In this document: piece after piece, positions 1 to 57,809 of the stretch
Layout of the letters: each line of letters opens with the position of its first letter
Position numbering within the stretch: the first letter of the stretch is position 1
Assembly (NCBI GenBank): GCA_029555965.1
Contig: JAKQHY010000096.1
Location: 1 to 57,809, forward strand
Source of the DNA: Chloroflexota bacterium
GTDB lineage: Bacteria; Chloroflexota; Anaerolineae; B4-G1; SLSP01
Direction of reading: 5' to 3'
DNA length: 57,809 nt
Notes under the pieces: model-generated
What the model was told of the DNA's origin: nothing
The model's input: the letters and a program-made list of their open reading frames with translations, nothing else
Databases searched by the model: none
Program-made: the position numbers and the translations under genes

Positions 1-1
1 C

Positions 2-748
2 ACCCTCACCCTCACCCCCACGACCACGCTCACCGGCACGGAGACGCTGACAGGCACCGAAACGTTGACGGCTACCCCCACCCTCACCCCCACCGCCACG
101 CCGGTTCCCGTCAAGCTCCTCGCGGGCGACTTCAACGCCGCCCGCGCCATTGCCCTGATCTACGAAAATCCCTACGCCGCCACCGCCATCACCCCACTGC
201 TCACCCTTTCCTTCCAACAAGAAGGGGTGGATAAGCGCTTCTTCATCGTCGAAATCCCCGGCAAGTCCTGCCCCACCTGCAAAGCCAGCATCGGCGGCGC
301 GATCTTCACCGCCTTGCCCGCCGCCTGGCAGATCGAAATCGAACAGCGGCACATCACCACCCTGGGCACGTATGGCCGCGCGCCCACCGGCAAGTTAGTC
401 CAGGTTGGCGACGCCACCTACGGCATCCTGTTCCGCGAACCGATCACCACCACCGCCGGCCTCACCGAGCGCGCCGTGCTGATCATGCCCGTGGATGACG
501 CCATCCGCGAGGTCTTCGCTGCCGAGATCGCCGCCAGCGCCCCGCCTGACGCCGCCGCCCCCTGGGCCTACACCTCCGAAATCACCTTCGCGCCGGGCAA
601 CCACCCCGTCTACTACGACCTCACCGTCGTCACCCGTGGCGCGCGCCCCATCGAAGGCGTCATCCAACCCTTTGAGACCACCAGCCGCTACCTCCCGGTC
701 AAAACCGGCTACCAACTCGCCGAAACCCAAACCCAACTCAACCCGTAA
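2..748 (+). CDS. Hypothetical protein, 5'-partial. The frame is open to the window start, with an N-terminal Thr/Leu/Pro-rich (TLT/PTLT) repeat linker.
   Basis: ORF 65..748 is in the same frame as position 2 and has no stop back to the window edge. The TLTPTxT low-complexity linker is followed by a plausible globular domain. The overlapping ORFs 395..763(-) and 495..1220(+) are GC-rich artefacts. Confidence 0.5.
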   Translation, partial: TLTLTPTTTLTGTETLTGTETLTATPTLTPTATPVPVKLLAGDFNAARAIALIYENPYAATAITPLLTLSFQQEGVDKRFFIVEIPGKSCPTCKASIGGAIFTALPAAWQIEIEQRHITTLGTYGRAPTGKLVQVGDATYGILFREPITTTAGLTERAVLIMPVDDAIREVFAAEIAASAPPDAAAPWAYTSEITFAPGNHPVYYDLTVVTRGARPIEGVIQPFETTSRYLPVKTGYQLAETQTQLNP

Positions 749-752
749 TCCG

Positions 753-812
753 CCATTCGCCATTCGCCATTCGCTATCCGCAATTCGCTATCCGCAATTC
801 GCTATTCGCTAC
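753..812. repeat. Heptamer-periodic ATTCGC repeat array (cattcgc x3, tatccgcaattcgc x2)
   Basis: Lies between the stop of the partial CDS and the OYE gene RBS. Confidence 0.8.
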
Positions 813-828
813 TTTCAAGGGAGACGCT

Positions 829-1866
829 ATGCCCACTCTATTCTCACCCCTCACCTTGCGCGGACTCACCCTCCGCAACCGCATCGTCATGCCGCCGATG
901 TGCATGTACTGCGCCGGGACGGACGGCCTTGCTGCCGACTGGCATCTTTCGCACTACCACGCGCGGGCGCAGGGCGGCGTGGGGCTGATTCTGCTGGAAG
1001 CAACCGCCGTGGAGCCGCGGGGCCGCATCAGCGCGGGCGACCTGGGCCTGTGGGACGACGCGCAAATCGCGTCGCTGGCCCGCGTCGCGGCGCTGGCGCG
1101 GGCGGAAGGCGCGGCCATCGGCGTCCAACTGGCGCACGCCGGGCGCAAAGCCTGGAGCGCGGACAACGGCCACGGCCCGGAGGACCCCGTCGCGCCGAGC
1201 GCCCTGCCCTACGACGCTGACTGGCGCACCCCGCGCGCCCTCACCGAGACGGAGATTGACGCCATCGTAGCCGCGTGGCAGGCCGCCGCCCGCCGCGCCG
1301 CCGCCGCCAACCTCGACGCCATCGAAATCCACGGCGCGCACGGCTACCTGGTCAACGAATTTCTTTCCCCTCTCAGCAACACCCGCGCCGACGCCTACGG
1401 CGGCAGCCCGGAGGCCCGCCGGCGCTTCCTGTTGCGCGTCGTAGACGCCATTCGCGCCGCCTGGCCGGAATCCAAACCGCTGTTCGTGCGCCTCTCGGCG
1501 GTGGACTGGCGCCCCGACGGCGTCACCCTCGACGACACGGTCGCCACGGCGCGCGCCCTGCGCGACCACGGCGTGGACGCGATCCACTGCTCCAGCGGCG
1601 GCCTCGTCTCCGCGCGCCCGCCCGACGTCGGCCCTGGCTACCAGGTCCCCTTCGCCGCCCGCGTGCGCCAGGAGGCGGCCATCCCCACTGTCGCCGTCGG
1701 CCTCATCACCGCGCCGGAATACGCCGACGCGCTCATCCGCACCGGTCAGGCCGACCTCGTCGCGCTGGGCCGCGAGCTGCTGCGTCACCCCCACTGGCCC
1801 CTCGACGCCGCCCGCGCCCTGAAACACGACATCGCGTGGCCGAAGCAATACGAACGGGCGAGATAG
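829..1866 (+). CDS. NADH:flavin oxidoreductase, Old Yellow Enzyme (OYE) family (YqjM/NamA-like)
   Basis: N-terminal LTLRNRIVMPPM, the HGAHGYL motif, EFLSP...RxDxYGGS and the CSSGG C-terminal region are typical of OYE TIM-barrel flavoproteins. An AAGGGAG ribosome-binding site (RBS) lies before the ATG at 829. Confidence 0.9.
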   Translation: MPTLFSPLTLRGLTLRNRIVMPPMCMYCAGTDGLAADWHLSHYHARAQGGVGLILLEATAVEPRGRISAGDLGLWDDAQIASLARVAALARAEGAAIGVQLAHAGRKAWSADNGHGPEDPVAPSALPYDADWRTPRALTETEIDAIVAAWQAAARRAAAANLDAIEIHGAHGYLVNEFLSPLSNTRADAYGGSPEARRRFLLRVVDAIRAAWPESKPLFVRLSAVDWRPDGVTLDDTVATARALRDHGVDAIHCSSGGLVSARPPDVGPGYQVPFAARVRQEAAIPTVAVGLITAPEYADALIRTGQADLVALGRELLRHPHWPLDAARALKHDIAWPKQYERAR

Positions 1867-2048
1867 GAGTTAGGAGTGAGGAGTGAGGAAAGCCAGCATC
1901 GAGAATCGAGAATCATGAATCAAGAATCCAGCATCGAGCATCGAGCATCCAGCATCCAGCATCCAGCTTCCAGCATCCAGCATCCAGCATCCAGCATCCA
2001 GCTTCCAGCATCCAGCATCCAGCATCCAGCATCCAAAATCCAAAATCC
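1867..2048. repeat. ~180-bp array of 7-bp-periodic tandem repeats (gagtgag, aatcgag, catccag x~12, aaaatcc families)
   Basis: Phase is maintained over ~26 units. The array begins right after the OYE stop codon and is translated in-frame as ASSIQHP repeats in the ORF 1876..2799. Confidence 0.85.
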
Positions 2049-2799
2049 CTTGGCCTGGAATCGCACCAGCTACGTCCTGTTGAGCGTCTTCCTGGTCACA
2101 GTGGGTCTCATCGTCATCGTCTGGTGGCCGCTGGCGGAGGATGTGCTGAGCACCTACGATCCCACCCGGCCCTGGTGGGCGCAGATGGATTGGCTGCTGC
2201 TCGGCGACTTTTTGGTGATGTCGCTGCTGATTATGGGGGGAGCAGACCTCAAAAGCGACGCCTGGATCATGCTCGTGGGACTCGCCGGGGGATTGGCGAT
2301 TGAGGGTTGGGGCACACAGACGGAAATCTGGACGTACTACACGCTGGAGCGCCCGCCGCTGTGGATTATCCCGGCGTGGCCCATCGCCAGCCTCTCGATT
2401 GACCGGCTGGTGCGCCTGCTGCGCCTCCGCCTACCGGACCATCGCGGCTTCGTCGCCCTCTACTGGGTCATCTTCCCGGCCTTCCTCGCGCTGATGCTGC
2501 CCTTCGTCTGGCCGACGCTCGACAAATCGCTCACCCTGCTGGCGCTTGCGGCGTGCGCGTTGATCACCCTCACGCCCACGGATCACCGGCTGGCCGTGCT
2601 GACCTTCCTTGCCGGCAGCGGCCTGGGGTACTTCCTGGAACTGTGGGGGACGACGCGGGAATGTTGGACGTACTACACCCAACAGACACCGCCGCTCTTC
2701 GCTGTGCTGGCGCACGGGATGGCGGCGGTGGCGTTCTGGCGGGCCGGGCGGTTAACCCGCCACGTCTGGTTTGACCTGGTTCTAAAACGTAAAACGTAA
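1876..2799 (+). CDS. Hypothetical polytopic membrane protein with an internal duplication. The true start is probably downstream of the repeat-derived N-terminus.
   Basis: Multiple transmembrane (TM) helices and two copies of a WGTxxExWTYYT..PPL motif. The first ~55 codons are translated from the heptamer tandem-repeat array (ASSIQHP x n), so the annotated start is doubtful. Confidence 0.55.
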
Positions 2800-2851
2800 T
2801 GCTTTTACAGTGAGACCATTACGTTTTACGTTTCACGTTTCACGTTTCACG
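2782..2851. repeat. Inverted aaaacgt/acgtttt heptamer-repeat hairpin spanning both convergent stop codons
   Basis: Left arm ctaaaacgtaaaacgtaatg, right arm cattacgttttacgtttcacgtttcacg, with a 16-bp perfect stem. A related copy is at 47588..47649. Confidence 0.8.
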
Positions 2852-3488
2852 ATACCGGCATAATCGTCGCCGGATCGCTCGCCACAATCTCCGCCTCCAA
2901 CTGGCCCGCCGAAAGCTCGCGCAGCGCGTTCTGAAAGCCGGGCAGATGTTCCTCGGCAAAACGCGCCGTCAAGGTGACGTCCCCCGCAAAATCTTCTTCT
3001 AGGGTCTCGCCGTGATGCTCCGGGATCAACAGCCGCACCCGCTCAAACAGCGCGTAAGGCGCGGCCAGCATCACCGTGTGCGTGGGGACGCGCTCGGCCA
3101 GCGACAGCACGCGCAACACCGCCCGCACCGCGTCGCCATAAGCGCGCACCAGTCCCCCCGTGCCGAGCTTCGTCCCGCCGAAATAGCGCGTCACCACCAC
3201 CGCCACGTCGCCCAGATCGCTGCCCTTGAGGACGGCCAGCGCGGGCCGGCCCGCCGTGCCGGAAGGCTCGCCGTCATCGCTGCAATGCGCCGTCACGCTC
3301 GCGCCGTGCCCCACCAGGAACGCCGGCACGTTATGCGTCGCGTCGCCAAACTCCGCGCGGATGCGGGCGACAAAGGCTTTCGCTTCGTCCACACTGAACA
3401 CCGGCGCAATCGTCGCAATGAAGCGCGAATTGACGACCACGATCTCCACGCGGGTTTCGCGGGCAGGGATAAGATAACGGTCGCTCAT
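2847..3488 (-). CDS. yigZ: YigZ/IMPACT family protein (UPF0029)
   Basis: Full-length similarity to the YigZ/IMPACT fold (VVNSRF..., GDDGEPSGTAG, VVVTRYFGGTKLGTGGLVRAY). Confidence 0.85.
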   Translation of the reverse strand: MSDRYLIPARETRVEIVVVNSRFIATIAPVFSVDEAKAFVARIRAEFGDATHNVPAFLVGHGASVTAHCSDDGEPSGTAGRPALAVLKGSDLGDVAVVVTRYFGGTKLGTGGLVRAYGDAVRAVLRVLSLAERVPTHTVMLAAPYALFERVRLLIPEHHGETLEEDFAGDVTLTARFAEEHLPGFQNALRELSAGQLEAEIVASDPATIMPVS

Positions 3489-3826
3489 ATCTGAAGCTCA
3501 CTAACTTCTGCGCGCGCCTCCCGCCACCGCTCCGGGCCGGGGAACGACCGCAAGTACCCCATCAAGTCAAACTTCGGGCCGACAACCAGCCGCGCGGTGA
3601 ACGTCGTCTCATCCTGCGTGACCTCGCCCGCCAGCAGCACCTTCTTCTTGCGCGCCTTCTCCGGGATGTCGAAGACGTACCCGGCTCCAACCCGCCGTAG
3701 ATTCACCGGCACGTATGCCTCCTGCAAGAACTTCCGCAACTGCGCCCCCGCCTCCGGGAAATGCGCCGCCGGCAGCGTCAACCGCAACGTCATCTGCCCA
3801 AACACCCCCGGCTCAAACCCTTCCAT
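3485..3826 (-). CDS. Hypothetical small protein downstream of the radical SAM gene. It may be the DUF2344-like partner or fragment of a TIGR03960/TIGR03936 pair.
   Basis: ORF 3485..3880, with a likely start at the internal Met (MEGFEPG...). The upstream part of the ORF is translated from the G-rich tract. The genomic position matches the usual radical SAM / radical-SAM-linked pairing. Confidence 0.4.
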   Translation of the reverse strand: MEGFEPGVFGQMTLRLTLPAAHFPEAGAQLRKFLQEAYVPVNLRRVGAGYVFDIPEKARKKKVLLAGEVTQDETTFTARLVVGPKFDLMGYLRSFPGPERWREARAEVSELQI

Positions 3827-3838
3827 CCATCCCAAAAA

Positions 3839-3922
3839 CCTCACCCCCTCACCCACACTCCCACACCCCCCTACTCCCATACTCCCCCTCCCCCCCTCTC
3901 CCCCTCTCCCCCCCCTCCCACG
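3839..3922. repeat. C/T-rich (G-rich on the minus strand) homopolymeric tract with C-runs up to 8
   Basis: Seen directly in sequence. Encodes the Gly/Glu/Arg-rich tail of the radical SAM protein and separates it from the small downstream ORF. Confidence 0.8.
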
Positions 3923-6044
3923 CCTTCAACGCGAACACCGTCTCGCCATACAGCCCGGCGTAACGGCGGAGGGCGTCTTTGGTGGTGAAGAGGCTTTCTT
4001 GCACGGAGAGCAGGTTATCTTCCCACGCGGGGAACATCTGAAGCAATTGCTGCATGATCCAGGCGTTTAACCATGCCGGCTCGGCCCCGGCCACGTCCGG
4101 CGGCAGCCAGAGGCGCACGTACACCGGCTTGAGTCGCCATTTGGCCGTCATCACGGCTTCCAGGTCGCGCAAATACGTCCCGCCGGGCAGTTTTAACGTG
4201 TGGGTGAGGATCGCCGCGCGTTCCTTCGGCGTCGCGCAAGCGTCGCAGCCCAGGCAGTGGGACGAGCCTCCGGCCTGTCCGACTTCGCCCAAACAATACC
4301 CCTCATCCTCCCCCGCCATCGCCTGCCGGTATTTCTTGTAGAAATAGTCCGGCGCGATCCGCTGCTGCACGAACGCCAGCGGGAAAGCGTAATCCGGCCC
4401 CTTCTCGCCCAGAAAAGCCGCGTCCCAATGGCCGTTCTCCGCCAGCCAGCCGCGCAGCGCATCCCAATAACCGGGCGTGAGCGACAAATCGTAACAATGG
4501 CCCTGCTCCGCCAACGCGAGCACCGGGGCGTGCAGCCAATACCCGCCGAGCGCCAGTACCTGCGACGCCGCATACTCGTCCCACGGCGCGGCCAGCCGGA
4601 ACTCGAACCCGTTAGTCTCGCACGCCGACTTCGCCGGGCCGATGACGGGCCGCCAGTCAGCCTCCTCCAGAAACAGCCGGTCGTAGCGCAGCGGCGTGAA
4701 AGGCATCCGCACCAGCAGGCCAAAGCTGAAGATGACACGCAGGCCCCGGTTAGCGCGCTGCTGCATATCCCGTAGGTCGCGCGCGAAGTCGCGGAATTCG
4801 GCCAGGTCGGCCTCCGTCTCGTGGCCGGTGAGGATGTAGAACAGCTTGATCTCGCGGATTTTCTGCCGCAGCAGCCGCGCCAGCACGCCGTGAATCGCGG
4901 CGTCGGGCAGGCTCTTGTGCAGGAAGGCGCGCATCCGCCGGCTGATGCCCTCGATGCCCAGCGTGAAACTGCGCTTGTCGGCCATCACCTCCGCTTCCAG
5001 CATCCCCGGCGCGGACGCCAGCACGTCCACCCGCTGGCTCTTGAAGCTCACGCGATCAAACCTCCGGTTGAGGGCCAGCAACAGCGGCAAAATCTCCGCC
5101 TGCGTGTTGAAGTTGAAGCTGTACAAATCCACCGCCGCCGCGCCGCCGCGCTTGAGCTGCTGCGCCGCCGCCAGCACGTCCGCCTGGGCGACTTCGCGGT
5201 AGGGCTTGCGGTCGTAGCCCTCGAAGCAAAAGGAGCAGAACGCGGGGCAGCCGAAGTTGAGCTGCAAGCGCGCCGTCCCCGCCTCCTCCCCGTTGAGCAG
5301 CGGATAGACGGTCAGCAGGTCATCGGATTGGGGCGCAGCGCAGACGGCTTTGGACACAGATTCAACGGATTGAACGGATTCAACGGATTGTTGTCCGTTA
5401 CATCCGTGGGCAACCCACAGGCCAGTGGTCTGGGCGGCAGCGGATAACAGGCGCGCGCGTTTCGGCAGGTGCGCGTTTTCGGCCAGCAGGCGCAGCAGCG
5501 TCTCCACCTCGCGTTCCCCCTCCCCGAAGAAGAGCGCGTCGGCCATGCAGTCGCCCGCCGGCGTGAGGATCGCCTGCGTCGCCAGCGCGTTGGAGCCGCC
5601 GAGCAGGATCGGCGGGAAGTCCGCGCCGCGCGCGCTGGCCCACACCGGGATGCCGGAGTGGAGCAGCAAATACGGCAGGTTGATCAATTCGAGCGTGTAG
5701 GCGTTGGAGACCAGCACCACGTCGAAGTCCGCCGCCCCGCGCCAGGATTGCGTCCCCACCCACAGGGGGATGCCGGCGCGCAAGAATGCCTCGCGGTCGC
5801 GCTGTGGCGGGAAGAAGGCCATGTCCACGTAGGCGGCGGGCAGAGCGCGGCGCGCGGCCTGGAACAAGAACAGGTGCGGCGTCGAGCGTTCCACGTCCCG
5901 AAAGGGAGAGAGGCGCACGATCAGCGCGCGGAATGGGGCAGCGTCAAACGGGGGATTGCCAAACGTGGGGTTAGGGCGCGGCGTGTAAAGCGAAGCCTGT
6001 TGTAGGGTAGCCCAATGCTGAGTAAAAAACTCGTGATAATCCAT
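3849..6044 (-). CDS. B12-binding-domain radical SAM protein (TIGR03960-like, uncharacterised family)
   Basis: A CxxxCxxC motif (CPAFCSFC) follows a B12-binding-like N-terminal domain, and the length is ~730 aa. The likely start is the ATG at 6044, with GAAGG 4-7 nt upstream (the ORF's first codon is TTG at 6047). An in-frame heptamer-repeat segment (NGQQSVESVQSVESV) lies at 5357..5410. Confidence 0.8.
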   Translation of the reverse strand: MDYHEFFTQHWATLQQASLYTPRPNPTFGNPPFDAAPFRALIVRLSPFRDVERSTPHLFLFQAARRALPAAYVDMAFFPPQRDREAFLRAGIPLWVGTQSWRGAADFDVVLVSNAYTLELINLPYLLLHSGIPVWASARGADFPPILLGGSNALATQAILTPAGDCMADALFFGEGEREVETLLRLLAENAHLPKRARLLSAAAQTTGLWVAHGCNGQQSVESVQSVESVSKAVCAAPQSDDLLTVYPLLNGEEAGTARLQLNFGCPAFCSFCFEGYDRKPYREVAQADVLAAAQQLKRGGAAAVDLYSFNFNTQAEILPLLLALNRRFDRVSFKSQRVDVLASAPGMLEAEVMADKRSFTLGIEGISRRMRAFLHKSLPDAAIHGVLARLLRQKIREIKLFYILTGHETEADLAEFRDFARDLRDMQQRANRGLRVIFSFGLLVRMPFTPLRYDRLFLEEADWRPVIGPAKSACETNGFEFRLAAPWDEYAASQVLALGGYWLHAPVLALAEQGHCYDLSLTPGYWDALRGWLAENGHWDAAFLGEKGPDYAFPLAFVQQRIAPDYFYKKYRQAMAGEDEGYCLGEVGQAGGSSHCLGCDACATPKERAAILTHTLKLPGGTYLRDLEAVMTAKWRLKPVYVRLWLPPDVAGAEPAWLNAWIMQQLLQMFPAWEDNLLSVQESLFTTKDALRRYAGLYGETVFALKAWEGGERGRGGEGEYGSRGVWECG

Positions 6045-6083
6045 CAAACCTTCGCGCCTTTGCGCCTTTGCGTGAAACTCATT

Positions 6084-6725
6084 TCACGGACTCACCGTGA
6101 GGTAAGGCGCGATTTGCTGGTAGGTGGCCGGGCCGATGCCAGGGACGTTCTGGATGTCCTCCACGCGCGCAAACGGCCCGTTGGCCTCCCGGTAGGCGAC
6201 GATGTCCTGCGCGCGACCGGGGCCGATGCCGGGCAGCGTCTCCAGGGCCGCCGCCGTCGCCGCGTTGAGATCGAGCGGCGCGGGCGTCGCCGCGGCGGAA
6301 GGCGCGGGCGTTTCCGCCGCCTGGCGCGGCACGACGAGCTGCTGATTGTCGTACAGCGGCGCCGCCAGATTAAGCGACTCCAGATCGGCGTCTTCCGCCG
6401 GGCCGCCCGCCGCTGCGAGCGCGTCTTCCACCAGGCTGTCGCCAGGGAGCGTCACCACCTGCGGTTCCAGCACCGCCCCGCTCACGTAGATGGTCACCGG
6501 CTGCGGCGTCACCGTGGGCGCGGGCGTCAGGGGCGCGACGGTGTTAGCAACCCGAATGACCGGCGCAGGCAACGCCAGGGTCGGCTCCTCCAAAGTGCGA
6601 AATCCCCAGTAGCCGATGGCCCCGCCGACGAGCAAGCTCACCAACGCCACCACAATCAGGCGCGGGCGGAAATATTTCGCAGCAGCGGGCGTAAGTTGGA
6701 ACTCGGAAGATTCAGTCCGACTCAT
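6084..6725 (-). CDS. comEA: ComEA family DNA-binding competence protein (SLBB domain + helix-hairpin-helix)
   Basis: N-terminal TM anchor, an SLBB-like segment (VTIYVSGAVLEPQVVTLPGDSLVEDALAAAGG), and a C-terminal HhH (LDLNAATAAALETLPGIGPGRAQDIVAYRE...F). The start is the ATG at 6725, preceded by a CAGGAG RBS. Confidence 0.85.
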   Translation of the reverse strand: MSRTESSEFQLTPAAAKYFRPRLIVVALVSLLVGGAIGYWGFRTLEEPTLALPAPVIRVANTVAPLTPAPTVTPQPVTIYVSGAVLEPQVVTLPGDSLVEDALAAAGGPAEDADLESLNLAAPLYDNQQLVVPRQAAETPAPSAAATPAPLDLNAATAAALETLPGIGPGRAQDIVAYREANGPFARVEDIQNVPGIGPATYQQIAPYLTVSP

Positions 6726-6804
6726 AAAATAACGCTCCTGAAAAAAGGAGAAAGTTTCACGCAAAGGCGCGAAGGCGCAAAGATTTTTAAGATTGGACTA
6801 AATT

Positions 6805-7875
6805 TTACGGCGTATCCGTTAAATCCGTTGAATCCGTTGAGCCTTTTCTCCCCCTCCGCTTGAAAAGCCGCCGGGGCGCCATCTTGCGCATCCGCTCGTA
6901 GAGCGCGCGCAAATCCGGGCCTTTGAGCGTGGCGCCGGCCTGGAAGTAGCGGTGCGCGGCCTGCCCGATGCCCCACGTGCTGATCGCCGCCATCGCCGCC
7001 GAGACAATCCAACCGGGGCCGGGGATGAACTTCGCCAGTTGCCCGGCCAGGTAGCGCGAAAGCAGGCTGCCGGCCATCGTCGTCAGCAGCTCGCGCGCGT
7101 GCGAGACGCTCATCGGTTGGCCGTAGGCGGCGGCGATCCGCAACACCATGCGCGTCTGCGAGGTCAGCAAGAAGGGCACGTCCAGGCCGGGGAACGGCTG
7201 TAGCCCGATCATGGCGTTAAGCCACGCCGTCCGCAGAATAATTTTGTGGACCAACTGCTGGCGGACGCCCGGCAGCGCGTGCGCCATCGCCACGGCGACC
7301 GCCGGCTGCGCGTCCAGGATGGCGGGCAGGAGCTTGTCCACCACGCCGCCGCCCGTCCGCGCTACCACCGGAACCGGGCGGACGCCCAGCAATTTCTCCG
7401 CATTTTCGAGAATCCAGGGCAAATCCTGCTTGACCAGGTCGGTCTTGTTCAGCGCCACCACCACCGGGACTTTCAGCGCCCGCAGCGATTGGTAGAGGTC
7501 GTGATCGCTCTGCCGCACGCCCGCCGCCGCGTCCAACAACAGCAGCACCAGATCGGCGCTCTGGGCCGCCTCCTGCGCGGTGTTGGCGCGATCCACGCCC
7601 CACACTTCCCCAAAGCCGGGCGTATCCACCAGGAGAAACGGCCCCAGCGGATGTTCCACCACACCCTTGGTCGTGCCGGGGACGGCGCTCACGGCGGAGA
7701 GCTTGCGGCTGTGGAGATAGTTGAACAGAGTGGACTTGCCGCTGTTCACCGGCCCCACAATCACGAGCCGGGATTGCAACTCCTGCGCCACTTCCTCTCC
7801 CTGGGCATGCCAGTCCAACGCTTGCAGCGCCTTTTGAATATCCTGTAACTTGCTGGGTAAAAGTAATAGCGACAC
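6805..7875 (-). CDS. GTPase with a small-GTPase G-domain and a DUF697-like membrane-associated C-terminal domain
   Basis: P-loop GPVNSGKST, DTPG, and NKTD motifs. GTG start with an AAGGAG RBS. The last ~10 codons (GSTDSTDLTDTP) are encoded by a ccgttga heptamer array. Confidence 0.75.
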   Translation of the reverse strand: MSLLLLPSKLQDIQKALQALDWHAQGEEVAQELQSRLVIVGPVNSGKSTLFNYLHSRKLSAVSAVPGTTKGVVEHPLGPFLLVDTPGFGEVWGVDRANTAQEAAQSADLVLLLLDAAAGVRQSDHDLYQSLRALKVPVVVALNKTDLVKQDLPWILENAEKLLGVRPVPVVARTGGGVVDKLLPAILDAQPAVAVAMAHALPGVRQQLVHKIILRTAWLNAMIGLQPFPGLDVPFLLTSQTRMVLRIAAAYGQPMSVSHARELLTTMAGSLLSRYLAGQLAKFIPGPGWIVSAAMAAISTWGIGQAAHRYFQAGATLKGPDLRALYERMRKMAPRRLFKRRGRKGSTDSTDLTDTP

Positions 7876-7935
7876 AGTACTCCTTGGAAAACAGACAAAA
7901 CGTGTTAACGTTTAAACGTTGGAACGATGTTCTCA

Positions 7936-10053
7936 TCAGTCACAGTCAGGAAGCGGCAGCGTGAAGGCAAATGTCGAGCCGCCCCCGGAGGTTTCGACCA
8001 CCCAGATACGCTCGCCGTGCGCCTCCAGGGCCATCCGGCAGAAAGCCAGCCCCAATCCGCTGCCGCGTTCCTGATGCGAGCCAGTCACAAATTTCTGAAA
8101 CAGTCGCTTGCGCACATCCTCTGGGATGCCCGGCCCGGTGTCACTCACCGAGACCTGGAGCTTGCATGCCGGAGTAGTGGGGATGACCACACGCACCCCC
8201 ACCGTTCCCCCTGCCGGCGTGAACTTAAGCGCATTGCCCACCAAATTCTGTAAGACTCGTTCCACCAGGTCCCTATCGGCCCGGACCTGGGGCAAGTCTG
8301 GCGAAACTTCTTTGCCCAATGTCAACTGCCGCTCGGCAGCGATCGGAGCCTGCATCGCCAGCACATCCTCCAACAAAACGGTGAAGTCGAAGAGGGTGAG
8401 ACTCAACGGCATTTTGCCACTTTCCAGGCGGTTAATATCGAGGATCGCCCCAACCAGACGCAGCATCCGCTGGACGCTGTCCTGCGCCGCTTCCAAAATC
8501 CGATGGTGCGATTGTGTGAACACACTGTCATAATCCGTCGAAAGCAGCCTTAACCCGGCGTAAATGCCGGAAAGCGGATTGCGCAGGTCATGCACCATTG
8601 TGTGGGTCAAATCCTCGCGGAAGCGCTCCAACAAACGCGCTTCCGTCACATCTTGCAGCACAAACAAACGCCCAACGGCGCGTTCGGTCTCCAACACCGG
8701 CAGATTTAGCCAGTGGATGATCCGGGCGCCTACCTGCATTTCGCCCTCGCCTGACCGAGCATCGCCGGCTTGCACTCGGCGTACTTCCGAGAGGATTACA
8801 TCTACCGCCTGCGGCGAATGTTCATACAGACGGCTCAACGCATCCCAAAACCACTGATCACCCCAGGAAACCGGATCGCCGGGCAACTTGAGCAGGTCCA
8901 GGGCCGGGCGGTTGATGACCAGCACGTGCATATCCAGGCCCAATAAGATAATCCCATCGCGACTGGACTGGATCAACGCGCGCAATCGGCTGCGTTCTTC
9001 GGTCACGGCCTGGAAGAGTTGCGCATTTTGGATCGTTATCGCCACTTGCGCCGCGATTGCCAGGAGCAAATCCAAATCGGCCTGGACAAAATCCGGCTGC
9101 TCAGCACGATTAACGGCCATCAACACTCCAAACACCTGGCTGCGCGCAAACAACGGCGCCGCCGCTATCGAACCGGTGTAAAGCCCCTTGTACCAATACA
9201 ACCCATGTTCGGTAGCGCGCGCCTGGGCTTCGGTTTTTTGCAAAAGCGCCGGCAACCCCTCGCGCAGCACACGGCCGGTCAAACCCTCCACCAACTCGTC
9301 ATAGGACAGCGGCACCACTTGCCCGCCGCCTGTCCCGCCGACGATGAAATGCCGCACCCGGCGGTTGTGCGTATCCAGGGAGACCAACAAAACCTGGTCG
9401 GCGTGAATGGCGGCGGCGACTTGATTCGTCACCTCCAACAACACCGAATCCGAAAAATACGGGGCATTCAACGTGCGGCTGGTGTGATAGAGGGTTTCTG
9501 TCTTATGTAGGGAGGCCCAGAAACGGTTCTCCAGCCGCTGCCGCTCTGTGACCTCACTCTGGAGCGCCGTGTAAAGGCGGGCATTGCGCAGGGTGAGAAG
9601 GAAGGTTTCGCCCAAAACTTCCGCTACCCGCTGCACCGCAGCGTCGCAAGCGTCCGGCGTGTCAAACGCGATGAGAAGCAGCAATTGCGCCCGCTCCCCC
9701 AGCTTCAACGGCGCCAAAAGGGCGCTGGCAATCTCAGCAGAATTCGGCCAGAAAACCGTCTCCGGCGATACCGTGGGCAGCAACTTCAGATTTCCGGCGC
9801 GCCAGACCTCTCCCGGCAGACTCCCGCTCACCGGCGTTTGCACGCCCAACGGCGGCGCCAGCGGGCCGGCGGCCGCCACCACGCGCAACTGCGTTCCCCC
9901 CTCACTGGGCGCAAAGAGGACTACGCCAGGCCAGCCGGTCAGCGCCGCCACGCCGGCTACCGCCTCCCCCAAGGCCTGATCCGGAGCGAGCGATTCATGC
10001 AGGGTCTTGAAGACTGCGCCCACCACGCTCAGCGGATCAAGTGGCGGTGTCAA
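7936..10053 (-). CDS. Sensor histidine kinase with tandem GAF/PAS sensory domains (orphan; no adjacent response regulator)
   Basis: H-box HDLRNPLSGI, the N/G1/G2 boxes of the HATPase_c ATPase domain (NLVGNALKFT..., DTGPGI, GSGLGL), and GAF-like segments upstream. TTG start with GGAGGAAG 4 nt upstream (RBS), overlapping the ftsK stop (TTGA). Confidence 0.85.
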   Translation of the reverse strand: MTPPLDPLSVVGAVFKTLHESLAPDQALGEAVAGVAALTGWPGVVLFAPSEGGTQLRVVAAAGPLAPPLGVQTPVSGSLPGEVWRAGNLKLLPTVSPETVFWPNSAEIASALLAPLKLGERAQLLLLIAFDTPDACDAAVQRVAEVLGETFLLTLRNARLYTALQSEVTERQRLENRFWASLHKTETLYHTSRTLNAPYFSDSVLLEVTNQVAAAIHADQVLLVSLDTHNRRVRHFIVGGTGGGQVVPLSYDELVEGLTGRVLREGLPALLQKTEAQARATEHGLYWYKGLYTGSIAAAPLFARSQVFGVLMAVNRAEQPDFVQADLDLLLAIAAQVAITIQNAQLFQAVTEERSRLRALIQSSRDGIILLGLDMHVLVINRPALDLLKLPGDPVSWGDQWFWDALSRLYEHSPQAVDVILSEVRRVQAGDARSGEGEMQVGARIIHWLNLPVLETERAVGRLFVLQDVTEARLLERFREDLTHTMVHDLRNPLSGIYAGLRLLSTDYDSVFTQSHHRILEAAQDSVQRMLRLVGAILDINRLESGKMPLSLTLFDFTVLLEDVLAMQAPIAAERQLTLGKEVSPDLPQVRADRDLVERVLQNLVGNALKFTPAGGTVGVRVVIPTTPACKLQVSVSDTGPGIPEDVRKRLFQKFVTGSHQERGSGLGLAFCRMALEAHGERIWVVETSGGGSTFAFTLPLPDCD

Positions 10054-12359
10054 AATTCTTCCTCCTCATCCCCCAGGATCACCCGCCGTTTGCGCCCGGC
10101 GCTTTCCTGCGGCCCGACCAGGCCCATCTTCTCCATCTCCTCCATCAAGCGGGCCGCGCGGGGATAGCTGATGCGCAGCCGCCTTTGCAAGCCCGAAGTG
10201 GAAATATCCCCCTTGTTCCGCGCCAGCGCGATGGCTTGCTCCAACAGATCGGCGTCCTCCGGCTGCCCCTCCAGACGCAGCGTGTCCGGGCCAGACGCTT
10301 CCACCATTTCCGCCCAGGGCGACTTAGCCGGTGTCGCCCCGGCCAACTTCTGCCAGGCGCGGATAATCGCCTCCAACTCCTCGTCCGAGATGTAACAACC
10401 CTGCACGCGCAACGGCGCCGAAGCATCCGGCGGCAAAAACAACATGTCGCCGCGTCCCATGAGCGACTCGGCTCCCGGCGTGTCAATGATCACCCGTGAG
10501 TCCACGATACTGGTCGTTGCAAAGCTGATCCGCGCCGGGAAGTTGGCCTTGATCAGTCCGGTAACGACGTCGGTGCTAGGCCGTTGCGTCGCCACCACCA
10601 GGTGGATGCCCGTCGCGCGCGCCATTTGTGCGATCCGAGTGAGCGTGCGCTCGGTTTCTTCTGGGACGGCCATCATCAAATCAGCCAGCTCATCAATCAA
10701 CACCACCATGCGCGGCAAAGTGGCCTCGCCAGCGGCCTGCATCTTTTGGTTGTAATCATCCAGGTGACGCGCCACCGCTGTCGCAAACAGCTTGTAACGC
10801 CGATCCATCTCGTGCGCCACCCAGCGCAGCGCGCGGATGATGGCTTCCAAATCGGTTTCGGTGCGCCCTAGCAAGTGCGGGAGGCCATTGAGGTGGCTCA
10901 GTTCGACCATTTTGGGGTCAATGGTGACCAGGCGCAGCGTCTCCGGCGTGTTGAACATCGCCAGACTCGCGGCCAGCACTTTGACGAAAACCGACTTGCC
11001 GCTGCCGGTCGTTCCGGCGACCAACAGGTGCGGCATCACTGAAAGGTCGGCCACGATGGGCGTCCCGGCGACGTCCAGCCCCACAGCGAAGCACAAGGGC
11101 TTGCGACACTTGCGAAACTCCTCGCTTTCCAGAACCGCGCGCATCGAGACGAGGCTGACCTCTTCGTTGGGCACCTCGATGCCGACCACAGCGCGACCCG
11201 GCGCCGGCGCTTCGATGCGCAGCGCTTTGGCCGCCAGTGTCAACGCAAGGTCGTCGGCCAACGAGGCGATCTGGCTGACGCGCACTTTGCGTTGCTCCTC
11301 GCCATCAGGGCCGCGGCTGACGTAGCCAGGGGAGACGCCAAATTGCGTCACGATGGGGCCGGGGCGCACCTCCGTCACCCGGGCCGGCACCCCGAACTGC
11401 GCCAGGGTTTCTTCAATGATGCGGCTCTTGCGGCGCAGTTCCTCCTGGTCAATGCCGCCCGCGCGCCCGGCCTTCAACAGCGTCAAAGGAGGGAGCGCCG
11501 ACGGCAAGGCGTCAGATGGTGCTTCAAGTGGGGAAGGCGCGGCCGGCGCAGCAGCAGAGGAGGCCATCGCCACGGCGCCCACCGTGAGCGGCACGGAAGG
11601 CGGCGGCGCGGGCGCCGGCGGAGCCACTGAGGAGACGGGCGCGCCTGACGGTGGAACTGGCTCCTGGGCGAGGCGTTCCTGCGCAGCGCGACGAGCAGCC
11701 TGGCGCGCCTGGAAAGCAGCCACCACCTCCAGCACCCGCTGGCCGAAAGTTTTCAAGTCTCCGGGGGTCAGGTCAAATGCCAGACCAATGCCAACCAACA
11801 TGATCAGCAACATCAAGACGCCCGTGATCAGCGGCCCCAAATACTCACTGAGAAGCACATAGAGCGCCCAGCCCACCACGCCGCCCCCTCGACCGGTTTC
11901 GATCAATGACCAGCCATAGTGGCGCATAAAGATATGGGTCAGGGTAAGGAGGGAGACAAAGGCCAACTCAAAACCGAGAAAGGGTCGCCAACGCCAGGTC
12001 ATCGGTTGATGCACCAGGTGACGCAGCCACAGCAGTCCCACCGCAATGAACAACATCGCCACCGGATAGGCGCCCCAACCAAAGAGGAAGACCAAAAAGC
12101 GCGCCCAGCCGGTGATCAAATCCCCCGAATTGACGCCGGCAATCGTGACCAGGGTGAGCAGTCCAAAGGCCATCAAGAGTAGCGCGAACAATTGCCGCCC
12201 CAACGGGCCGCTCACGGCTGCCCAGATTTGCCCTCCCATGCGCTGCCACGATGGCGGGGCGGGGGGCGCCTCCGGCTGCCGACTGCGCGCTGCGCCAGGG
12301 CTGCTGCGCGGACGCGCCATCCGCCCGGCGCTATAGGTGGTTTTCTTACGCGGCGGCAT
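10050..12359 (-). CDS. ftsK: DNA translocase FtsK/SpoIIIE
   Basis: N-terminal multi-TM domain, an Ala/Pro-rich linker, Walker A GTTGSGKS, and a C-terminal winged-helix gamma domain. Confidence 0.9.
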   Translation of the reverse strand: MPPRKKTTYSAGRMARPRSSPGAARSRQPEAPPAPPSWQRMGGQIWAAVSGPLGRQLFALLLMAFGLLTLVTIAGVNSGDLITGWARFLVFLFGWGAYPVAMLFIAVGLLWLRHLVHQPMTWRWRPFLGFELAFVSLLTLTHIFMRHYGWSLIETGRGGGVVGWALYVLLSEYLGPLITGVLMLLIMLVGIGLAFDLTPGDLKTFGQRVLEVVAAFQARQAARRAAQERLAQEPVPPSGAPVSSVAPPAPAPPPSVPLTVGAVAMASSAAAPAAPSPLEAPSDALPSALPPLTLLKAGRAGGIDQEELRRKSRIIEETLAQFGVPARVTEVRPGPIVTQFGVSPGYVSRGPDGEEQRKVRVSQIASLADDLALTLAAKALRIEAPAPGRAVVGIEVPNEEVSLVSMRAVLESEEFRKCRKPLCFAVGLDVAGTPIVADLSVMPHLLVAGTTGSGKSVFVKVLAASLAMFNTPETLRLVTIDPKMVELSHLNGLPHLLGRTETDLEAIIRALRWVAHEMDRRYKLFATAVARHLDDYNQKMQAAGEATLPRMVVLIDELADLMMAVPEETERTLTRIAQMARATGIHLVVATQRPSTDVVTGLIKANFPARISFATTSIVDSRVIIDTPGAESLMGRGDMLFLPPDASAPLRVQGCYISDEELEAIIRAWQKLAGATPAKSPWAEMVEASGPDTLRLEGQPEDADLLEQAIALARNKGDISTSGLQRRLRISYPRAARLMEEMEKMGLVGPQESAGRKRRVILGDEEEEF

Positions 12360-13290
12360 GAATCACGCCTGCATCCACCAGGCCGAGCGCGATACGATGT
12401 TCATCCGGCATAATCTCCAAGATGCGGACCGGGACTTTCTGTCCGACCTGATAGATGCGCGGCGGCAGAAACGCGCTTTCCAGCTCGGAAATGTGCAGCA
12501 ATCCCTCCAGGCCATCCCGCAATTCCAGGAAAACCCCAAACCGCTCCACGCTGACGACTTCACCTAGCAGCACGTCGCCCGGCTTAAGGTGGCTTTCTAC
12601 CGAAGACCAGGGATTGGAGTTGAGGCGCTTGATACTCAGTCCTACGCGCTGATGTTCGGGATCTACGTTGAGAATCTTCACGCGCACGTTTTGCCCCGGT
12701 TCCAGAAAATCGCGGGGGTGCCGGACACGGCCCCAGGAAATTTCGGAGATATGGACCATCCCTTCCAGCGGGCCAATGTCCACAAATGCGCCGAACGGCC
12801 GCACGCTGGTCACGGTGCCCTCGCACACCCGGCCCGCGCTCAACCAGCCGGGCCATTCCGGTGCGACCAACTCACATTCCGTCACCTGCCGCTCAGAAAG
12901 CAAGATGCGATTGCGCTGGGGTTCCACTTCAATGATACACAGGCGCAACTGCCGCCCCACGTACCGAGAAAAGCACACCTCACGCGCATCCAGGTCCGCC
13001 GGAAAAGGGTAGTCTATCAAATGGGAAGCCGGCACGAAACACTCAATGCCTTTCCAATGGGCCATCACCCCACCCCGGTTGAAGTCATCAATGACCAGTT
13101 CCAGGATGGTGTGGGCCTGTTGCAGTGCGCGCGCTTCGTCCCAGATCGCATCCGCGATGGGCGAGGCTTCGGTCCACTCCCAGACAATCTGCGTCTGCCC
13201 GGTACTGACAGGCCCTTGGCCCAAAAGAGCTTGCCAGTAATCTTCATTGGGAGAAACATACGGGGGAATATAACGATCCATCAAAGTCAC
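12346..13290 (-). CDS. S1 RNA-binding domain protein (3 S1 domains)
   Basis: Repeated S1/OB signatures (GTVTSVRPFGAFVDI, GEVVSVERFGVFLEL, HISEL). It overlaps the ftsK start by 14 bp. Confidence 0.7.
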   Translation of the reverse strand: MTLMDRYIPPYVSPNEDYWQALLGQGPVSTGQTQIVWEWTEASPIADAIWDEARALQQAHTILELVIDDFNRGGVMAHWKGIECFVPASHLIDYPFPADLDAREVCFSRYVGRQLRLCIIEVEPQRNRILLSERQVTECELVAPEWPGWLSAGRVCEGTVTSVRPFGAFVDIGPLEGMVHISEISWGRVRHPRDFLEPGQNVRVKILNVDPEHQRVGLSIKRLNSNPWSSVESHLKPGDVLLGEVVSVERFGVFLELRDGLEGLLHISELESAFLPPRIYQVGQKVPVRILEIMPDEHRIALGLVDAGVIHAAA

Positions 13291-13377
13291 TCCTTGCCCT
13301 AGCTAAATGCGCCCACAGATGCCTGACGACGCCCGATAAGACCCGTGCGAAAACCGGTTTCAGGGAAGCCTACCGCC

Positions 13378-15246
13378 TCAAGTCGGTTTCCGCGCCTCCT
13401 TCTCCATTTCGGCAATAATCTGCGCCAAATTTTCAATGGCGACCCGTTGTTTACGGTAGAAATCGGCCTCACTAACGGCCAGTTTCAACGTCACTTCACG
13501 CACTTTGTGACCCCGCAAGAATTTCATTTCCAGGATATTGTATAACAACCACTCGGGGGCTGTCAACTTGCGTTCACCGTCTGGACGCAGTTGTTCGATA
13601 GCCTCGGTCAACACCGTCCGCAGCCCCTTGACCGGGTTGCCGTCGTTAGCAATGGCAGCCTGTTTGACAATCGCCAGGTCCAACAGCGGGTTCTCGGTCA
13701 GCCGGGGACCGCCCCAATAGTGCGCGAGCGCATCGTGTACCCACTGAGGCAAATCGGTCGAGAGATTCGTGGAAAACCCTTCGACGGCCTGGCCTTCATA
13801 GCGCAGCAACTGCCCGCGTTGTTGAATATCTTTGAGTTCCGGCAGCAAGGGAGAAAAGGCGGCAAAGACCTCCTGCTGCAAGCGGCGGTCTTCCAGAGCC
13901 GCCGTAATTTGCAGGCGCAACTGGGTCAACAACGCATCCTGTGTTTCCGACAAAGGCAGCGCCACTTCTGGCGATTGCAGTCCGGCTAACCCCAGGAGGG
14001 TTTGCCCTTCCCGGTCGTGGATAGGAAGCACCCAGTAGCCATCCCAGAAGATAAAGCGATCTTGTGAGTTGGCGCGCGCCACCTCCGCCAGGGGAATTTC
14101 GGCGCGTGTTTCCGGCGTTAACCAGAGATCGCACCAAATTTCCCACGAGAGCTTGTCGTCCACCAGAATCGCCAGGAACCCGCCCTTGCTGTGCAGCGCC
14201 TCACACAAGGCCGCCAGGACATTTTCCAGGAATTGGCGCAAGTCGGCGGTGGTGAGCAAGCGTTGGCTCAATTCCTGCACCTGAGCGACCTCAACGTGGC
14301 CTTCACGATAAAGCGCCAAATCCAACAGCGGTTTGGCTAACTCGACGCCTAACTGCGCCAACACCACAGTGCCGCCCATCGCAATCAGCGAGAGCGTGAA
14401 CGGCCCCAGACCCAATAGCGGCTCCAGCAGCCAACCTACTGCGAACATACTTAATGCTAAAATCGCTGTCAGCGGTCCCCGCAGCAAGAAGCGCACCAGC
14501 CGGTGTTTGATCACACGGTCGGGGGTAAAGACCCCGATAAAGGCCACGCTGTAGGCCATCAACACCAACATGCTGGCTACGGCCACATTGCCTACGATAA
14601 GAAAGAGCCAGAGAAACATAGTGGGCAGTTGTGACGGCCAACCGGTCAGCAGCAGATACGGAAAAACGCCCATCGCCGGCGCGACGAAACCGATAGAGAG
14701 ATAGGCCATACGCCGCCGCGCCGCGCGGGTATAACAGCGTTGTCGGGCCGAGAGCGTCGCCCGCACCCCCCAGAGGGTGGTCACACCCAAGTAGACCGCA
14801 AACGGGTAGAAAAGCGGGCCGGATTGCATATGGAACACACCCGCCGAAATCCGCCCGCCGGAAACCACCCAATCGGTATACACCACGCACAACAGAATGG
14901 CGGCGCTCGTCAAGAAACTGGTAGGCCCTAACCACGGCGCAGCATGGTCTTCCAAAACTGAGCGCCGGATCGCCCGGACAAACATTAAATAAAAGGCCGG
15001 CGTAAAGGTGATGCCGATCCATTGCATCCGCAGCAAGGCACTGGCGCGCTCCAGGTTGGTGATGTTGGTCAGCAGCAAGTCCACCAGATAAACGCCGAGC
15101 ACGCACCCCAACAAACCCAAAAAGGCGCGGGCCACGCGACTCTCGCGGTTGTATGCCCACAGATAGACCCCCAGCGCAAAGGCCGTGACCCCAACGCCAA
15201 TGGTTAAAACGTCATTGGCGCGGATCAAAAAATACTGCCAATCCAT
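13378..15246 (-). CDS. Membrane one-component regulator: N-terminal 7TM sensor domain, GAF-like middle region, and C-terminal sigma-70 region-4/LuxR-like helix-turn-helix (HTH)
   Basis: ~7 predicted TM helices in the first 280 aa. The C-terminal region (LTAPEWLLYNILEMKFLRGHKVREVTLKLAVSEADFYRKQRVAIENL) resembles sigma region 4 / HTH. Confidence 0.55.
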   Translation of the reverse strand: MDWQYFLIRANDVLTIGVGVTAFALGVYLWAYNRESRVARAFLGLLGCVLGVYLVDLLLTNITNLERASALLRMQWIGITFTPAFYLMFVRAIRRSVLEDHAAPWLGPTSFLTSAAILLCVVYTDWVVSGGRISAGVFHMQSGPLFYPFAVYLGVTTLWGVRATLSARQRCYTRAARRRMAYLSIGFVAPAMGVFPYLLLTGWPSQLPTMFLWLFLIVGNVAVASMLVLMAYSVAFIGVFTPDRVIKHRLVRFLLRGPLTAILALSMFAVGWLLEPLLGLGPFTLSLIAMGGTVVLAQLGVELAKPLLDLALYREGHVEVAQVQELSQRLLTTADLRQFLENVLAALCEALHSKGGFLAILVDDKLSWEIWCDLWLTPETRAEIPLAEVARANSQDRFIFWDGYWVLPIHDREGQTLLGLAGLQSPEVALPLSETQDALLTQLRLQITAALEDRRLQQEVFAAFSPLLPELKDIQQRGQLLRYEGQAVEGFSTNLSTDLPQWVHDALAHYWGGPRLTENPLLDLAIVKQAAIANDGNPVKGLRTVLTEAIEQLRPDGERKLTAPEWLLYNILEMKFLRGHKVREVTLKLAVSEADFYRKQRVAIENLAQIIAEMEKEARKPT

Positions 15247-15263
15247 AACTTACCGCAACCGTC

Positions 15264-15797
15264 TTAACGCAATCGTCTGCGAAAAAAGAGCGCGGCCGTT
15301 TGTTCCGGCCAGTAAGCATCTTGATATCCACAAAACGTAAAGTGGTGCTTTAAAGCAAAGCTAATAGCCGGCTGCGCCTTGAGCGAGCAGGCAAAGATCG
15401 CCTGGGGGACATTGTGCCGCAGACACCACTCAATCCCTTGCTGCAACAAGGCCGTTCCCACTCCCTGCCGCCGATGGCCTTCCCCCACCCCCAAATCCAC
15501 GATGCGTGCTTGCTGGCAAGCCAACTCCAACTGCAAGGTGATGTAACCCAAGATCTTCCGCTGCTCCGCAGCTACGAAGAAACCATCGCAACGTTCCCAG
15601 GCCGGGGCGCGCTGTTCCGACACCAATAGCGGCGTGATGCGCTGGCGACGCGGCAAACGGACTTCCCTAAAACGCGCGCCCCACTCTCCCTCACTCGCCA
15701 CTTCCTCCATCTGCCAGGCAAATTCGGTTTCATAAGACAAATCCAGTTCCAGGCAGGCTTTGAAATCCTTTTCACGTGACACTCGAATATGCACCAT
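15264..15797 (-). CDS. GNAT family N-acetyltransferase
   Basis: Acetyl-CoA binding motif RRQGVGTALL and overall GNAT topology. Confidence 0.8.
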   Translation of the reverse strand: MVHIRVSREKDFKACLELDLSYETEFAWQMEEVASEGEWGARFREVRLPRRQRITPLLVSEQRAPAWERCDGFFVAAEQRKILGYITLQLELACQQARIVDLGVGEGHRRQGVGTALLQQGIEWCLRHNVPQAIFACSLKAQPAISFALKHHFTFCGYQDAYWPEQTAALFFRRRLR

Positions 15798-15806
15798 AAT
15801 CTCCCC

Positions 15807-16556
15807 TCACGGCTGCACAGCCACAATATTTAACGGAATGGTACACATCGTGGTATTCCCATAAATATCCACGACGACTAACTGAAATTGATAGGGGCCG
15901 CCCGGCGGATACAAATTTGGGTCGGAAACGTCCCACGTCCCCAAAAAGGCGTTATCTTGAGCGGCATTGTACTGCGCCAAGAAATTCGGCGTATCCGCGC
16001 CGGGAAAACGCACCTCGAACTTGTAGTAGGAGAAAGCGTTGACCTTGGCAGTGCCAAAAATCTCCACTACCCCGGAAAGATTACTGCCGGCCACCGGGGA
16101 AGTTAACTGCGCGCCGGGTGACGGACAGTCCGGCAGGGGGGCTTCCACCGGCGCGGTCGTTGGCGCGGGCGCCGGCGTATCCGTGACGGATGGTGTAGGC
16201 CCGGAAACCACCACCGAGGTCATCACGCCGGTCGCCATCAGGGTGGGCGCCGGCGAGGGGGTAGGGGTGCGCAAACCCACCTGTAAAGTAGCCGTAGCTT
16301 TTACCGGCTCCGGCGGCGCCGGCAACACAAAGGTTCTGATAAAAAAGACGATAGCGCCCAACAGCAAAAAGAGGGCGGCCATCCACCAGGCCCGCACCAT
16401 CCGCTGCTGATGCACCTCCCGTTCCAACGAGAATTGCGCAACATCCCGCCGGCTTTTGAAGGTCCCGGCAGCGATCATATACCCCAAGGCCCCCAATCCG
16501 CACAGGCCGTACACAATCACTGCCTGGCGGCTCAACCACGCCAACACGACACTCAT
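15807..16556 (-). CDS. Hypothetical membrane-anchored protein with a Pro/Thr-rich linker and a C-terminal beta-rich domain
   Basis: The ATG at 16556 overlaps the PNP stop (ATGA). It has an N-terminal TM segment and a PT-rich linker. The longer ORF up to 16709 lacks support. Confidence 0.5.
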   Translation of the reverse strand: MSVVLAWLSRQAVIVYGLCGLGALGYMIAAGTFKSRRDVAQFSLEREVHQQRMVRAWWMAALFLLLGAIVFFIRTFVLPAPPEPVKATATLQVGLRTPTPSPAPTLMATGVMTSVVVSGPTPSVTDTPAPAPTTAPVEAPLPDCPSPGAQLTSPVAGSNLSGVVEIFGTAKVNAFSYYKFEVRFPGADTPNFLAQYNAAQDNAFLGTWDVSDPNLYPPGGPYQFQLVVVDIYGNTTMCTIPLNIVAVQP

Positions 16557-17392
16557 AGGGCGCGCAATACTCCTCGGATGATGGTCGCCAGACGCGGCAC
16601 CAACAGCGTCCCCGCGGCCAAGACCTCCTCGTGATTGGGGGCCGGCGCGCCTTCCTCGCCCATCAACACATTGCTGATACCGGACAGACCCAACACCCGC
16701 AGGCCACAATGCCGCGCGGCGATCACCTCCGGCACGGTAGACATCCCCACGGCATCCGCGCCAATCAACCGCAGAAAACGCACATCGGCGGGGGTCTCAA
16801 AGCTCGGCCCGGCCAGGCAGATGTAAACGCCCTGATGATGGGGGATACCACCGGCCAGGGCCGCCTCCCGCGCCAACTCGCGCAACGCCGGTTCATAGGC
16901 GGCATTCATGCTAGGAAAACGCGGCCCAAACTCTTCCAAATTAGGCCCGCGCAGCGGATTTAAGCCGGCCATACCGATCAAGTTGATATGATCGCAGATG
17001 ACCATCACATCGCCAGGGCGATAGGTCAGGTTGAGGCCGCCTGCCGCGTTAGTCACAATCAACATCTCGGCACCCAGCAACCGCATCACCCGCACCGGCA
17101 AGCCCACCTGCGCCATACTGTATCCTTCATAGTAGTGGGCGCGCCCCTGCATCACCATCACCGGCGTTCCGTCCAATTCACCGAACAACAATCGCCCTTG
17201 ATGCCCCACCACCGTAGAAACCGGAAAGTGGGGGATCGCCTCAAAGGGAATTTCAATTGCGCGTGTAACCGCTTCGGCCAGTGGATTCAAGCCGGAGCCG
17301 AGAATCAGCCCCACGCGAGGAACAATTTCCGTATGGCGACGGATCGCCGCAACGGATTCCTGCAACAGCGCCATCGTGTAATATTCAGCCAT
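16553..17392 (-). CDS. punA: Purine nucleoside phosphorylase (PNP/MTAP family, PunA-type)
   Basis: GSGLN, VMQGRAHYYEGY, and THEEV motifs. The start is the ATG at 17392, with a GGAGGAAG RBS 5 nt upstream. Confidence 0.85.
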   Translation of the reverse strand: MAEYYTMALLQESVAAIRRHTEIVPRVGLILGSGLNPLAEAVTRAIEIPFEAIPHFPVSTVVGHQGRLLFGELDGTPVMVMQGRAHYYEGYSMAQVGLPVRVMRLLGAEMLIVTNAAGGLNLTYRPGDVMVICDHINLIGMAGLNPLRGPNLEEFGPRFPSMNAAYEPALRELAREAALAGGIPHHQGVYICLAGPSFETPADVRFLRLIGADAVGMSTVPEVIAARHCGLRVLGLSGISNVLMGEEGAPAPNHEEVLAAGTLLVPRLATIIRGVLRAL

Positions 17393-17458
17393 ACACTTCC
17401 TCCAAAATGCATGAGATATAGTCAAGAAATAACCGGATATGGGTAACGGGCAACCGAT

Positions 17459-18430
17459 TCACGCCCAGCGGTTGTCAATTTCGAATGTCTGATTGCCAAC
17501 TTCTGTCTCATCGCTCCCCATCGCCGGGGCCTCTGGCATACGCGCGCGGGGGTGCGCCCGATCATAGGCCTCCCGGCGGCGACGGCTGGACACTTCTGTG
17601 TAAATCTGTGTGGTGGAAATGCTTGCGTGCCCCAGGAATTGCTGCACCTCCGTCAACTCCGCGCCGCCATCCAACAAATGGGTAGCAAAGGTGTGGCGCA
17701 GCGTGTGGGGCGAGACGCCCTCCCCCAACCCGGCAGCCTGGGCATAATTCTGTACCAGGAAATGTAATCCCTGACGGGTCAACGGCTGTCCAGCGCGGTT
17801 AACGAACAAGGCGCGCTCGGCCCCATCGCGCAGCAAAAAAGGCCGCCCATCTTGGAGATACCGCCGCAGACATGCCTGTACCGTCTGGTGGAGGGGGATC
17901 AACCGCTCCTTGGCGCCCTTCCCCAAGCAGCGCACCAGACCCGTTGTGAGATCAACCGCGTCTATCTGTAGTCCGACAATCTCACTGGCCCGCATCCCGG
18001 TGGCGTACAACAATTCTAGGAGCGCCTGATCGCGCAGGCCCAGCGGCGTCTGCTCGGCGGCGGCTAACGCTAACATCTGCGTCACCTCCTCTTGAGAAAG
18101 AGTACGCGGTAGACGTTTGCCGACCTTCGGCTGGTGTAACCAATCTGCGAGATCGGGCTTGACTGCCCCCTCAGCGAACAGGAAGTTGATCAGCGAGCGC
18201 ACCACAGCAATCTTACGGGACACCGTAGCTTCACGGTAGCGGTGTTGTTGGAGCATCTCCACAAATTGTTCCAACAAGGTGGGGGTTAGCGCCTCCCAAT
18301 CCTCGGCCTCCTGCTCCTGCGCAAAGGCCACAAACTGCGCCAAATCGCGGCGGTATGCCGCCACAGTGTTCACGCTGTAGCCTCGTTCTATCTGTATGTA
18401 ACGTAGAAAACGCCGGATGTTGACTTCCAT
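17459..18430 (-). CDS. xerD: Tyrosine recombinase XerD/XerC
   Basis: C-terminal catalytic motifs R..HxxR..Y (HTLRHTFATHLL...GHASISTTQIYTEV). N-terminal NTVAAYRRDL is XerD-like. It sits in a housekeeping context rather than a phage context. Confidence 0.8.
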   Translation of the reverse strand: MEVNIRRFLRYIQIERGYSVNTVAAYRRDLAQFVAFAQEQEAEDWEALTPTLLEQFVEMLQQHRYREATVSRKIAVVRSLINFLFAEGAVKPDLADWLHQPKVGKRLPRTLSQEEVTQMLALAAAEQTPLGLRDQALLELLYATGMRASEIVGLQIDAVDLTTGLVRCLGKGAKERLIPLHQTVQACLRRYLQDGRPFLLRDGAERALFVNRAGQPLTRQGLHFLVQNYAQAAGLGEGVSPHTLRHTFATHLLDGGAELTEVQQFLGHASISTTQIYTEVSSRRRREAYDRAHPRARMPEAPAMGSDETEVGNQTFEIDNRWA

Positions 18431-18456
18431 AGCACCCAGAATTATACCTGACAGCC

Positions 18457-19656
18457 TCAGTTATGTAAAGAAGCCCTGCCTGTTGCTCTCTGCGCACGGT
18501 GCGGTGAAATTCCGTTTGCTTGCCTGCTCCCTGAGTGATTCGCTGCAAGTTCCCATAACTTGCGGGCAATAAACTCCGTTGCCTCCGGGCGCGCCAGGGA
18601 AGCTGCCCGAGCGGCCATCTCCGCGCGCGCCTGGGGCCGCGACAAGAGGGACAACACCGCCTCCGCCGCCTGCTCCGGGCGCGGCGCCCACAAACCGGCG
18701 CCGCGCTCCACCACATACGCGACGTTCCCGGCCTCTTGCCCCGGCACCGCTGCATAAAACACCATCGGCAGTCCAACGATAAAGGCTTCGGCCAACGTAT
18801 TGGGGCCGGCCTTGGTGACAAGAAGGTCGGCGGCCCGCATCCAACTCGCCATATCGGAAACGAAGCCCTCCACTTGCAACGGCCCCGGTAAAGCACGCAA
18901 CACGGTTGCCAACGCCTGATTCCGCCCGGCAATCACAACCAGATGGGCTGGTGGACAACGCGCAACCAGCGACTTGACGACAGCCGCCAACGGCCCCAAA
19001 CCATCACCGCCGCCCACGAGCAAGATCACCGGCGTCTCCTGTGGCAGGCCCAGGTGCGCCCGGGCGGCCGCGCGCGGCCACGCGGCCGCCTCCATAAACG
19101 CCCGCCGCGTGGGCATGCCGGCAACCTGCACCCGGTCAATAGGGACGCCACAGCGCAAAGCGCGCGCGCGCGCGGCGTCCGTCGGCGTCAGGATCAATTC
19201 GGCATCACACGTGAACCATGCCGCATGAGCAGAGAGGAGATCTAACACCACCACCGCCAACGGTTGCGACAACCCCAAATGTCGCCGCGCCAGCGTCAAC
19301 GCATAGTTGGGCACGGCATGAAAGGAGACAATCACATCCGCCGGGTGTTGGCGCAGCAAGCGGTGCAACGCCCCACGCCCATAGAGCCAACCCCACCACG
19401 ACACCAGCCGGACCACAGCGCTATGATCTGAAAGGTAAAATCCCAGCTTCCAGGGGATGCCATTCAGCCCGACCATCGCGGGATACCACGCCGGAAAGCG
19501 ATCAAACGGCCATCGGCGCAGCGCAGTCAGAACATCAATCATCGCAATGGCCGCGCCGCTGCCATAGACACGCATCAGTTCATCCCTGACTGCCTGCGCC
19601 GCCGCGCGATGCCCGCCGCCGGTATCCGAGAAGAGGAACAGGAATTTGCGCTGCAC
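18457..19656 (-). CDS. Monogalactosyldiacylglycerol (MGDG) synthase-family (GT28-like) diacylglycerol glycosyltransferase
   Basis: N-terminal FLFSDTGGGHRAAAQAV matches the MGDG-synthase N-terminal motif. A C-terminal GT-B domain is present. Confidence 0.75.
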   Translation of the reverse strand: MQRKFLFLFSDTGGGHRAAAQAVRDELMRVYGSGAAIAMIDVLTALRRWPFDRFPAWYPAMVGLNGIPWKLGFYLSDHSAVVRLVSWWGWLYGRGALHRLLRQHPADVIVSFHAVPNYALTLARRHLGLSQPLAVVVLDLLSAHAAWFTCDAELILTPTDAARARALRCGVPIDRVQVAGMPTRRAFMEAAAWPRAAARAHLGLPQETPVILLVGGGDGLGPLAAVVKSLVARCPPAHLVVIAGRNQALATVLRALPGPLQVEGFVSDMASWMRAADLLVTKAGPNTLAEAFIVGLPMVFYAAVPGQEAGNVAYVVERGAGLWAPRPEQAAEAVLSLLSRPQARAEMAARAASLARPEATEFIARKLWELAANHSGSRQANGISPHRAQRATGRASLHN

Positions 19657-19728
19657 AGTATGTCTTTCCAGAGCGCCGATCCGCGCCTACGCAACGTGAG
19701 GGCCTGCCTGCGCCGCCCTCACATTTTG

Positions 19729-19962
19729 TCAATTATGGGGCAAATCAAGGTCCGGGGTTTCTTCGGCGCGGGAGATGAAGCGCTTAATCTGCATTTCAAA
19801 ACGACTGCGCGGCGTCAAGATGTAGCGGCGGCATGTCAGACACTCGGCGCCAATGTCCGCGCCAACCCGCGAGATGCGCCAAAGTTTCCCGCCGCACGGA
19901 TGCGGCTTGCGCAACTCCACCACGTCACCGACCGCCAAAGGCAAAGGAGCGCGCGGCGCCAT
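19729..19962 (-). CDS. DUF951 family protein
   Basis: 77 aa, with [37 protein letters not shown] matching the DUF951 zinc-ribbon-like signature. Confidence 0.7.
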
Positions 19963-20691
19963 TCAGCCTCCCCAAACCAGCAACGCCGCGCCCGCGCCAA
20001 ACGTGAACAGAACCCCCAACCACTCACGGGGGCCAACCGGCAACCGCTCAAGCGCCGGAGAAAAACCGTCATACTCATAACGAGGGCACAAAGCCCAGCC
20101 GAGCAGCAAACCGCCCAACAATCCGCCGAAGTGCCCCCAGAAACTGATGTGGGGTGTAAGGCCAATCAGCACATTGATCGCCGCCATCTTCAACATTTCG
20201 GTCAAGTAATGCTGCCCCCCCACTAACAGCGTGCGGTAACGCCAGTAAAAGATCACCAGGGCGCCGAGCACCCCCATAATCGCACCGGATGCGCCCACTG
20301 TTTTTGAGTCTGGCGCGGCAAACAACGTCACCAGAACGCTCGAAGTCCACAACGCGCCAAAATAGACAACCAGGAAGCGTCGGGCGTCGAAAAAATGCTC
20401 CAGAAGCGTCCCCAATCCCCGCAGCGCGTAGAGATTGAAGACGATGTGCATCACCCCGCCATGCAAAAATGCCGCCGTCAACAAGCGCCACCACTGACCA
20501 TCAACGGATACAGCCGCCGGAATTAACGCGCCATACCCATAGACCACCTCGCTCGATAAGAGCGTAGGGATGAACGCCGCCGCATTCAACCCAATGAGAA
20601 CGTAAGTTGCCCACGGTCTGGAAACTGGGAGAGCCAAGCGACGCGGCTCCGGCGGCAAAGGCGTATAATCATAATTCCCGTTCATCGTCAT
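19963..20691 (-). CDS. Rhomboid family intramembrane serine protease
   Basis: Six TM segments, catalytic GASGAIMG (Ser) and a downstream His (HLLGGLLLG region). The start overlaps the gmk stop (ATGA). Confidence 0.8.
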
Positions 20692-21392
20692 AGTCTCACC
20701 TGACGCGGATGCACGCGGCTATGTTCGGCGACAATGATCGCCAAAATTTGCTGCACAGCCTCATCAAGCGCCCCTTCCCGATTGATCACCACATAATCAA
20801 ACTCGGCCATGCGCGCCATCTCTTCGTGGGCCATACGAATGCGTTCTTGCAATTGCGCTTCAGAGTCCGTGCGGCGGCGGCGCAGCCGCGCGAGCAATTC
20901 CTCCTCCGAGTCCGCGCTCAGGAAAACCAACACCGCTTCCGGGGCCAGACGGCGCACGGTGGCGGCGCCCTGCACGTCCAGGCGCATGACGACATCTTTG
21001 CCACTGGCAAGAGCCTCGCGCACCTGCTGCTTGGGGATGCCCTTGTATTGCCCATAGACCAGCGCGTGCTCCAACAATTCATCCTGCGCGATCATGGCGT
21101 GAAACACTTCCTCTGAAAGGAAAAAATAATCCACGCCATCCACCTCATTGGGACGCGGAGAGCGCGAAGTGGCCGTGATGACAAAATGGAAAGGGACGCG
21201 CCGCGCCTGCAACTGCTGCACCACACTGTCCTTCCCCACCCCGGAAGGCCCGGAAATCACAATCAACAGAGGCGAATGACGCTTCGTGTATGGATCATGG
21301 AGAAAAGTTTCATCAGTCAATTTGTCCCACCTCCAAAGTGCGATTATAATCACCCAAGTATCGGTTGACAATCCGCAAATACTATACCACAT
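20688..21392 (-). CDS. gmk: Guanylate kinase
   Basis: P-loop SGPSGVGKDS plus the guanylate kinase core (TTR.PR..E.DG.DY.F). The start is uncertain: ATG at 21392 or TTG at 21320, and the longer ORF runs to 21548. Confidence 0.8.
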   Translation of the reverse strand: MWYSICGLSTDTWVIIIALWRWDKLTDETFLHDPYTKRHSPLLIVISGPSGVGKDSVVQQLQARRVPFHFVITATSRSPRPNEVDGVDYFFLSEEVFHAMIAQDELLEHALVYGQYKGIPKQQVREALASGKDVVMRLDVQGAATVRRLAPEAVLVFLSADSEEELLARLRRRRTDSEAQLQERIRMAHEEMARMAEFDYVVINREGALDEAVQQILAIIVAEHSRVHPRQVRL

Positions 21393-21412
21393 TTGAGCAG
21401 GAGATAAAAAAG

Positions 21413-21820
21413 ATGCCAATTTATGAGTATCGCTGTCAAAAATGCCGGCGACGGTTTTCCATCTTTTGGCGCACTTTTTCAGACGTAGATACGGCGCCGG
21501 TGACGTGTCAACACTGCGGCGCGGACACCGTGACCCGGATGGTCTCACGTATCCGGGTGCTCCGCTCCGAGGACAGCCGCATGGAAGACATGGCCGATCC
21601 CAGCGCCTGGGGCGGACTCGATGAAAGCGACCCCAAGAGCATGGGGCGGTTTATGCGCAAAATGGTCAATGAGATGGGCGACGAGGCCGGTGATCTGGGG
21701 CCGGAATTTGGCGAGGTCATTGACCGTCTGGAATCCGGCCAGGATCCCGATCAAATCGAAAAAGACATGCCCGATCTGGCCGGGGACGCCGGCGGCGGGC
21801 CTGGGGACCTCGACTTTTAA
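21413..21820 (+). CDS. FmdB family zinc-ribbon regulatory protein with an acidic C-terminal tail
   Basis: MPIYEYRCQKCRRRF...CQHCGA is the FmdB CxxC...CxxC signature. An AGGAG RBS lies 9 nt upstream of the ATG at 21413. Confidence 0.75.
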   Translation: MPIYEYRCQKCRRRFSIFWRTFSDVDTAPVTCQHCGADTVTRMVSRIRVLRSEDSRMEDMADPSAWGGLDESDPKSMGRFMRKMVNEMGDEAGDLGPEFGEVIDRLESGQDPDQIEKDMPDLAGDAGGGPGDLDF

Positions 21821-21821
21821 C

Positions 21822-22652
21822 ATGAGAGAGACGATGACGCCAGACACCCCTTCGCTGACAGGCCGCTGGGCGCTTATTCTGGGCGCCTCCAGTGGATTTG
21901 GCGCAGCAACAGCGCGCGCCCTGGCCCACGCCGGCATGAATATCTTCGGCGTTCACCTGGATCCACGCCGCACGATAGAGCGGGCAGAAGCCGTCATCGC
22001 CGACATCGAAGCCGCCGGCAGCCGCGCGGTCTTCTTCAACACCAACGCCGCCGATACACGCCGACGCGCGCGGGTGATCGCCCAGATTAAAACAACCCTG
22101 GCCGAGGCTCCGTTTACTACGATCCATTTGATGGTGCATACCCTGGCGTTCGGCAGTCTTCGCCCCTTGATCGCAGACGACCCGACCCAGGCCACCCAGG
22201 AAGATCAAATGGATATGACCCTCAAAGTAATGGCGCACAGTCTGGTCTATTGGACGCAAGAATTGGTCCGGGCGGCGTTGTTGGAATCCGGCAGTCGCAT
22301 CTATGCGATGAGCAGCCTTGGCGCACAGCGCGCGGCCGCGAACTATGGAGCCGTTTCCGCCGCCAAAGCCGCCCTGGAAGCGCATACCCGCCAACTGGCG
22401 CTGGAACTGGCCCCGCGCGGCATCGCGGTGAACTGCTTGTGCCCCGGCGTCGCCGACACTCCCGCCTTGCGCGCCATCCCAGGACACGAAGCGCTCATCG
22501 CACAAGTGCTGGCGCACCATCCCGCGCGGCGGCTGACCACGCCGGAGGACGTCGCCCAAACACTCGTCGCCCTGGCTGACCCACGCGTTACTTGGATTTC
22601 TGGTGTGGTGCTCCCCGTGGACGGCGGCGAAGCTATTGTCGGGGTCAGCTAA
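21822..22652 (+). CDS. Short-chain dehydrogenase/reductase (SDR)-fold oxidoreductase, enoyl-reductase-like (Y-x6-K active-site spacing, GASSGFG nucleotide loop reminiscent of FabV/FabL)
   Basis: The ATG at 21822 lies 1 nt after the FmdB stop. It has LILGASSGFGAATARALA and Y-GAVSAA-K motifs. Confidence 0.6.
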   Translation: MRETMTPDTPSLTGRWALILGASSGFGAATARALAHAGMNIFGVHLDPRRTIERAEAVIADIEAAGSRAVFFNTNAADTRRRARVIAQIKTTLAEAPFTTIHLMVHTLAFGSLRPLIADDPTQATQEDQMDMTLKVMAHSLVYWTQELVRAALLESGSRIYAMSSLGAQRAAANYGAVSAAKAALEAHTRQLALELAPRGIAVNCLCPGVADTPALRAIPGHEALIAQVLAHHPARRLTTPEDVAQTLVALADPRVTWISGVVLPVDGGEAIVGVS

Positions 22653-22668
22653 ACCATTCCCGCAAGGT

Positions 22669-22696
22669 TTGACATTATCGGTCGGTATGATAAAAT
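22669..22696 (+). promoter_or_regulatory. Candidate rpsA promoter TTGACA-16-TAAAAT
   Basis: Seen in sequence ~75 nt upstream of the rpsA start. Confidence 0.5.
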
Positions 22697-22772
22697 ACTT
22701 GAAATTTCAATGAGCTACCCAACTTGCAGAACAAAAAAGGCGCTGCAATAGAGGTAGAAAGAGGAGCTGGAA

Positions 22773-24077
22773 GTGGAAGAACGAATGGCTACCCCAACTG
22801 AGCCAACCACCATGGAACATTGGGAGGATGAACTCGAAGAGACATTAGCAGGGAGTGAACTGCGGCGTGGTGAGCTGCGCGAAGGGATCATTATTGACCA
22901 AAAGGAAACCGGCCTGGTTGTCGGCATCGGCACCAAGCGGGATGGGTTTGTACCGAAGGAAGATTTAGAAAAAATCAAAGAACAAACCTTTACCATTGGA
23001 CAGGCGGTTAATGTAATCGTCACAAAGTTCCGCGATTCGGACGGCAACGTTGAACTCTCCATCTCGCAGGCGATGCTGCAAGAGGATTGGATCAAGGCTG
23101 AAAAGATCAAGGAAGAAGAAACGATTTACGAATCCAAGGTCCTGGCTGCCAACCGGGGCGGGCTGACCGTCGAGTTTGGTCGCCTGCGGGGTTTCATTCC
23201 TATGTCCCAATTGATTGGGTTCTCACGCATTCGTCAAGCGACCGAGCGGCAACGCCGCTTAGAGGCGTTGGTGGGGCAAACACTGATGCTCAAGGTGATC
23301 GAAGTCAATCGGCGCCGACGCCGGCTGATCCTTTCCCAGCAAGCCGCGGCCAAAGAGTGGCGCGCAGAACGTCGCAAAAAGCTTTTGACCGATCTCGCCC
23401 CGGGGCAGGTGCATCGTGGACGTATCAGCCAGATTACCGAATTTGGACTGTTTGTTAATCTCGGCGGGTTAGACGGGTTAGTCCATATTTCTGAGTTGTC
23501 GTGGGGGCGCATTGAAGACCCCAAGCAGGTCTACCACGAAGGACAGCGCGTCAAGGTCAAGATCTTAAGTGTGGATCGCGAGCGCCAACGCATCGCCCTG
23601 AGCATCAAGGCGTTGACGCCAGATCCATGGGAAACTGCCCCGCAACGCTACCTGGAAGGGCAATTGGTGGAAGGCACCGTCAGCCAGGTGGTGGACTTCG
23701 GCGCGTTCATTGAGTTAGAACCTGGTGTTGAAGGGTTGCTCCACAATTCAGAATTGAGCGACGTGGAACAGCGCGACGAGTTGGAACCCCCTAAACGTAT
23801 TTTGGTGAAGGTCATCCGGGTAGAACCAGAGCGGCGTCGTATCGGGTTAAGTGTGCGCCAGGTACGTCGGCAAGAGTGGGAAGAATGGGTGGTTGACCAT
23901 GCCGCCACCCCGGCTTCAAGCCCAACATCACCAGAAGAAGATTTCGACGACACTGACGATATGGACATTGACGACTTGGATGCCATCAATGATATCGAAT
24001 TTGAGGCTGCCGAAGTACCGGATGCCGAAGTGGTTGAAGCGGAGGACAGCGAAGAAGCCGTAACGACTGAAGAATGA
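22773..24077 (+). CDS. rpsA: 30S ribosomal protein S1
   Basis: Four S1 domains and an acidic C-terminal tail. A GAGGAG RBS lies 6 nt before the GTG at 22773 (alternative ATG at 22785). Confidence 0.85.
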
Positions 24078-24096
24078 GAAAAGGGGAAAGAACTGG

Positions 24097-24345
24097 ATGA
24101 GTAAGGAAGACAAGATCGGCGTAGAAGGCACTGTAGTAGAAGCATTACCGGGGACACAATTTCGTATTGAGTTGGATACCGGGCATCAGGTCTTAGCTTA
24201 CTTATCCGGCAAAATGCGCAAATACTACATTCGTATTTTATTGGGAGATCGGGTGCGCGTAGAACTCTCCCCCTATGACCTCAGCCGCGGACGTATCGTG
24301 TATCGTTATAAGAAACGTGCGGGTGAAGTGGAAATCGAAGAATGA
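24097..24345 (+). CDS. infA: Translation initiation factor IF-1 (with a short acidic C-terminal extension)
   Basis: [68 protein letters not shown] matches IF-1 closely. Confidence 0.9.
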
Positions 24346-24349
24346 AAGC

Positions 24350-24379
24350 AAGTCGCCCGGCCTTTTGGCCGGGCGACTT
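24350..24379. terminator. Bidirectional intrinsic terminator between infA and prmA
   Basis: Perfect hairpin AAGTCGCCCGGCC-TTTT-GGCCGGGCGACTT followed by a T-rich stretch. Confidence 0.75.
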
Positions 24380-24396
24380 GCTTATTGCAGCTACCC

Positions 24397-25311
24397 TTAC
24401 TGCGCACCGGACAAACCAGGAGGCACGCCATAGACGCGCTTGGCAATCAATGCCGCCCAATCACCGCTCTGCTGCTGCGCTGTAACCAAAAGCCCGACTG
24501 TCTCCAAAGCGGCTTTGACTTCGTCCACCTGCTCCACCAGAATACCGGAGACCACCAAGATTCCGCCAGGTCGGACGCGCGTCGCCAGACCAGAATGCGC
24601 CATCTCCATAATGACGGGTGCCAGGATATTTGCCAGCACGAGATCGTAGGCGCCGCTGACTGTATCGAGCGAGCCGTGCAGCACACGCATCACATGCGCC
24701 ACATCATTGGCGCGGGCGTTGCGCCGGGCGGCAATCACGGCGTTAATGTCTGTGTCCACAGCAACGACTTCCGCCGCGCCCAGCTTGGCCGCCACCAACC
24801 CCAAAATCCCCGTGCCGGCGCCGAGGTCCAACACGCGCATCGGCGGCGTCGTCAAAGTTTCCACCGCTTGGACGCATAATTGCGTGGTCGGATGCAAGCC
24901 GGTGCCAAACGCCATACCGGGGTCCATCTCCAGTACGACGTCGTTTTGCCGGAGCACATAGTCACGCCAGGAAGGTTTGATGACAATATGCTGTCCCAGA
25001 TGCAATACGGGAATGGTCTCTTTCCAGCCGGCCGTCCAATCCTGGTCCGCAATGGCGGTAAACACCGGTTCGGGGATCACCGGCCAGATACAGCTCAAAT
25101 GCCACAGCGCCTCCTCCACACTGCGCCGGCGCGTCTCGATGTCCTCATCCACCGCCAGGTAGGCCTTCACCGTGACCAAGCTCTCGATGGAAGGCGCCCC
25201 TTCCCCCAAATCAATCGCCACACCCTGTGGCGCATAACGACTTAACACCTCGGCCACAGCCTCGGCGGCCTCCTGAACCACAGCAACGCTGACTTCCAAC
25301 CATTCCATCAT
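24397..25311 (-). CDS. prmA: Ribosomal protein L11 methyltransferase
   Basis: PrmA N-terminal domain plus the S-adenosylmethionine (SAM)-binding motif VLDLGAGTGILG. Confidence 0.85.
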   Translation of the reverse strand: MMEWLEVSVAVVQEAAEAVAEVLSRYAPQGVAIDLGEGAPSIESLVTVKAYLAVDEDIETRRRSVEEALWHLSCIWPVIPEPVFTAIADQDWTAGWKETIPVLHLGQHIVIKPSWRDYVLRQNDVVLEMDPGMAFGTGLHPTTQLCVQAVETLTTPPMRVLDLGAGTGILGLVAAKLGAAEVVAVDTDINAVIAARRNARANDVAHVMRVLHGSLDTVSGAYDLVLANILAPVIMEMAHSGLATRVRPGGILVVSGILVEQVDEVKAALETVGLLVTAQQQSGDWAALIAKRVYGVPPGLSGAQ

Positions 25312-25313
25312 AG

Positions 25314-26438
25314 TTACAGCCCCAGGGCCTCTTTGACACGGTCCACAAATGTCTGCTTGTCCTGCACAATGCTCTCACTGCCCAGGGTTTTCGCCAGCTC
25401 CTGGAAAAGTTCGCGTTGCCGCGCCGACAAATGGGTGGGAACGCTGACTTGCACCACCACCAATTGATCGCCCCGGCCATTGCTGCGCAAATGCGGGACG
25501 CCCAACCCGCGCAGGCGGAATATAGCACCCGCTTGCGTGCCGGTCGGGATCGTGATCTCACGCTCGCCATCCAGGGTGGGAATCTTTATGACGCCCCCCA
25601 AAGCTGCCTGGGATATGTTAATCTGGACTTCCAGGATAATGTCATTGCCCCGTCGCTTAAAATAGGCATGAGGTTTCACACTTAGGTTGATGTAAAGATT
25701 ACCGCCCGGTCCCCCCAGTTCGCCAGGCTCGCCCTGACCAGCCAAGCGCACCGTAAGTCCTTCGTCCACGCCGGGCGGAATCGTCACATTGATCGTGCGC
25801 TGCGCATAGACGCGCCCGCTGCCATTGCACTCATGACATGGGTTGCGCACAATCGTTCCCTTGCCATTGCAGGTGGGGCAAGTGGTGATATTCACAAACG
25901 AACCTAACAGAGTGCGCTGCGCGCGACGCACCTGTCCCGCTCCCTCACATTCCGGGCACTTTTCCGGGCGCGCCCCGGCGCCGGAGCCAGAGCCATGACA
26001 GGAGGGACAGGCTTCCTGGCGACGCACCGCGAGTTCTTTTTCCACCCCAAACACCGCTTCTTCAAATGATAATTCGAGATCTACGCGGAGATCATTGCCG
26101 CGACGCGGCCCGGCGCGGGTTCCACGCCCAAACCCGCCAAAACCGCCCATATTGCCGAAAACTTCGGCGAACAAGTCAAACGGATCGCGCATCCCGCCAA
26201 AATCGAAGCCCCCTAACCCCGGCGGGCCATCTACGCCATACCGATCATACATCGCCCGCTTTTCAGGGTCGGAAAGCATCTCGTAGGCGGCATTCACCTC
26301 TTTGAAACGTTCCTCAGCATCCGGCTCGGAATTGACATCCGGGTGATATTTGCGCGCCAGTTGCCGGTACGCGCGCTTGATGTCTTCCTGACTGGCATCC
26401 TTAGGGACACCTAACACTTCGTAATACTCTCTATCCAT
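25314..26438 (-). CDS. dnaJ: Chaperone DnaJ
   Basis: J-domain with HPD (YHPDVN), a G/F region, four CxxCxGxG zinc-finger repeats, and a C-terminal domain. Confidence 0.95.
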   Translation of the reverse strand: MDREYYEVLGVPKDASQEDIKRAYRQLARKYHPDVNSEPDAEERFKEVNAAYEMLSDPEKRAMYDRYGVDGPPGLGGFDFGGMRDPFDLFAEVFGNMGGFGGFGRGTRAGPRRGNDLRVDLELSFEEAVFGVEKELAVRRQEACPSCHGSGSGAGARPEKCPECEGAGQVRRAQRTLLGSFVNITTCPTCNGKGTIVRNPCHECNGSGRVYAQRTINVTIPPGVDEGLTVRLAGQGEPGELGGPGGNLYINLSVKPHAYFKRRGNDIILEVQINISQAALGGVIKIPTLDGEREITIPTGTQAGAIFRLRGLGVPHLRSNGRGDQLVVVQVSVPTHLSARQRELFQELAKTLGSESIVQDKQTFVDRVKEALGL

Positions 26439-27168
26439 TCTGTCCCTCAGTCTCGGTCGGGTTCACAGATTCAGTGGGGGCTTCCGCTACGGTCGCCTCC
26501 TCAGATTCAGCCATCTCCTCCGTTTCGTCAGGTATAACGGTCGGCTCGACCGGCGGCGCGGGGGATTTGGCGACGACCACCATAGAGGGGCGCAGGACCC
26601 GGTCGCCCAGGATATAGCCTTGCTCCACTTCAGTGATGATTTGGCCCTCGGTATATCCAGCAAGTTCTTGATGAAGAATCGCCTGATGAAATAGCGGATC
26701 GAAAGAATCACCCGGCTTTACGACAATTGGTTTGACATCCTCGATCTCCAAAAGCGCGGCGACTTTACGCTGGATCAGCGCGATTCCCTCGATCCAGGCA
26801 TTCCCCCGCAAATCGGTCGGGAGTGCTTGAAACGCCCGCCGAAAATCATCCATGACCGGCAGCAGGCGAGTCAACAACGCGGCGTTGGCAACTTTACGCA
26901 TGGTGCTCTGCTCAGCCTCCATACGTTTGCGGAAATTGGCAAAAGCGGCCTGCGAACGCTGGAAACTGTCCAGGTACTCGGCAGCACTTTGTTCGGCTTC
27001 GGCCAACCGCGCCGCCAGTTCGGACAATTGTCCGTCCACAGCCGCAGCGGCCGATCCGGGCGCACTTGCGGCCTCTGCCGGCGGCGTGACGTTTTCATCA
27101 GTGGAAACTGAGGGGGTATCGGCTGTGTCTACGGTCAATTCAGCTTCTCTGGAATTTGCATCTTTCAT
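26431..27168 (-). CDS. grpE: Nucleotide exchange factor GrpE
   Basis: GrpE signature FANFRKR...LLPVMDDF. ATG at 27168 with a GGAGGAA RBS. Overlaps dnaJ by 8 bp. Confidence 0.9.
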   Translation of the reverse strand: MKDANSREAELTVDTADTPSVSTDENVTPPAEAASAPGSAAAAVDGQLSELAARLAEAEQSAAEYLDSFQRSQAAFANFRKRMEAEQSTMRKVANAALLTRLLPVMDDFRRAFQALPTDLRGNAWIEGIALIQRKVAALLEIEDVKPIVVKPGDSFDPLFHQAILHQELAGYTEGQIITEVEQGYILGDRVLRPSMVVVAKSPAPPVEPTVIPDETEEMAESEEATVAEAPTESVNPTETEGQNG

Positions 27169-27219
27169 ATTGAATTCCTCCAACAGGGCTTCTACCGCAA
27201 TATTTTTTATTTTTCTCTC

Positions 27220-28299
27220 TCACTCATCTAAACCGGGAATCGCAGTATGCACTCCCGGCTGGTACATTTCATAGACCAATTCGCCCAGCATGCTGGCGAC
27301 AAATCGCACCGCCGAGATGGTGCGCGCATACGCCATGCGGATCGGCCCAACCACCCCCAGGGCGCCGGTGGCGTAGTTGGCGACGCCATAACGCGCCAAC
27401 ACCAGGCTACACGCGCGCAATTCTTCCCAACGCCCCTCGCCGCCAATGAGCACTCTCACGCCCCCCACCCCCAAAGGAGTCAGTGTCTCTGAGAGTACGG
27501 TCTGCAACAAGGTCTGCTCCTCCAGCACCCGCACCACACCGGTCGAAGCGGCGTCACCCTCTGAAAATTCCGGTGCGCGTAACAGATCGGATAGACCATG
27601 ATGATAAATCTCATCCGAAGGGCCGGCCTCGGCATTGCGCATGGTCGAGCAGATTAGTTTGGCAATGTCAGCTTCCAAGGAAGGAAATTCCTGAATGTGC
27701 TGTTCGATTTGATCCGCGTACAGGCCGGCGCAGGCCTGATTCAAGCGATCCGCGGCCTCCCGCAACAGCGGTTGCGGCATCGGTTCATTGAGCGCCAGCA
27801 TCTGCTGTTCGACCGTGCCATCTTGCAGCACCAGCACCAACAACACGGCCCGGCCATGCGTAACAATCAACTCCAAGTGCTTATAGATGGGACGGAGCGT
27901 TCGAGGCGCGGTGACGACGGCCGCCCCGCGTGAAGAGCGCGCCAACACCGCCGCCGCCAGGGGCATCCAGGCCTCAATATGGTCACGCGCCTGGTGGAAC
28001 TGATGGGCAATCATCCGACGCTCCTGAAGCGGCAGGGATTGATCCGGCATCAGATACTCTACGAAATAGCGAAAGCCAGATTCCGTCGGGCGTCGCCCGG
28101 CAGAGGTATGCGGTTGCGACAAATAGCCCCGTTCCTCCAGGTAGGCCATTTCGTTGCGTACAGTGGCCGGGCTGAATTCAAGGCCGTAATTTTCCACCAG
28201 GGTCCGCGAGGCCACCGGAGAAGCCGTCTCCACATGTTCTCGGATGATGAGCTGCAACAGAAACTCCTGTCGCGGCGTCAAATCCCTGAGTTCAACCAT
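27220..28299 (-). CDS. hrcA: Heat-inducible transcription repressor HrcA
   Basis: N-terminal winged HTH (LTPRQEFLLQLIIREHVETASPVASRTL) and HrcA C-terminal domain. The CIRCE operator lies upstream. Confidence 0.9.
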   Translation of the reverse strand: MVELRDLTPRQEFLLQLIIREHVETASPVASRTLVENYGLEFSPATVRNEMAYLEERGYLSQPHTSAGRRPTESGFRYFVEYLMPDQSLPLQERRMIAHQFHQARDHIEAWMPLAAAVLARSSRGAAVVTAPRTLRPIYKHLELIVTHGRAVLLVLVLQDGTVEQQMLALNEPMPQPLLREAADRLNQACAGLYADQIEQHIQEFPSLEADIAKLICSTMRNAEAGPSDEIYHHGLSDLLRAPEFSEGDAASTGVVRVLEEQTLLQTVLSETLTPLGVGGVRVLIGGEGRWEELRACSLVLARYGVANYATGALGVVGPIRMAYARTISAVRFVASMLGELVYEMYQPGVHTAIPGLDE

Positions 28300-28422
28300 C
28301 TCTGTCTCCTATGCTCTGGAAGAAAATAGTCGCTAAAGTAACGGATCAAAGCCTCTATGTGAGGGGCCCCCCTGCGAAGCCCCCATGAACGCCTGGCCTT
28401 TAGAAGGGTTCCCTCAAGCGTG

Positions 28423-28449
28423 TTAGCACTCTCAATTAAGGAGTGCTAA
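28423..28449. promoter_or_regulatory. CIRCE operator (HrcA binding site), TTAGCACTC-N9-GAGTGCTAA
   Basis: Perfect consensus inverted repeat, TTAGCACTC tcaattaag GAGTGCTAA, ~125 bp upstream of the hrcA start. Confidence 0.9.
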
Positions 28450-28463
28450 AACCAACCACCCGA

Positions 28464-28492
28464 ATCATACCACGAAGGATAGGGGTGTCAAT
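28464..28492 (-). promoter_or_regulatory. Candidate sigma-A promoter of the hrcA operon (TTGACA-17-TATGAT), immediately upstream of CIRCE
   Basis: The minus strand reads TTGACA ...17 nt... TATGAT, ending ~14 nt before CIRCE. Confidence 0.55.
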
Positions 28493-28500
28493 CCATATTC

Positions 28501-28540
28501 ATACAAAACACAAGCCCGACGTTTCGTCAACGCCGGGCTT
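28501..28540 (-). terminator. Candidate intrinsic terminator downstream of the DUF3592 gene
   Basis: GC-rich hairpin (AAGCCCG...CGGGCTT) followed by TGTGTTTTGT on the minus strand. Confidence 0.45.
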
Positions 28541-28589
28541 TAGCATCAAGCTCCGATCAGTGAAATTCGCCAATTGGCAAAAGTAACGA

Positions 28590-29069
28590 TTATGCCCGAA
28601 GCAGTATTCCCAACGCAACCGCACCGCCACCAACAAGGATATTGGCGACTCCATACCACAACACGGTGCGCTGCGCCACGGGACGCGGACGGGTCAACAC
28701 AGCCTGCGACGGCGCGGCAGGATTGTAGTAGACCGTCACCGGGCTGCCGACAGGGTGTCCCCGCACAATTTCCTCCGCGCGCGCCCGCTTCCGATAGGAG
28801 CGTTCAGTATAAGGCGCCGCGTCCAGCGCGGAGGCGGTATATGGGGTCCCCTCCACCGTGTAAGTGTATGTCAACGTCGGTGTGTACGTCGTCATCGCCG
28901 TTTCAGTTGTCTGCCGCGTATGCGCATAGACAAACGCTTCGGTCATCGTTCCCTGAACTGTAGGCCAATTCGGAATGCCCTGCTGACGACGGCGGGTCAT
29001 GAAAAAAGCGACTAAACAGCCAATCCCCAAAAGGATAGCGCCAGCGCCGAGTGCTATTAAGAACTCCAT
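28590..29069 (-). CDS. DUF3592-like small membrane protein
   Basis: N-terminal TM, a beta-rich middle region, and a C-terminal TM. A GGGAGG RBS is present upstream. Confidence 0.5.
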   Translation of the reverse strand: MEFLIALGAGAILLGIGCLVAFFMTRRRQQGIPNWPTVQGTMTEAFVYAHTRQTTETAMTTYTPTLTYTYTVEGTPYTASALDAAPYTERSYRKRARAEEIVRGHPVGSPVTVYYNPAAPSQAVLTRPRPVAQRTVLWYGVANILVGGGAVALGILLRA

Positions 29070-29243
29070 AGCGACCTCCCGTGGAAGGAATTATGGGAAA
29101 CTGGAAAACTGTCCCTATTGTATAAGACCCTGGCGCTTTGACAAGCTGAGGGATGCCCCGGCGCGCTTTGTTCGCCATAGAACGTACTGCATACTACATT
29201 TTGTGCAGTACACAGTATATTCCCCAAGTCAAGCCGAAACTTC

Positions 29244-31247
29244 TCAACTACCCTTAGCTGCCGTCCCTGGCGCTGCCTCGGGCGGTTTTTGCGCAATGCT
29301 CTGACGTACTTGTTGCCGCATGGCTTCGACTTCGGGGGAACGCGGCATTTTCTCCGCCGCAGCGCTCACGCCCATACGCTCCGACAGCAACATCGTCAGC
29401 AGTCCTTGCATCAAGTTGTTACTGCCCATGCCGCCTTCCTCGCCGCCGCCGCCGACCATGACGCGCGGCACCACATCCACCCGCGCCTGCTCGATGGCTT
29501 CGGCAAAGCGGTTGAGCACCTGCTGCGTGACCTGGTACTGCGGCCCGCCATACGCCTGCACCTGCTCTTCGGTAGCGATAGCCTGCGCAATACCGATGCG
29601 CGCGATCTTCTCGGATTCGGCCTCGGCCAGGGCGCGAATCTGCGCGGCCTGCTGCAACGCCCGCTGGTATTCGGCCTTGCCCTGGTTCGATTGCACCGTG
29701 ATGCTCAACTCCGACTCGGTAATCTTCGTCTGCTGCAAAGCGCGGGATTCGGCCTCGCGCAGTTCACGCTCCTTGATCGCCGCCTGCTCCTGGCGCGCAT
29801 AAGTCTCGATCTGCTCCACTGCGACCTGGCGCGAGCGCAACTGCATCAGGATTGTCTCAATCTGCTTGTCGCCCGTCGCCGGCTCCGGTGTGCCGATCAG
29901 CACCTCTTCCAACTCCAGGTTGTAGTGCATAAAGCGCTCTTTCATCTCCTGGCTGGCGAGCTGCTGGATCGCGCTGCGGTCTTGAATCAACTGGATGAGG
30001 GTGCGCATCTGCCCGATGTTTTTGAAGTAGGCCGACACCATGGGGTCCAACGTCTGCTCGACCAGCCGCTTCACGTCGCCAAAGCGCTGGATAACTAGCG
30101 GCGCCTTCTGGTAGTCAATGTGGACCACCACCGACAACGGCAGCGACGGCTCAAAAGCGTCTTTGGTAATGAGCGAGACTTCCTTCAGGTTCTCGTCGAG
30201 ACGGTGCATTCCGACCTCGGCGCGAATCCACTTGAGGATGATATTGGTCGTCGGCACCACGAAGACTTTACCGGCGTAGGTGTTGAAGGCGTACTTGCCG
30301 GGCAGGAGCGGCTCACTCCAGACGCCGCGCTGCCCCTTGCGCACCAACTCCCCGTGCCGATACTCAGTCCCAGAGAGATCCTCGCCAGTCTCGCCGGTGT
30401 AAGACACCACCACGCCGACCGTACCGACCTCGATAATGGTCTTGGGGATCATTTCCACCGTCGCAAACAACCGGTTGAGGTAATAGGTCCCTTCGACCAG
30501 CACCTCCAACTGTCGCCCGCGCATCCCCCCAGCCTTTAGAAAGATGTCCGGCCCCTGGAACTTGTTGTGATACGTCGCCGGGTCGGCCGGATCATCGCCG
30601 ACAATAGGAGCGATAATCTCGCCTTCCGGCAGCGATGGCCCGTCGTGGATGGTCACGATGCCGACCATGTCATCGGAGTCCTTGATCACCACCGGGCGGA
30701 AGCCGCCGCGCTCGTTAATGACCTCGGCCATTCGTTGGATGACAGATTCCTCGGCGCGGCTCATCGGCAAGTAATACACGCGCTCTTCCGTGATGACGAC
30801 GAATTGCGCCAGGTTGATAGCGTACGTTCCTTCGCGTAAGATTTGGCGCTGAGGCCCGCGCTGCCCACCCTGCGTCAAAAACGCCGTCACGTCCTGGAAG
30901 TCCTTGGCGGTCACGTTGGCAGCCAACGTCTGCATCGGGCTGAGCTGTTGACCGTCGCGCGCAAAGATGTAGCCAATTTTCCCCTGGGTGATCGTGACCA
31001 GGGGGACGATATGCACCCGGTACTGAATCGGGATCAGATAGTGCAACCCACCGCGCAGCACGTTGGGTTGGAAACCGGCCTCGCCGCTGAGCGCAATAAA
31101 GCCCTTCTTCACCGAGCCTTTGCCGCTCCAATGCTTCTCGACGATGCCGATGCGATTGTTAGGAATGTAGCGGATACCTGAGAGCGCCACCCCTAACAAG
31201 GCCAATACGATTAACACAAACAGACCAATCAGAATTTCCCATCCCAT
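29244..31247 (-). CDS. Flotillin-like SPFH/band-7 family protein (YqiK/FloT-like)
   Basis: N-terminal TM, an SPFH domain, and a long coiled-coil EA-rich flotillin repeat region (ELEEVLIGTPEP...AEAESEKIARIG...). Confidence 0.8.
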   Translation of the reverse strand: MGWEILIGLFVLIVLALLGVALSGIRYIPNNRIGIVEKHWSGKGSVKKGFIALSGEAGFQPNVLRGGLHYLIPIQYRVHIVPLVTITQGKIGYIFARDGQQLSPMQTLAANVTAKDFQDVTAFLTQGGQRGPQRQILREGTYAINLAQFVVITEERVYYLPMSRAEESVIQRMAEVINERGGFRPVVIKDSDDMVGIVTIHDGPSLPEGEIIAPIVGDDPADPATYHNKFQGPDIFLKAGGMRGRQLEVLVEGTYYLNRLFATVEMIPKTIIEVGTVGVVVSYTGETGEDLSGTEYRHGELVRKGQRGVWSEPLLPGKYAFNTYAGKVFVVPTTNIILKWIRAEVGMHRLDENLKEVSLITKDAFEPSLPLSVVVHIDYQKAPLVIQRFGDVKRLVEQTLDPMVSAYFKNIGQMRTLIQLIQDRSAIQQLASQEMKERFMHYNLELEEVLIGTPEPATGDKQIETILMQLRSRQVAVEQIETYARQEQAAIKERELREAESRALQQTKITESELSITVQSNQGKAEYQRALQQAAQIRALAEAESEKIARIGIAQAIATEEQVQAYGGPQYQVTQQVLNRFAEAIEQARVDVVPRVMVGGGGEEGGMGSNNLMQGLLTMLLSERMGVSAAAEKMPRSPEVEAMRQQVRQSIAQKPPEAAPGTAAKGS

Positions 31248-31326
31248 GGTACACCTCCCTTGGAGTACCTTTAGCCACTAGCGCGTGAAATCACACACTT
31301 TGATAACGCATCACGCGCGAAACACC

Positions 31327-32328
31327 TCAAAATTCTTGCAACAATGTCAGCAACGCTCGATCCAGCTTGTGTCCGCGCCAATCTTCGTAGGCCACATCCG
31401 CCCGCCCGGAATCCAGGATGCCAAACGCGCCCCGGAAATTCCACAGCGCGTAGCCGATGTTGTACCCCGTAAGAATGTCCAACACGTCGCGGAGCCAGGC
31501 CAGAACAACGGCGTGCGGCGTCTGGTTGAAGGCGCCGCCCTCGCCGCAGTGGACGCCGACGCCCTGCGCCGCCAGATCGGCCCATTGGCGATAGTGCGCT
31601 TCCAGCCGCGCCCGATCCCACGGCTCGCCGCCATGCAACGCGCCGGGCCACGTCGGTTCGGGCAGCCCGCCGCTGTCCACCCAACCGGCCTTGTAATGAC
31701 TCACGCCCATTGGGATGTAGGCCCGGCAGCTCTGCGCCACGCCCAAATCGGCCAGTTCCGGGCAGGGATCGTTGCCCCAGGTCAAGCCGTCAATGAGGAT
31801 CAGTCGCTCCGGGTCCACGGCGCGAATGGCGGCCACGGCGGCGCGAATCACACGGGCGTGATCCTCGCGCGTCATAAAGTCTGGCGTGGGGTTCTTCGGC
31901 TCGTTAATCAGGTTGAAGCTCAATTGCTCTGAGGGTATGCCCTGATAACGCCGCGCAAATGTCTCCCAATGGAAGCAAAACGCATCGAGCGCGGCTCGAT
32001 CCTTCCACAGATTGAAGGGTTCATCGCGCTCCCCATTGACCGAGTAGCCCGGCCCACGGTGAAAATTCAGGTCAATGTGAATGCCATATTGCTGCCCCAG
32101 TCGCAGCACGCGATCCACCTTCTCCAACATCGGCTCGTGGAGTTTGTAGGGATCGCCGTCCTCGATCCACAGCAGATAGCACGCCGGGATGCGGGCGAAG
32201 TTGAACCCCCAATCGCGCATCCAGCGGAAATCGTCCTCGCGGAAGTTGCCGTCATTGCGCGTGGTAAACAATTCCAGCAGATTAAAACCGCGCCAACGAG
32301 GTAGCACCGTTTGTTTGATGTCAGACAT
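31327..32328 (-). CDS. Glycoside hydrolase family 5 (cellulase-like)
   Basis: GH5 TIM-barrel motifs: FNFARIP, the NEP catalytic acid (LINEPKNP), and GEGGAF region. Confidence 0.8.
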   Translation of the reverse strand: MSDIKQTVLPRWRGFNLLELFTTRNDGNFREDDFRWMRDWGFNFARIPACYLLWIEDGDPYKLHEPMLEKVDRVLRLGQQYGIHIDLNFHRGPGYSVNGERDEPFNLWKDRAALDAFCFHWETFARRYQGIPSEQLSFNLINEPKNPTPDFMTREDHARVIRAAVAAIRAVDPERLILIDGLTWGNDPCPELADLGVAQSCRAYIPMGVSHYKAGWVDSGGLPEPTWPGALHGGEPWDRARLEAHYRQWADLAAQGVGVHCGEGGAFNQTPHAVVLAWLRDVLDILTGYNIGYALWNFRGAFGILDSGRADVAYEDWRGHKLDRALLTLLQEF

Positions 32329-32478
32329 ACGCCCTCCTGGTCGCTACTTGTTTTTGAATAAGCTTTCAAGAGATATTGGGCGCAGATAAACGCGGATGAA
32401 CGCTGTTTTTAAATTATCTGCGTGAACCTGCGAAAACCTACGCCCTCATAGCCTTTTTCATTATTGTGGAACAGCCTT

Positions 32479-32651
32479 AGAATCTATCCGAAAATTCGTT
32501 TTGGCCCACGATTTGCGCCTAAAGGCGCGGTTTGAAGGGCATTTTTTCGTGGGCGGGCGTAGCCCGCCCAAAAAACACCTTCCTGAAAGCGGCTTTAGCC
32601 GCAAGACCCGGCGCAGCGGCGCAACGCCGCTATAATTTTCGGATAGGTTCT
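32479..32651. mobile_element. MITE-like repeat copy 1 (~173 bp, 18-bp terminal inverted repeats AGAAyCTATCCGAAAATT)
   Basis: Near-identical (~90%) reverse-complement copy at 43281..43456. Internal hairpins (GGGCGGGC-tac-GCCCGCCC, GCGGCGTTGCGCCGC, GCGCCTTTAGGCGC). It has no coding capacity. Confidence 0.75.
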
Positions 32652-32688
32652 TAATGAGTAACGAATCATGAGTGACCAGACTCTCTAC

Positions 32689-33669
32689 TCATTTCCCATT
32701 ACCTATTTCCACTTTTCTGAATAAAAAACGTTGCCACAAGTGCGCGAGGCGGCCTACGTCGGGGATATATTCGGTCACAAACTCAAAATCATAAGTTGCC
32801 ATAAAAGTTTTCAACGCCTCGGGTTCATAGGCGCGCACAGTCAACAATTCCAAGGATTCTCCCGACTTTAAGGCAACATCTCCCAGAAAACAGGTGAAGG
32901 TGAATGCGTCGTGGGCGCGGAAGAAGTAGGCGTAACGCCACGCTTCGAGGTCGGGATCAGGCGTCTCGACGCCATACAATTCCCCGGCCTCCGGCGCAAT
33001 ACAGAGGCGCTCCAACAGGTGGGTAAAAAACAAGGGCATATTCTGGGGCAATTGTAGCAGCCGCGCGCGCAGCGCCTGGTCGCGTTCCGGCTCGCCATAT
33101 AATGGCACAATGTCCAGGTAAAGGTAATCGCCCGGCGTCAGCAGTGTCTGCAAAATCCCGGCGATCACGGGTTGCTCGAAATTGCCAAACGTCCCCCCCA
33201 ACATCACATAGAGACGCGCATCAAAGATGCCAAGCAACTCCTCTAGCGTCTGTCGCAACATGGCGGTTGAAAAATCAGCCAGCAGAAACATCCGCGTGAA
33301 AGTCTCGTCGGCCAGAGTGCGATCCGCGAGGCGCAACATCGTCCGCGACGAATCCACCCCAAAGTAGGCAAACGGGTATCCCTCTGCGTGGGCCTGGCGC
33401 AGCAGCATTTTCTCCGCCCCCGCATTGCCGCAGCCCAAGCTCACAAAAGCCAGCGTCCGATCAGGCTGCCAGAAGGGCTGTTGGGCAAAGAAGGCATACT
33501 CATCCTGCCATTTGAGCGCCTTAAAGTCCTCCCCGCGATAGGTGTAAAACGATTCTGCCCCATCCATCAAGTAAAAGAGATTCTGGCGGATCTTCCGCGT
33601 GCGTTGAAACTCGGTTAAATAGTCAGTTTCCAGCTCATATTCTGGGGATACTACAATGACCTGTGCCAT
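32689..33669 (-). CDS. EgtD-like SAM-dependent methyltransferase (Methyltransf_33 / histidine N-alpha-methyltransferase family)
   Basis: The SLGCGNAGAEKMLL nucleotide-binding region and overall length and architecture resemble EgtD-family enzymes. No EgtB/EgtC is nearby. Confidence 0.6.
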   Translation of the reverse strand: MAQVIVVSPEYELETDYLTEFQRTRKIRQNLFYLMDGAESFYTYRGEDFKALKWQDEYAFFAQQPFWQPDRTLAFVSLGCGNAGAEKMLLRQAHAEGYPFAYFGVDSSRTMLRLADRTLADETFTRMFLLADFSTAMLRQTLEELLGIFDARLYVMLGGTFGNFEQPVIAGILQTLLTPGDYLYLDIVPLYGEPERDQALRARLLQLPQNMPLFFTHLLERLCIAPEAGELYGVETPDPDLEAWRYAYFFRAHDAFTFTCFLGDVALKSGESLELLTVRAYEPEALKTFMATYDFEFVTEYIPDVGRLAHLWQRFLFRKVEIGNGK

Positions 33670-33685
33670 ACCCGCTCCTTGAGGT

Positions 33686-34189
33686 TCAATCGCTCTGCCG
33701 CCGCAGGCGTGATAGCAGACGTCGCAAACCCAACGCAGCCAACAACGTCAACAGTACCGCCACAGCAAAGTTGAGGCGCAGATGCACACCCAGAGACAGT
33801 CCAGCCAATATAGCGCCGATCCCCAAGATGAGCGCCAACTGTCCCAAATGCCGCCGCTCCAAGTCATCACTGGCCTCAATGCGCGCCACCAGGTGGCAAC
33901 GATGGTAAAAATGTTCCATATCCCAGGCCGCCAACAGCGCCAGCGTCCCCACCAGCAGCCAGCCTGATGGTAGATCGGACAGCGCGCCTATCATCACCAT
34001 CAGCAGGATACCGGTCGCACACAGGTTGCCCAACGATGGCTGCTTACGATAGACGCCCACCAACCACCAGACTCCCAGGGCCAACAGGATCAACACCTGC
34101 CCGGTTCTGCCAGATAGAGCGTAAGCCGCCAACGGCGTCCCGGCAGCCAGGGCAATGCAGTATGGCAACAATCGCGGCGTCCACTTCAT
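33686..34189 (-). CDS. Hypothetical membrane protein (4-5 TM)
   Basis: The ATG at 34189 overlaps the DUF58 stop (ATGA). Hydrophobic throughout. Confidence 0.5.
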   Translation of the reverse strand: MKWTPRLLPYCIALAAGTPLAAYALSGRTGQVLILLALGVWWLVGVYRKQPSLGNLCATGILLMVMIGALSDLPSGWLLVGTLALLAAWDMEHFYHRCHLVARIEASDDLERRHLGQLALILGIGAILAGLSLGVHLRLNFAVAVLLTLLAALGLRRLLSRLRRQSD

Positions 34190-35472
34190 GATGACACCTC
34201 CACAGCGCGGAACCACAACGGCGTCCGTCCGATTGCAGCATAGACCGTCTGCTCAAATGCCTGGTTGACGTCCCAATCCACCACGGGAATGCCGGCGTTG
34301 CGCAGTTTGCGCAGCAACAGGGCGCGTTCCAGTTGTGCGAGTCGGACGGCCACCTTCCCCAATTCCTGGTCGGCCAATGTGCGGGACTCAAAGCGCACGG
34401 GGTCAGGGCTGACCACCAACATCTGGTAACCGCGCGAACGCAAGCGGCTCAACATCTGTGGGTCCTCCTCACACAGTGGGCTGATGAGGACGAGCTGCGA
34501 TTTGGCGGCAAAGAGGCGCGTGGGCAAATAATCCAGGCTCTCAAACACCAGGCTGTCGCCGGTTTTGGCCCGGGCCAGTCCCCGCAGGATCTGCTCGCGC
34601 TGCACCTTGCCGTAACCGGGGAAAGTCCATTCCAGGCCGCGTCCGTAGACCAACAACGTCACCCGGTTGCCGTCGTTCAAAAACACGCCCGCCAGCGCCG
34701 CCGTCGCACGCACACTGTACTCAAACAGCGATTCGCCATTGACGCGATAATCGTTGCGGCGACGCGCGTCCAAGATCAAGCCCACGTCGGCCACGCGCTC
34801 CTGCTCAAACTCGTTCGTGAACAGACTACGCGAATGTCGCGCGCTGATGCGCCAGTTGATCCAGCGTTGCGGGTCGCCCGGTTGATACTCACGCACCCCG
34901 AAGAAGTCCACGCCAGAACCGCCCGCCCGCGCCGGGATCGGGCCGGCATAACCGCGCGTCTGCAAAGGGCGGATCGGCACACGCCGCAGGCGCAACACCT
35001 CCGGCAACACCAGCAGCACTTCCGGCGCCTCCAGACGCGCGCGGCGCCGGAATAACCCCAACGGCTCGGTCGCTACAACATGAATGTTGCGAAACTCATA
35101 AGTGCCACGCAGTCCTTTGACCACATAACGCAGGGTCAGGGTTTCACCGGCGGGCAACCGCCCCCCCAACTGGGTCTCTCCTTCGACCAGCGACAGTCCT
35201 TCGGGCAACATGTCACTGACCAGGATCTCCGCGAGATGACTGCCGAGGTTCTGAATGACTATCGTGACTTCCACCGGCAGTTCCTGCGACACACATGTTG
35301 TGTTCAACGTGCGCGTGACTTGAAGTCGTAGTTCTTCAGGGCTTTGCAGCAACGCCGCCAGGATATAGACAGCCGGCGGGATTGCCAGGGCCACCAGTTC
35401 CCCACTAAGGGCAAAGAAAGCAACGATGAGGAACAAGTACAGCCCAATACTCAACAACGACAAACGTTTCAC
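34186..35472 (-). CDS. DUF58 domain protein (VWA-like; MoxR-associated)
   Basis: DUF58 signature DFFGVREYQPGDPQRWINWRISARH. Start uncertain: GTG at 35472 with GAGG upstream, or the ORF start at 35556 with a long overlap. Confidence 0.75.
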   Translation of the reverse strand: MKRLSLLSIGLYLFLIVAFFALSGELVALAIPPAVYILAALLQSPEELRLQVTRTLNTTCVSQELPVEVTIVIQNLGSHLAEILVSDMLPEGLSLVEGETQLGGRLPAGETLTLRYVVKGLRGTYEFRNIHVVATEPLGLFRRRARLEAPEVLLVLPEVLRLRRVPIRPLQTRGYAGPIPARAGGSGVDFFGVREYQPGDPQRWINWRISARHSRSLFTNEFEQERVADVGLILDARRRNDYRVNGESLFEYSVRATAALAGVFLNDGNRVTLLVYGRGLEWTFPGYGKVQREQILRGLARAKTGDSLVFESLDYLPTRLFAAKSQLVLISPLCEEDPQMLSRLRSRGYQMLVVSPDPVRFESRTLADQELGKVAVRLAQLERALLLRKLRNAGIPVVDWDVNQAFEQTVYAAIGRTPLWFRAVEVSS

Positions 35473-35483
35473 AATCGTCAACC

Positions 35484-36440
35484 TCAGATCACAGGAACCG
35501 GGACCTGCCGCAACACTTCGGTGATAACGTCGGCAGAGGCATGGCGATTCATCCACAAATCCGGTTCAAGAATCAGCCGGTGGGATAAGCCGGGGAAAGC
35601 GAACAGTTTGACATCGTCAGGCAGCACGAAAGTGCGACCATGCATCGCGGCCCAGGTGCGCGCGAGCTTCAGCAAGGCCAGAGAACCACGCGGGCTGGCG
35701 CCCACTGCAACGTGGCGGTTCTGCCGCGTCCCCTCCACCAACTCGACAATGTAGCGCTCCACGTCGTCGTCCACATGAACGCCTTCGATGGCTTCACGCA
35801 GCGCCAACAACGTCTCGGCATCCACTACCTGCTCAAGCGTGAAGGCATCCTGCCGACGTTTGCGCCGCCGCCGCAAGATTTCCTGTTCCTCCGCGGGGGT
35901 GGGATACCCTACCGATAACTTCATGATGAAGCGATCCAGTTGCGCTTCCGGCAGGGGAAAGGTGCCCTCGTATTCGATGGGGTTCTGGGTCGCAATAACA
36001 ATGAAGGGATCGGGCAGCGGCATGGTCTCGCCTTCCAGCGTGACCTGGTATTCCTGCATCGCTTCCAGCAGCGCCGACTGCGTTTTAGGTGAAGCGCGGT
36101 TGATCTCATCCGCCAGAATGATGTTAGCAAAAATTGGGCCAGGGCGCAGCACGAACTGGTTTTGTACGCGATCGTAGATATACCCCCCCGTGATATCGCT
36201 GGGCAACAGGTCTGGGGTAAATTGAATTCGCTTAAAGGTCAACCCCAGAGCGTTGGCAAAACTGTTGGCGATGAGCGTCTTGGCCAGGCCGGGGTAATCT
36301 TCCAACAACACATGTCCCCCCGAGGTTAAAAAGGCCGCCATCACCTTTTCCAACACCTCATGCTTCCCTACGATGGCCTTCTCCACCTCCGCAATGATAC
36401 GGTTCGTCAAAGGGGCGATTTCAGTGGTTTTCAATGTCAT
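35484..36440 (-). CDS. MoxR family AAA+ ATPase
   Basis: Walker A (LLEDYPGLAKT), Walker B (DEINRASPKTQSALLEAM), and sensor motifs. ATG at 36440 with a GGAGG RBS. Confidence 0.85.
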   Translation of the reverse strand: MTLKTTEIAPLTNRIIAEVEKAIVGKHEVLEKVMAAFLTSGGHVLLEDYPGLAKTLIANSFANALGLTFKRIQFTPDLLPSDITGGYIYDRVQNQFVLRPGPIFANIILADEINRASPKTQSALLEAMQEYQVTLEGETMPLPDPFIVIATQNPIEYEGTFPLPEAQLDRFIMKLSVGYPTPAEEQEILRRRRKRRQDAFTLEQVVDAETLLALREAIEGVHVDDDVERYIVELVEGTRQNRHVAVGASPRGSLALLKLARTWAAMHGRTFVLPDDVKLFAFPGLSHRLILEPDLWMNRHASADVITEVLRQVPVPVI

Positions 36441-37158
36441 GCACAACCTCCATTTCATTTTCGAGGAATATCAACAACTGTCCCATGTCCACATTTAGAG
36501 TGGGCTGCGCGTCACGATTCTGGCGGATCCCCAGTCCCCACAGAAAACGCGCCCACCAGGATTGTGAAGTCGGCGGCTGCGCCGACATCCCGGCTCGCAA
36601 GTAGGTGGCGATTTCGGGCGACAGGTTATATTGGCCGCTTTGCAAGCGCTCACGGACTTCACCCGGCGTAATCTTGTCCTCGTAGGAAAGCACGTCGGTC
36701 GCCAGCTTGGCCATGTTGCGCGCCATGCCCCACTTTGAATACTGTCCCGTGCCCGCCAACGTCAGCCGCCGCAGCCAAAACGCCACCCGCCCCTCCGGCG
36801 GCCCGCCCTCCGGCAACTGTGGGGAGTGAATGATGCGTTTGGCGCCGAATAAACTGGGGTAGACAATGCGGATGAAGAAAAAGATGGCTAAAAACCAGAA
36901 AAATGGTTGGGGGATTCCTTCCAGTAAAAAGCGCAGTAGCCACAGAATATACAGAATTGGCAGCACCAGCAGTTTCATAGCCAGGCCGCGTACCAGAAAC
37001 ATCAAAATCAACGCGATGAACACTAGCAGCACAATTGCCAGCGCCCATCGCCGGGGACCTCCTCGCACAACAAATTCAAGCAGCGAACCCGGCGTCAATT
37101 TCCAACGGGGTTGCTGAGAAGGGGACGTGAGATTATCCGCACTATGAGACACTTGCAC
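36421..37158 (-). CDS. Hypothetical membrane protein of the MoxR/DUF58 cluster
   Basis: Two or three TM helices with a soluble C-terminal region. GTG start immediately after the tagacgg repeat array. Start uncertain. Confidence 0.5.
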   Translation of the reverse strand: MQVSHSADNLTSPSQQPRWKLTPGSLLEFVVRGGPRRWALAIVLLVFIALILMFLVRGLAMKLLVLPILYILWLLRFLLEGIPQPFFWFLAIFFFIRIVYPSLFGAKRIIHSPQLPEGGPPEGRVAFWLRRLTLAGTGQYSKWGMARNMAKLATDVLSYEDKITPGEVRERLQSGQYNLSPEIATYLRAGMSAQPPTSQSWWARFLWGLGIRQNRDAQPTLNVDMGQLLIFLENEMEVVHDIENH

Positions 37159-37166
37159 CTCTTATC

Positions 37167-37270
37167 AGTAGACGGTAGACAGTAGACGGTAGACAGTAGA
37201 CGGTAGACAGTAGACGGTAGACAGTAGACGGTAGACGGCAGACGGCGCTGTTTGCTTTCTACTGTCTACC
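37167..37270. repeat. tagacgg/tagacag heptamer array (x~9) followed by an inverted ctactgtctacc
   Basis: Lies between DUF4129 and the downstream membrane-protein gene. Confidence 0.85.
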
Positions 37271-37272
37271 CA

Positions 37273-38175
37273 TCACATGTTCCGACAGGCCTCGACGATG
37301 GAGGTGAGGCAAACGATCGCTTGATCTTCCTCCTGTTCGCCAGGCATGGCTGCACCATACCGCACTTTCTCGAACAACAAAGTTAATTGATGCACTGAAC
37401 TTCCAGGCAATCCGTAATGCGCCAGACGCGACTCGAATTCCCTGGGCGTCATCGCGCTGTCACGCTGAATTCCGCGCTGGGTGCGCAACACCTCGCTCAT
37501 CTCACGGTAGCACCGGATAATGGTATTGCGAAAGTCAGCGCCGGCCTGCAACGCATCCAATGCCGATTGCGCCCCCTGCGCCAATTCATCCATCGGCGTG
37601 GTTTTAGGCGTCAGGCGATGGGTCGCCGCCCAGATCAGTCGCGCGAGGCCAAGCACCAACGCCAACGCCAGAACAAAACTGGCAGCCCAGGTCAACCAGG
37701 GCGGGGAATTGGTCTCAAATTCTGGGATATCTTCCAGAGATGCTTCGGGCAGAGGGTCTTCCTGCATCGCCATGTTGGAAAGGTCTATCGGCTCTACCAT
37801 TTGCGTCATAGTTTCCATAAAACTGGAACGCAGCAGCAGCCAGGCCAGGAATATGAAGAGCAATACCCGCAATAACTCGCGCAACATCTGCTTGCGCATG
37901 TCGGGAAAAAAGATAATGCCTATGATAAAAAACAGGAGAAGGGATAAAAAGAGAACGGATAGGGTCCGCGCGAGAAGCGCCATATCATTGCCGAAGGGAA
38001 TCGGCGCGACCGCATCGCCGGTGTGACCGAGATCGCCAAATAGAAGCTGCCACCAAACACTCCAGGGCCAGCCCTCTGACAATTTCAGCTCCGACAGCCC
38101 GGCAGCCAGCAGCCACAAAGCCAGCAGAACGCTGCCAACCAGCAACCAGGCGCGCCGCTTTTCACGCTTATTCAT
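37273..38175 (-). CDS. DUF4129 domain membrane protein
   Basis: C-terminal TPREFESRLAHYGLP...LLFEKVRYGA matches DUF4129. N-terminal TM helices are present. Confidence 0.65.
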   Translation of the reverse strand: MNKREKRRAWLLVGSVLLALWLLAAGLSELKLSEGWPWSVWWQLLFGDLGHTGDAVAPIPFGNDMALLARTLSVLFLSLLLFFIIGIIFFPDMRKQMLRELLRVLLFIFLAWLLLRSSFMETMTQMVEPIDLSNMAMQEDPLPEASLEDIPEFETNSPPWLTWAASFVLALALVLGLARLIWAATHRLTPKTTPMDELAQGAQSALDALQAGADFRNTIIRCYREMSEVLRTQRGIQRDSAMTPREFESRLAHYGLPGSSVHQLTLLFEKVRYGAAMPGEQEEDQAIVCLTSIVEACRNM

Positions 38176-38361
38176 TTTGAATTCCTGTGGGTATTCTTAA
38201 GCCCTTAGTGAGGCAACTTATGGGGTACATGGACGCTATTTATGTTTGTCACCTGTTGGAGATGTGAACACATTCACAAGTCATTATACTCTACAACGGC
38301 CAAACTACCAAACCAAACACCGCCCCAGCAAACTGAGGCGGTGTTTGGGGGGTGGCTCACG

Positions 38362-40842
38362 TTATTCGACCAATGTTGCCGGCGAATCCACGGGTAGCGG
38401 CTCGGCAAGGGGGGGAGCCGGCGGCGCGGGCGCCAAAGCATACGCCAGCACCTCGGTGACATCATCCACCATAATGAATTCCAGATCGGCGCGCACGGTA
38501 TCCGGGATTTCATCCAGGTCGGCTTCATTCAAACGCGGCATAATGATCTTCTTCAATCCGCAGCGGTGCGCCGCCAGGGATTTATGCTTGAGGCCGCCAA
38601 TCGGCAGCACCTGGCCCTGCAGCGTCACCTCGCCGGTCATGCCAATATCGGCATTGACGGAGCGCCCGGTCAACAGAGAGACCAGCGCCGTGACCATCGT
38701 GATGCCGGCCGAGGGGCCATCCTTGGGGATCGCGCCCGCCGGAACATGCAAATGAATCTTGCCCTTGCACCCATCTTCACAGATCCCCAATTCGCGCCAA
38801 TGCGCTTCGACGTAACTGAGGGCGATCCGGGCCGACTCGCGCATCACGTCCCCCAATTGACCGGTAAGAATCAGGCTGCCATCGCCGCCAGGCATCCGCG
38901 CCGCTTCCACAAACAACACATCGCCGCCGGCAAATGTCACCGATAGCCCGGTCGCCACACCGGGTTTCTCGGTGCGCAAAGCAGCCTCAAAGCGATAGCG
39001 TGGCTTGCCCAACAATTCATGCACCCTGGTCGGGTCAATCTGAATAGGCAGCACGGTCTTCTCAGACTGTTCGGCAATACCGGTCGCCACTTTGCGGCAG
39101 ATTTTCCCAATGGCGCGCTCCAACTGACGCACCCCCGCCTCGCGGGTATAATCCCGGATCATGGTGCGAACGGCCGCTTCGTCAAATACGATCTCTTCCG
39201 GCAGCAAGCCATTGACCTCAAGCTGGCGCGGCGTCAGGTATTGATTGGCAATATGCACCTTGTCGTATTCCGTGTAGCCGTCAATTTCAATAATTTCCAT
39301 GCGATCCAACAACGGCGCGGGAATGGTGGCAGTCGTGTTCGCCGTGCAGATAAACAACACCTTGCTCAGATCGAAATCCACATCCAGATAATGATCGCGG
39401 AAAGCGTGATTTTGTTGCGGATCCAGCACTTCCAACAGCGCCGAAGAAGGGTCGCCTCGCCAATCCGCCCCGATTTTGTCCACTTCATCCAGCATGAAGA
39501 CCGGATTCTTGACTGCGGCCCGCTTGACGGCCTGCATAATGCGCCCCGGCATCGCGCCGATGTAAGTGCGGCGGTGCCCCCGAATTTCGGCCTCGTCGCG
39601 CATCCCGCCGAGGCTCATACGGGTAAATTTGCGTCCCAGGGCGCGCGCCACCGACTGGCCCAGGGAGGTCTTGCCCACACCAGGCGGCCCGACCAACGCC
39701 AGAATGGCGCCCATTCCTTCCACCTTGCGCCCCTGTAAATCGGCCGATACGGTCTCATCCAGGCCACGCTCCAGGCGGAGCTTGCGCACGGCCAAAAACT
39801 CCAGGATGCGTTCCTTTACATCTTTCAGATTATAGTGATCGGCGTCTAACACCTGGCGCGCATTGGCAATATCCAGATTATCTTCAGTCAAAGTCTGCCA
39901 CGGAATCGCAATCAACCAATCCAGATAGGTTTTAATCACCCAATATTCGGCAGCCTGCGGCGGCATTTTCTCCAACCGTTCCAATTCCCGCAGCGCTACC
40001 TCTTTGGCTTCCTCAGATATCCCACATTCTTCGATTTTCTGGCGATACTCATCAGCCTCGCGTTTGCCTTCGTCACCCTCCCCCAACTCCTTGCGGATGG
40101 CATCCATCTGTTGGCGCAAATAATACTCGCGTTGCGTCTTCTCGATCTCTTCCTTGGCCTTTTCCTGGATGCGCTGCCCGATCTCCCGCACCTCCAACTC
40201 ACGGGTGAGGACCTTGACCAGGAATTCCATCTTGTGCATCATGCGATCGGTTTCCAGGAGTTTCTGCCCTTCCTCCATCTCCACCCGCATATTGGACGCG
40301 AGCAGATACACCAACAGTCGCAAGTCTTCCAACTGTTGAATAAAACGAATGGCCTCTTCCGGGAATTGGGGGATCAATTCGGCCAGTTGGGTGGCGACTT
40401 CCAACAGACTGCGGCGCAACGCCTCCTCAATCACCGAATTTTCCACGATATCAGGAATCAGCTCAATGTGTGCCTTAAGGTATGGGTCTTCCGCCGTCCA
40501 ATGCACCGCGCGGAAGCGCTCCAACCCCTGAATAAAGACGGTCAGAGTGCCGTCCTCCCCGCGCATCACACGATGCACGATAGCCACCGTTCCCACTGAA
40601 TGGACTTCATCCGGGTGGGGAATCTCCACCGAAGCATCCTTCATGGCGACCAGTCCAACAATACGACTGCCCCGCTCGACATCCTCAATCAACTGCACCG
40701 AACGCGGAATCCCCACGGCCAACGGCATCACAATATAAGGAAAAGCCACCGTATTGCGCAACGGCAAAATCGGCAGTTCCTTAGGAATCCGCCGAATGAT
40801 TTCGTCAAGATTCTGATCTTGTAAGTTAAACCAGGGTAACAT
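38362..40842 (-). CDS. lon: ATP-dependent Lon protease
   Basis: LON N-terminal domain, Walker A GPPGVGKTS, and protease domain with KDGPSAG (catalytic Ser). ATG at 40842 with GGAGGAAAAA upstream. Confidence 0.95.
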   Translation of the reverse strand: MLPWFNLQDQNLDEIIRRIPKELPILPLRNTVAFPYIVMPLAVGIPRSVQLIEDVERGSRIVGLVAMKDASVEIPHPDEVHSVGTVAIVHRVMRGEDGTLTVFIQGLERFRAVHWTAEDPYLKAHIELIPDIVENSVIEEALRRSLLEVATQLAELIPQFPEEAIRFIQQLEDLRLLVYLLASNMRVEMEEGQKLLETDRMMHKMEFLVKVLTRELEVREIGQRIQEKAKEEIEKTQREYYLRQQMDAIRKELGEGDEGKREADEYRQKIEECGISEEAKEVALRELERLEKMPPQAAEYWVIKTYLDWLIAIPWQTLTEDNLDIANARQVLDADHYNLKDVKERILEFLAVRKLRLERGLDETVSADLQGRKVEGMGAILALVGPPGVGKTSLGQSVARALGRKFTRMSLGGMRDEAEIRGHRRTYIGAMPGRIMQAVKRAAVKNPVFMLDEVDKIGADWRGDPSSALLEVLDPQQNHAFRDHYLDVDFDLSKVLFICTANTTATIPAPLLDRMEIIEIDGYTEYDKVHIANQYLTPRQLEVNGLLPEEIVFDEAAVRTMIRDYTREAGVRQLERAIGKICRKVATGIAEQSEKTVLPIQIDPTRVHELLGKPRYRFEAALRTEKPGVATGLSVTFAGGDVLFVEAARMPGGDGSLILTGQLGDVMRESARIALSYVEAHWRELGICEDGCKGKIHLHVPAGAIPKDGPSAGITMVTALVSLLTGRSVNADIGMTGEVTLQGQVLPIGGLKHKSLAAHRCGLKKIIMPRLNEADLDEIPDTVRADLEFIMVDDVTEVLAYALAPAPPAPPLAEPLPVDSPATLVE

Positions 40843-41009
40843 TTTTTCCTCCAACCGTAATACGGGACATGCCCGCCGCTAAACGTATTAGCTTATTGCC
40901 AGCATTATAACACGCTTAGATTAGAACCATATCAGAAAACGGGAGTGATGAGGGAGGAATATGGGAACACACTCAGTAGATCGAAAATTTGCGTTCGCAG
41001 TGGCAAGGC

Positions 41010-42761
41010 TCAAGCAACACTGGACGCTGCCAACACCTGCCCCTCCAGCATTTCCACCAGATGGGCGTCGGCCAGGTAACGAGGAATTTTGACCTGGTTG
41101 TCATTGCCGCCAGGGTTGCGCACAAACAATGCCTCATGGAGTAGATCAAAGCTGCCTGGCTTTAATACTTTGATCTGGGGCATCCCCACGGACATGGCCC
41201 CGCGGAGATGACAAAAAGCGGCGTTGACGTCGCACAAACACCGATCCAGCTCCTGCGCGGTTTCATTCAGCGAGGCCGACGCCGCAGTGGGGGTGTGATT
41301 CCCCAATAACTCGACGTAAAGTACATAGCGTCCGGGGCTTTGGGAAACATCTACGGCAAAGGTGTGGTCGCGCATACGCACGTCGCTCCCGGCAAGCCAC
41401 GCCGCCGCCATGCGTTCCACAGCAGTGTTGAGATGCACCTCGGTGCTCTTCTCGCCAGCCAGGTCCAGTTTGACGGATTTCCTGCACACGAAGAGCAGCT
41501 TCGGCGATTGATGGTGGTATCCGACGATTTTGACGATGTCGCCTATCCGATAACGATACAGCCCACTGTAATTCGTCATCACCAGTTCGTAGGATTCTCC
41601 CACCGTCAGAGCGTCCGGCAGCACCGTTTGCGGCTGCGCCTGATCCATTTCGGCGACAGGGATAAATTCAAAGTAGGCCGAGTCTGGCAGCAAGATGTAT
41701 TCGTCGCAATTCGGTTGCAGAGATATTCCGATAGTTCCTTCAGACGCTGCATAGATGGCCCCGCAAAAGGGAACGTCGCCCACATAGGCGCGGATGGCAG
41801 GAACATTCACCGCAAAGTTCCCAGTAGTTACGGCGCTAATCCGCGCCATGTGGGGCCAGATGCGCGGCACGATACCCGCAAATCCGCCCGCGGCAGCCTG
41901 GCGCAGTTCAGCGGCGCGCGCCGGGTCAGGAGAAAGTTGAGCGGCCAGGCGCGCGCGTAGCTCAGGCGACAGGTTCAGATTCTCGGTCAAGGTTCCCTGT
42001 TCTATGTCGCGCACCAGCTCCTCCCAACGTTGCTCCAGGGTCAGCAACCATTGCAACACATAGGAGGCAAACACGGCCACGATATATTGCGCGTTTCGCT
42101 CGCGCAATCCGTATAGGGCATGCAAGTAGCGGGCGGTTGCCCTGTCTTTGAGCGTGAAAACGTCGGACGGGGAACACCAGAGGTGCGGTACTATCGCTGC
42201 GATACGCTGGACTGCCGACCCTGTAGCGGTACTGACGGGCATTTCTTGCGCAGACGATTGCTCCAAACGGGCATAACTCATCAGCGAAATACCCTTTCCC
42301 AAAACACTCTTGGTCTTCAGCGTTTGCCCCGGCGACAACACGCCGGCAAGCATGCCATACAGCATACCGAATCTATTGCCATTGCGCACTTTGGGAATCA
42401 ACTTCGCCGGGCCGGTAGTGCCAGAGGTGAAAACAAGTCCGACCACCGGTCTGGCCGTCAAGATATTGGCTTCGCCATTCCTTATGCGCCGAATAACGGC
42501 TTCGTAATCGCCGTAATGGCTTAGCGGCACGGCGGTCCGATAGTGCTCAGAAACCGCCCCTCCGACCAGGATTTCGTCAAAATGGTGCAAGCGACCGAAC
42601 TCGGTCTTTTGATTCTCTTGCAAGATGCGCTTCAAGGTGCGCTGTCGGACTGCGCGCGCTCGACGGGTCTGCTGTTCGAGTCTTAACCGAAGGCCATGCC
42701 CGACCATGAAAATGATCTGGCGCACAAAAGCGGAAAACCACATGGACAATTTCTCTCTCAT
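41010..42761 (-). CDS. GH3 family protein (auxin-responsive GH3-like adenylating acyl-acid amido synthetase superfamily)
   Basis: Adenylation motif LVFTSGTTGPAKLIPKV and the overall GH3 architecture and length (583 aa). Confidence 0.7.
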   Translation of the reverse strand: MREKLSMWFSAFVRQIIFMVGHGLRLRLEQQTRRARAVRQRTLKRILQENQKTEFGRLHHFDEILVGGAVSEHYRTAVPLSHYGDYEAVIRRIRNGEANILTARPVVGLVFTSGTTGPAKLIPKVRNGNRFGMLYGMLAGVLSPGQTLKTKSVLGKGISLMSYARLEQSSAQEMPVSTATGSAVQRIAAIVPHLWCSPSDVFTLKDRATARYLHALYGLRERNAQYIVAVFASYVLQWLLTLEQRWEELVRDIEQGTLTENLNLSPELRARLAAQLSPDPARAAELRQAAAGGFAGIVPRIWPHMARISAVTTGNFAVNVPAIRAYVGDVPFCGAIYAASEGTIGISLQPNCDEYILLPDSAYFEFIPVAEMDQAQPQTVLPDALTVGESYELVMTNYSGLYRYRIGDIVKIVGYHHQSPKLLFVCRKSVKLDLAGEKSTEVHLNTAVERMAAAWLAGSDVRMRDHTFAVDVSQSPGRYVLYVELLGNHTPTAASASLNETAQELDRCLCDVNAAFCHLRGAMSVGMPQIKVLKPGSFDLLHEALFVRNPGGNDNQVKIPRYLADAHLVEMLEGQVLAASSVA

Positions 42762-43036
42762 GCTATAATTTCCTCAACATTGTCTTTGACTCACGCAACG
42801 AGCCTACCCGAGCGTTTTTCGTATGGTTTGGTTGTGCAAGCAATTCGATCTATTCGCTTGCGCGGTTCCGAAACAAAAGGAGGTTTTGGGGACTGAGACA
42901 TACGCCTATCTGAGATCTGCTGCTAGGGGAAAAACTGCTTAATTACAAAAAAATGGATTGCCCTCCGCGAAATAGAAAGCAACCCGATATTACAGAACGA
43001 TAACCAATGCGCAACACTACTTCTATATGCCTATTG

Positions 43037-43110
43037 TGGGCGGCACAGGACTTGAACCTGTGACCTCCTGCGTGTAAAGCAGGCGCTCTGACCAACTGAG
43101 CTAGCCGCCC
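43037..43110 (-). tRNA. tRNA-Val (anticodon TAC)
   Basis: Folds manually into a cloverleaf: acceptor GGGCGGC/GCCGCCC, D-stem GCTC/GAGC, anticodon stem CCTGC/GCAGG with loop TTTACAC, T-stem ACAGG/CCTGT with loop TTCAAGT, discriminator A. No encoded CCA. Confidence 0.85.
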
Positions 43111-43280
43111 GAACAGGAGACATTATACCACAGGCAAAGCTTGCCGCAAATAAGTATAATCAATGAGGAAATTCTCCGTTGAATCCATTCAATTCAATGG
43201 GATTTACGCAAAGAAATGGGACGCCAATGATGAAAATCTTTCAACACAAAGGGCACAGAGGGTCTTCTCTATGCACACTA

Positions 43281-43456
43281 AGAACCTATCCGAAAATTAT
43301 AGCGGCGTTGCGCCGCTGTGCCGGGTTTTGCAGCTAAAGCCGCTTTCAGGAAGGTATTTTTTCGTGGGCGGGCTACGCCCGCCCACGAAAAAATACCCTT
43401 CGAACCGCGCCTTTAGGCGCAAATCGTGGGCCAAAACGAATTTTCGGATAGATTCT
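43281..43456. mobile_element. MITE-like repeat copy 2 (reverse-complement of copy 1)
   Basis: Same terminal inverted repeats (TIRs) and internal hairpins as 32479..32651. Lies ~170 bp from the tRNA-Val and 38 bp upstream of the next gene. Two spurious ORFs overlap it. Confidence 0.75.
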
Positions 43457-43493
43457 AAGTGCTTTGTGAGTATATACAGATTAAGGAGATAGG

Positions 43494-44537
43494 ATGAATC
43501 TGCAATCAAACAAAACTATCACCCCCCTCCCCTGCGCGGAGGTTATCAAAGCCGTCGAACGCCGCACCCCCTCACGCATCCCCCTGGTGCGCGCCAAATG
43601 GTGGGGCGAGGGTCTCTGGGAACAATACGGCGAACGGCTCAACGCCTTCGACCGTTACCCGGAAGACGTGGTGCAGTTGTGGATCGAACCGCTGGATTAC
43701 GACCAGATGGGTCTTTCGTGGGAGATCGATCACGAGGGGGCGCACGACGCACGCATTGTGCTGGACGACTGGGGCAAGCTGGACGAGTTCATCGCCAAGC
43801 TGCCCGATCCGGCGACCGATCCGCAGATTGCGTCCCTGGCGGAACAAGCGGAGCAAGCCCATGCACAGGATCGCTACGTCCTGTTCTCGTTCTGGCGGTT
43901 GTTCTTCGAGCGCCCGTGGAGCATCAGAGGCATGACGAATCTGCTTATGGACTACTACACTGCACCCGCCGAAATCCACCGCCTGCACGACGCCCTCTGT
44001 ACCCTGTACTGCGGCTACATCGAACAGGCCATCCGCGTGCTGAAACCCCACGGCTTCTGGACGAGCGACGACCTGGGCCACCAGAAACAGCCCTTCATGC
44101 GCCCGCGTACCTTCCGCGAGTACCTCAAACCCTATTACGTCCGCATCGGCGAGACGCTGCGCCGCCACAACCTGCACTGGTGGTTGCACTCCTGCGGGAA
44201 CAATACGCCCCTGCTGCCCGATTTGATCGAGGCGGGTGTGGATGTGTTCCACCCCGTGCAGAAGCACACGATGGACGAGGTCGCCGTTGCCCGCGAGTTT
44301 GGCGACCGGCTCACATTCCTGGCGGGTATTGACGTGCAGCACGTCCTTCAGGAGCAGTCGCCCGACGCGGTGCGCGCCGAAGTCCGCTTCCTCATAGATA
44401 CCTTCGACCGCCCTGACGGCGGAATGTGCCTCGCCGCCGGCAACGGCATCGTGGCGGGGACGCCCTTTGAAAACATCGAGGCGTTTTTGGATGAAGCAGC
44501 GCGCTATGGGACGGCGCACCGGCAGCAATTTGCGTAA
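43494..44537 (+). CDS. Uroporphyrinogen decarboxylase (URO-D) family protein (MtaA/CmuA-like methyltransferase-type)
   Basis: URO-D TIM-barrel family similarity over the full length. AAGGAG RBS 5 nt upstream. Confidence 0.6.
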   Translation: MNLQSNKTITPLPCAEVIKAVERRTPSRIPLVRAKWWGEGLWEQYGERLNAFDRYPEDVVQLWIEPLDYDQMGLSWEIDHEGAHDARIVLDDWGKLDEFIAKLPDPATDPQIASLAEQAEQAHAQDRYVLFSFWRLFFERPWSIRGMTNLLMDYYTAPAEIHRLHDALCTLYCGYIEQAIRVLKPHGFWTSDDLGHQKQPFMRPRTFREYLKPYYVRIGETLRRHNLHWWLHSCGNNTPLLPDLIEAGVDVFHPVQKHTMDEVAVAREFGDRLTFLAGIDVQHVLQEQSPDAVRAEVRFLIDTFDRPDGGMCLAAGNGIVAGTPFENIEAFLDEAARYGTAHRQQFA

Positions 44538-44572
44538 TTTTAAGAGACTATCCGAGCACAGGAAAATTTGAT

Positions 44573-44866
44573 ATGAAAACAACAGTCTCGTACGATCCAG
44601 AAAGAGTATTAGCGACAGAAGAAAGCAAACTAAAAAGCAAATTGAGGGACAAACAAAGCCTTAAAGAATACGCAGTAGCTATACTGATCGCTATTGCGTA
44701 CTATGTCATTGCCAGCTTCTTTGGAGAGGATTCTTCAGTTACAGGAGCAATAACTTGGATGATGCTATGGATATTGCTTTGTCAGATAACTGATTTAGAA
44801 CGCAAAAATGCTGCACTAGAAAGGAAGCTCAACGAATTGGAAAAAAGCCTGGAGTGCGAACACTAA
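44573..44866 (+). CDS. ORFan small membrane / coiled-coil protein in an AT-rich island
   Basis: AGGAAA RBS, one TM segment, and a C-terminal coiled-coil. Local GC is far below the genome average. The 3' end overlaps the convergent gene by 38 bp. Confidence 0.45.
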   Translation: MKTTVSYDPERVLATEESKLKSKLRDKQSLKEYAVAILIAIAYYVIASFFGEDSSVTGAITWMMLWILLCQITDLERKNAALERKLNELEKSLECEH

Positions 44867-47519
44867 ACACCTCCGGTAAAATCACGTAGCCATCCTCCAC
44901 CCCGGTCGCCGGGAGCCGCTCTCCTGTTTCCGGGCGATACCAACCCACGGCAAGGCGATAATCGCCTGCCGGGAGATTCCACAGGCGCAGCGTCGCAGTG
45001 TCGTGGATGCGCTGCCCGGCTTGCCAACCGCTCGTGGGACACGCCCAGGCGCACGGGATGGCGTCGTATTGCCCAACTAACGCACCATCGGCATCCAACA
45101 AGTGGACGAACAGCTTGTAATCAGCGCCGGGCGCGCGCAGGACATCCCATTCCAGGGCAAGCTCCAGCAACGCGCCTTCCGTGCGCCAGTGGTAGCCCGC
45201 CAGCGCGATGGTATCGGCAAACATCACGCCACCAGATATGGGCCGAGTATAGCGCGCGCCGTCCGCCGCAACGAACCAATGCTCCGGCGGACGATAGGAC
45301 GCTCCCGCACAAGTGAAGCTCCATTGATAATCGCCCGGCGGAGCGTCCACCCGCACACTAAGTTCCCGCACCGCCAGGTCGCCGGCCTTGAGTGAAAAGC
45401 CCCCCCACTCCACGGCGGCGGTGTACACCGGCGAAGCCGCTTCTCCTGCCAGCGCCAACGTGCAAACTGGTAATACCGGCAGATCGCGCCAAACCCGCGC
45501 TACAATCTGAAAGCGCCACACGCCATCGGCATCAGGCTGAACATCGAAGCGGATTAGCGACAGGTCGTTGGAAAGAATCATAGGGAAGCCATCGTAGGTC
45601 ACGGTCAGCGGCGCGGTGAGGTCGTAGACGGCCAACGTCTCATCCTCGTAGACGGGCGCGAGCGGCAGGATGCGCCGGAAGTGAGCGTCCGCCGCCGCGT
45701 CCATAGTGGGCTTGTGGACGAGGACGTAGCGCACGCCGAGGTCGGCCAGTTCCCGGATCGCCGCGCCCACATCCTCCGGCGGGATGGCTTGTGCGGCGAT
45801 GGCGTCGCCGGGCAGCAGGAGCGGCTTCCCCTTGAGGTTGCTCTGATACAACGCACGGATCAGCGAATTGGACGTGATCAGCGTGTACAATTCCGGCGTG
45901 TAGCGCGAAACGTGCCCTTCCACCGTCGGCCTGCCGTGCAACGTCTGGTAATACAGCCACAACTTGGCCTCGTTGTACCCCATCGGGTAATCCAGCACCG
46001 CGTACTCCTCCCCATCCGCCGCCATCTGTGCGTAGAAGGGAGAAGCCGGCAGCAACTCCCAGCGCGGCAGCGGCAGGCAGAGGTATTCCGCCAGCAGCAG
46101 CAGGCCGAGAGGCAGCAACGCCCAGCGCCGCCGCAGCCGCGCCGCGCCATACCCCGCCAGCGCCGCCAACGAAAACACCGTCAGCGCGTTCAGCCGGTCG
46201 GGCGAGCGCAGCGTGGAGAAAGGGAATATGTCCGCGAGCCAACGGTAAGGCAAGCGGATCAGCGGATAAAGCGTCCCGTTCACCCGCAGCGCACTTCCGG
46301 CAGACAACAACAGCCACAAGAGCAAGGTGAGCAGCCAGAAAACCCATTCGTCAACGGATTTAACGGATTCAACGGATTTTTTCCGTCTCCATCCGCTCAA
46401 TCCGTTGAATCCGTTGAGAAAAATTGCCAGGAAAAGGACCCCATATCCCAGGTATGGCATGTACGCCCGGTTGGCGATGAATCGCTCGTAAATCGGCTGA
46501 ACCTGATCGCCCCACAGTGGGTGATATGTGGGCGGCACCAGGTAGGCCAGCAGATCAGTCTGGTGGCTCACGCCTTCGTTGAAGCCCTCCGTCCAACCGC
46601 TTTTCCAGGCGCGGGCAATGGGGATGAGCAGCGGCGCGCTCAACAGCCCGGCGACCGCCGCCACCACCAGCAGTCGCTTGCCCAGCTCCATCCAGCGGGA
46701 AAGCGCGCGCGGCGAACGCACCAGCAGCCATCCTACGTACCCCACCGTCCACAGCGCCAGCATCACGGCGAGTTGCAGCCCGGTCCACAACGTGAGCGCG
46801 GCGAAGATGCCGGCAGCTAAAGCATATCCATTCTTTCTCAACGGATTGAACGAATTGAAACGGATTTTCCGTTTGTCAGAATCTATACCGTTCTCTGAAT
46901 CGTTTTTTCTGTCAGCAGATTGAGCAGATTGAGCGGATTTTGGACTTAATCTGCTTAATCTGCTGACAAAATTTAACTTCAAAGACGCAGGCTGATAAAT
47001 CTGAAGCGCGCGGCGCAGCATCAAGGCATACCAGGGCCACCACTGAATGAAGCCGAGGTGCGCGTGGGAAAGCGCCTGGGTGAGGTGGTACGGCGCGAAG
47101 GTGAACACGAAGCCCGCGACGAGCGCGCCCGCCGAGTTGCGCGTCAGATCGTAGGTCAGCCAGAACATCCCCCCCGCGCCGATCCACAACCCGGCGAGCC
47201 ACACAAGGTTGGACGCCGCCACCGGCCCGACCACCGGCCGCAAGGGCAGCGCCAACAGCGAACTGAGGAACGAGTTGGAGTGCGCAACCAGGCTCGCGCC
47301 CTGGGGGAAAAAGGCATAAGGGGTAAACAGCACCGGCTGGCCCGTGGTGAGCGCCTTCGCCAGCCACCAATCGTTCCAATAGAAAATCCAGTTGTCCACG
47401 TTGTTGCCGATAAGATGGGTGGACAACGTCAGCGGCGCGGGCAAGGTCATCCATCCGACCAACAGGCCAAAGAACAAGCCCACCGCGCCCCATCGCTGCC
47501 AGTTCTGTCGCGTCTTCAT
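44829..47519 (-). CDS. Large polytopic membrane protein, GT-C/YfhO-like putative glycosyltransferase with a ~350-aa C-terminal extracytoplasmic domain
   Basis: Many TM helices N-terminally, then a soluble C-terminal domain. Two in-frame heptamer-repeat insertions, at 46350..46418 and 46838..46968. Confidence 0.65.
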   Translation of the reverse strand: MKTRQNWQRWGAVGLFFGLLVGWMTLPAPLTLSTHLIGNNVDNWIFYWNDWWLAKALTTGQPVLFTPYAFFPQGASLVAHSNSFLSSLLALPLRPVVGPVAASNLVWLAGLWIGAGGMFWLTYDLTRNSAGALVAGFVFTFAPYHLTQALSHAHLGFIQWWPWYALMLRRALQIYQPASLKLNFVSRLSRLSPKSAQSAQSADRKNDSENGIDSDKRKIRFNSFNPLRKNGYALAAGIFAALTLWTGLQLAVMLALWTVGYVGWLLVRSPRALSRWMELGKRLLVVAAVAGLLSAPLLIPIARAWKSGWTEGFNEGVSHQTDLLAYLVPPTYHPLWGDQVQPIYERFIANRAYMPYLGYGVLFLAIFLNGFNGLSGWRRKKSVESVKSVDEWVFWLLTLLLWLLLSAGSALRVNGTLYPLIRLPYRWLADIFPFSTLRSPDRLNALTVFSLAALAGYGAARLRRRWALLPLGLLLLAEYLCLPLPRWELLPASPFYAQMAADGEEYAVLDYPMGYNEAKLWLYYQTLHGRPTVEGHVSRYTPELYTLITSNSLIRALYQSNLKGKPLLLPGDAIAAQAIPPEDVGAAIRELADLGVRYVLVHKPTMDAAADAHFRRILPLAPVYEDETLAVYDLTAPLTVTYDGFPMILSNDLSLIRFDVQPDADGVWRFQIVARVWRDLPVLPVCTLALAGEAASPVYTAAVEWGGFSLKAGDLAVRELSVRVDAPPGDYQWSFTCAGASYRPPEHWFVAADGARYTRPISGGVMFADTIALAGYHWRTEGALLELALEWDVLRAPGADYKLFVHLLDADGALVGQYDAIPCAWACPTSGWQAGQRIHDTATLRLWNLPAGDYRLAVGWYRPETGERLPATGVEDGYVILPEVFSVRTPGFFPIR

Positions 47520-47670
47520 CGCGGCGCATTATCGCATGGGTGAAGCCGGGAGTCAACTTGTCATTCATAGCGCTCTTGGGTATAGTACGTAAAACATAAA
47601 ACGTGAAGCTTTCACAGTAAAATCATCACGTTTCACGTGTCACGTTTCAGAAATCCCTTTCAGGAAAACT

Positions 47671-49128
47671 ATGATGCGCTTACGCAAATTTGGCTGGCTG
47701 CTCTTGCTCATCGCGGCGGGCGTCGCCTACTGGCTTCTCCCCATTCGCGGGCAGGTGATCATCACGCCGGGGGAAGTGGCGGACTGGCCCTGGCCGCGCC
47801 TCCGTCTGGAGCCGACCACGCCGCAGCCCGGCGACCGGGTGGAGGTGATGCTCACCGACGTGACGCCGTGGACTTTCGTGACGCTAACGGTGGACGGCGT
47901 CCCGGCACAGGCGCAGGGACAGGCCGTCCGCAGCGGCGTTGTCTGGACGTGGCGCTGGACATATACCGCGCCCGCCGCGCCCGCCGAGGTGATCTTCTAT
48001 CACGATTGTCACACCGGCTGCGTGGAGCGAGGCCGCTTCCCGCTGGGCGATCCGACGCCATCCCCCCGCCCGGCAACCACGCCGACGAAGCTTGGCCTAG
48101 TGATGCCCAGTCTCACCCGCGATTGGCACGGGCGCAGCGGCTGGGCCGTCGAAATCACCTACGCCCGCCGCGCCGAGGAGCCGTATTGGGGCGTGGACGA
48201 TCTGGCGGCGCGGATTACGGCGCATCACGCCCAGGGATTGCGCGTCCTCGTGCGCGTGGATTATGACCAGGAACAAAGCCTTCCGCCGACGGGCGACTAC
48301 GTCGCCCTGACCGAGTACCTGGAATACCTGCGCCGCCTGTCGCGCGACGCGCGCCTGCGCGAAGTCTACGGCTACGTGCTGGGCGCCGATTACAACACGG
48401 CGGAGGCAAACGGGTTGGCGGCAGGAAGGCCGGTCACGCCGGAGTGGTACGCCCGCCTCTGCAACGGCTATGGCGAGGACGTCAGCCACAGCGACAACGC
48501 CGTGCAAATCGTGCGGGCCGAAAATCCGCGTGTCCGCGTCATCGTCGGCCCGTTGCAGCCGTGGAGCGCCGATCAGGATGGTGCGCTGCCCTACACCATC
48601 AACCAGCCCTGGCTCAACGCCATGAACACCCTCGTCGCGCGGCTGGACGAAACCGCGCGCGCCAAAGCCGCTGCCGGCATCCCGCTGTCCGCGCCGGATG
48701 GCTTCGACGTGCAGGCGCCGGGCGCGCCGGATGCGCCGGAGATGGCGGGCACGCTCCGGGCCGACGAGCCGTCCGCCGAACTGCGCCGCGCGGTGTGGGG
48801 CGGCGCGCGGGCGGGCTTCGGCGTCTACCGGGACTGGCTGGACATCATCAACGCCTATCCGAGCACGCGCGGGCTGCCGGTCTACATCATCTCCACCAAC
48901 ACCTACGACCGCGCGGCGGGTATTCCGCCGGCGCAAAATTACCCCAAAGGCTGGCTCACCACCGCGCTGGACGTGGTCAACACCGAGCCGCAGATCGCGG
49001 CGCTGTGTTGGTTCCTCGACAATTTCCCGCACGGCGACCAGTGGGATTGGTTCAGCCTGACGCAGCGCCCCGGCCGGCTGGTGGACGCGGCGGAAGAGTT
49101 AGAGGCGTTGTTGCGGGGAGAAAATTAA
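47671..49128 (+). CDS. Secreted/membrane-anchored hypothetical protein with a TIM-barrel glycoside-hydrolase-like domain
   Basis: N-terminal signal/anchor and a Pro-rich linker. The domain shows alternating beta/alpha elements with conserved acidic residues. AGGAAA RBS. Confidence 0.45.
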   Translation: MMRLRKFGWLLLLIAAGVAYWLLPIRGQVIITPGEVADWPWPRLRLEPTTPQPGDRVEVMLTDVTPWTFVTLTVDGVPAQAQGQAVRSGVVWTWRWTYTAPAAPAEVIFYHDCHTGCVERGRFPLGDPTPSPRPATTPTKLGLVMPSLTRDWHGRSGWAVEITYARRAEEPYWGVDDLAARITAHHAQGLRVLVRVDYDQEQSLPPTGDYVALTEYLEYLRRLSRDARLREVYGYVLGADYNTAEANGLAAGRPVTPEWYARLCNGYGEDVSHSDNAVQIVRAENPRVRVIVGPLQPWSADQDGALPYTINQPWLNAMNTLVARLDETARAKAAAGIPLSAPDGFDVQAPGAPDAPEMAGTLRADEPSAELRRAVWGGARAGFGVYRDWLDIINAYPSTRGLPVYIISTNTYDRAAGIPPAQNYPKGWLTTALDVVNTEPQIAALCWFLDNFPHGDQWDWFSLTQRPGRLVDAAEELEALLRGEN

Positions 49129-49179
49129 CGCAAAGACGCAAAGACGCAGAGTAAGGAATTATTCTTTGCGTCTTTGCGT
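49129..49179. terminator. Inverted-repeat hairpin (CGCAAAGACGCAAAGACGCAGAG ... CTTTGCGTCTTTGCG) between convergent genes
   Basis: Built from gcaaaga heptamer units. Followed by TTAATTTTC on the minus strand, so it is a plausible terminator for the activase gene. Confidence 0.5.
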
Positions 49180-49207
49180 TGAAAAACGAGCTAGAAATGC
49201 AAAAGTA

Positions 49208-50137
49208 TCAACCACTCTTCACGGCAATGCCGTAACCCACCGCCAATGCCACAAAGGCCGCCATTTCGTCCTTGGTGGGCGTGGGCAGGTCTTTGGCTTT
49301 GTAATCCAGGCCCAGACTGCGGTACTTGTCGCCAGCGAGGCGGTGGAAGGGGAGCAGCTCGAGGCGCGGCGGGGGCGCAGGGCTGCCACTCTGCGCGCGC
49401 AGTTCCGCAAGATCGCGGATGTACGCTGCAATCGCGCCGATCTCCTCCGGCGTGGCGTTCACGGTCGGCACGACGGGGGTACGGAACACCACCGGCTTAT
49501 TCGTCGCCATCAGCCGCCGGTGATTGTCGAGGATGCGCTCGTTGGGAACGCCGGTGATAGCGCGGTGCTTTTCCGAATCCATGTGCTTGATGTCGGTCAT
49601 CACGAAGTCGGTCACTTCGAGCAGTTTTTCCAGCCACTCCCAGGCGTAGTTGGCGTCGGTTTCGATGACGGTGTGGACGCCCCCAGCTTTGCTGCGCGCC
49701 AGGATTGCGTAGGAAAAGTCCAGTTGCAGCGCGGGTTCGCCGCCGGAGAGGGTCACGCCGCCGCCGGACGTGGCGTAGAAGGGGCGGTCGGCCAGGACTT
49801 CGGCCAACACATCGTCCACACTCATCGTTTTGCCGGTGAAGACGAGCGCCTCGGCATAGCACGTCTCCGCGCACTTGCCGCAGGCCACGCACTTGTCGCG
49901 GTCGTACACTTTCGCACCGTCCACCATCCCATGCGCGCCCTGCGGACACACGCCCAGGCACGCCCCACAGCCGATGCACTTGGATGGAAACACCTGGATT
50001 TCCGGTTTGGGCGACCAGGTCTCCGGGTTGTGACACCAGAAACAGCGCAGATTGCAGCCCTTAAGAAAGACGGTCGTGCGGATGCCAGGGCCGTCGTGGA
50101 GGGAAAACCGTTGGATGTTCGTGACAATACCTTGCAT
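49208..50137 (-). CDS. Glycyl-radical enzyme activating protein (PflA/NrdG-like radical SAM with an extra 2x[4Fe-4S] ferredoxin insert)
   Basis: A CNLRCFWCHNPE radical-SAM cluster and two CxxCxxCxxxCP ferredoxin motifs. No glycyl-radical enzyme gene is adjacent. Confidence 0.8.
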   Translation of the reverse strand: MQGIVTNIQRFSLHDGPGIRTTVFLKGCNLRCFWCHNPETWSPKPEIQVFPSKCIGCGACLGVCPQGAHGMVDGAKVYDRDKCVACGKCAETCYAEALVFTGKTMSVDDVLAEVLADRPFYATSGGGVTLSGGEPALQLDFSYAILARSKAGGVHTVIETDANYAWEWLEKLLEVTDFVMTDIKHMDSEKHRAITGVPNERILDNHRRLMATNKPVVFRTPVVPTVNATPEEIGAIAAYIRDLAELRAQSGSPAPPPRLELLPFHRLAGDKYRSLGLDYKAKDLPTPTKDEMAAFVALAVGYGIAVKSG

Positions 50138-50297
50138 AGCCTGCCCAATTCCTCGCCTGAAAAAGTGTGATACGCGCGCTCAACCGATTGCTCATCGCGC
50201 CAGCGAGCCTATTTTACACCTCTTGGGGAATTGCCTACATCCCCCTTCAATGCTATGATAGCCTCATACTTTACCTTGACCTATAACGAAGGCATTG

Positions 50298-50735
50298 ATG
50301 AACCCTAAACCCGATAGATACAAATGGAACGCCCACAGCATCCAGGCCTTGCGCCGCCACATGGGGCTGTCACAGCAAGAGATGGCCGCCGAATTGGGCA
50401 TCCGCCAGCAAACCGTCAGCGAGTGGGAGACTGACCGTTACCGTCCCCGCGGCGGGATGATCACACTGCTGACGATGGTGGCAGAGCGCGTCAGCTTTCT
50501 CCCGACGGACGCCGCGCCGGACGCTTCCGGCGACTGGCCGGAACAACCTATCACGCGGCTCGCGCTCAAGCCGCGTGCGACAAGCGCCTTGCAGCAATCC
50601 GGCTTGCACACCGTCGCGGCAGTCGTCGCGCGGTGGCGCGAAAACCGGCAGGGATTGCTGGATATTCCCGACTTTGGCGAGCGTTCACTGCAAGACCTGG
50701 AACGGAAACTGCGCGACCTGGGGTTGATTTACTGA
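50298..50735 (+). CDS. Fusion regulator: N-terminal XRE-family HTH plus a C-terminal RNA polymerase alpha subunit C-terminal domain (alphaCTD)-like domain
   Basis: HTH GLSQQEMAAELGIRQQTVSEWE. The C-terminal ITRLALKPRATSALQQSGLHTV...IPDFGERSLQDLERKLRDLGL resembles the RpoA alphaCTD helix-hairpin-helix. Confidence 0.6.
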   Translation: MNPKPDRYKWNAHSIQALRRHMGLSQQEMAAELGIRQQTVSEWETDRYRPRGGMITLLTMVAERVSFLPTDAAPDASGDWPEQPITRLALKPRATSALQQSGLHTVAAVVARWRENRQGLLDIPDFGERSLQDLERKLRDLGLIY

Positions 50736-50738
50736 TGC

Positions 50739-50767
50739 TTGACAAGAAACACGTTTGCGTGTAGAAT
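50739..50767 (+). promoter_or_regulatory. Near-consensus sigma-70 promoter TTGACA-17-TAGAAT
   Basis: Seen directly in sequence, immediately after the regulator stop and ~80 bp upstream of the small ORF at 50845. Confidence 0.6.
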
Positions 50768-50844
50768 ATTCCTAATCCAATTGTCAGGGATTTTGTTTTT
50801 ATCTTCACTACACGCTAACGTGTATCAATCAAAGGAGGCCGCAC

Positions 50845-51042
50845 ATGGGTACTTATGGGTTGAAAGGCGCCATCCAGGCATGGGATATGGGCAAACTGAC
50901 CACGGAACAAGCCATCGGGCAAATCCTGCTGCTGCTGACGGAGCTGCACGAGCGGATCACGGCTTTGGAAAAAGAGGCGCGCGCCCAAACGAAACGTACC
51001 CCACCCCCACCCACCACGCCACCGCCACAAATTGCGGCATAA
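50845..51042 (+). CDS. Small hypothetical protein (65 aa) with a coiled-coil and a Pro-rich tail
   Basis: Strong AAAGGAGG RBS 5 nt upstream of the ATG. A consensus promoter lies upstream. Confidence 0.5.
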   Translation: MGTYGLKGAIQAWDMGKLTTEQAIGQILLLLTELHERITALEKEARAQTKRTPPPPTTPPPQIAA

Positions 51043-51251
51043 AAGCAAAGGCGCAAAACGTAGATTCATCACAATGTTACTCGGCAAGATTGGCGTAATC
51101 CACGAGCATCTTTCAGGGACACGGGTTGGACGGGCTGAACGGCTCACACAGATAATTTTTAGGATTTAATCCGTGTTCATCCGTCTGATCCGTTCAATCC
51201 GTGTGCAAAATTCAGATTGTGGCTCAGCCGCCTTCTGGCCCACGCTTTGCG

Positions 51252-52115
51252 TCACGATAGGCCGGGGACGCCGTTGACGGTGCCGAGGGCGATGAAACGC
51301 AGGCTGCTCATCACGCCGATGACAGCGAGGGCGAAGACGAAGCCCCAGACCAGAGGCAACCAGGCCGTCCGCCAGCCGGTGAAGGCGCGGTCGCGGCCCA
51401 GGAGCATCACAAAGATCATTGCGCCAAGCGTGACGAACATCGTCAGCACTCCCCACGCGCTGTAAAGAGAAACGGGATAGAGCAGCCAGGGTTCCAACAT
51501 AAGGATAAGAGCCGCCAGCGCAACCTCGATCACGACTAGCAACGCCAATTCATGCCACGAGCGCAGCACGCGGGACTCATCGCCATCGGCCCAGAAGGTC
51601 TGGTTGAAGGCCGGCGCGAGGATGGCGCTCATCCCCGCCCCCATCAGCACGCCGGAAAGCAAGCGCAGCCACGGTTGCGGCGCGTACCCCAGAATTCCTT
51701 CCGGGCGATTGAGCAACATCGTGGTGTACGAGTTGAAGCCGTCCAGCCCCCACACGGCGGCAAATCCGGCAAAGACGAGCAGCATCGTCCAACGGGGAAA
51801 ACCGCGCGCTGTCCGTCGCCGCCAGAGTCCCCATTGCAGCAACAGTCCCGTCAGTGCGCCGGGAAATGTCCCGGTGCAACGCTGGCACAGCGGCAGTTGG
51901 TGCTCGTGAATGAAGAAAGAGTGCGACGCGATACGATGACACACCGCCGACGCGATGACATCAATCTTGGCGAGCAAGCCCGGGGGCGTCAGGGCCAAGA
52001 AAGCAATGCTCCCCGCCACGGCAAGGAGCAGGCCGGCCCAGACCCAAAACGGGGCAAAATCGGCCCGGCGGGATTCCGGCGCAACGGGAGGGGTATCCAA
52101 GGGGGCGTTCATCAT
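51252..52115 (-). CDS. DUF2085 family membrane protein
   Basis: CHRIASHSFF...CQRCTG motif and multi-TM architecture. The start overlaps the upstream stop (ATGA). Confidence 0.65.
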   Translation of the reverse strand: MMNAPLDTPPVAPESRRADFAPFWVWAGLLLAVAGSIAFLALTPPGLLAKIDVIASAVCHRIASHSFFIHEHQLPLCQRCTGTFPGALTGLLLQWGLWRRRTARGFPRWTMLLVFAGFAAVWGLDGFNSYTTMLLNRPEGILGYAPQPWLRLLSGVLMGAGMSAILAPAFNQTFWADGDESRVLRSWHELALLVVIEVALAALILMLEPWLLYPVSLYSAWGVLTMFVTLGAMIFVMLLGRDRAFTGWRTAWLPLVWGFVFALAVIGVMSSLRFIALGTVNGVPGLS

Positions 52116-52705
52116 CCTGTCCGTAGCTCCGGCGGCAGATAGTCCATCTGATTAACTACAAAAAGTGACCAGGTGTCACGCCATCGTGAGTGGGTCCACT
52201 CCAGTTGATTCAATGCGGCATTAAACGGATACACGCCCAGCGTATCCGACCCCAACGCAATGCGCAATATCGTGCCAATGCTGCCGCCGTGCGCCACGAC
52301 CAGCACCGTGCGTTCGCCATCCAGATACGCGGCGACGATACGCTGCATCGCACCCAACACCTGCGCTCGAAAGCGGCCATATCCCGGCGATAACGCCGCC
52401 GCCGGCGACATATCCCACATCGAAACCGGCGCGGGCGCCCAACCATTTTCCCAATCCTCAAATTCGCACAGGCCCGGCTCGACCTCTGGCGTCATATTCA
52501 GATACGAGGCCACGATTTCCGCCGTGCGCCGCGCGCGCTGCAACGGGCTGGCATAAATCGCATCTGGCCGGCCATTCTGCGCCAGATATTGCCCCAGATA
52601 ATGCGCCTGCGTCTCACCAAGCGGCGTCAAGGGAGCATCCTTGCCCGCGCTTTCACCTTCCACCTGCCATACCGATTGTCCATGTCGCGCCAGTAATAGT
52701 TTCAT
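52112..52705 (-). CDS. Histidine phosphatase family protein (phosphoglycerate mutase-like)
   Basis: RHG catalytic motif (LLARHGQS) and the C-terminal His (VVAHGGSI). Confidence 0.8.
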   Translation of the reverse strand: MKLLLARHGQSVWQVEGESAGKDAPLTPLGETQAHYLGQYLAQNGRPDAIYASPLQRARRTAEIVASYLNMTPEVEPGLCEFEDWENGWAPAPVSMWDMSPAAALSPGYGRFRAQVLGAMQRIVAAYLDGERTVLVVAHGGSIGTILRIALGSDTLGVYPFNAALNQLEWTHSRWRDTWSLFVVNQMDYLPPELRTG

Positions 52706-52807
52706 AAGTGGCGATTATAATAGGGGAGGCGTAAGAAGCAAGGGTGGCGGATCGGCAGATCGGCGAATTGCGAATTACTCATTTCCCATTTCTCGAAAGG
52801 ACTATGT

Positions 52808-53560
52808 ATGGACATCATCACAGAACTGTTACAAGCCATTGCGCCCAACGCAGCGCGGGCGAAGCCGGTAGATGTGCGCATTGGCGCGCATTGGAGCATC
52901 ACAACCTTTGAAGTGGATAAACGGCTGCGGGCGGGGTTGTCTTCGACGTTGGGCGGCGGAGATGACCATCATCATGGCGGCGGATGGCCGGTGCGCGACG
53001 CCGGGCGGCTGCTGGATGCGGATGCGGCGACACTGGCCGCGCTGGCCCGCTCAGACAGCACGCAGGAGGCAAGCGTGGGCTTCGCCGCGATCAACGCGCT
53101 GCTGGATGTGGACGAGGCTGCCTGCGAAGAGCTTAACGCCGCCGACCTCCTCGCCGAGCAGGGCGCCGGGCGCAAAGTGGCGGTGGTTGGGCACTTTCCC
53201 TTCATCCCACACCTGCGCGAGATCGCCGAGACGCTGTGGGTACTGGAATTGCATCCGCGCGCGGGCGATCTGCCGGCCGACTGCGCCGCCGAGGTGCTGC
53301 CGCAGGCCGATGTGGTCGCGCTCACCGGTACGTCGCTGCTCAACCACACATTTGACGCCCTGATCGCGCTGTGCCGCCCGGACGCTTACGTGGTGATGCT
53401 CGGTGGGACGACGCCGCTTTCGCCGGTACTCTTCGACGCCGGCGTGAACGTCATTGCAGGAACACTCGTCGTAGATCCTGGTTTGGCCGTTCTCGCCGTG
53501 AGCCAGGGCGCCACGTTCAAACAGATTCCGGGGAAGCGGTTGGTGGTGCTCAGAAGTTAG
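52808..53560 (+). CDS. DUF364/DUF4213 domain protein (Rossmann-like, putative metal-chelation family)
   Basis: Family-level architecture similarity. AAAGGA RBS. Confidence 0.5.
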   Translation: MDIITELLQAIAPNAARAKPVDVRIGAHWSITTFEVDKRLRAGLSSTLGGGDDHHHGGGWPVRDAGRLLDADAATLAALARSDSTQEASVGFAAINALLDVDEAACEELNAADLLAEQGAGRKVAVVGHFPFIPHLREIAETLWVLELHPRAGDLPADCAAEVLPQADVVALTGTSLLNHTFDALIALCRPDAYVVMLGGTTPLSPVLFDAGVNVIAGTLVVDPGLAVLAVSQGATFKQIPGKRLVVLRS

Positions 53561-53640
53561 GAGTGAGGAGTGAGGAGTGAGGAGCAAGACAACTCGCAAC
53601 TCCTAACTCCTAACTCCCAACTCGCAACTCCTCACTCGTG
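53556..53640. terminator. Inverted heptamer-repeat hairpin (gagtgag x3 ... ctcctaa/ctcgcaa arms) between convergent genes
   Basis: Starts at the TAG stop of the DUF364 gene and ends at the pcm stop. The arms are imperfect reverse complements. Confidence 0.5.
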
Positions 53641-54243
53641 AATAAACGGCACAAACGCGACGCCGCCCATGTCTACACGCTCGATGCGGTCGCCGTGTTT
53701 GATGAATTTCCACAGGGTTTGATAGCCATGCGGCGGGCCGACGGGGATGACGAGCCGGCCGCCTTCGGCCAGTTGCGCCCACAGGGGTTCGGGGACTTCG
53801 GCAGGGGCCGCTGTGACGAGGATGCCGTCGTAAGGCGCGAACTCCGACCAGCCGACGTAGCCATCATCGAGTTTGCAGTGGACAGTGTAACCAAGCGCGT
53901 CCAGTCGCGCCCGCGCCGCCTCATAGAGCGCGGGGATGCGCTCCACCGTGTATACATCCAGCCCCATGGCGGCGAGAAGGGCGGCCTGATAGCCGGAGCC
54001 GGTGCCCAGCTCCAGCACGCGCTCGCCAGATTTGAGCGACAGAGCTTCCGTCATCAGCGCCACGATGTAGGGCTGCGAGATCGTCTGCCCATACCCGATG
54101 GGTAGCGGGTAGTCGCCATAAGCATCGCAGCGATGCGTCTCCGGCACGAAGGCATCGCGAGGAACCCGGGTGAGCGCGTCCAATACAAGCGTGTCGCGCA
54201 CGCCCCGTCGGCGGATGAGTGCGACCATTTCCTCATGCGACAT
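53632..54243 (-). CDS. pcm: Protein-L-isoaspartate O-methyltransferase
   Basis: SAM motif VLELGTGSGYQAALLA and the PIMT core. ATG at 54243 with an AAGAGGAG RBS. Confidence 0.85.
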   Translation of the reverse strand: MSHEEMVALIRRRGVRDTLVLDALTRVPRDAFVPETHRCDAYGDYPLPIGYGQTISQPYIVALMTEALSLKSGERVLELGTGSGYQAALLAAMGLDVYTVERIPALYEAARARLDALGYTVHCKLDDGYVGWSEFAPYDGILVTAAPAEVPEPLWAQLAEGGRLVIPVGPPHGYQTLWKFIKHGDRIERVDMGGVAFVPFIHE

Positions 54244-54397
54244 AGCGGCTCCTCTTATCGCCCGTTGTAGCAAAGTGATGAAACGTGAGGGGTGAGGATT
54301 TCAGGCAGGGATACTCTCATTATAACTCAGGTTTACGCCCTTATGACACATTTGAACCAGGATTTATGCAAATCCACTCCACAGTTACCCCTGGATG

Positions 54398-56362
54398 CTA
54401 GGGCTTACATAGAGTCTCTTCGCATAAGCGCAAATGCCCCACCGCATCGGTGAAGTCCCACCCTTGACTGAGAAGTGTCACCCCGATTTGATCGTAGCCT
54501 GCGCTCACTGCCGCCTCGGGGACGGCGACGCAATAGCGATTCAGGTATTCCGGCTGCAAGGGCGCGGGCGGAATTGACTGTTGGGCGATAAGGTCACTTC
54601 CCTCGTAGTAGAAGAGAGCAACGGCATCGGTATGATACAGGCTCACCTCAACGTAAGGAGCGTGCTGTGCGCCTGGCAGCGCAATCAACAGGCCGCCGGC
54701 GTTGAGGGTGAAGACTTCGTCCCACTGAACGGCGCCCTCTTTTATCGCGCTCATCTCTTGCAATGGCAGCCGCGAGGCATAATAGCTGTAAAACGCTTTG
54801 TCAATCAGGCGCTCGTACTGCCCGGTGTTCATCTTCCAAATCGCCTCCCAACGCCCCGGCGCAAACAGGCTCCCGCGCGTGATCAGCGTCAGTTGGTCGT
54901 AAAACCGCGCCAGGTTCGGGTCGGCGATGAGGGCTTCGCCCCGTTCCAGGGATGCCAGGTAGCCTTCCGGGAAAACCCGGCGGAAGTGCCCGATGCGCCA
55001 GGGCTGTTTGACGACGGGCAGCCGCGCCAAAAGCGGATCGGCCAGGGCGTTGTCATCCACAATGTGAACGCTAGGGCCGGCGTAGAAGCCGATAAAGCCG
55101 ATGGCGCCGCGCGAAAAGACGCGGGGGCCGTCGGTGCGGCGGTTGCGCCCTTCAACGGCCCAGGGGTGATTGGGCATCTGCACGTCACGCGCCAGGGTGA
55201 GCAGGCTGGTGGCCTGGTAATACACGCCGCGCTCGTCGCCGACGCCCTGATTGCCCGCGAAAGCGTCGCCGGAGAGACCGTAAGCGCCGTCGCTGATCAG
55301 GGTGGGGAAGGGGGACAGCAACCCCACCAGGAAAATGAGGGCGAAGGGCAGGTATTTAACCGAGAGGTTTTCCATAAACTCGCTTTGCCCCAGCAAGATG
55401 ACGGCGAAGAACAGCGGGGCGGTGAGAAAGCGCCCGCTCATAAAATCGCCGCCGACCCACACCACGTAGGCAACGTACAGGAGGATGCCCAGCGCCGCGA
55501 TCCAATCGCGCGTGACGCGCCGCTTAACCGTCGCCAGCAGCGCAAACGCTATGCCGGTCAGGGTCAGCGGATCCCAGTTGAGCGAGTTGAGCAGGTAGAT
55601 GAGGCCCTGCTTGATCAACTCATCGTGGGGGATTCCCGTGTTGAGCTTGGCGTAGTAGGTGTTGGGCAAAGCGAAGCCGTAGTAGACGATGGAAAAGGCT
55701 TCCCACAGCACGAGGGGCAAAAACCCTGCGCCCAGGGCCAGCCAGCCGCGCCAACTCTTGGTTTTCAACCCGGCATAGATCAGCGCGGGTGCAAAAATCA
55801 GCAACAGGTCCAGGCGAGTCAACATGCCCAATGCCGCGAAAAGCGCCAGCTTGCTCAAAGTTTTCGGGTCAAAGGTTTCCGCGCGAAGGTAGACCCACAG
55901 GAACAGCGCGATGAGGAGGTGCGTCAACGGGTTTTCCAGTCCCGACGTGGAATAATCCACGAAAGCCTTCGACAGCAGCAACAACGAGCCGCCCAGCAGC
56001 AGCGTCCAGGGCGAGCGCGCCGTTTTTGCCGCCCACAGCAGGGCGGCGCACGAGACGCCGATGGAGACGATGTGCAGCGTGAAAAAGGCCTCGCGGGTGA
56101 AGAAATAGAAAAATGCCAGGACGAACATCCACAATGGATGCGTGTACGCCTGCACCCGCTCGTTGACGTTCCAGGTCAGCCCGTAGCCGTGGACGAAATT
56201 GTCCACCGTGCGGAGCGTGATGTAAGCGTCATCGCACAACCAGGCGGTTCTGACCAGCAGCGCGACCCACACCACCAGCAACAACCACGCGACCAGGGTT
56301 TGAGAACGTCTGGCCGACTTCTGCCCCTCGGCACAGTTTGTCATGGGTTCACCTTCAAACAT
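54398..56362 (-). CDS. Large GT-C-type membrane glycosyltransferase-like protein (arabinofuranosyl/mannosyl-transferase-like)
   Basis: ~11 TM helices N-terminally with a conserved DDAYI-type loop motif (LCDDAYITLR), and a soluble C-terminal domain. Alternative start at 56344. Confidence 0.55.
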   Translation of the reverse strand: MFEGEPMTNCAEGQKSARRSQTLVAWLLLVVWVALLVRTAWLCDDAYITLRTVDNFVHGYGLTWNVNERVQAYTHPLWMFVLAFFYFFTREAFFTLHIVSIGVSCAALLWAAKTARSPWTLLLGGSLLLLSKAFVDYSTSGLENPLTHLLIALFLWVYLRAETFDPKTLSKLALFAALGMLTRLDLLLIFAPALIYAGLKTKSWRGWLALGAGFLPLVLWEAFSIVYYGFALPNTYYAKLNTGIPHDELIKQGLIYLLNSLNWDPLTLTGIAFALLATVKRRVTRDWIAALGILLYVAYVVWVGGDFMSGRFLTAPLFFAVILLGQSEFMENLSVKYLPFALIFLVGLLSPFPTLISDGAYGLSGDAFAGNQGVGDERGVYYQATSLLTLARDVQMPNHPWAVEGRNRRTDGPRVFSRGAIGFIGFYAGPSVHIVDDNALADPLLARLPVVKQPWRIGHFRRVFPEGYLASLERGEALIADPNLARFYDQLTLITRGSLFAPGRWEAIWKMNTGQYERLIDKAFYSYYASRLPLQEMSAIKEGAVQWDEVFTLNAGGLLIALPGAQHAPYVEVSLYHTDAVALFYYEGSDLIAQQSIPPAPLQPEYLNRYCVAVPEAAVSAGYDQIGVTLLSQGWDFTDAVGHLRLCEETLCKP

Positions 56363-56614
56363 AGTCTGATAGTCGTTAGTCAGATAGTCTGATAGCCATA
56401 GGACTTACGCAAGGATGGCGCTTTTGCACCGCAAAGCACGCTGAGGCCGCTGAGACCCTATAAAAATCTCTGCGTGCTCTGCGTCCTCTGCGGTAAATTC
56501 TCGCTCGTTTGCGTGAGTCTTTCTCTCCCACATGTAAATTTTATTACGGGCAGTTCAGGGGTCAAGAACGGGGGGCGTTTTATGTTCTGCCCCGTGCGAT
56601 AGTCCCGGTTGCTC

Positions 56615-56643
56615 TTGTCCCTTCGCCGTTATAAAGGTATAAT
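56615..56643 (+). promoter_or_regulatory. Candidate promoter TTGTCC-17-TATAAT
   Basis: Seen in sequence, ~45 nt upstream of the ACT-domain gene. Confidence 0.45.
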
Positions 56644-56687
56644 GAATTCAGTTCGTCCATTGGCAGATTTTCTGACCGGGTGCGCCG

Positions 56688-57125
56688 TTGAACCTTCCAT
56701 TGCCACTCACTCAAATCATTGCGCAGACACACCTGTTCACCGATGCGGTGGACTATATCATGGTGCGCATTCCGGCAGAATCGGCGGCGCAGGTGTTGGC
56801 GGCCTGGGGGACGGAGGCGGGGATGGCGGCGTTGGTTCGGGATAAGGACGAAACGTCGCTGCTGGTGGCGCAGTCGGTGTGGGAGCACAGCCCATTGGCT
56901 CGTAAAGCGTGGCCTGTCTCACCAATTTACCGCTTGATCACGCTGGATACCCCGCTGGATTTCAGCGTCGTCGGTTATCTGGCCGCGTGGACGGCCGTGC
57001 TGGCCGAAGCGGGTATCAGTATCCTGGCCCTCTCAACTTTTTCCAGGGATCATCTTTTCGTCCCGGCGGGAGATTTCGACCGGGCCTGGGCCTTGTTAAC
57101 AGACCTTATCCAATCCTATGCCTAA
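56688..57125 (+). CDS. ACT domain protein (ACT_7-like)
   Basis: Two-lobed ACT-like pattern (LISV/ITLDTP...GISILALSTFSRDHLFV). TTG start, or the internal ATG at ~56760. Confidence 0.5.
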   Translation: MNLPLPLTQIIAQTHLFTDAVDYIMVRIPAESAAQVLAAWGTEAGMAALVRDKDETSLLVAQSVWEHSPLARKAWPVSPIYRLITLDTPLDFSVVGYLAAWTAVLAEAGISILALSTFSRDHLFVPAGDFDRAWALLTDLIQSYA

Positions 57126-57192
57126 CGACCGGTTTCCGGTTACTCATTTCTCATTACCCTTTACTTTGTCAATCTGACAGGTGGAGCGTGCG

Positions 57193-57809
57193 TTGAGCAG
57201 CGTAAACTTTCTTCTCGGCAAAACACTGGGGAAATATCAGGTACTAGAGCATGTCGGACACGGCGGCATGGCCGAGGTGTACAAAGGCCAGCACGTCCAA
57301 CTGGATCGCATGGTGGCCGTCAAAGTGCTGCACCCCTTTCTGGCGGATGAGGAAGGCTTCGTCGTGCGCTTCCAGCGGGAGGCCCGCATCGTCGCCACCC
57401 TGCGCCATCCCAACATCGTCCAGGTCTACGACTTCGATTACAACGACGAACTCAACATCTACTACATGGTGATGGAGTTCATTGACGGGCCGACCCTCAA
57501 AAACATCCTGACCGAGGGCCTGTTGCCGCAAGAGGACGTCATGCGCTTTGGCGCGGCGATTGCCGACGCGATGGCCTATGCCCACAAGCGCGGCATGGTT
57601 CACCGCGATATTAAACCCGCCAACATTATGTTCACCGGCGATCACCAGCCGGTGCTCACCGATTTCGGCATTGCAAAGATGTTGACTCTCTCCGGTCTGA
57701 CCGCCAGCGGCGCAATGGTGGGGACGCCGGCCTACATGGCCCCCGAAGTCGGGATGGGAAAACCCGGCACAGCCAGCACCGACATCTACTCACTGGGCGT
57801 AGTCCTGTA
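57193..57809 (+). CDS. Serine/threonine protein kinase (3'-partial, runs off the window)
   Basis: Gly-loop LGKTLGKYQVLEHVGHGGMAEVYKG, VAVK, HRDIKPAN, DFG, and APE motifs. Probable TTG start at 57193 with GGTGGAG upstream. Absent from the ORF track because it has no stop. Confidence 0.85.
   Translation, partial: MSSVNFLLGKTLGKYQVLEHVGHGGMAEVYKGQHVQLDRMVAVKVLHPFLADEEGFVVRFQREARIVATLRHPNIVQVYDFDYNDELNIYYMVMEFIDGPTLKNILTEGLLPQEDVMRFGAAIADAMAYAHKRGMVHRDIKPANIMFTGDHQPVLTDFGIAKMLTLSGLTASGAMVGTPAYMAPEVGMGKPGTASTDIYSLGVVL

Follow-up and report, generated by a model that had tools for sequence, protein, structure and literature searches.

What are the short tandem-repeat arrays found between the genes of an uncultured Anaerolineae (Chloroflexota) bacterium, and do they serve the genes beside them? 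We analysed a 57.8-kb stretch of a metagenome-assembled genome (MAG) of this organism, hereafter the window, together with fragments from its relatives; genome-wide copy numbers are extrapolations because they start from this sample. The top protein matches of the window and every related locus came from MAGs of Anaerolineae or Thermoflexia. A sequence-only reading had described the arrays as a heptanucleotide family that marks gene boundaries and probably acts as terminators or insulators.

Abundance and unit length of the arrays

Repeats were found with TRF and by inspection of the sequence at all loci of that reading. At a TRF score of at least 40, the window contained 5 arrays of period 7, 3 of period 8, 8 of period 9 and 5 of period 14, compared to means of 0.01, 0.03, 0.07 and 0.39, respectively, in 100 block-wise dinucleotide shuffles. 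The arrays are real and well over chance, being far commoner at these periods than the shuffles predict. For arrays with a period not divisible by 3 (non-3n), the density was 2.25 per 10 kb in the window, 2.36 in its nine closest relatives and 0.24-0.46 in distant Anaerolineae, where arrays are 5-10 times sparser than in the window and its closest relatives (~2.3 per 10 kb). The clade of the window has an abundant family of tandem-repeat modules with units of 7-10 bp.

The heptanucleotide description held for six groups of listed 7-bp loci, but elsewhere the units are 8 or 9 bp, and relatives also have 10-bp units. The loci at 5357, 6811, 46350, 46838 and 51166, listed as CCGTTGA/AATCCGT, share a 9-bp unit, AACGGATTN; units are 8 bp at 6049-6072, 6760-6782, 49128-49179 and 56361-56395 and 9 bp at 56468-56492. 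Likewise, the proposal that the units place stops in all three frames is correct, as read from the sequence, for AAAACGT, TAGACGG and GAGTGAG, but not for CCATTCG, CCAGCAT or CGCAAAGG.

Position of the arrays in spacers and proteins

Non-3n arrays were intergenic in 12 of 13 cases (intergenic share of the window, 9.1%; binomial P = 4e-12), in agreement with a position at gene boundaries, whereas 9-bp arrays also lie within ORFs. Arrays occupied 13 of the 33 intergenic gaps of at least 30 bp and none of the 12 such gaps between 13 and 36 kb. They had been said to abut stop codons almost always; stop codons are indeed abutted, but so are start codons, and arrays also occur at divergent junctions and immediately 5′ of start codons.

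From the stop codon of the ORF at 2-748 to 17 bp before a gene for an OYE-type flavin oxidoreductase (829-1866) runs a one-way heptamer array (748-811; CCATTCG, CTATTCG, CAATTCG and CTATCCG; TRF, 8.7 copies, 14-bp super-period) without structure (z +1.2) and with equal copy number in L086, L097 and L098. The first bases of an AGGAGTG array (1865-1889; 3.6 copies, TRF and sequence) lie within the TAG stop codon of the oxidoreductase gene, and the 53555 hairpin has the same unit in its left arm. Directly 5′ of a membrane-protein gene (2050-2799) is a one-way array (1893-2048; TRF) of 20.4 copies of CCAGCAT (1893-2035) and 2.6 of ATCCAAA, which is unstructured (z -0.8) and open in all six frames. 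Two 8-bp CGCAAAGG arrays found by TRF flank comEA as inverted partners, one filling the 36 bp that separate comEA from the radical SAM start (6049-6077; 3 copies, minus strand) and the other 5′ of comEA (6757-6785; 2.9 copies). Between two same-strand genes, a weak 8-bp array, AAACGTTT (7898-7920; 2.9 copies, TRF score 32), is kept in L001. At 37166-37270, flanked by two minus-strand genes, 11 copies of GTAGACG (37166-37245; TRF) precede a short inverted copy, CTACTGTCTACC; L005 and L010 have this unit in their radical SAM linker, L081 and L091 in intergenic sequence. An 8-bp array, ATAGTCTG (56361-56395; 4.5 copies, TRF), extends into the start codon predicted for gene 54398-56362, and resembling units were found in L005 and L008.

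Inside ORFs all 6 arrays had period 9, compared to 1 of 14 intergenic arrays (Fisher P = 1.8e-4). These 9-bp arrays, inside ORFs at 5357, 46350 and 46838-46968 and at an ORF 3′ end at 6811, are in frame at loops, linkers or termini of three proteins, and the coding insertions are missing from more distant homologues. The array at 5357-5410 (minus strand; 3.4 copies of AATCCGTTN and a short inverted copy) encodes QSVESVQSVESV, a 10-residue insertion separating two domains of a radical SAM protein; it is found in L001, missing in 9 of 9 aligned homologues and forms a weak hairpin (z -3.4). Three copies of AACGGATTN at 6811-6841 (minus strand) encode ..STDSTDLTD.. in the last codons of a GTPase ORF (6805-7875), and the NCBI record calls the gene with the same end. 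In a loop of an 896-aa membrane protein, a nonamer hairpin (AACGGATTN x3 / AATCCGTTN x3; 46351-46417, minus strand; dG -38.6 kcal/mol, z -7.2) encodes NGFNGLSG..KSVESVKSV. A degenerate nonamer hairpin in a different loop of this protein (46838-46906, minus strand; ..NGIDSD..IRFNSFNPL) is common to 79% and 65% identical homologues and missing in more distant ones; the adjoining hairpin of GCAGATTNA units (46907-46971, minus strand; inverted repeat and fold) belongs to the lineage of the window only and is not in L081 or P0122. Together, these positions show that the modules occupy constraint-free sequence, that is, spacers up to start and stop codons and, in proteins, frame-neutral forms only.

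Hairpins at gene ends

Arrays take two forms, one-way arrays without predicted structure, which make up about half of all, and inverted array pairs that fold into strong hairpins (-23 to -47 kcal/mol, z -4 to -8). As the sequence-only reading had noticed, such pairs lie at convergent junctions. At 2783-2851 (TAAAACG units / loop / ACGTTT(C/T) units; dG -23.1, z -4.9) each of the two genes terminates within the repeat; at 49127-49180 (ACGCAAAG units, perfect 18-bp stem; dG -30.1, z -8.3) the first base is at a stop codon. The pair at 51117-51206 consists of degenerate nonamers (ACGGNTTNN / ATCCGTNNN; dG -38.1, z -4.2), and the heptamers at 53555-53638 (AGTGAGG x4.3 / AACTCCT x6; dG -36.9, z -4.0) overlap both stop codons and have a related module in L094. 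A heptamer hairpin between divergent genes (47587-47649; AAAACGT / ACGTTTC; inverted repeat and alignment) stops 21 bp short of an ATG, and a ~125-nt hairpin module (56396-56522; dG -55) has a right arm of 2.8 copies of CTCTGCGTN (56468-56492) and a degenerate inverted copy as its left arm.

These structures could mean that the arrays are dedicated terminators or insulators, which exist to halt transcription where genes end and, as inverted pairs, do so in both directions. Strong hairpins are present at 5 of the 6 convergent junctions (4 periodic and 1 conventional, at 24346-24383), L081 has a conventional, non-periodic GC-rich hairpin where the window has 49127-49180, and compact phage genomes have arrays between genes. 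As an account of the whole family, however, we find this proposal unlikely. The unstructured half of the arrays, those at divergent junctions or right before start codons and the coding ones do not fit it, and the hairpin at 46351-46417, among the strongest in the window, lies in the middle of a conserved gene. Arrays were also gained between the radical SAM and IMPACT genes, which overlap or lie at most ~30 bp apart in most relatives. No U-tracts were seen 3′ of the array-hairpin stems, consensus terminators were not enriched (25 observed versus 23.7 in shuffles), and the excess of arrays at convergent junctions was not significant (4/6 versus 9/27, P = 0.18). Nor did 24 arrays bear out a role of long one-way arrays as C-rich loading sites for Rho. 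A putative terminator role of the hairpin arrays is plausible, and copies at 3′ ends probably serve as transcript-end structures, in termination or protection from 3′ exonucleases, as REP elements do and as has been suggested for STRRs.

Turnover and dispersal of modules

Arrays at orthologous junctions turn over far faster than their flanks. Comparison with related genomes, suggested at the outset, revealed arrays that differ or are replaced, such as that of the 49127-49180 junction in L081 and, in the same source, the orthologue of 47587-47649, which has TCAAACG units and a different loop between flanks of ~95% identity (estimated from the alignment). The modules gain and lose whole units. 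Compared to the window, the 1893-2035 array has 5 units (35 bp) fewer in near-identical L097. An 8-bp repeat in the variable linker of the radical SAM gene (3839-3919, minus strand, G-rich coding strand; TRF and indel) is one unit shorter in the window than in L097 and L098, and the assemblies are otherwise 99.6-99.8% identical. Without this unit the gene falls apart into two ORFs, 3849-6047 and 3485-3856; in L097 the gene is intact (855 aa). Other arrays occupy the same place in L004, L005, L010 and L012, and the L081 orthologue of the coding hairpin at 46351-46417 is one 9-bp unit shorter. Where assemblies disagree on the number of units, misassembly of the repeats could be the cause instead of real polymorphism.

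The modules draw on a limited vocabulary of units, some families having a conserved loop. Exact double units (14-16 specified bases) recurred in 1-8 other sources for 8 of 10 patterns tested, compared to a chance expectation that we estimate at ~0.01 per pattern in 1.24 Mb; sharing among array-rich genomes could be partly coincidence because few 7-bp units are possible. The hairpins at 2783-2851 and 47587-47649 belong to a conserved-loop family of seven copies with a loop of ~25 nt, 2-5 units per arm and unrelated flanks (loop of 2783-2851, GCTTTYACARTRA..CATYAC, aligned with six copies elsewhere). The ~125-nt module is present in three genomes, with copies at unrelated places in L081 and L002 and 6 compensated pairs in the consensus fold of the aligned copies, and a ~80-bp module is shared by the window (6729-6807, including the 6757-6785 array) and a non-syntenic L081 site (12696-12765). 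Units of the window also form dense arrays on phage contigs that have portal and terminase genes. That units and conserved-loop modules recur, at unrelated loci as well as in other species and on phage contigs, supports the repeat-spreading mechanism that had been proposed. The 57.8 kb and the fragments of relatives, on the other hand, yielded neither a mobilising enzyme nor a target-site duplication or defined ends of an element.

It is improbable, in our view, that each array was instead born in place by replication slippage, without spreading, with some serving as phase-variation (contingency) switches. Near-identical assemblies do differ by whole units, the radical SAM frame is made or broken by one 8-bp unit, and heptamers are reported to be over-represented among the repeat units of many bacteria, perhaps for reasons linked to the polymerase (PMC4692102). 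However, non-repetitive loops and module flanks are conserved from copy to copy across unrelated loci and across genomes, the 9-bp unit AACGGATTN occurs at five window loci and in several other species, and the affected genes are housekeeping genes, whereas contingency loci typically involve surface or restriction genes.

Marginally less credible again is that the arrays are bound by a protein that recognises their RNA or DNA sequence specifically, such as an OB-fold protein with a 7-nt footprint or a factor that acts on translation initiation. Protein binding would account for the conserved vocabulary, with units kept between species of only ~70% protein identity and in phage contigs with a GC of 0.28 to 0.63, in four of which a AACGGATTN array spans the spacer from stop codon to next ATG; TAACTGA repeats have been described with a similar position and idea (PMC4679880). 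Yet more than 10 unrelated units occur together in 58 kb, array orientation relative to genes is inconsistent, units are exchanged freely at orthologous sites, no candidate protein was at hand, and neither strand asymmetry in folding nor G-U pairing pointed to an RNA-level code. Although the independent contigs of L001 and L086 both end within the 3839-3919 repeat and the unit number of two arrays varies, an assembly artefact of the metagenomic contig has a negligible chance of being the explanation and is ruled out for the family as a whole by recurrence in independent assemblies, since the remaining arrays are the same in up to five further assemblies of different sources (L001, L086, L095-L098), most are shorter than one sequencing read, and many other MAGs and metagenomes contain orthologous and paralogous copies.

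Discussion

We favor, as the probable though by no means assured explanation, that the arrays are STRR/REP-like dispersed, slippage-prone repeat modules, mostly selfish or neutral, with hairpins that are probably 3′-end structures. Modules would disperse via a copy-and-paste or recombination process, after which replication slippage would lengthen and shorten the arrays. Intrastrand templating (quasi-palindrome correction) may keep the arms complementary, or selection on the hairpin may do so. The majority of copies would be selfish or neutral, those forming hairpins at 3′ ends would probably act in termination or as a shield from 3′ exonucleases, and changes of unit number in coding arrays could switch the reading frame. 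The dense arrays in compact phage genomes count against this explanation, since they suggest that some copies at least are useful.

The likeness to cyanobacterial STRRs drawn by the sequence-only reading is apt. STRRs are tandem repeats, usually of 7 bp, that are hairpin-capable, intergenic and of unknown function (PMC2670836), and the arrays of the window are alike in form to those of filamentous cyanobacteria; in behaviour, the modules are comparable to REP/BIME and Rickettsia palindromic elements. The further statement that nothing similar is expected outside cyanobacteria proved wrong, as over-represented heptamer arrays, inverted pairs among them, occur in high-GC Xanthomonas (PMC4692102), and such arrays are also over-represented in Beggiatoaceae and Bacteroidetes (PMC4679880). 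With the arrays of these Anaerolineae, a type of element already known extends to a new lineage.

Short-unit tandem arrays are over-represented and mostly intergenic

Tandem Repeats Finder (TRF) and inspection of the sequence confirmed short-unit arrays at all loci named by the sequence-only reading, which had described them as heptamer arrays at gene boundaries; heptamers alone, however, do not account for them, as 7-, 8-, and 9-bp units all occur in the window. Units of 7 bp build the arrays at 748-811, 1865-2048, 2783-2851, 37166-37245, 47587-47649, and 53555-53638, and units of 8 bp those at 6049-6072, 6760-6782, 49128-49179, and 56361-56395. The group that had been read as ccgttga/aatccgt (5357, 6811, 46350, 46838, and 51166) consists of the 9-bp unit AACGGATTN, and a further 9-bp array lies at 56468-56492. 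Altogether the window holds about 20 arrays, roughly nine with a 7-bp unit and the remainder with 8- or 9-bp units. We compared these numbers with 100 block-wise dinucleotide shuffles of the window, using a TRF score of at least 40 as the cut-off for an array. Five arrays of period 7 were observed (shuffle mean 0.01), 3 of period 8 (0.03), 8 of period 9 (0.07), and 5 of period 14 (0.39), far more at each of these periods than composition predicts.

Genes were taken from a codon-usage model that agrees with Pfam domains and with public gene calls on the same DNA. Of the window, 9.1% lies in intergenic gaps of 30 bp or longer; these number 33, and arrays are present in 13 of them. Among the 13 arrays with a period not divisible by 3, 12 are intergenic (P = 4e-12), while arrays internal to ORFs have period 9 in 6 of 6 cases, compared to 1 of 14 intergenic arrays (P = 1.8e-4). 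The intergenic arrays reach, or enter, start and stop codons, and the convergent genes at 2799/2847 both end within the array repeat. Array-bearing gaps are unevenly distributed, comprising 6 of 6 gaps in 0-8 kb, none of 12 in 13-36 kb, and 7 of 15 in 37-57 kb.

Genes have a GC3 of 0.8-0.9 at the ends of the window, where arrays are frequent, and of 0.6-0.75 in its array-poor middle, and identity between window 3867-15984 and L001, a related MAG that carries the arrays, is also mosaic, exceeding 99% at about 5250-8050 (alignment estimate) and falling to about 79% at 11.7-16 kb. Recombination between populations, a chimeric contig, or expression-linked codon usage are possible causes. The units AGGAGTG and GGAGTGA (1865-1889 and 53555-53638) look like repeated Shine-Dalgarno sequences, and their inverted partner, AACTCCT, looks like an anti-Shine-Dalgarno sequence, which may be a coincidence.

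Inverted array pairs form strong hairpins, whereas one-way arrays are unstructured

Folding against shuffled sequences showed that inverted array pairs form strong hairpins, found at 2783-2851 (dG -23.1 kcal/mol, z -4.9), 46351-46417 (-38.6, z -7.2), the 46838-46971 region (-46.9, z -6.5), 49127-49180 (-30.1, z -8.3), 51117-51206 (-38.1, z -4.2), and 53555-53638 (-36.9, z -4.0). Hairpins of this class have arms of 17-29 nt when located at intergenic sites, and in the nonamer hairpins mismatches sit at the variable ninth base. The one-way arrays at 748-811, 1893-2035, 37166-37245, and 56361-56395, in contrast, had no better structure than their shuffles. Selection at the RNA level was sought through strand asymmetry in folding energy or G-U pairs and none was detected: both strands of the array hairpins fold about equally well and G-U pairs are few.

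Searches with Rfam 15 in gathering and E-value modes gave only the tRNA-Val (anticodon TAC; 43036-43110, minus strand) above threshold, which was the sole Rfam or ARAGORN match in the window, and matches at arrays were sub-threshold generic or chance hairpins. A separate MITE-like element of about 190 bp, not related to the short-unit arrays, occurs in opposite orientations at 32459-32653 and 43269-43465 and also in the loci L090 (2030-2219) and L091 (11567-11767). Its copies are 85-95% identical, have terminal inverted repeats (C)TAAGAACCTATCCGAAAATT, and fold into a single long hairpin (-105 kcal/mol, z -9.9).

Units and hairpin modules are dispersed, also into protein genes

The units AACGGATTN, ACGTTTYA, CGCAAAGR, CCGTCTA, GGAGTGA, ATTCGCY, and CGCAGAGNN recur both at unrelated loci and in other species. 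Single-linkage clustering of units by shared 7-mers was used only qualitatively, as GC-rich coding repeats caused clusters to over-merge. Whole modules recur as well. Between the 2783 and 47587 hairpins, identity is about 80% with the loop included (alignment estimate). Searching with a loop-based pattern retrieved five further copies, four from metagenomes and one from L081, a syntenic relative; the seven copies in total lie in unrelated flanks and have 2-5 units in each arm. A second module, a hairpin of about 125 nt at 56396-56522, has copies in L081 and in the related locus L002, with six compensated base pairs, and window 6729-6807 matches a piece of L081 at a non-syntenic place. The window comEA gene is flanked by inverted copies of the CGCAAAGG array, about 28 bp each and about 680 bp apart (6049-6077 and 6757-6785). 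In L081 only about 75 bp separates the same two arms, which form a hairpin, so that comEA may occupy a former hairpin loop, or the arms may have recombined.

Arrays are also translated. An array in the radical SAM gene (3849-6047, minus strand) encodes QSVESVQSVESV, a 10-residue insertion between two domains of the protein (residues QSVESVQSVES) that is missing from nine homologues. The variable linker of the same protein contains a G-rich 8-bp repeat in the window (3839-3919) and different arrays, heptamers among them, in the related loci L004, L005, L010, and L012. The 896-aa membrane protein (44829-47519), a single protein in NCBI (P0121), carries hairpins in two loops with both arms translated; one hairpin is common only to homologues of 79% and 65% identity, and a further coding hairpin, at 46907-46971, is unique to the window. 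A possible direct repeat at the edges of the latter, TTCAGA, was too ambiguous to be used as a target-site duplication. The last codons of the GTPase gene (6805-7875) are a AACGGATTN array. Elsewhere, a heptamer array GTTATGG/GTTGTGG encodes the radical SAM C-terminal residues ..LWVVG in L004 (12500-12545) and in the homologues P0001, P0007, and P0013, indicating that arrays remodel protein termini in other species too. A 30-bp coding tandem repeat, CGCGGCGACGCCCGCGCCGCTCGATCTCAA, is present as one copy in the window comEA (about 6294) and as three in L001 (9694-9753). An exact look-up of the 485-aa protein at 47671-49128 returned no record as queried.

The arrays are enriched in one clade and occur in phage contigs

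The window comes, as one contig, from a MAG recorded as 'Anaerolineae bacterium'; its best protein matches, together with 80 of 80 loci around radical SAM orthologues, belong to Anaerolineae, Thermoflexia, or Thermoflexales MAGs. In the window, arrays whose period is not divisible by 3 have a density of 2.25 per 10 kb. Across the nine relatives nearest to it, at 69-72% protein identity, the density is 2.36; it drops to 1.21 for the ten that follow and to 0.24-0.46 for sixty loci farther away. In other contigs of the same metagenome, arrays built from the window's units attain about 2 per kb.

Triple-unit patterns matched 14 IMG/VR stretches for AACGGATTN and 23 for ACGTTTYAC. The latter set is mostly of GC 0.57-0.64, dense in arrays, with hairpin pairs made from the window's units, and some of its contigs encode a Mu-type portal, terminases, and portals. 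The AACGGATTN nonamer is found in viral contigs of GC 0.28 to 0.63, in some as a coding repeat, and in four of them (L104, L105, L107, and L112) the array occupies exactly the interval from a stop codon to the next ATG. It is also seen in low-GC contigs that include giant-virus MAGs, partly as a coding repeat.

Arrays change by whole units between close relatives

Assemblies 99.6-99.9% identical to the window reproduce nearly all of its arrays unchanged, which argues against an assembly artefact as their source, and only two exceptions were seen. One is the assembly L097, with exactly five CCAGCAT units fewer than the window, and the other is the 8-bp repeat at 3839-3919, which has one more unit in both L097 and L098. 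The radical SAM gene of the window (3485-6047, minus strand) is split into ORFs of 732 and 123 aa, and the additional unit in L097 and L098 restores an intact 855-aa gene. This difference may be an assembly error; taken as it stands, a single 8-bp unit separates split and intact genes in near-identical assemblies, as a phase-variable contingency repeat might, although this gene is not of the usual contingency type. L001 is too similar to the window across the array-rich part to inform on empty sites. Its contig and that of L086, which likewise carries the window's arrays, both end within the 3839-3919 repeat.

L081 is 83-88% identical to the window and syntenic over 43.5-50.1 kb, where three junctions can be compared. 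At the 47.6-kb junction, whose flanks are about 95% identical (alignment estimate), the hairpin of L081 has TCAAACG units and another loop, compared to TGAAACG in the window. The 49.1-kb convergent junction has a conventional GC-rich hairpin in L081 and a ACGCAAAG array hairpin in the window, and at the 44.6-kb junction the AT-rich small ORF of the window gives way, in L081, to nested array hairpins. The segment at 44538-44828, between the membrane protein and URO-D genes, has a GC of 0.38 and a small ORF of 97 aa (NCBI, L096). In the 896-aa membrane protein, a coding hairpin and its L081 counterpart differ by a complete 9-bp unit. Between the radical SAM and IMPACT genes there is either an overlap or a gap of no more than about 30 bp in the window and in most of 26 other loci, and arrays were gained between these genes in L004, L007, L008, and L015.

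Features for and against a terminator role

The sequence-only reading had taken the arrays for probable terminators or insulators, and the inverted pairs it described between convergent genes are indeed present: five of six convergent junctions have a strong hairpin, periodic at four of them and conventional at one. A role at 3' ends is further suggested by the array hairpin that stands in the window where L081 has a conventional hairpin, and by the presence of arrays in compact phage genomes. Several features speak against a function as dedicated terminators: one-way arrays are unstructured, arrays also lie upstream of genes and within operons, and very stable array hairpins occur inside ORFs. 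Compared with the genome, the stems of the arrays are AT-rich, and they have neither T-runs nor the corresponding U-tracts, and a scan of the window for consensus terminators and promoters revealed no enrichment. Hairpin copies were probably co-opted as 3'-end structures. Non-periodic GC-rich hairpins at gene ends (24346-24383, 17-bp stem; 38313-38348, 16-bp stem) indicate that ordinary terminator-like hairpins are in use in this genome as well.

On the sense strand, C is abundant in the window's three longest one-way arrays; Rho loading at rut sites was nevertheless rejected, as 24 one-way arrays from 40 sources comprised 12 C-rich and 9 G-rich arrays. A GANTC methylation site behind the GATTC/GAATC units was discarded because many units lack it on inspection. 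A CRISPR array is incompatible with contiguous units of 7-9 bp in place of 25-40 bp repeats with unique spacers, and Rfam gave only a sub-threshold chance match at an ordinary hairpin.

Comparison with known repeat systems

STRRs (short tandemly repeated repetitive sequences) of filamentous, heterocyst-forming cyanobacteria are usually 7-bp repeats, intergenic and capable of forming hairpins; their function is unknown, and roles in transcript stability or translational coupling have been suggested (PMC2670836). The title of Vioque 1997, as cited in PMC2858038, reports an STRR inserted in the structured RNase P RNA gene. Like STRRs, the arrays of the window are short-unit tandems, with 7-bp units in roughly nine of some 20, that occur at many loci, lie chiefly in intergenic DNA, and can fold into hairpins. 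The window differs in that the host is a Chloroflexota of high GC, 8-, 9-, and 10-bp units are as common as 7-bp units, and both in-frame coding insertions and conserved-loop modules are found here. To our knowledge, neither in-frame insertions in protein genes nor conserved-loop modules have been described for STRRs. The host, like those of STRRs, belongs to a filamentous group of bacteria. STRR-type repeats have been known since 1990, and the STRR1-3 units are CCCCAGT/CCCCAAT, TTGGTCA, and CAACAGT. None of these was found in tandem in the window, and TAACTGA, GGGAATC, and GGGGATT were absent from it, so the arrays belong to the STRR or long-unit kind of repeat and not to the STRR sequence family itself. 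The distant Anaerolineae MAG L062 (2363-2397) has five units of ATTGGTC, a rotation of TTGGTCA, the unit of cyanobacterial STRR2.

Xanthomonas and Nostoc contain more heptamer arrays than expected, some as inverted pairs, and these vary among relatives; the Xanthomonas heptamer, GGGAATC, is intergenic, far above expectation, and variable in length and sequence among close relatives (PMC4692102). TAACTGA arrays, common to Beggiatoaceae, cyanobacteria, and Bacteroidetes, lie just upstream of start codons and have no known mechanism (PMC4679880). Those genomes have one dominant unit, whereas more than 10 coexist in the window, most of them without G-quadruplex potential. For Chloroflexota, Anaerolineae, and Thermoflexus, the literature searched contained no description of such repeats.

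REP/BIME elements of enterobacteria and pseudomonads are short imperfect palindromes of about 20-40 nt, extragenic, often at 3' ends or between convergent genes and in mosaics with other small motifs, and REPs are thought to stabilise upstream mRNA. The hairpin class of the window, with its arms of 17-29 nt at intergenic sites, fits this description of a repeated extragenic palindrome. REP stems, however, are not built from tandem units, and REPs have a conserved 5' tetranucleotide and an associated RAYT (Y1 transposase); no RAYT gene was detected among the window proteins scanned against Pfam, and the seven aligned conserved-loop copies share no terminal motif. Rickettsia palindromic elements (RPEs) are palindromic modules inserted in frame in protein genes, adding tolerated loop peptides. 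In-frame modules occur here at the GTPase terminus as well as in the radical SAM and 896-aa membrane proteins, those of the latter two being insertions absent from orthologues, but RPEs are 100-150 bp long, not tandemly periodic, and unrelated in sequence and host, so the likeness is one of behaviour only. It is worth noting that the window family combines REP-like and RPE-like behaviours. Like MITEs (Correia, ERIC), the modules are small, non-autonomous, dispersed elements with inverted arms; unlike them, they have no fixed length, defined terminal inverted repeats, or recognisable target-site duplication. The seven-copy alignment had variable arm lengths, fuzzy ends, unrelated flanks, and no duplication.

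Origin and significance of the arrays

The array family is real, dispersed, and enriched in one clade; its copies change by whole units and are filtered by selection. Array modules probably spread by a copy-and-paste or recombination process and grow by slippage, their hairpin arms being kept complementary by intrastrand templating or by selection, and most are probably neutral or selfish. A more far-reaching and, in our judgement, improbable reading is that one Anaerolineae clade and the phages replicating in it would share an active, sequence-selective spreading of a small vocabulary of 7-10-bp units, and of hairpin modules built from them, into unconstrained DNA, including protein loops, with conventional terminator hairpins being replaced and units such as AACGGATTN used across unrelated hosts and phages. 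If true, a horizontally shared mechanism or binding factor would lie behind STRR-type repeats in general.

In practice, the arrays interrupt metagenome assembly (one of them is where two contigs stop), create apparent frameshifts, and add low-complexity peptides to the annotated proteins in Anaerolineae MAGs. A repertoire as rich as that of the STRRs, in a second filamentous lineage unrelated to the first, provides an independent system for studying the origin of such arrays, and offers as handles the conserved-loop hairpin modules, whole-unit polymorphism, in-frame coding copies, and phage copies.

Follow-up and report, generated by a model that had tools for sequence, protein, structure and literature searches.

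A multicopy MITE of Anaerolineae that shares its 17-bp ends with IS5-family insertion sequences

RESULTS

The stretch of DNA analysed here, 57,809 nucleotides from a Chloroflexota bacterium of the class Anaerolineae and hereafter called the window, carries two copies of a short palindromic element that is very probably a non-coding, IS5-derived MITE using in trans an IS5-family transposase encoded elsewhere. The element has terminal inverted repeats (TIRs) of 17 bp, is flanked by target-site duplications (TSDs) of 3 bp, is present in many copies, lies between genes and has its TIR in common with transposase-bearing insertion sequences (ISs).

Two inverted copies of one element in the window

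A repeat search of the window and an alignment place two discrete, inverted copies, A and B, where the earlier note on this DNA had put them (Table 1). The copies lie 10.6 kb apart in opposite orientation, and the search recovers them as two pairs of repeat arms, 32476-32575/43360-43459 (100 nt, 96% complementary) and 32570-32656/43276-43362 (87 nt, 94% complementary). When aligned they are one element, 94-96% identical with a single 3-bp indel; the identity, put at ~90% before, is ~95% as measured. The similarity is gone 1-2 bases beyond the duplicated TTA, giving the motif TTA-GAAyC...GrTTC-TTA. The TIR consensus of the element is GAAyCTATCCGAAAATT, and its length is 17 bp rather than the 18 bp first reported, the leading A of the longer version being the last base of the 3-bp TSD. 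Between the left and right TIRs of copy A there is one mismatch in 17 bp. The TIR pattern GAAYCTATCCGAAAATT has exactly four matches in the window, which are the two ends of copy A and the two ends of copy B, and their number stays at four when up to 3 mismatches are allowed. By chance, 0.10 occurrences are expected in the shuffled window, and none of 100 shuffles contained four. When all related elements were compared with the window by BLAST, no copies beyond A and B emerged, and the ends of the window contig are not inside any copy.

Table 1. Positions of the two window copies and their parts, and transposase-bearing elements with the same 17-bp end (positions of L085 are those of its own sequence)
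Feature	Position	Strand	Length	Description
MITE copy A	32480..32650	+	171 bp	left TIR to right TIR
MITE copy B	43282..43455	-	174 bp	inverted relative to copy A
Copy A left TSD	32477..32479		3 bp	TTA
Copy A right TSD	32651..32653		3 bp	TTA
Copy A left TIR	32480..32496	+	17 bp	GAATCTATCCGAAAATT
Copy A right TIR	32634..32650	-	17 bp	GAACCTATCCGAAAATT on minus strand
Copy B TSD, first	43279..43281			TAA on plus strand, TTA in element orientation
Copy B TSD, second	43456..43458			TAA on plus strand, TTA in element orientation
Local hairpin 1	32515..32528	+		GCGCC-TAAA-GGCGC; invariant in 21/21 subfamily copies
Central hairpin	32542..32575	+		T-run, GC-rich stem, 3-nt loop, stem, A-run
Local hairpin 3	32589..32602	+		GCGGCTTTAGCCGC, GCGGC-TTTA-GCCGC
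Local hairpin 4	32615..32631	+		AGCGGCG-CAA-CGCCGCT, then ATAATTTTCG
L003			947 bp incl. TSDs	Anaerolineae bacterium CHL1; same 17-bp TIR, TAA/TAA, IS5-family transposase
L095			944 bp incl. TSDs	Anaerolineales JTS-AC409; same 17-bp TIR, TAA/TAA, IS5-family transposase
L085	753-2203		1451 bp incl. TSDs	Longilinea sp. MO16; same 17-bp TIR, TAA/TAA, IS5-family transposase
L071				fourth transposase-bearing element with identical 17-bp end; cut by contig end

Both copies are intergenic. On one side of copy A a Methyltransf_33 gene ends (32689..33669, minus strand) and on the other a GH5 cellulase gene begins (31327..32328, minus strand); copy B stands between a tRNA-Val, placed by ARAGORN at 43036-43110 on the minus strand, and a URO-D-family gene (43494..44537, plus strand). 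The earlier note was right that copy B is close to the tRNA, at a distance of 171 bp, but the 38 bp that it measured to a ribosome-binding site is in fact the distance from the end of copy B to the ATG of the URO-D-family gene at 43494. The lack of coding potential that it reported is borne out: the ORFs that cross the copies are mechanical only, and changes of 1-4 nt in the lengths of T-runs and A-runs between family copies would break any reading frame. Moreover, tblastn with transposases found no match in the window elements (171 and 174 bp), and an Rfam E-value scan of 32300-43700 returned only the tRNA-Val and chance matches, among them mir-1179 with 29.4 bits where the gathering score is 80.

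Every complete subfamily copy is flanked by a 3-bp duplication

Sister copies were collected with a structural pattern of the subfamily's interior, which identified 29 contigs from two JGI metagenomes (Ga0116144 and Ga0209605). Once redundant and truncated copies had been removed, the set held 21 complete, non-redundant copies, namely the two of the window and 19 from the metagenomes, and these occupy at least 21 independent insertion sites, each in a different sequence context. The copies are 171-177 bp long with a mean pairwise identity of 94.5%, and in all 21 the TIR is perfect or departs from the reference end at no more than one position. Sister copies are found in both orientations relative to the adjoining genes; their location is intergenic, often near gene ends.

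The earlier note had proposed counting copies and looking for TSDs, and had allowed that only two copies, without TSDs, might exist. That outcome is contradicted, since there are many copies and they have duplications: the 3-bp TWA flanks are identical at all 21 sites (12 TTA/TTA, 9 TAA/TAA). We assign the triplet to the duplication and not to the TIR because its middle base co-varies as a direct, not an inverted, repeat. Because TTA is the reverse complement of TAA, an inverted repeat running on into the flank would read TTA...TAA; direct identity is seen instead, which is the product expected from a 3-bp staggered cut at T-W-A. The bases beside the triplet are biased as well, with C at -1 in 13 of the 21 copies and G at +1 in 14, that is, toward C-TWA-G. 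At four sister copies (contigs L119, L120, L121 and L128) TAA/TTA, or its junction with the element end, is the stop codon of the adjacent ORF, a coincidence that points to TWA-targeted insertion often falling at or next to stop codons in a genome of ~60% GC.

Relatives of the subfamily at 73-82% identity are present in four MAGs, three from Anaerolineae (L010, L064, L093) and one from Thermoflexus (L082), and in MAG R24_97 many contig ends carry 95-99% identical copies. Three incomplete members were also seen: a degenerate one that has no left TIR (L134, 14338-14508), one with a decayed right end (L138, 6766-6931) and one broken exactly at the central hairpin (L055, 2255-2358). L055 and L134 had been considered as larger parent elements and were rejected, each being the defective copy just described.

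One 17-bp end bounds many unrelated elements

We scanned one genome per species for exact TNAGAAYCTATCCGAAAATT and obtained at least 104 stretches, from ~53 assemblies among the matches listed. Of the ~53 species-level genomes among these listed matches, ~47 bear the label Anaerolineae, Anaerolineales or Chloroflexota. For about 30 of the 104 listed matches a contig end is no more than ~150 nt away and the interior of the element faces it, as expected of a multicopy repeat that breaks short-read assemblies. An assembly break falls within copy A in the MAG GCA_035340735.1, which is of the same strain and 99.99% identical to the window. Paired TIRs bound at least 21 clusters of unrelated internal sequence, 47-250 bp in length. 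Over all subfamilies with this TIR, the flanking triplets are identical in 40 of 55 elements among the matches listed, whereas 10,000 shuffles of the left-right pairing averaged 21.7 and never exceeded 33.

Outside Chloroflexota, the same terminal 20-mer with a CCTGC/T extension was observed in L013, L017, L018 and L052, from Methanoperedens, Nitrososphaerales and Saprospiraceae MAGs, a distribution that points to horizontal spread or, alternatively, to a much larger clade of ISs ending in this way. Two further stretches, L070 and L104, are the same sequence from one sample, binned both as an Actinomycetota MAG and as a Chloroflexia MAG.

Transposase-bearing insertion sequences with the same end

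A search for a transposase-bearing IS with the same TIR, also suggested in the earlier note, succeeded: three complete elements (L003, L085 and L095) come from Anaerolineae genomes other than the source genome, and a fourth is truncated (Table 1). The ORFs of the full-length ISs encode 281-316 aa; NCBIfam NF033580, 'IS5 family transposase', matches at 221.8 and 204.5 bits (cutoff 110), and Pfam PF13340 (DUF4096) and PF01609 (DDE_Tnp_1) score above their cutoffs in the IS transposases. ISs of the NF033580 type ('transpos_IS5_3') probably correspond to the IS427/IS1031/ISL2-like subgroups of ISfinder. In ISfinder, the short IS5 subgroups have ends that begin with GA- and make a 3-bp TNA duplication, an architecture that the element shares in its GAAyC ends and TWA flanks. 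The resemblance to short IS5 ISs extends to the 17-bp TIR starting with GAA/GAG, the 3-bp TNA TSD, and full-length relatives of ~0.94 kb with one transposase ORF. Unlike them, the window element is without a transposase and has the TIR alone in common.

In L003 (1742-1758) and L085 (756-772) the transposase gene runs at its 3' end into the TIR. Read from the sequence, AATTTTCGGATAG codes in these two elements for the C-terminal residues I-F-G and a TAG stop (ATT TTC GGA TAG). The need to encode these residues may account for the near-invariance of the TIR even in the archaeal L017 (Nitrososphaerales), whose divergent IS5-family transposase is only 31-33% identical, yet which has the same terminal 20-mer. 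Beside its transposase, L085 also carries a passenger ORF (1698..2171, 157 aa) with a match to the Pfam DMP19-like protein (E = 1.9e-10).

Of the annotated elements in the plasmid collection, those most closely related are Leptospira IS5-family elements, with ~45% protein identity. One of these, on a Leptospira weilii plasmid (44.6% protein identity), reads TTA-GAACCGGTCTCAAAACT...AGTTTTGAGACCGGTTC-TTA, and is like the present element in its TTA-GAACC...AAAAyT architecture. Even the nearest plasmid-borne transposases are less than 50% identical, and the plasmid relatives are annotated only as 'IS5 family transposase'.

L003, L085 and L095 were rejected as the direct parent IS, because what they have in common with any MITE subfamily is the TIR only, at most 20 nt. 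A tblastn search of the 57.8-kb window and of the ~270 kb of sister-copy contigs L119-L147 revealed no gene for a transposase of this type.

Taken together, the duplications at 21 of 21 sites and the TIR in common with IS5-family ISs support the original proposal of a non-autonomous element mobilised in trans. A transposase of the DUF4096 + DDE_Tnp_1 type, supplied by a full-length IS elsewhere, would recognise GAAyCTATCCGAAAATT, move the element and insert it at T-W-A triplets, with a preference for C-TWA-G; repair of the staggered cut would then duplicate those 3 bp. We infer that the transposase acts in trans on these ends, and that a partner of this kind is, or formerly was, present in this genome.

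Age and mobility of the window copies

The window insertions are not recent, because copies A and B differ by ~5%. This divergence is also consistent with a different state of affairs, in which the IS5-derived MITE is immobile in this genome, no cognate transposase is left and the copies are fixed relics kept by drift or by a host-level role. We regard that as a serious but somewhat doubtful alternative. The empty transposase search of the window and sister contigs would fit it, as would the loss of 3 bp from the central stem of copy A, the degenerate copies L134, L138 and L055, and the presence of both insertions in all assemblies of this strain. However, copies from different loci can be identical or almost identical (the highest pairwise identity is 1.000), perfect or near-perfect TIRs are retained in 21 of 21 complete copies, and the transposase search covered a small fraction of the genome. 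These points count against the relic reading, and the element can presumably still move.

We also looked for alleles without the insertions. The predicted pre-insertion sequence of copy A is GGAACAGCCTTAATGAGTAACGAA, and the junctions of the empty alleles would be TGGAACAGCC-TTA-ATGAGTAACG for copy A and, on the plus strand, CTATGCACAC-TAA-GTGCTTTGTG for copy B. There were 0 exact matches to GGAACAGCCTTAATGAGTAACGAA in the metagenome contigs, and every contig with identical URO-D, GH5 and methyltransferase proteins either carries the element or ends within it, with no empty site among them. Searches for junction-spanning empty sites in all fetched DNA gave only self matches and one false lead. 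A URO-D orthologue that is 94% identical (L113) has no element within 162 bp upstream, in a flank too diverged to align. Several other candidates were rejected: URO-D orthologues at 79-81% identity are not syntenic, L020 has 13 bp of flank similarity to the copy B locus and no homology beyond, and the apparent pair L077/L123 is explained by a common nonamer-repeat and RBS motif. In L107, an assembly of the same strain, positions 1-125 joined to 118-4231 correspond to window 43245-43369 joined to 43424-47537, so that one arm of copy B's central palindrome, window 43370-43423, is lacking. Either the assembler erred at the inverted repeat, or the palindrome gave rise to a real deletion.

Hairpins within the element

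The whole element is an almost complete palindrome and folds as one long hairpin, at -51.8 kcal/mol (z = -6.2) as DNA and -98.8 kcal/mol (z = -10.5) as RNA. It contains four internal hairpins, not the three originally listed, the addition being hairpin 3 (Table 1). In copy A the central hairpin lacks 3 bp (ACG) of its 3' arm. The four-hairpin architecture is kept down to ~75% identity, in the Thermoflexus MAG and the three other Anaerolineae MAGs. In a covariation alignment of eleven members, which included the relatives at 73-82% identity, the pairing of the central stem is kept although 6 of its 22 pairs have changed on both sides. Over the whole structure, both-side changes fill 19 cells, compared with 6.5 in shuffles, none of 500 of which came to 19, and 2-6 with slid partners.

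The 3-nt loop of the central hairpin is found in both orientations among otherwise near-identical copies (GTA versus TAC, GCA versus TGC), and these inversions must be recurrent because they are present on both sides of an unrelated polymorphism. Loop inversion accompanied by apparently compensatory stem changes is the product of template switching at a quasi-palindrome, which favours a mutational reading. The stem covariation is thus more likely to be a mutational property of the palindrome than a sign of selection on RNA, as judged from the aligned copies.

A more ambitious interpretation, which we think unlikely, would make the single 17-bp end a common 'address' for a guild of unrelated MITEs across Anaerolineae, held near-invariant through the transposase C-terminus (I-F-G-stop), with the 21 or more families cross-mobilised by any resident IS of the clade and the hairpins functionally required. 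The hairpins would then serve a cruciform- or hairpin-dependent step of transposition or a host-level role, and their conservation, the stem compensation and the loop inversions would be something other than a by-product of palindromic origin.

The same structural features, that is, the very stable fold, the compensated pairs of the central stem and the invariant hairpin 1, together with an intergenic location often near gene ends, could also describe a dispersed structured host element (a REP/BIME-like palindrome, a small RNA or a cis-regulatory module) that was spread by its function. We hold this to be very improbable. Direct duplications of 3 bp at 21 of 21 sites and TIRs in common with transposase-bearing ISs are unexpected for REPs or RNA genes, no Rfam family matched, no REP architecture of 20-40 bp headed by GTAG or CGTC is evident by eye, and the copies are oriented both ways relative to adjoining genes. 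Nor do the hairpins look like signals for neighbouring genes. The central stem is not an intrinsic terminator in either direction because on both strands the T-run is 5' and the A-run 3' of it. Hairpin 4 was flagged as terminator-like, reading outward, and at copy A it faces away from any gene that it could terminate. A promoter scan predicted no outward promoter at copy B, and the sole promoter-like site at copy A is a hexamer pair formed at the junction and reading into the element. The loop inversions, finally, make palindrome-templated mutation likelier than selection on RNA.

Comparison with known mobile elements

Among eukaryotic relatives of IS5, PIF/Harbinger elements mobilise the Tourist MITEs, which prefer TAA/TTA. 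Canonical Harbinger elements make 3-bp TSDs and fall in one phylogeny with the IS5 groups (PMC12730594). Like the Tourist MITEs of PIF/Harbinger, the element described here is short, non-coding and bounded by TIRs, has a 3-bp TWA TSD, and belongs to a set of many unrelated subfamilies with one TIR. It differs in its bacterial host, in the sequence of its TIR and in its partner, a single-ORF IS without the Myb-like second protein.

Correia elements duplicate TA and have TIRs of ~26 bp. They have been linked to ISNme1, and BrickBuilt and related MITEs of P. gingivalis have TIRs that match IS5-family ISPg elements (PMC4596501). The Correia (NEMIS) elements of Neisseria and BrickBuilt of Porphyromonas gingivalis resemble ours in being small, non-coding, multicopy and intergenic, with IS5-matching TIRs and no transposase remnant (PMC4596501). 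TSDs of BrickBuilt are variable or absent, and it has an internal minisatellite (PMC4596501), whereas the present element has a strict 3-bp TWA TSD and a TIR of unrelated sequence. Membership of the Correia/NEMIS group was rejected on the 3-bp TSD, on the failure of a 2-bp model for the TAA-flanked copies and on the different TIR. REPs, which are 20-40 bp long with GTAG or CGTC heads and have neither TIRs nor TSDs (PMC3733652), and the RAYT-mobilised REP/BIME elements share with ours the form of GC-rich intergenic palindromes in many copies; membership was rejected here too, the element being ~174 bp long with 17-bp TIRs and a 3-bp TSD.

TA-containing targets are also used by IS630-type elements, and no partner was found in the window or sister contigs; a MITE moved by another superfamily, such as IS630/Tc1-mariner with its TA duplication, might therefore resemble IS5 at its TIR by coincidence. 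Such a coincidence is hardly credible. A 2-bp TA duplication does not fit, as the TAA flanks would leave AA beside the left end and TA beside the right end, whereas 3 bp fit in 21 of 21 copies; four independent IS5-family elements have the identical 17-bp end (L003, L085, L095 and L071), and in L003 and L085 that end even codes for the C-terminus of the transposase. That the two copies are remnants of a segmental duplication or inversion, as their inverted arrangement 10.6 kb apart might suggest and as the earlier note had considered in the form of a larger duplicated segment, can be dismissed: homology ends at the TIRs, the flanks are unrelated immediately beyond the duplicated TTA, and 19 more copies lie in unrelated contexts.

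Other repeats in the window and sister contigs

Arrays of a 9-bp unit (ATCCGTTSA / TSAACGGAT) are found in the window at 5353-5406, 6805-6850, 43174-43201, 46351-46418 and 46838-46956, and in sister-copy contigs as well (e.g., L120, L123, L127, L128 and L136). They are often inverted pairs ~30 bp apart, intergenic and just upstream of genes, and may represent either a REP-like element or an operator in repeated form. Several MITE copies are inserted within such arrays. A second dispersed repeat, GCGCCTTTGCGCCTTTGCGTGAAAC, occurs in the window at 6046-6079 and 6753-6786 and again at 49126; the first two form an inverted pair (34 nt, 91% complementary) that brackets a small minus-strand gene, and a pair in L140 (722-754 and 1006-1031) brackets only ~75 bp and a nested MITE copy. 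Tandem arrays of heptamers lie in the window at 1893-2035, 37166-37245, 748-811 and 53555-53638, and include (CCAGCAT)x20, (GTAGACG)x11, (CGCTATT)x9 and AACTCCT/AGTGAGG runs.

DISCUSSION

The family appears to be undescribed so far, although it is of a well-known kind, the IS5-derived MITE; the novelty claimed for it in the earlier note applies to the family and not to the kind of element. Our literature search found no paper that joins MITEs with Anaerolineae, and nothing relevant for MITEs and Chloroflexi. General understanding of transposons is left unchanged by the family.

For the host, the insertion of most interest is copy B. It has taken the place of almost the entire region upstream of the URO-D-family gene and adjoins the tRNA-Val, and it may therefore affect expression of the URO-D-family gene; no promoter is predicted inside the copy.

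Anaerolineae are abundant and poorly cultured members of anaerobic digesters, sediments and soils. The repeat family fragments short-read assemblies of these bacteria, and with its ends and its TWA target known, assemblers and annotators can recognise such breaks. Insertion polymorphisms are usable as strain markers. In addition, the family offers a clean bacterial counterpart to the Tourist-PIF/Harbinger system, with the same transposase superfamily, a 3-bp TWA duplication and one TIR that serves many MITEs.

Follow-up and report, generated by a model that had tools for sequence, protein, structure and literature searches.

The repeat blocks in the gene for an 896-aa membrane protein, the insert in a radical SAM gene and the tail of a GTPase gene very probably belong to a dispersed family of tandem-repeat hairpins. 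All three genes lie on a 57,809-nt contig of a Chloroflexota bacterium of the class Anaerolineae, and this whole stretch is referred to here as the window. The repeat units are dispersed, they are present or absent at orthologous sites, the reading frame of the host gene is retained, and the inserts are located in loops. Shared units were found in the radical SAM gene, the GTPase gene, intergenic hairpins and genes of the metagenome-assembled genome (MAG) R24_97, which argues for a dispersed family and not for local slippage. A typical member would be about 60-70 nt long, with two to four tandem nonamers in each arm and a short A/T loop joining the arms, and the family may comprise two related subfamilies with the units CAACGGATT and CAGCAGATT. 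A preliminary description of this DNA had reported palindromic repeats inserted in frame within genes and had likened them to Rickettsia palindromic elements (RPEs). Its observation was partly confirmed and its interpretation was partly supported.

Repeat elements in the gene for the 896-aa protein

The host gene (44829-47519, minus strand) is an intact ORF for a predicted polytopic, glycosyltransferase-like membrane protein of GT-C fold. Its 181 homologues are typically 830-860 aa long. A Pfam search with the protein gave no match, and its AF2 model (mean pLDDT 90.5, pTM 0.89) had AglB, DPY19, ArnT and AftA as top Foldseek matches against the PDB. No stop codon occurred in the reading frame according to the ORF listing, all family-invariant residues were kept, and the identical protein was present on three contigs. 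Three nonamer elements (A, B and C) were found within the gene, all in frame, and the GC content was 0.38-0.46 within the repeat blocks versus mostly 0.6-0.7 across the gene. Besides the last five residues (892-896), the model fell below pLDDT 50 only at residues 194-220, 222-224 and 380-383; these segments are the insert blocks and were modelled as coil between helices. In insert A, residues 371-390 had a pLDDT of 54-57, with values below 50 at 380-383.

Hairpin A (46351-46417, minus strand; unit CAACGGATT, predicted peptide LNGFNGLSGWRRKKSVESVKSVD) was defined by its inverted-repeat arms and RNA fold. The arms at 46351-46377 and 46391-46417 are 27 nt each, 89% complementary and separated by a 13-nt loop, and the region 46345-46423 folded at -38.6 kcal/mol (z = -7.6). 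L001 and L003 also carry hairpin A at the corresponding site. The left arm contained four units in the window, three in L001 and two in L003, and the right arm contained three in all of them; a symmetric copy-number change in both arms was rejected after this recount, since the left arm alone differs. At this site, the loop of orthologues at 57-65% identity is about as long, so that a clean empty site is not demonstrable there.

Element B (46838-46900, minus strand; predicted peptide DSENGIDSDKRKIRFNSFNPL) is an older hairpin of the same family with one decayed arm. L001 carries it as the clean hairpin TCAACGGATTTAACGGATTCTAACGGGAAAATCCGTTTTAATCTGTTCAATCCGTTGA, and it is also found in L003 and is missing from orthologues at 57% identity or less. 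The fold of the window copy is lost (z = 0.12 by RNA folding). The two older copies, A and B, are common to orthologues at 79% and 65% identity, and the L003 copies have decayed in DNA with the loop length still kept.

A block of 96 nt, or 32 codons, was private to the window in the alignment to L001 (46902-46997, minus strand; predicted peptide YQPASLKLNFVSRLSRLSPKSAQSAQSADRKN). It contains hairpin C (46907-46971, minus strand; unit CAGCAGATT), whose inverted-repeat arms at 46907-46933 and 46945-46971 are 27 nt each and 89% complementary with an 11-nt loop; the region 46903-46975 folded at -34.6 kcal/mol (z = -9.8). The block is missing from L001, which is elsewhere 83-88% identical in DNA and holds no precursor of it. 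In orthologues at no more than 57% identity, the 5-residue linker RGRKR stands where the window has about 55 residues, and L004 has GCATTTTTCCGT at the loop site.

The block coordinates and translations of the preliminary description were borne out, as was a reading frame free of stops. Two of the checks that it had proposed, orthologue alignment and AlphaFold prediction, came out in its favour, with the long linker and the 10-aa gap at the radical SAM insert in the alignments and low-confidence coil between helices for both blocks of the 896-aa protein. The span 46838-46968 does consist of repeats, yet it is not a single block but two elements, the decayed one at 46838-46900 and the younger one at 46907-46971. 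The unit had been called a heptamer; TRF gave 9 nt for the in-gene unit within the window. Stops had been thought to be avoided by the orientation of the repeats, but the hairpin carries both unit orientations, so it is the reading frame that avoids them. ATCCGTTGA contains TGA in one of three frames, and the peptide varies with the frame that is read (NGF..SVE, STD..PLN, QRI..SVE).

Copies elsewhere in the window and in other genomes

The radical SAM insert (5358-5387, minus strand) is 30 nt long, with 3.3 units of ATCCGTTSA and the predicted peptide SVESVQSVES. Exactly these 10 residues are missing in 15 orthologues at 59-72% identity, which leaves a clean gap. The DNA at this site is CAA CAG|GTA in L156 and CAA CAA|GTG in L157, and the orthologues show GCC AAC GGA just upstream of the insertion site. 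The preliminary description had placed the in-frame repeat at 5357-5410. The gene had been regarded as well formed; its reading frame is broken in a G-run tract some 1.5 kb away from the nonamer insert, which leaves two ORFs, 3849-6047 and 3485-3880.

The GTPase gene, as described earlier, ends in repeat-encoded codons. Its C-terminal tail (6805-6840, minus strand) reads in sequence as a single-arm nonamer array, STDSTDLTD, followed by TP and the stop. Orthologue tails are variable and unrelated, and the cluster at 90% identity or more contains the tail variants STDLTDLTDTPSSADGASSTVLPR and ESTDAMDGMS. The same tail occurs in two near-identical members of this cluster, and the GTPase is on record from JGI contigs and an NCBI MAG, identical except for a V/M call at the GTG start. 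The peptides predicted across insert junctions include SVESVK, STDLTD and SRLSPKSAQSAQSADR.

The ORF 1876-2799, which had been offered as a further coding example, is doubtful in this role. TRF detected heptamer arrays of AGGAGTG, ATCGAGA, ATCCAGC (about 15 copies) and ATCCAAA at 1860-2048 on the plus strand, and these stay open in the frame of the ORF. Homologues align from query residue 54-59 or so to their own residues 4-15, and an in-frame TTG is present at L59. This makes the (ASSIQHP)n stretch a probable 5' leader.

With up to two mismatches, the motif AACGGATTNAACGGAT gave 13 matches at 6 window loci versus 0.08 expected from shuffles. The hairpins measure 57-72 nt and have the ends (C/T)CTCAACGG...CCGTTGAG(G/A) and TGTCAGCAG...CTGCTGACA. 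Most copies are inverted pairs, and single arms occur at 6814-6840 and 5358-5387. A low-GC island scan of the window genes revealed no decayed inserts beyond the three known genes.

The heptamers and octamers of the window are intergenic or lie at gene edges. Convergent gene gaps are the usual place of terminator or REP-like hairpins, and such hairpins were found in 4 of the 8 convergent gaps of the window. The octamer hairpin ACGCAAAG (49127-49180) lies between convergent genes and begins at a stop codon, with 18-nt perfect arms and a fold of -30.1 kcal/mol (z = -7.0); in L001 its place is taken by an ordinary GC-rich hairpin. The heptamer hairpin TAAAACG / ACGTTTY (2785-2855) overlaps both stop codons of a convergent gap and has 17-nt perfect arms (-23.1 kcal/mol, z = -5.3). 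The heptamer hairpin AGGAGTG / AACTCCT, found by TRF between convergent genes at 53555-53637, folded at -35 kcal/mol (z = -3.8). A nonamer hairpin related to CAACGGATT, ACGGGYTGR / ATCCGTNNN (51121-51215), also lies between convergent genes, with its motif matches at 51179-51203. The heptamer hairpin ACGTRAA / TCACGTT (47587-47649) lies between divergent genes, and its L001 orthologue has ACGTCAA / TTGACGT in both arms, with 4.5-5 copies versus about 3 in the window. These intergenic copies may be 3'-end or terminator-type hairpins. An Rfam scan of the window gave only a tRNA match.

MAG R24_97, CTOTU19884 and L001 also contain both nonamer units and the octamer ACGCAAAG. The idiosyncratic arm variant TCCGTTAAATTCCGTTACATCCGTTGA was found in L009, and near variants were found in L032, L040 and L043. 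In R24_97, the CAGCAGATT family occupies 6 loci, including a PMT_2-like gene reading ISRLSRFSRLDLKSAQSAESAD; these loci were found through a motif search and so give no unbiased frequency, and the genes were called by a crude GC3 criterion. Nonamer inserts were present there in the carB linker (STDLTDLTD), the Lhr helicase (3 sites), the PMT_2-like protein and a HAD hydrolase, and carA contains in-frame arrays of heptamers and octamers (QEARGKK x3, PASCILH x2). Pfam domains were confirmed for all five genes. The rule that only units with a period of 3n survive in genes is true in the window and was rejected on the basis of carA in R24_97, which indicates that only the total added length need be a multiple of three.

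A genome scan for AACGGATTN arrays gave, among the matches listed, Chloroflexota, Binatia, Bacteroidales, Microcoleus, Zixibacteria and Ignavibacteria. In viral contigs, the real unit had 14 matches and two permuted control nonamers had 9 and 18. Homology of the unit across phyla was rejected, as the permuted controls match about as often, and unit identity by itself is therefore weak evidence.

Proposed mode of spread and alternative explanations

In this Anaerolineae lineage, the nonamer hairpins and their heptamer and octamer relatives would mostly be sited at gene boundaries, and coding DNA would now and then receive a copy. Such a copy would survive only if it lengthens the gene by a net multiple of three, if one of the two stop-free frame combinations is read (STD, NGF or QRI in one arm, SVE or PLN in the other), and if it lies in a loop, linker or tail that tolerates it. 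Later, slippage could alter an arm by whole 9-nt units, which keeps the frame, and point mutation could erode the hairpin, with the polar peptide staying as a disordered loop. Selection would act as a filter only, and the insert peptides themselves would be functionless.

As for the copying route, two sites show microhomology, a hint of template switching. A scan of 48 window ORFs, which stopped short of the last four called ones (53632-57807), revealed neither a transposase nor a RAYT, and the Pfam annotations precomputed for homologues of the radical SAM protein and the GTPase included no RAYT. The scanned gene content consists of housekeeping genes and one Xer-type recombinase. No target-site duplications were seen at the 40 boundaries listed, at the window-private block or at the radical SAM insert. 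Such hairpins were not described for Anaerolineae in the literature searched, and a search with the unit sequence gave KASP primer tails. A bolder reading, tentative and rather doubtful, is that tandem-repeat hairpins are an undescribed self-copying class that spreads by hairpin- or microhomology-guided template switching instead of by a transposase, with units homogenised across both arms. In some Anaerolineae, they would then be frequent enough to rank as a main source of newly formed disordered loops, with essential enzymes such as carA and carB among those affected, and same-unit hairpins in Binatia and Bacteroidales would reflect horizontal spread or repeated birth of the architecture.

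Three other explanations were weighed against a dispersed hairpin family filtered by selection. The inserts could be kept for a function, either as flexible, polar linkers under selection in the protein or as mRNA hairpins that pause ribosomes for membrane insertion or domain folding. The maintenance of inserts A and B across lineages at 65-79% protein identity, the very stable RNA hairpins, and the sites between transmembrane helices or domains would agree with this. We consider it unlikely, however, because the window copy of hairpin B does not fold any more, the L003 copies decayed in DNA while the loop length persists, the peptide depends on the frame, and most orthologues work without inserts. 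Formation of each array in place, through slippage and quasi-palindrome template switching and without any copying from locus to locus, is quite improbable. It would explain single-unit changes of arm copy number at the orthologous site and host sequence that was already unit-like at two sites (radical SAM GCC AAC GGA and L004 GCATTTTTCCGT), and imperfect-palindrome conversion by template switch is an established mutational route (cited in PMC4060949). Identical units and arm variants nevertheless occur in unrelated genes and at many intergenic sites in several genomes, and the private 96-nt block is without a precursor in L001.

That the repeats are assembly errors, or that their host genes are dead, is scarcely credible. 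The window is a metagenome-assembled contig and the radical SAM frame is broken in a G-run tract, but the same inserts appear in independent JGI, NCBI and ENA assemblies (L001, L002, L003). The recurrence of the 896-aa protein on three contigs, of the GTPase in JGI contigs and an NCBI MAG, and of its tail in two near-identical cluster members also speaks against artefacts, as do the retained invariant residues and the confident model (pLDDT 90.5) of the 896-aa ORF.

If the dispersed hairpin family behaves genome-wide as in the window, such segments would be expected in about 6% of genes (three of the 50 genes called in this unselected window), and these Anaerolineae would give a second example, independent of the first and phylogenetically distant from it, of proteins remodelled by palindromic repeats. 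Even carA, carB and the Lhr helicase are affected in a relative (R24_97). Since the building block is 9 nt, an insert can lengthen or shorten after insertion with the frame intact, and the elements could serve as a natural system for how selfish or structural DNA repeats turn into protein loops. In practice, the inserts inflate protein lengths, open repeat frames produce false N-terminal extensions (ORF 1876), and linkers of orthologues appear unrelated.

Comparison with known repeat systems

RPEs (Ogata et al. 2000) are about 100-150 bp long with a family consensus ORF, as summarised in PMC10969869. By this summary, they resemble the present elements as dispersed palindromic repeats that are both intergenic and intragenic, with intragenic copies in frame that add a peptide where the protein fold allows, several families per genome and no clear transposition signature. 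The present elements were likewise inserted into ORFs in frame and added a peptide with the gene undisrupted. They differ from RPEs as summarised there in being about 60-70 nt long with arms of tandem 9-nt units of varying number; the host is a member of Chloroflexota with gene content of a free-living type, and the sample suggests that most copies are intergenic. In place of a length of about 100-150 bp and a conserved family peptide, 57-72 nt and a frame-dependent peptide were found. By length, tandem-unit build and Chloroflexota host, the elements are not RPEs. The parallel drawn earlier held for in-frame palindromic repeats adding lineage-specific loop peptides. Its claim of novelty outside Rickettsia was overstated, as in-frame ORF fusion of small repeats (ERIC, BOX, YPAL, cyanobacterial MITEs) has already been reviewed (PMC3184786, PMC10969869).

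These last repeats (Delihas 2007/2011, PMC3184786) are similar as small open-frame repeats inside genes or lengthening their 5' or 3' ends. However, they are about 100-300 bp long with unique internal sequence, some have target-site duplications, and none is described as made of tandem units. The terminal inverted repeats of MITEs are present only trivially, because the entire element is an inverted repeat, and the target-site duplication of MITEs was not found. REP, BIME and REPIN sequences (PMC3733652, PMC3116915) share short hairpins concentrated at gene ends and convergent gaps, frequent inverted doublets, high copy number and subfamilies per genome. In contrast to these, the present arms are internally periodic, and the ends have no GTAG or CGTC head, the conserved tetranucleotide at one end of the 20-40 bp palindrome of REPs and REPINs. 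REPs are extragenic by definition, whereas the elements here also occur in frame inside genes.

Borg repeats (PMC9879509) are alike in being intragenic, with units divisible by three, disordered low-complexity peptides and fast evolution. According to the abstract of that paper, they differ by an independent origin at each locus and are tandem direct repeats, not described there as hairpins or as units shared between loci. Long-unit SSRs (PMC4692102, PMC4679880) include the cyanobacterial STRR heptamers, GGGAATC of Xanthomonas and Nostoc, and TAACTGA of Beggiatoaceae. They are similar in having a specific 7-9-nt unit in 2-20 tandem copies at many, mostly intergenic, loci near start or stop codons, with variable copy number and occasional copies in ORFs. 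TRF showed the same head-to-tail arrangement of a 5-11-nt unit here, with copy number differing between relatives. Those SSRs are described as direct arrays without a paired inverted array, and MacGregor found one inverted case in 170 sets, whereas the elements here are typically an inverted array pair that forms a hairpin, and in-frame internal insertions in conserved enzymes are common among them.

Repeat hairpins within the membrane glycosyltransferase-like gene

The window is an entire contig of 57,809 bp from an uncultured member of the Anaerolineae. The gene at 44829-47519 (minus strand) encodes an 896-aa membrane protein whose sequence exactly matches an NCBI MAG protein. Its 896-codon frame is open throughout, repeat blocks included, and the block translations in the preliminary description were correct. 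The term heptamer was wrong for blocks within genes, where the period in this window is 9 nt (TRF); arrays with units of 7 or 8 nt sit, in the window, in intergenic DNA or at the margins of genes. On the plus strand, hairpin A (46351-46417) reads TCAACGGAT-TTAACGGAT-TCAACGGAT, a 13-nt loop and ATCCGCTCA-ATCCGTTGA-ATCCGTTGA, with three copies of period 9 per side (TRF) and 27-nt arms that are 89% complementary (repeat finder). A second hairpin, C (46907-46971), is built of the unit AGCAGATTG/CTTAATCTG, and between the two lies B (46838-46900), with one well-preserved arm (TCAACGGATTGAACGAATTGAAACGGA) and a degraded partner arm. RNA folding gave -38.6 kcal/mol (z = -7.6) for hairpin A and -34.6 kcal/mol (z = -9.8) for hairpin C, and the fold of the degraded copy B was no better than those of shuffled sequences. 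The 16-nt motif AACGGATTNAACGGAT, with up to 2 mismatches, had 13 matches in the window against 0.08 expected. The GC content was about 0.4 within the blocks compared to mostly 0.6-0.7 across the rest of the gene. The in-gene repeat hairpins are a real feature.

To see whether the blocks are insertions, the protein was aligned with 17 and later 79 homologues. About 55 residues in the window protein (YQPASLKLNFVSRLSRLSPKSAQSAQSADRKNDSENGIDSDKRKIRFNSFNPLRKNG) correspond to a 5-residue linker, RGRKR, in homologues of at most 57% identity. In the two closest relatives (L001 and L003; 79% and 65% identity), the distal half alone is present, as SSTDLTDSNGKIRFNLFNPLRK and LSTDRTDSTRKRTRFNPLNPRS; in the DNA of L001 it is a clean hairpin, TCAACGGATTTAACGGATTCTAACGGGAAAATCCGTTTTAATCTGTTCAATCCGTTGA. 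An extra 96 nt in the window, 46902-46997, contains hairpin C and is absent from L001; apart from this block, the two loci are collinear over 43483-50137 at 83-88% identity. Because the relatives hold the distal half only and L001 lacks the 96 nt, the aligned sequences resolve the region into one old common insertion and one younger insertion private to the window.

Hairpin A occupies a loop of variable length across the family. The block is common to the 79% and 65% relatives, and no clean empty site was demonstrable in the alignments, as the 57% relatives lack the block and their loop, though unrelated, is about as long. The left arm has four units in the window, three in L001 and two in L003, and the right arm three in each; the difference is thus in whole 9-nt units and the frame is kept.

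An AlphaFold2 model from an 80-sequence alignment (mean pLDDT 90.5, pTM 0.89) placed the inserts in low-confidence coil between helices, the kind of position that had been proposed for them. Internal pLDDT fell below 50 only at residues 194-220, 222-224 and 380-383, and the 10-residue blocks spanning 171-230 and 371-390, which are both insert regions, averaged 47-69. Both are coil joining long helices (H179-190 to H226-246 and H359-374 to H391-406). The best solved-structure matches of the model were AglB, DPY19, ArnT and AftA, all GT-C-fold membrane glycosyltransferases, which supports the predicted glycosyltransferase-like label.

Reading frames and other genes of the window

The frames of TCAACGGAT encode STD, QRI and NGF, and those of its complement ATCCGTTGA encode SVE, PLN and IR-stop. 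The combinations seen in genes were NGF..SVE, STD..PLN and QRI..SVE. Since one hairpin holds both orientations of the unit, it is the frame that decides on a stop, and the earlier view of a stop-avoiding orientation does not apply.

The radical SAM gene contains an in-frame repeat insert, as described, of 30 extra bases (TCCGTTGAATCCGTTCAATCCGTTGAATCT, 5358-5387). Exactly the residues it encodes, SVESVQSVES, are missing in 15 orthologues (59-72% identity), and the DNA of two of them reads ...CAA CAG|GTA... and ...CAA CAA|GTG... without the 30 bases. The gene is not well-formed: ORF 3849-6047 (732 aa) and the overlapping ORF 3485-3880 (131 aa) together make up what is a single protein of about 840 aa in orthologues. 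The shift of frame falls within a G-run tract (3839-3919; G8, G5, G7, G5, G6...) encoding a variable Gly/Glu-rich linker. This break may reflect an assembly error, a real frameshift, a slippage-prone tract or a pseudogene, and is unrelated to the nonamer insert 1.5 kb away.

The GTPase does end in repeat-encoded residues. After the conserved ...APRRLF, orthologue tails are variable and unrelated, and the window tail STDSTDLTD-TP-stop comes from a single-arm array (6814-6840); variants in the same 90%-identity cluster include STDLTDLTDTPSSADGASSTVLPR and ESTDAMDGMS. The proposed (ASSIQHP)n start of ORF 1876-2799 is doubtful: in an exhaustive HMMER search, homologues aligned from query residues 54-59, equal to their own residues 4-15, and an in-frame TTG lies at L59. 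The stretch is most simply read as a 5' leader that is open by chance. Some heptamer units contain AGGAGTG (Shine-Dalgarno-like) or AACTCCT and CTCCTGC (anti-Shine-Dalgarno-like), and such units directly adjoin start codons at 1865-1889, at 53555-53637 and upstream of the radical SAM gene in an orthologue locus (L156). Possibly, they could affect translation initiation.

Dispersal between genes and among genomes

Nonamer units are common to unrelated genes and intergenic DNA of the window; the repeats are therefore a dispersed family and not local slippage. Of the window's eight gaps between convergent genes, four contain such hairpins (2785-2855, 49127-49180, 51121-51215 and 53555-53637) and one a GC-rich hairpin of the ordinary type; a hairpin of that ordinary type also stands in L001 in place of 49127-49180. 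The intergenic copies appear to take the niche of terminators or REP-like 3'-end structures. At 47587-47649, the window has a heptamer hairpin of unit ACGTGAA/TCACGTT, and L001 has one of unit ACGTCAA/TTGACGT. The unit is changed on both arms and copy numbers differ too, a pattern that fits either homogenisation with pairing maintained or replacement by another copy.

Several other repeats were observed in the window. A different REP-like repeat (43353-43397) has a perfect 21-bp stem, GGTATTTTTTCGTGGGCGGGC tac GCCCGCCCACGAAAAAATACC, and a relative, GGGCATTTTTTCGTGGGCGGGCGTAGCCCGCCCAAAAAACACC, lies in another intergenic region (about 32540-32580). Inverted octamer arrays, CCTTTGCG and CGCAAAGG (6049-6072 and 6760-6804), stand on either side of the ComEA-like gene 6084-6764. 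In relatives (L010:403-525 and L001:12621-12760), a core of about 75 nt (..AAAGATTTTTAAGATTGGACnAAATTTTATA..) is conserved between these arrays, and a fragment of the core at 6783-6804 in the window suggests a longer composite element. The convergent gap 44538-44828 is filled by an AT-rich (GC 0.38) 97-aa ORF (44573-44866) with no Pfam match; syntenic L001 lacks it and has nested heptamer and octamer hairpins instead. A short degenerate nonamer array (43175-43198) lies about 65 nt from a tRNA gene (43037-43110, minus strand).

A pattern scan of species-representative genomes found at least 110 loci, and 19 among the matches listed belong to the Anaerolineae MAG R24_97. Most copies there are 55-58-nt hairpins, CAACGGATTnAACGGATTnAACGGA-loop-TCCGTTnAATCCGTTnAATCCGTTG, with A/T-rich, semi-palindromic flanks and subfamilies in which odd arm variants are common to several loci. 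Six R24_97 loci carry relatives of the CAGCAGATT hairpin at 46907-46971, and this MAG further has the octamer ACGCAAAG and several heptamers in common with the window. In-gene copies occur in four R24_97 genes with confirmed Pfam domains: carB (linker STDLTDLTD), an Lhr helicase (three sites), a PMT_2-like membrane protein (ISRLSRFSRLDLKSAQSAESAD) and a HAD hydrolase (SVQSVQSVE). In the carA gene of this MAG (L005:3313-4701), two composite inserts made up of heptamer and octamer arrays keep the frame and are not hairpins, (GCAAGAG)8 + (ATCCTGC)6 and (TCAGCGGA)4 + (CCCTACT)4; one separates the CPSase domain from the GATase domain and the other lies within the GATase domain. These arrays rule out an obligatory 9-nt period in genes; the sole requirement is an overall insert length divisible by three.

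No transposase was found among the 48 window ORFs scanned with Pfam, a set preceding the last four called ORFs (53632-57807), and the Pfam matches in this set are those of ordinary chromosomal genes (FtsK, XerC/D-type recombinase, S1, IF-1, PrmA, DnaJ/GrpE/HrcA, Lon). Target-site duplications were absent at the listed element boundaries and the radical SAM insert, as was a GTAG or CGTC head at the element ends. No more than a hint of template switching comes from two sites where host sequence has microhomology to the element: GCC AAC GGA, which lies upstream of the insert in the radical SAM gene, and GCATTTTTCCGT, found in an orthologue (L004) at the loop site of the 896-aa gene.

Among the matches listed, the same nonamer unit forms hairpins in Binatia and Bacteroidales; in Microcoleus it occurs as direct arrays. 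Kinship of the unit across phyla is not claimed, because permuted control nonamers were about as frequent as the real unit in a large viral collection (9 and 18 matches vs 14). A Bacteroidaceae MAG (L073) carries six copies of a 116-nt composite element within 8 kb, with outer arms of AACGGATTN nonamers and an inner second tandem array, GATTCGTGN; tandem-repeat hairpins thus exist, amplified, outside Chloroflexota too.

Comparison with known repeat systems

Dispersed 7-nt repeats of cyanobacteria, Xanthomonas and Beggiatoaceae are described as direct arrays (PMC4692102, PMC4679880). The searchable literature yielded no account of hairpins made of tandem units, nor of elements like these in Anaerolineae. 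Small repeats fused in frame with ORFs are already documented for ERIC, BOX, YPAL and cyanobacterial MITEs (PMC3184786, PMC10969869), so the preliminary description overstated the novelty outside Rickettsia. Its parallel with Rickettsia palindromic elements holds for behaviour, but the window elements differ from them in size, build and host.

Follow-up and report, generated by a model that had tools for sequence, protein, structure and literature searches.

XRE regulators that are paired with a small partner protein are represented by SinR-SinI and WhiJ-BldB (XRE-DUF397). The C-terminal domain of the RNA polymerase α subunit (αCTD) is understood in comparable terms from Escherichia coli, where the “265 determinant” (R265, N268, C269, G296, K298 and S299) is responsible for DNA binding, the “261” determinant contacts σ region 4 and the “287” determinant contacts CAP/activator. 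We know of no repressor of the XRE/Cro-C1 class formed by the phage 434 and P22 repressors, SinR and the C-proteins that has been described with an αCTD domain, and our literature search found no description of an XRE-αCTD architecture or of the palindromic operator presented below. To our knowledge hardly any transcription factors of the phylum Chloroflexota have been characterised.

Here, we describe a gene pair on a contig of a Chloroflexota bacterium (57,809 bp, called the window) that encodes an XRE-αCTD fusion protein and, directly downstream, a small protein. A regulator-operator cassette occurs across Chloroflexota, and the pair represents a rare branch of it. Judging from its sequence it is on balance probable that the regulator represses the adjacent small-protein gene by occluding a strong promoter, and that the αCTD-like domain adds DNA contacts.

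Domain architecture of the regulator

The regulator gene occupies positions 50298..50735 of the forward strand and encodes 145 amino acids, with the stop codon at 50733-50735. The ATG at 50298 is taken as start because the homologues begin with MNPK or MSAK; the 146 amino acids of the original prediction are obtained only from the in-frame TTG at 50295. The XRE/Cro-C1 HTH makes up the N-terminal part (residues ~12-64, nt 50331-50489) and is joined by a flexible linker (residues ~65-80) to the αCTD-like (HhH)2 domain at the C-terminus (residues ~82-145, nt 50541-50732). The fusion of an XRE-HTH with an αCTD-like helix-hairpin-helix domain had already been proposed from the sequence, and it is borne out by Pfam, where HTH_3 (PF01381) matches residues 15-57 with 41.4 bits (curated gathering cutoff 23) and RNA_pol_A_CTD (PF03118) residues 82-139 with 29.7 bits (gathering cutoff 23.8), as well as by the superpositions described below.

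In the AlphaFold2 (AF2) model (overall pLDDT 82) the N-terminal part contains helices at residues 12-22, 26-33, 37-44 and 53-64 with pLDDT values of 86-91, and its Foldseek neighbours include P22 c2, C.Kpn2I, SinR and HigA2. The model thus conforms to a five-helix XRE bundle in which helices 2 and 3 make up the HTH. The sequence of the HTH also resembles TIGR03830 (E = 1e-8), but its 35 bits stay below the cutoff of 61.8.

The best match of the regulator among PDB sequences (phmmer) is the αCTD of Mycobacterium tuberculosis RpoA with E = 1.2e-6, and the identity of its C-terminal domain to actinobacterial αCTDs amounts to 37-39%. Structure prediction against the RpoA αCTD, suggested originally as a check, gives the αCTD fold with AF2 and Foldseek. 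The modelled domain superposes on 7vpd_S with 0.8 Å over 57 residues (target-normalised TM 0.90, Foldseek) and on 3n4m_B with 0.9 Å; if 1lb2_B and 9dvt_A are included the rmsd ranges from 0.8 to 1.2 Å over 56-65 residues with target-normalised TM values of 0.77-0.90. As modelled, the C-terminal domain is a true αCTD fold with two helix-hairpin-helix motifs. BLASTP of this domain against the E. coli αCTD returned no alignment, the domain being too short and divergent.

The possibility that the gene encodes RpoA proper was rejected: the protein has 145 instead of ~310-350 amino acids, starts with an HTH and possesses no assembly/dimerisation domain, and it reaches only 14-34 bits with the RpoA models of NCBIfam (cutoffs 227-523). 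The public record of the identical sequence annotates the αCTD half only, which hides the HTH-αCTD architecture there. The neighbourhood comprises radical-SAM, DUF2085 and His_Phos genes, and no restriction-modification genes are present in it.

Promoter, putative operators and leader of the small-protein gene

A sigma-70-type promoter follows the regulator gene at 50739..50767 on the forward strand, with TTGACA at 50739-50744, a spacer of 17 nt and TAGAAT at 50762-50767. It was recognised in the original prediction, agrees with the consensus at 11/12 positions and is the best site of the 3.5 kb scanned. Its spacer is filled by the palindrome ACACGTTTGCGTGT (50749..50762), our putative operator O1, the last T of which is the first base of the -10 element. 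A second palindrome, ACACGCTAACGTGT (50810..50823), is the putative operator O2; it is located 61 bp downstream of O1 (start to start) and 7 nt 5' of the ribosome binding site. The common 14-bp palindrome ACACGnnnnCGTGT has exactly two copies in the 57,809 bp of the window, namely O1 and O2 in the same 75-bp stretch. These two elements had been overlooked at first, and in our view they give the mechanism. The Shine-Dalgarno sequence AAAGGAGG, read at 50831..50838 (forward strand) as originally predicted, ends 6 nt 5' of the ATG at 50845, and a GGAG-type site is kept at the matching position across the related loci.

The regulator itself is probably transcribed from a promoter at 50231..50259 (forward strand), in which the promoter scan finds TTGCCT, 17 nt and TATGAT (9/12 matches) together with an upstream TG (extended -10). 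The sequence AATTGCCTACMTCCCCCWTCMATGCTATGAT of this promoter is kept in loci L169, L170 and L171, although the DNA further upstream in L171 is unrelated. The palindromic operator is absent from the regulator's own promoter (50231..50259).

Between promoter and O2 the leader segment (50768..50800, forward strand) contains a degenerate hairpin, ATTCCT...AGGGAT, of -3.0 kcal/mol and then the T-tract TTTTGTTTTT (50791-50800). In this copy the hairpin has a z-score of -0.4. In the 33 loci folded the median z is -2.3 (below -2 in 22 of them), and most other loci have at this position a hairpin that is rich in GC and, together with its T-run, terminator-like, for example CCCCGG/CCGGGG plus TTTTATTT in L081 or GATCC/GGATC plus GATTTTTT in L173. 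The stem sequences vary between sub-clades, and RNAalifold on 30 segments from O1 to O2 predicted only the O1 palindrome, the differing stems having been left unaligned by MAFFT. A terminator-like hairpin between promoter and ORF would not be expected if the promoter were simply repressed, and it may point to additional attenuation.

Palindromes and hairpin could also be read as RNA elements, a leader or attenuator by which termination or translation is controlled, with no role as DNA operators. O2 would fold into a 5-bp hairpin 7 nt from the Shine-Dalgarno sequence, and the terminator-like hairpin with its T-run precedes O2 in most loci. We nevertheless find this reading hardly credible: the predicted transcription start is situated downstream of O1, the whole leader of this locus has no unusual stability (z = -0.07), and an Rfam scan of 50100-51400 gave no match at E ≤ 1. 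Moreover, the palindrome occurs within the promoter spacer, which is not transcribed, of the HTH genes themselves in 49 loci, of which 34 have exactly 6 nt from the -10 element to the start codon and thereby leaderless-mRNA geometry. These 49 promoters argue for a DNA operator in a working promoter.

The small protein

The small-protein gene (50845..51042, forward strand; 65 amino acids plus stop) is clearly a real coding gene. The originally predicted ORF has 209 homologous clusters of 52-67 amino acids, all unannotated, for which Chloroflexota is the sole taxon named where sources name one. Among 11 orthologues from fusion loci the variable sites are distributed over the three codon positions as 25/10/42, and the ratio of synonymous to non-synonymous codon differences is 997:645 in frame versus 145:1439 and 76:1519 out of frame.

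Conservation is concentrated in the N-terminal ~45 residues (MGTYGLxGxIxAWxxGxLTTEQAIGQILLLLxEL..R...LE), and the alignment shows 14 invariant columns. The AF2 model (pLDDT 86 overall, ~96 in the core) consists of a short helix (6-14) and a long one (20-51), so that the core is modelled as a helical hairpin. The first description as a coiled-coil, Pro-rich protein has to be modified accordingly: the C-terminal tail is variable and disordered, and its richness in proline, seen in this copy, is not conserved. Searches in Pfam, NCBIfam, PADLOC, PHROGs, a PDB profile search and PDB Foldseek gave nothing significant. A likeness to helices of RNA polymerase β' was dismissed, since the Foldseek matches were weak (E > 2) and were not reproduced by sequence, and a phage origin was likewise discarded after a scan of viral contigs found none with the small protein.

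An XRE regulator next to a small helical protein recalls the SinR/SinI switch, in which case the small protein would be an anti-repressor that binds the HTH regulator, and derepression would be self-reinforcing and bistable. The regulator, above all in its 80-aa form (see below), is without a sensor domain, which makes a protein partner a plausible input. Unlike a generic coiled coil, the small protein displays a surface that is strictly conserved (GTYG, W13, T19-EQ, GQ-LLL), the gene pair is strictly syntenic, and the tail differs systematically between loci with short HTHs, where RLERYxERVRRLG is conserved, and fusion loci, where it is variable. We still judge such a switch to be possible though not likely, because the small protein shares neither sequence nor fold similarity with SinI, SlrA or DUF397/BldB, and gene order and promoter logic differ from those of sinI-sinR.

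It is very doubtful that the pair is a type II toxin-antitoxin-like or addiction module, i.e., an HTH antitoxin-repressor with a small helical toxin that is kept tightly off. Such a module would fit two small neighbouring genes in variable genomic contexts and an HTH that resembles those of MqsA, HigA and HipB antitoxins, though below curated cutoffs, and a strong promoter with two operators would suit the tight control of a harmful product. The second gene, however, has its own promoter and operators and is mostly separated from the first by the terminator-like hairpin, so that there is no co-transcribed autoregulated operon, and the regulator promoter carries no operator. Elsewhere the targets of the same HTH/operator cassette are DUF2851-like, macro-domain and CoA-binding genes, and for the small protein there is no match among toxin, defence or phage families and no viral contig that carries it. 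Membership in the type II systems was rejected on these grounds.

Distribution of the module and its putative operator

The arrangement of promoter, operators and small ORF recurs in ~39 loci from Chloroflexota metagenomes, most of which (~26) encode an HTH protein of ~80 amino acids without αCTD. The order -35/O1/-10/hairpin/O2/RBS/ORF is kept in 35 parsed loci as well as in L170-L173, and the position of O1 relative to -35 and -10 is identical in all parsed loci. Most loci have TTGACA/TATAAT; the -10 element is TAGAAT or TAAAAT in the main fusion subfamily and TATAAT in the short-HTH loci and in L172 and L173, which are distant fusion loci.

The αCTD fusions comprise ~68 clusters in two subfamilies with a mutual identity of only 40%, and the conserved element order spans both. 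In the 12 fusion proteins tested the HTH domains group as a single clade, whose closest neighbours outside the fusions are for the most part short HTHs linked to the small ORF. Regulator and small ORF are syntenic in 14/15 fusion loci with downstream sequence while the flanking genes vary, which upholds the original view of a conserved module. The regulator family was retrieved from Chloroflexota only. The palindrome adjoins genes of this HTH family in most of ~167 loci, which suggests, by guilt by association, that the regulator HTH binds it.

O1 and O2 are spaced by 58-67 bp in fusion loci, and most short-HTH loci have 68 bp; with this variation among the fusion loci a strict helical phasing for looping is not evident. 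The operator flanks of the fusion loci are richer in A/T. In a comparison of 8 fusion with 25 short-HTH loci, which are phylogenetically non-independent, the fusion loci have 4 A as against 2 in the 5 nt preceding O1 (p = 6e-4), an AT content of 80% as against 65% in the 20 nt preceding O2 (p = 0.003) and one of 67% as against 42% in the 12 nt that follow O2 (p = 2e-4). The DNA of fusion loci is slightly more AT-rich in general (44% versus 39%), and after normalising the flank difference has p = 0.015. By eye, short-HTH loci also have a T-run at about equal distance from O2, shorter and less A/T-rich; the proposal of the T-tract upstream of O2 as an αCTD-specific site was weakened by this observation.

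Contact residues and relatives of the αCTD-like domain

The family alignment of the fusion regulator (MAFFT; 21 sequences, mean column identity 61%) was used for mapping of the contact residues, with the E. coli reference cross-checked against the M. tuberculosis alignment. The equivalents of R265, G296 and S299 are invariant and that of K298 is R/K in 18/21 sequences. The C269 equivalent is an invariant Ala, and the position of N268, an UP-element contact in E. coli α, is variable. The 261 determinant (DD-E in E. coli) is lost, positions 258, 259 and 261 being T/A, R and A/x, and the 287 determinant is not conserved, positions 285-288 being variable after a 3-residue insertion.

The domain is most closely related to αCTD-like modules outside RpoA, namely those of tandem arrays and of L31, NusA-KH and pentapeptide fusions. 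Since these and others occur in many non-RpoA proteins, the presence of an αCTD apart from RpoA is by itself nothing out of the ordinary.

The original prediction also saw the regulator as a mimic or competitor of the polymerase αCTD. The tethered domain would then contact σ region 4, an activator, RNA polymerase or the UP-element, and would recruit or trap polymerase or displace its αCTD. The true αCTD fold and its identity to actinobacterial domains agree with this idea, as do the location of O1, which would put the regulator between -35 and -10 beside the place where σ4 and αCTD would sit, and the slightly sub-consensus -10 of the main fusion subfamily. We regard it as quite improbable and do not retain the claim: the determinants for σ4 and activator are not conserved, the former lost and the latter preceded by the insertion, the module operates without any αCTD in the ~26 short-HTH loci, and the nearest relatives of the domain are not RpoA. 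A more far-reaching variant is a phylum-wide self-contained switch, in which the small protein would be an anti-repressor or an RNA-polymerase- or σ-binding protein and, in the fusion lineage, the αCTD of the operator-bound regulator would engage the polymerase or its αCTD sites at the promoter, so as to hold or poise it instead of only keeping it out. We give it a slim chance; if true, the regulator would be the first transcription factor that acts on the polymerase through a copied polymerase domain of its own.

Proposed mechanism and its meaning

We favour direct repression. The XRE-type HTH, presumably as a dimer, would bind the palindrome ACACG-N4-CGTGT. The promoter is intrinsically strong, and as O1 takes up its 17-bp spacer and reaches into its -10 element, occupancy would block RNA polymerase; O2, ~60 bp further down and just before the ribosome binding site, may serve cooperative binding, looping or as a roadblock. 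A repressor is likelier than an activator because a promoter so near to consensus should need no activator. The regulator would be made from its own operator-free promoter, and the target would therefore be kept off until some signal inactivates the repressor. The origin of this design apparently lies in a very large family of ~80-aa HTHs of Chloroflexota, which have the same operator within the promoter. One lineage would then have gained, via the flexible linker, an αCTD-like module that was probably taken from a paralogous pool of such modules and not from RpoA itself. It most probably gives extra minor-groove contacts to the A/T-rich operator flanks. For the small protein, a protein-binding partner or antagonist in the same circuit is our most likely guess.

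The 14-bp palindrome in the spacer of consensus promoters provides a testable regulator-operator pair for Chloroflexota that is used by at least 4,900 protein clusters. The 209 clusters of the orphan small protein represent a family that is clearly under selection and, as its sequence context suggests, tightly controlled. The fusion can be considered as a natural experiment on what an αCTD does once it is detached from the polymerase, and the wide reuse of αCTD-like modules (tandem arrays; L31, NusA-KH and HTH fusions) bears on minor-groove recognition of the UP-element type outside RNA polymerase.

Comparison with known systems

With the XRE/Cro-C1 repressors (phages 434 and P22, SinR, C-proteins) the regulator shares the five-helix HTH_3 domain and, as far as can be inferred, an operator in two copies, each a short palindrome that extends into the core promoter elements and has its half-sites ~9 bp from each other. 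It differs in that the operator lies in the promoter spacer of the downstream gene and not of the regulator's own, that the target is an orphan small protein and that everything retrieved of the regulator family is confined to Chloroflexota. In contrast to restriction-modification C-proteins, the palindromes are situated downstream of the regulator gene instead of upstream of it. HigA, MqsA and HipB antitoxins are similar in HTH sequence and as two-gene modules in variable contexts, but the regulator does not reach the cutoffs of these families, the target promoter is separate, a terminator-like element intervenes and no toxin is recognisable. As in SinR-SinI and WhiJ-BldB, an XRE regulator is genetically paired with a helical protein of ~55-65 amino acids without DNA-binding domain; here, this protein is not detectably homologous to SinI or DUF397, and its gene is the putative repressed target downstream of the regulator.

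The RpoA αCTD (PF03118) is matched by the regulator in its (HhH)2 fold, with a score above the Pfam gathering cutoff, and in several of the DNA-contact residues, the equivalents of R265, G296, K298 (18/21) and S299 being conserved. The regulator domain differs from it by not being joined to the α N-terminal assembly domain and by the 3-residue insertion and the loss of the 261 and 287 determinants, and it groups with the modules of tandem arrays and of L31, NusA-KH and pentapeptide fusions.

Regulator

The regulator gene runs on the forward strand from ATG 50298 to the stop codon at 50733-50735 and encodes 145 amino acids, not the 146 originally predicted, since its homologues start with MNPK or MSAK and the start is therefore ATG 50298 and not TTG 50295. 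The predicted Cro/C1-type helix-turn-helix is found by Pfam as HTH_3 in residues 15-57 (41.4 bits, cutoff 23) and the αCTD-like C-terminus as RNA_pol_A_CTD in residues 82-139 (29.7 bits, cutoff 23.8). Among solved structures, M. tuberculosis RpoA gives the top sequence match through its αCTD (E = 1.2e-6). An AlphaFold2 model computed from 21 homologues (pLDDT 82) has two confident domains joined by a low-confidence linker (residues 70-79), and its C-terminal domain superposes on solved αCTDs with 0.8-1.2 Å over 56-65 residues and a target-normalised TM of 0.77-0.90, which bears out the predicted fold. The gene has a probable promoter of its own, conserved and operator-free, on the forward strand (50231-50259). 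In the public TPA record HNT76904.1 (P0006) the identical sequence starts at Met60, spans window positions 50475-50735 and appears only as an 86-aa ‘RNA polymerase alpha CTD domain-containing protein’, whereby the HTH half is hidden; a full 145-aa call (P0347) is present on the 57,809-bp contig.

Promoter, putative operators and leader

Only 3 nt behind the regulator gene begins the forward-strand promoter of the small gene, with TTGACA (50739-50744), a 17-nt spacer and TAGAAT (50762-50767); with 11 of 12 positions matching it is as near-perfect as had been claimed. Two palindromes were overlooked in the original prediction. O1 (ACACGTTTGCGTGT, 14 bp, 50749-50762) occupies the promoter spacer and its final T also opens the -10 hexamer; O2 (ACACGCTAACGTGT, 50810-50823) lies 61 bp downstream of O1 and 7 nt 5' of the ribosome binding site. 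Exact matches of ACACGnnnnCGTGT in the 57.8-kb window are restricted to these two sites. The predicted ribosome binding site (AAAGGAGG, 50831-50838, forward strand) is located 6 nt 5' of ATG 50845.

In the best-supported reading, which we consider probable by a modest measure, the regulator is a repressor of the small gene and its αCTD-like domain adds DNA contacts. The HTH would bind O1 and O2, occupancy of O1 would block the strong promoter, and O2 would strengthen repression by cooperativity, looping or a roadblock, with the regulator itself presumably expressed from its operator-free promoter.

Between the -10 hexamer and O2, most related loci contain a GC-rich hairpin and then a T-run. 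The hairpin fold has a median z of -2.3 (z < -2 in 22 of 33 loci) with at least seven distinct stem sequences, and it could either terminate the regulator gene or attenuate the small gene. L170 and L171, the closest relatives of the window, share with it a decayed stem and a preserved T-tract; the window stem reaches -3.0 kcal/mol (z = -0.4) and the whole leader z = -0.07. That palindromes and hairpin act as an RNA-level leader is highly improbable, and the promoter spacing in the short-HTH family described below argues for a unit working on the DNA level.

Downstream, the small ORF and a DUF2085 gene converge on a 209-nt intergenic region that folds with z = -2.67. It contains a long imperfect inverted repeat (51119-51204) with repeated ATCCGT motifs, whose arms of 24 and 15 nt are 79% and 87% complementary, respectively; this repeat has no match in Rfam and could serve as a terminator in both directions or form a structured RNA. 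Three putative large ORFs nearby, 44829-47519 (- strand, 896 aa), 47671-49128 (+, 485 aa) and 54398-56362 (-, 654 aa), show no Pfam match at E ≤ 1e-5.

Small protein

The small ORF (50845-51042, forward strand) encodes 65 amino acids; its family numbers 209 clusters (52-67 aa), every one annotated as ‘hypothetical’ and with no Pfam domain. In the alignment conservation is strong over the N-terminal ~45 residues, 14 columns being invariant, and the tail is variable. Among 11 orthologues variable sites are distributed over the codon positions as 25/10/42, and the ratio of synonymous to non-synonymous changes is 997:645 in the annotated frame and 145:1439 and 76:1519 in the others. Changes are thus concentrated at third codon positions, and a synonymous excess occurs only in the annotated frame; the small ORF is a real gene, as predicted. 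In its AlphaFold2 model (pLDDT 86) a turn connects a short helix (6-14) to a long one (20-51), behind which the tail is disordered. The protein matched none of the structural, sequence, phage or defence families searched and was not found in the viral contigs scanned; a toxin–antitoxin pair formed with the adjacent regulator is quite improbable. The most attractive idea for the small protein is an anti-repressor, and a SinR/SinI-like switch of this type is possible, if unlikely. In locus L002 a 12-nt tandem repeat (ACATAACTACAA, ~6 copies, ~4764-4850) follows the small-ORF stop codon immediately.

Distribution and phylogeny

About 21 full-length relatives of the regulator (53-89% identity) were found in Anaerolineae/Chloroflexota metagenomes, and a profile search extends these fusions to ~68 clusters, which fall into two subfamilies, with identity dropping to ~40% for the second. 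In fusion loci with enough downstream sequence the regulator gene is followed by TTGACA, 4 nt, O1 overlapping the -10 hexamer, hairpin and T-run, O2, a GGAG-type ribosome binding site and a small ORF beginning with MGTYGL. The full order is present in the window and in L001, L002, L081, L083, L163, L165, L167, L168, L170, L171, L172 and L173. L164 has an intergenic gap of ~450 nt, with one recognisable palindrome only in the 300 nt scanned 5' of the small ORF. The sole exception is L166 (3369-5351), which lacks the small ORF and has a 105-aa ORF and a transposase of ISL3/IS66 type behind the regulator gene, suggesting disruption by insertion. The proposed module is real and richer than described.

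The genes flanking fusion modules vary. Partial local synteny is confined to sub-clades: an Exo_endo_phos gene lies immediately 5' of the regulator in L163, L166 and L167, and L172 and L173 (second subfamily) share a ~740-aa unannotated protein upstream and a YqeC/NTP_transf_3 gene downstream.

The module is older than the fusion because it is also present in ~26 loci that encode a ~80-aa HTH regulator lacking an αCTD. A neighbour-joining tree of HTH domains unites the 12 fusion proteins it covers, which do not include L170-L173, in one clade; their closest non-fusion neighbours are mostly short HTHs with a linked small ORF. By this topology the fusion would have arisen once, at least within the lineage sampled. 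The short HTH family comprises at least 4,936 clusters (E ≤ 1e-10), and two contig collections each contain >580 of its loci. Taxa named are Chloroflexota only (Anaerolineae, Dehalococcoidia, Chloroflexia, Thermoflexia), besides one ‘uncultured bacterium’ record.

The palindrome adjoins the genes of this family in most loci. In 49 it lies within the HTH gene's own promoter, and the distance from the -10 hexamer to the start codon is exactly 6 nt in 34 and 6-8 nt in 42 of them, the geometry expected of leaderless mRNAs. This spacing speaks independently for “-35, 4 nt, palindrome, -10” as a working DNA-level promoter–operator unit, and such genes seem to be autoregulated and to yield leaderless mRNAs. 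They are arranged as TTGAC-N4-ACACGnnnnCGTGT, which overlaps a TAAGAT-type -10 hexamer (L090, L011, L017, L105, L110, L111 and ~40 more). Elsewhere the cassette sits 3' of the HTH gene, whose stop codon TGA is often inside TTGACA. Judged from translated N-termini, it precedes DUF2851-like (L116, L141, L049, L030, L026, L062), macro-domain (L146, L150, L152, L055) or CoA-binding genes (L093, L071, L161). Two operators without an obvious following ORF occur in L108, L112, L029, L120, L129 and L135; these loci may encode a small RNA.

The αCTD-like domain

Aligned with the αCTDs of E. coli and M. tuberculosis, the fusion family has invariant equivalents of R265, G296 and S299, R/K for K298 in 18 of 21 sequences, an invariant Ala at C269 and a variable N268 position. 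Unlike RpoA, the domain of the regulator has a 3-residue insertion. The 261 determinant of αCTD contacts σ4 and the 287 determinant contacts CAP; neither is conserved here. The originally proposed mimicry of, or competition with, the polymerase αCTD loses ground by this, and in spite of the shared fold we regard mimicry directed at RNA polymerase as improbable. Most likely the domain would supply extra DNA contacts to the repressor.

An exhaustive domain search gave 107 representatives (E ≤ 1e-3), the majority not of RpoA length, including proteins with 4-7 tandem PF03118 copies and fusions with NusA-KH, ribosomal protein L31 or pentapeptide repeats. Since most matches are not of RpoA length, the domain is drawn from a stock of αCTD-like modules that are used repeatedly. 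The combination had been called unusual: HTH_3+αCTD is uncommon, and no description of it was found in the literature searched, whereas an αCTD is no rarity outside RpoA. Two L31 fusions (P0270, P0254) carry a C-terminal domain 47% identical to that of the window with the same 3-residue insertion, and one L31–αCTD copy is located on a 557-kb NCBI contig. P0246 is a NusA-KH+αCTD protein. P0241-P0244, P0247 and P0257 (450-1,900 aa) have 3-10 matched PF03118 stretches, mostly in tandem, and some multi-αCTD proteins also contain pentapeptide or HNH-repeat regions.

Operator flanks were compared between 8 fusion and 25 short-HTH loci, which are phylogenetically non-independent: fusion loci have 4 versus 2 A in the 5 nt 5' of O1 (p = 6e-4), 80% versus 65% AT in the 20 nt 5' of O2 (p = 0.003; p = 0.015 with locus AT content subtracted), 67% versus 42% AT in the 12 nt 3' of O2 (p = 2e-4) and a median O1-O2 spacing of 62.5 versus 68 bp (p = 1.5e-4). 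The T-run 5' of O2 also occurs in short-HTH loci and is shorter there. The -10 hexamer is TAGAAT or TAAAAT, not TATAAT, in the main fusion subfamily and TATAAT in L172 and L173. Within this non-independent set, the A/T-richer fusion flanks fit a minor-groove-binding αCTD.

XRE repressors with promoter-embedded operators are a familiar device and the core of the module is of the same kind; what is new is the accessory αCTD domain, the orphan small protein as target, and a promoter–operator cassette spread across the phylum.
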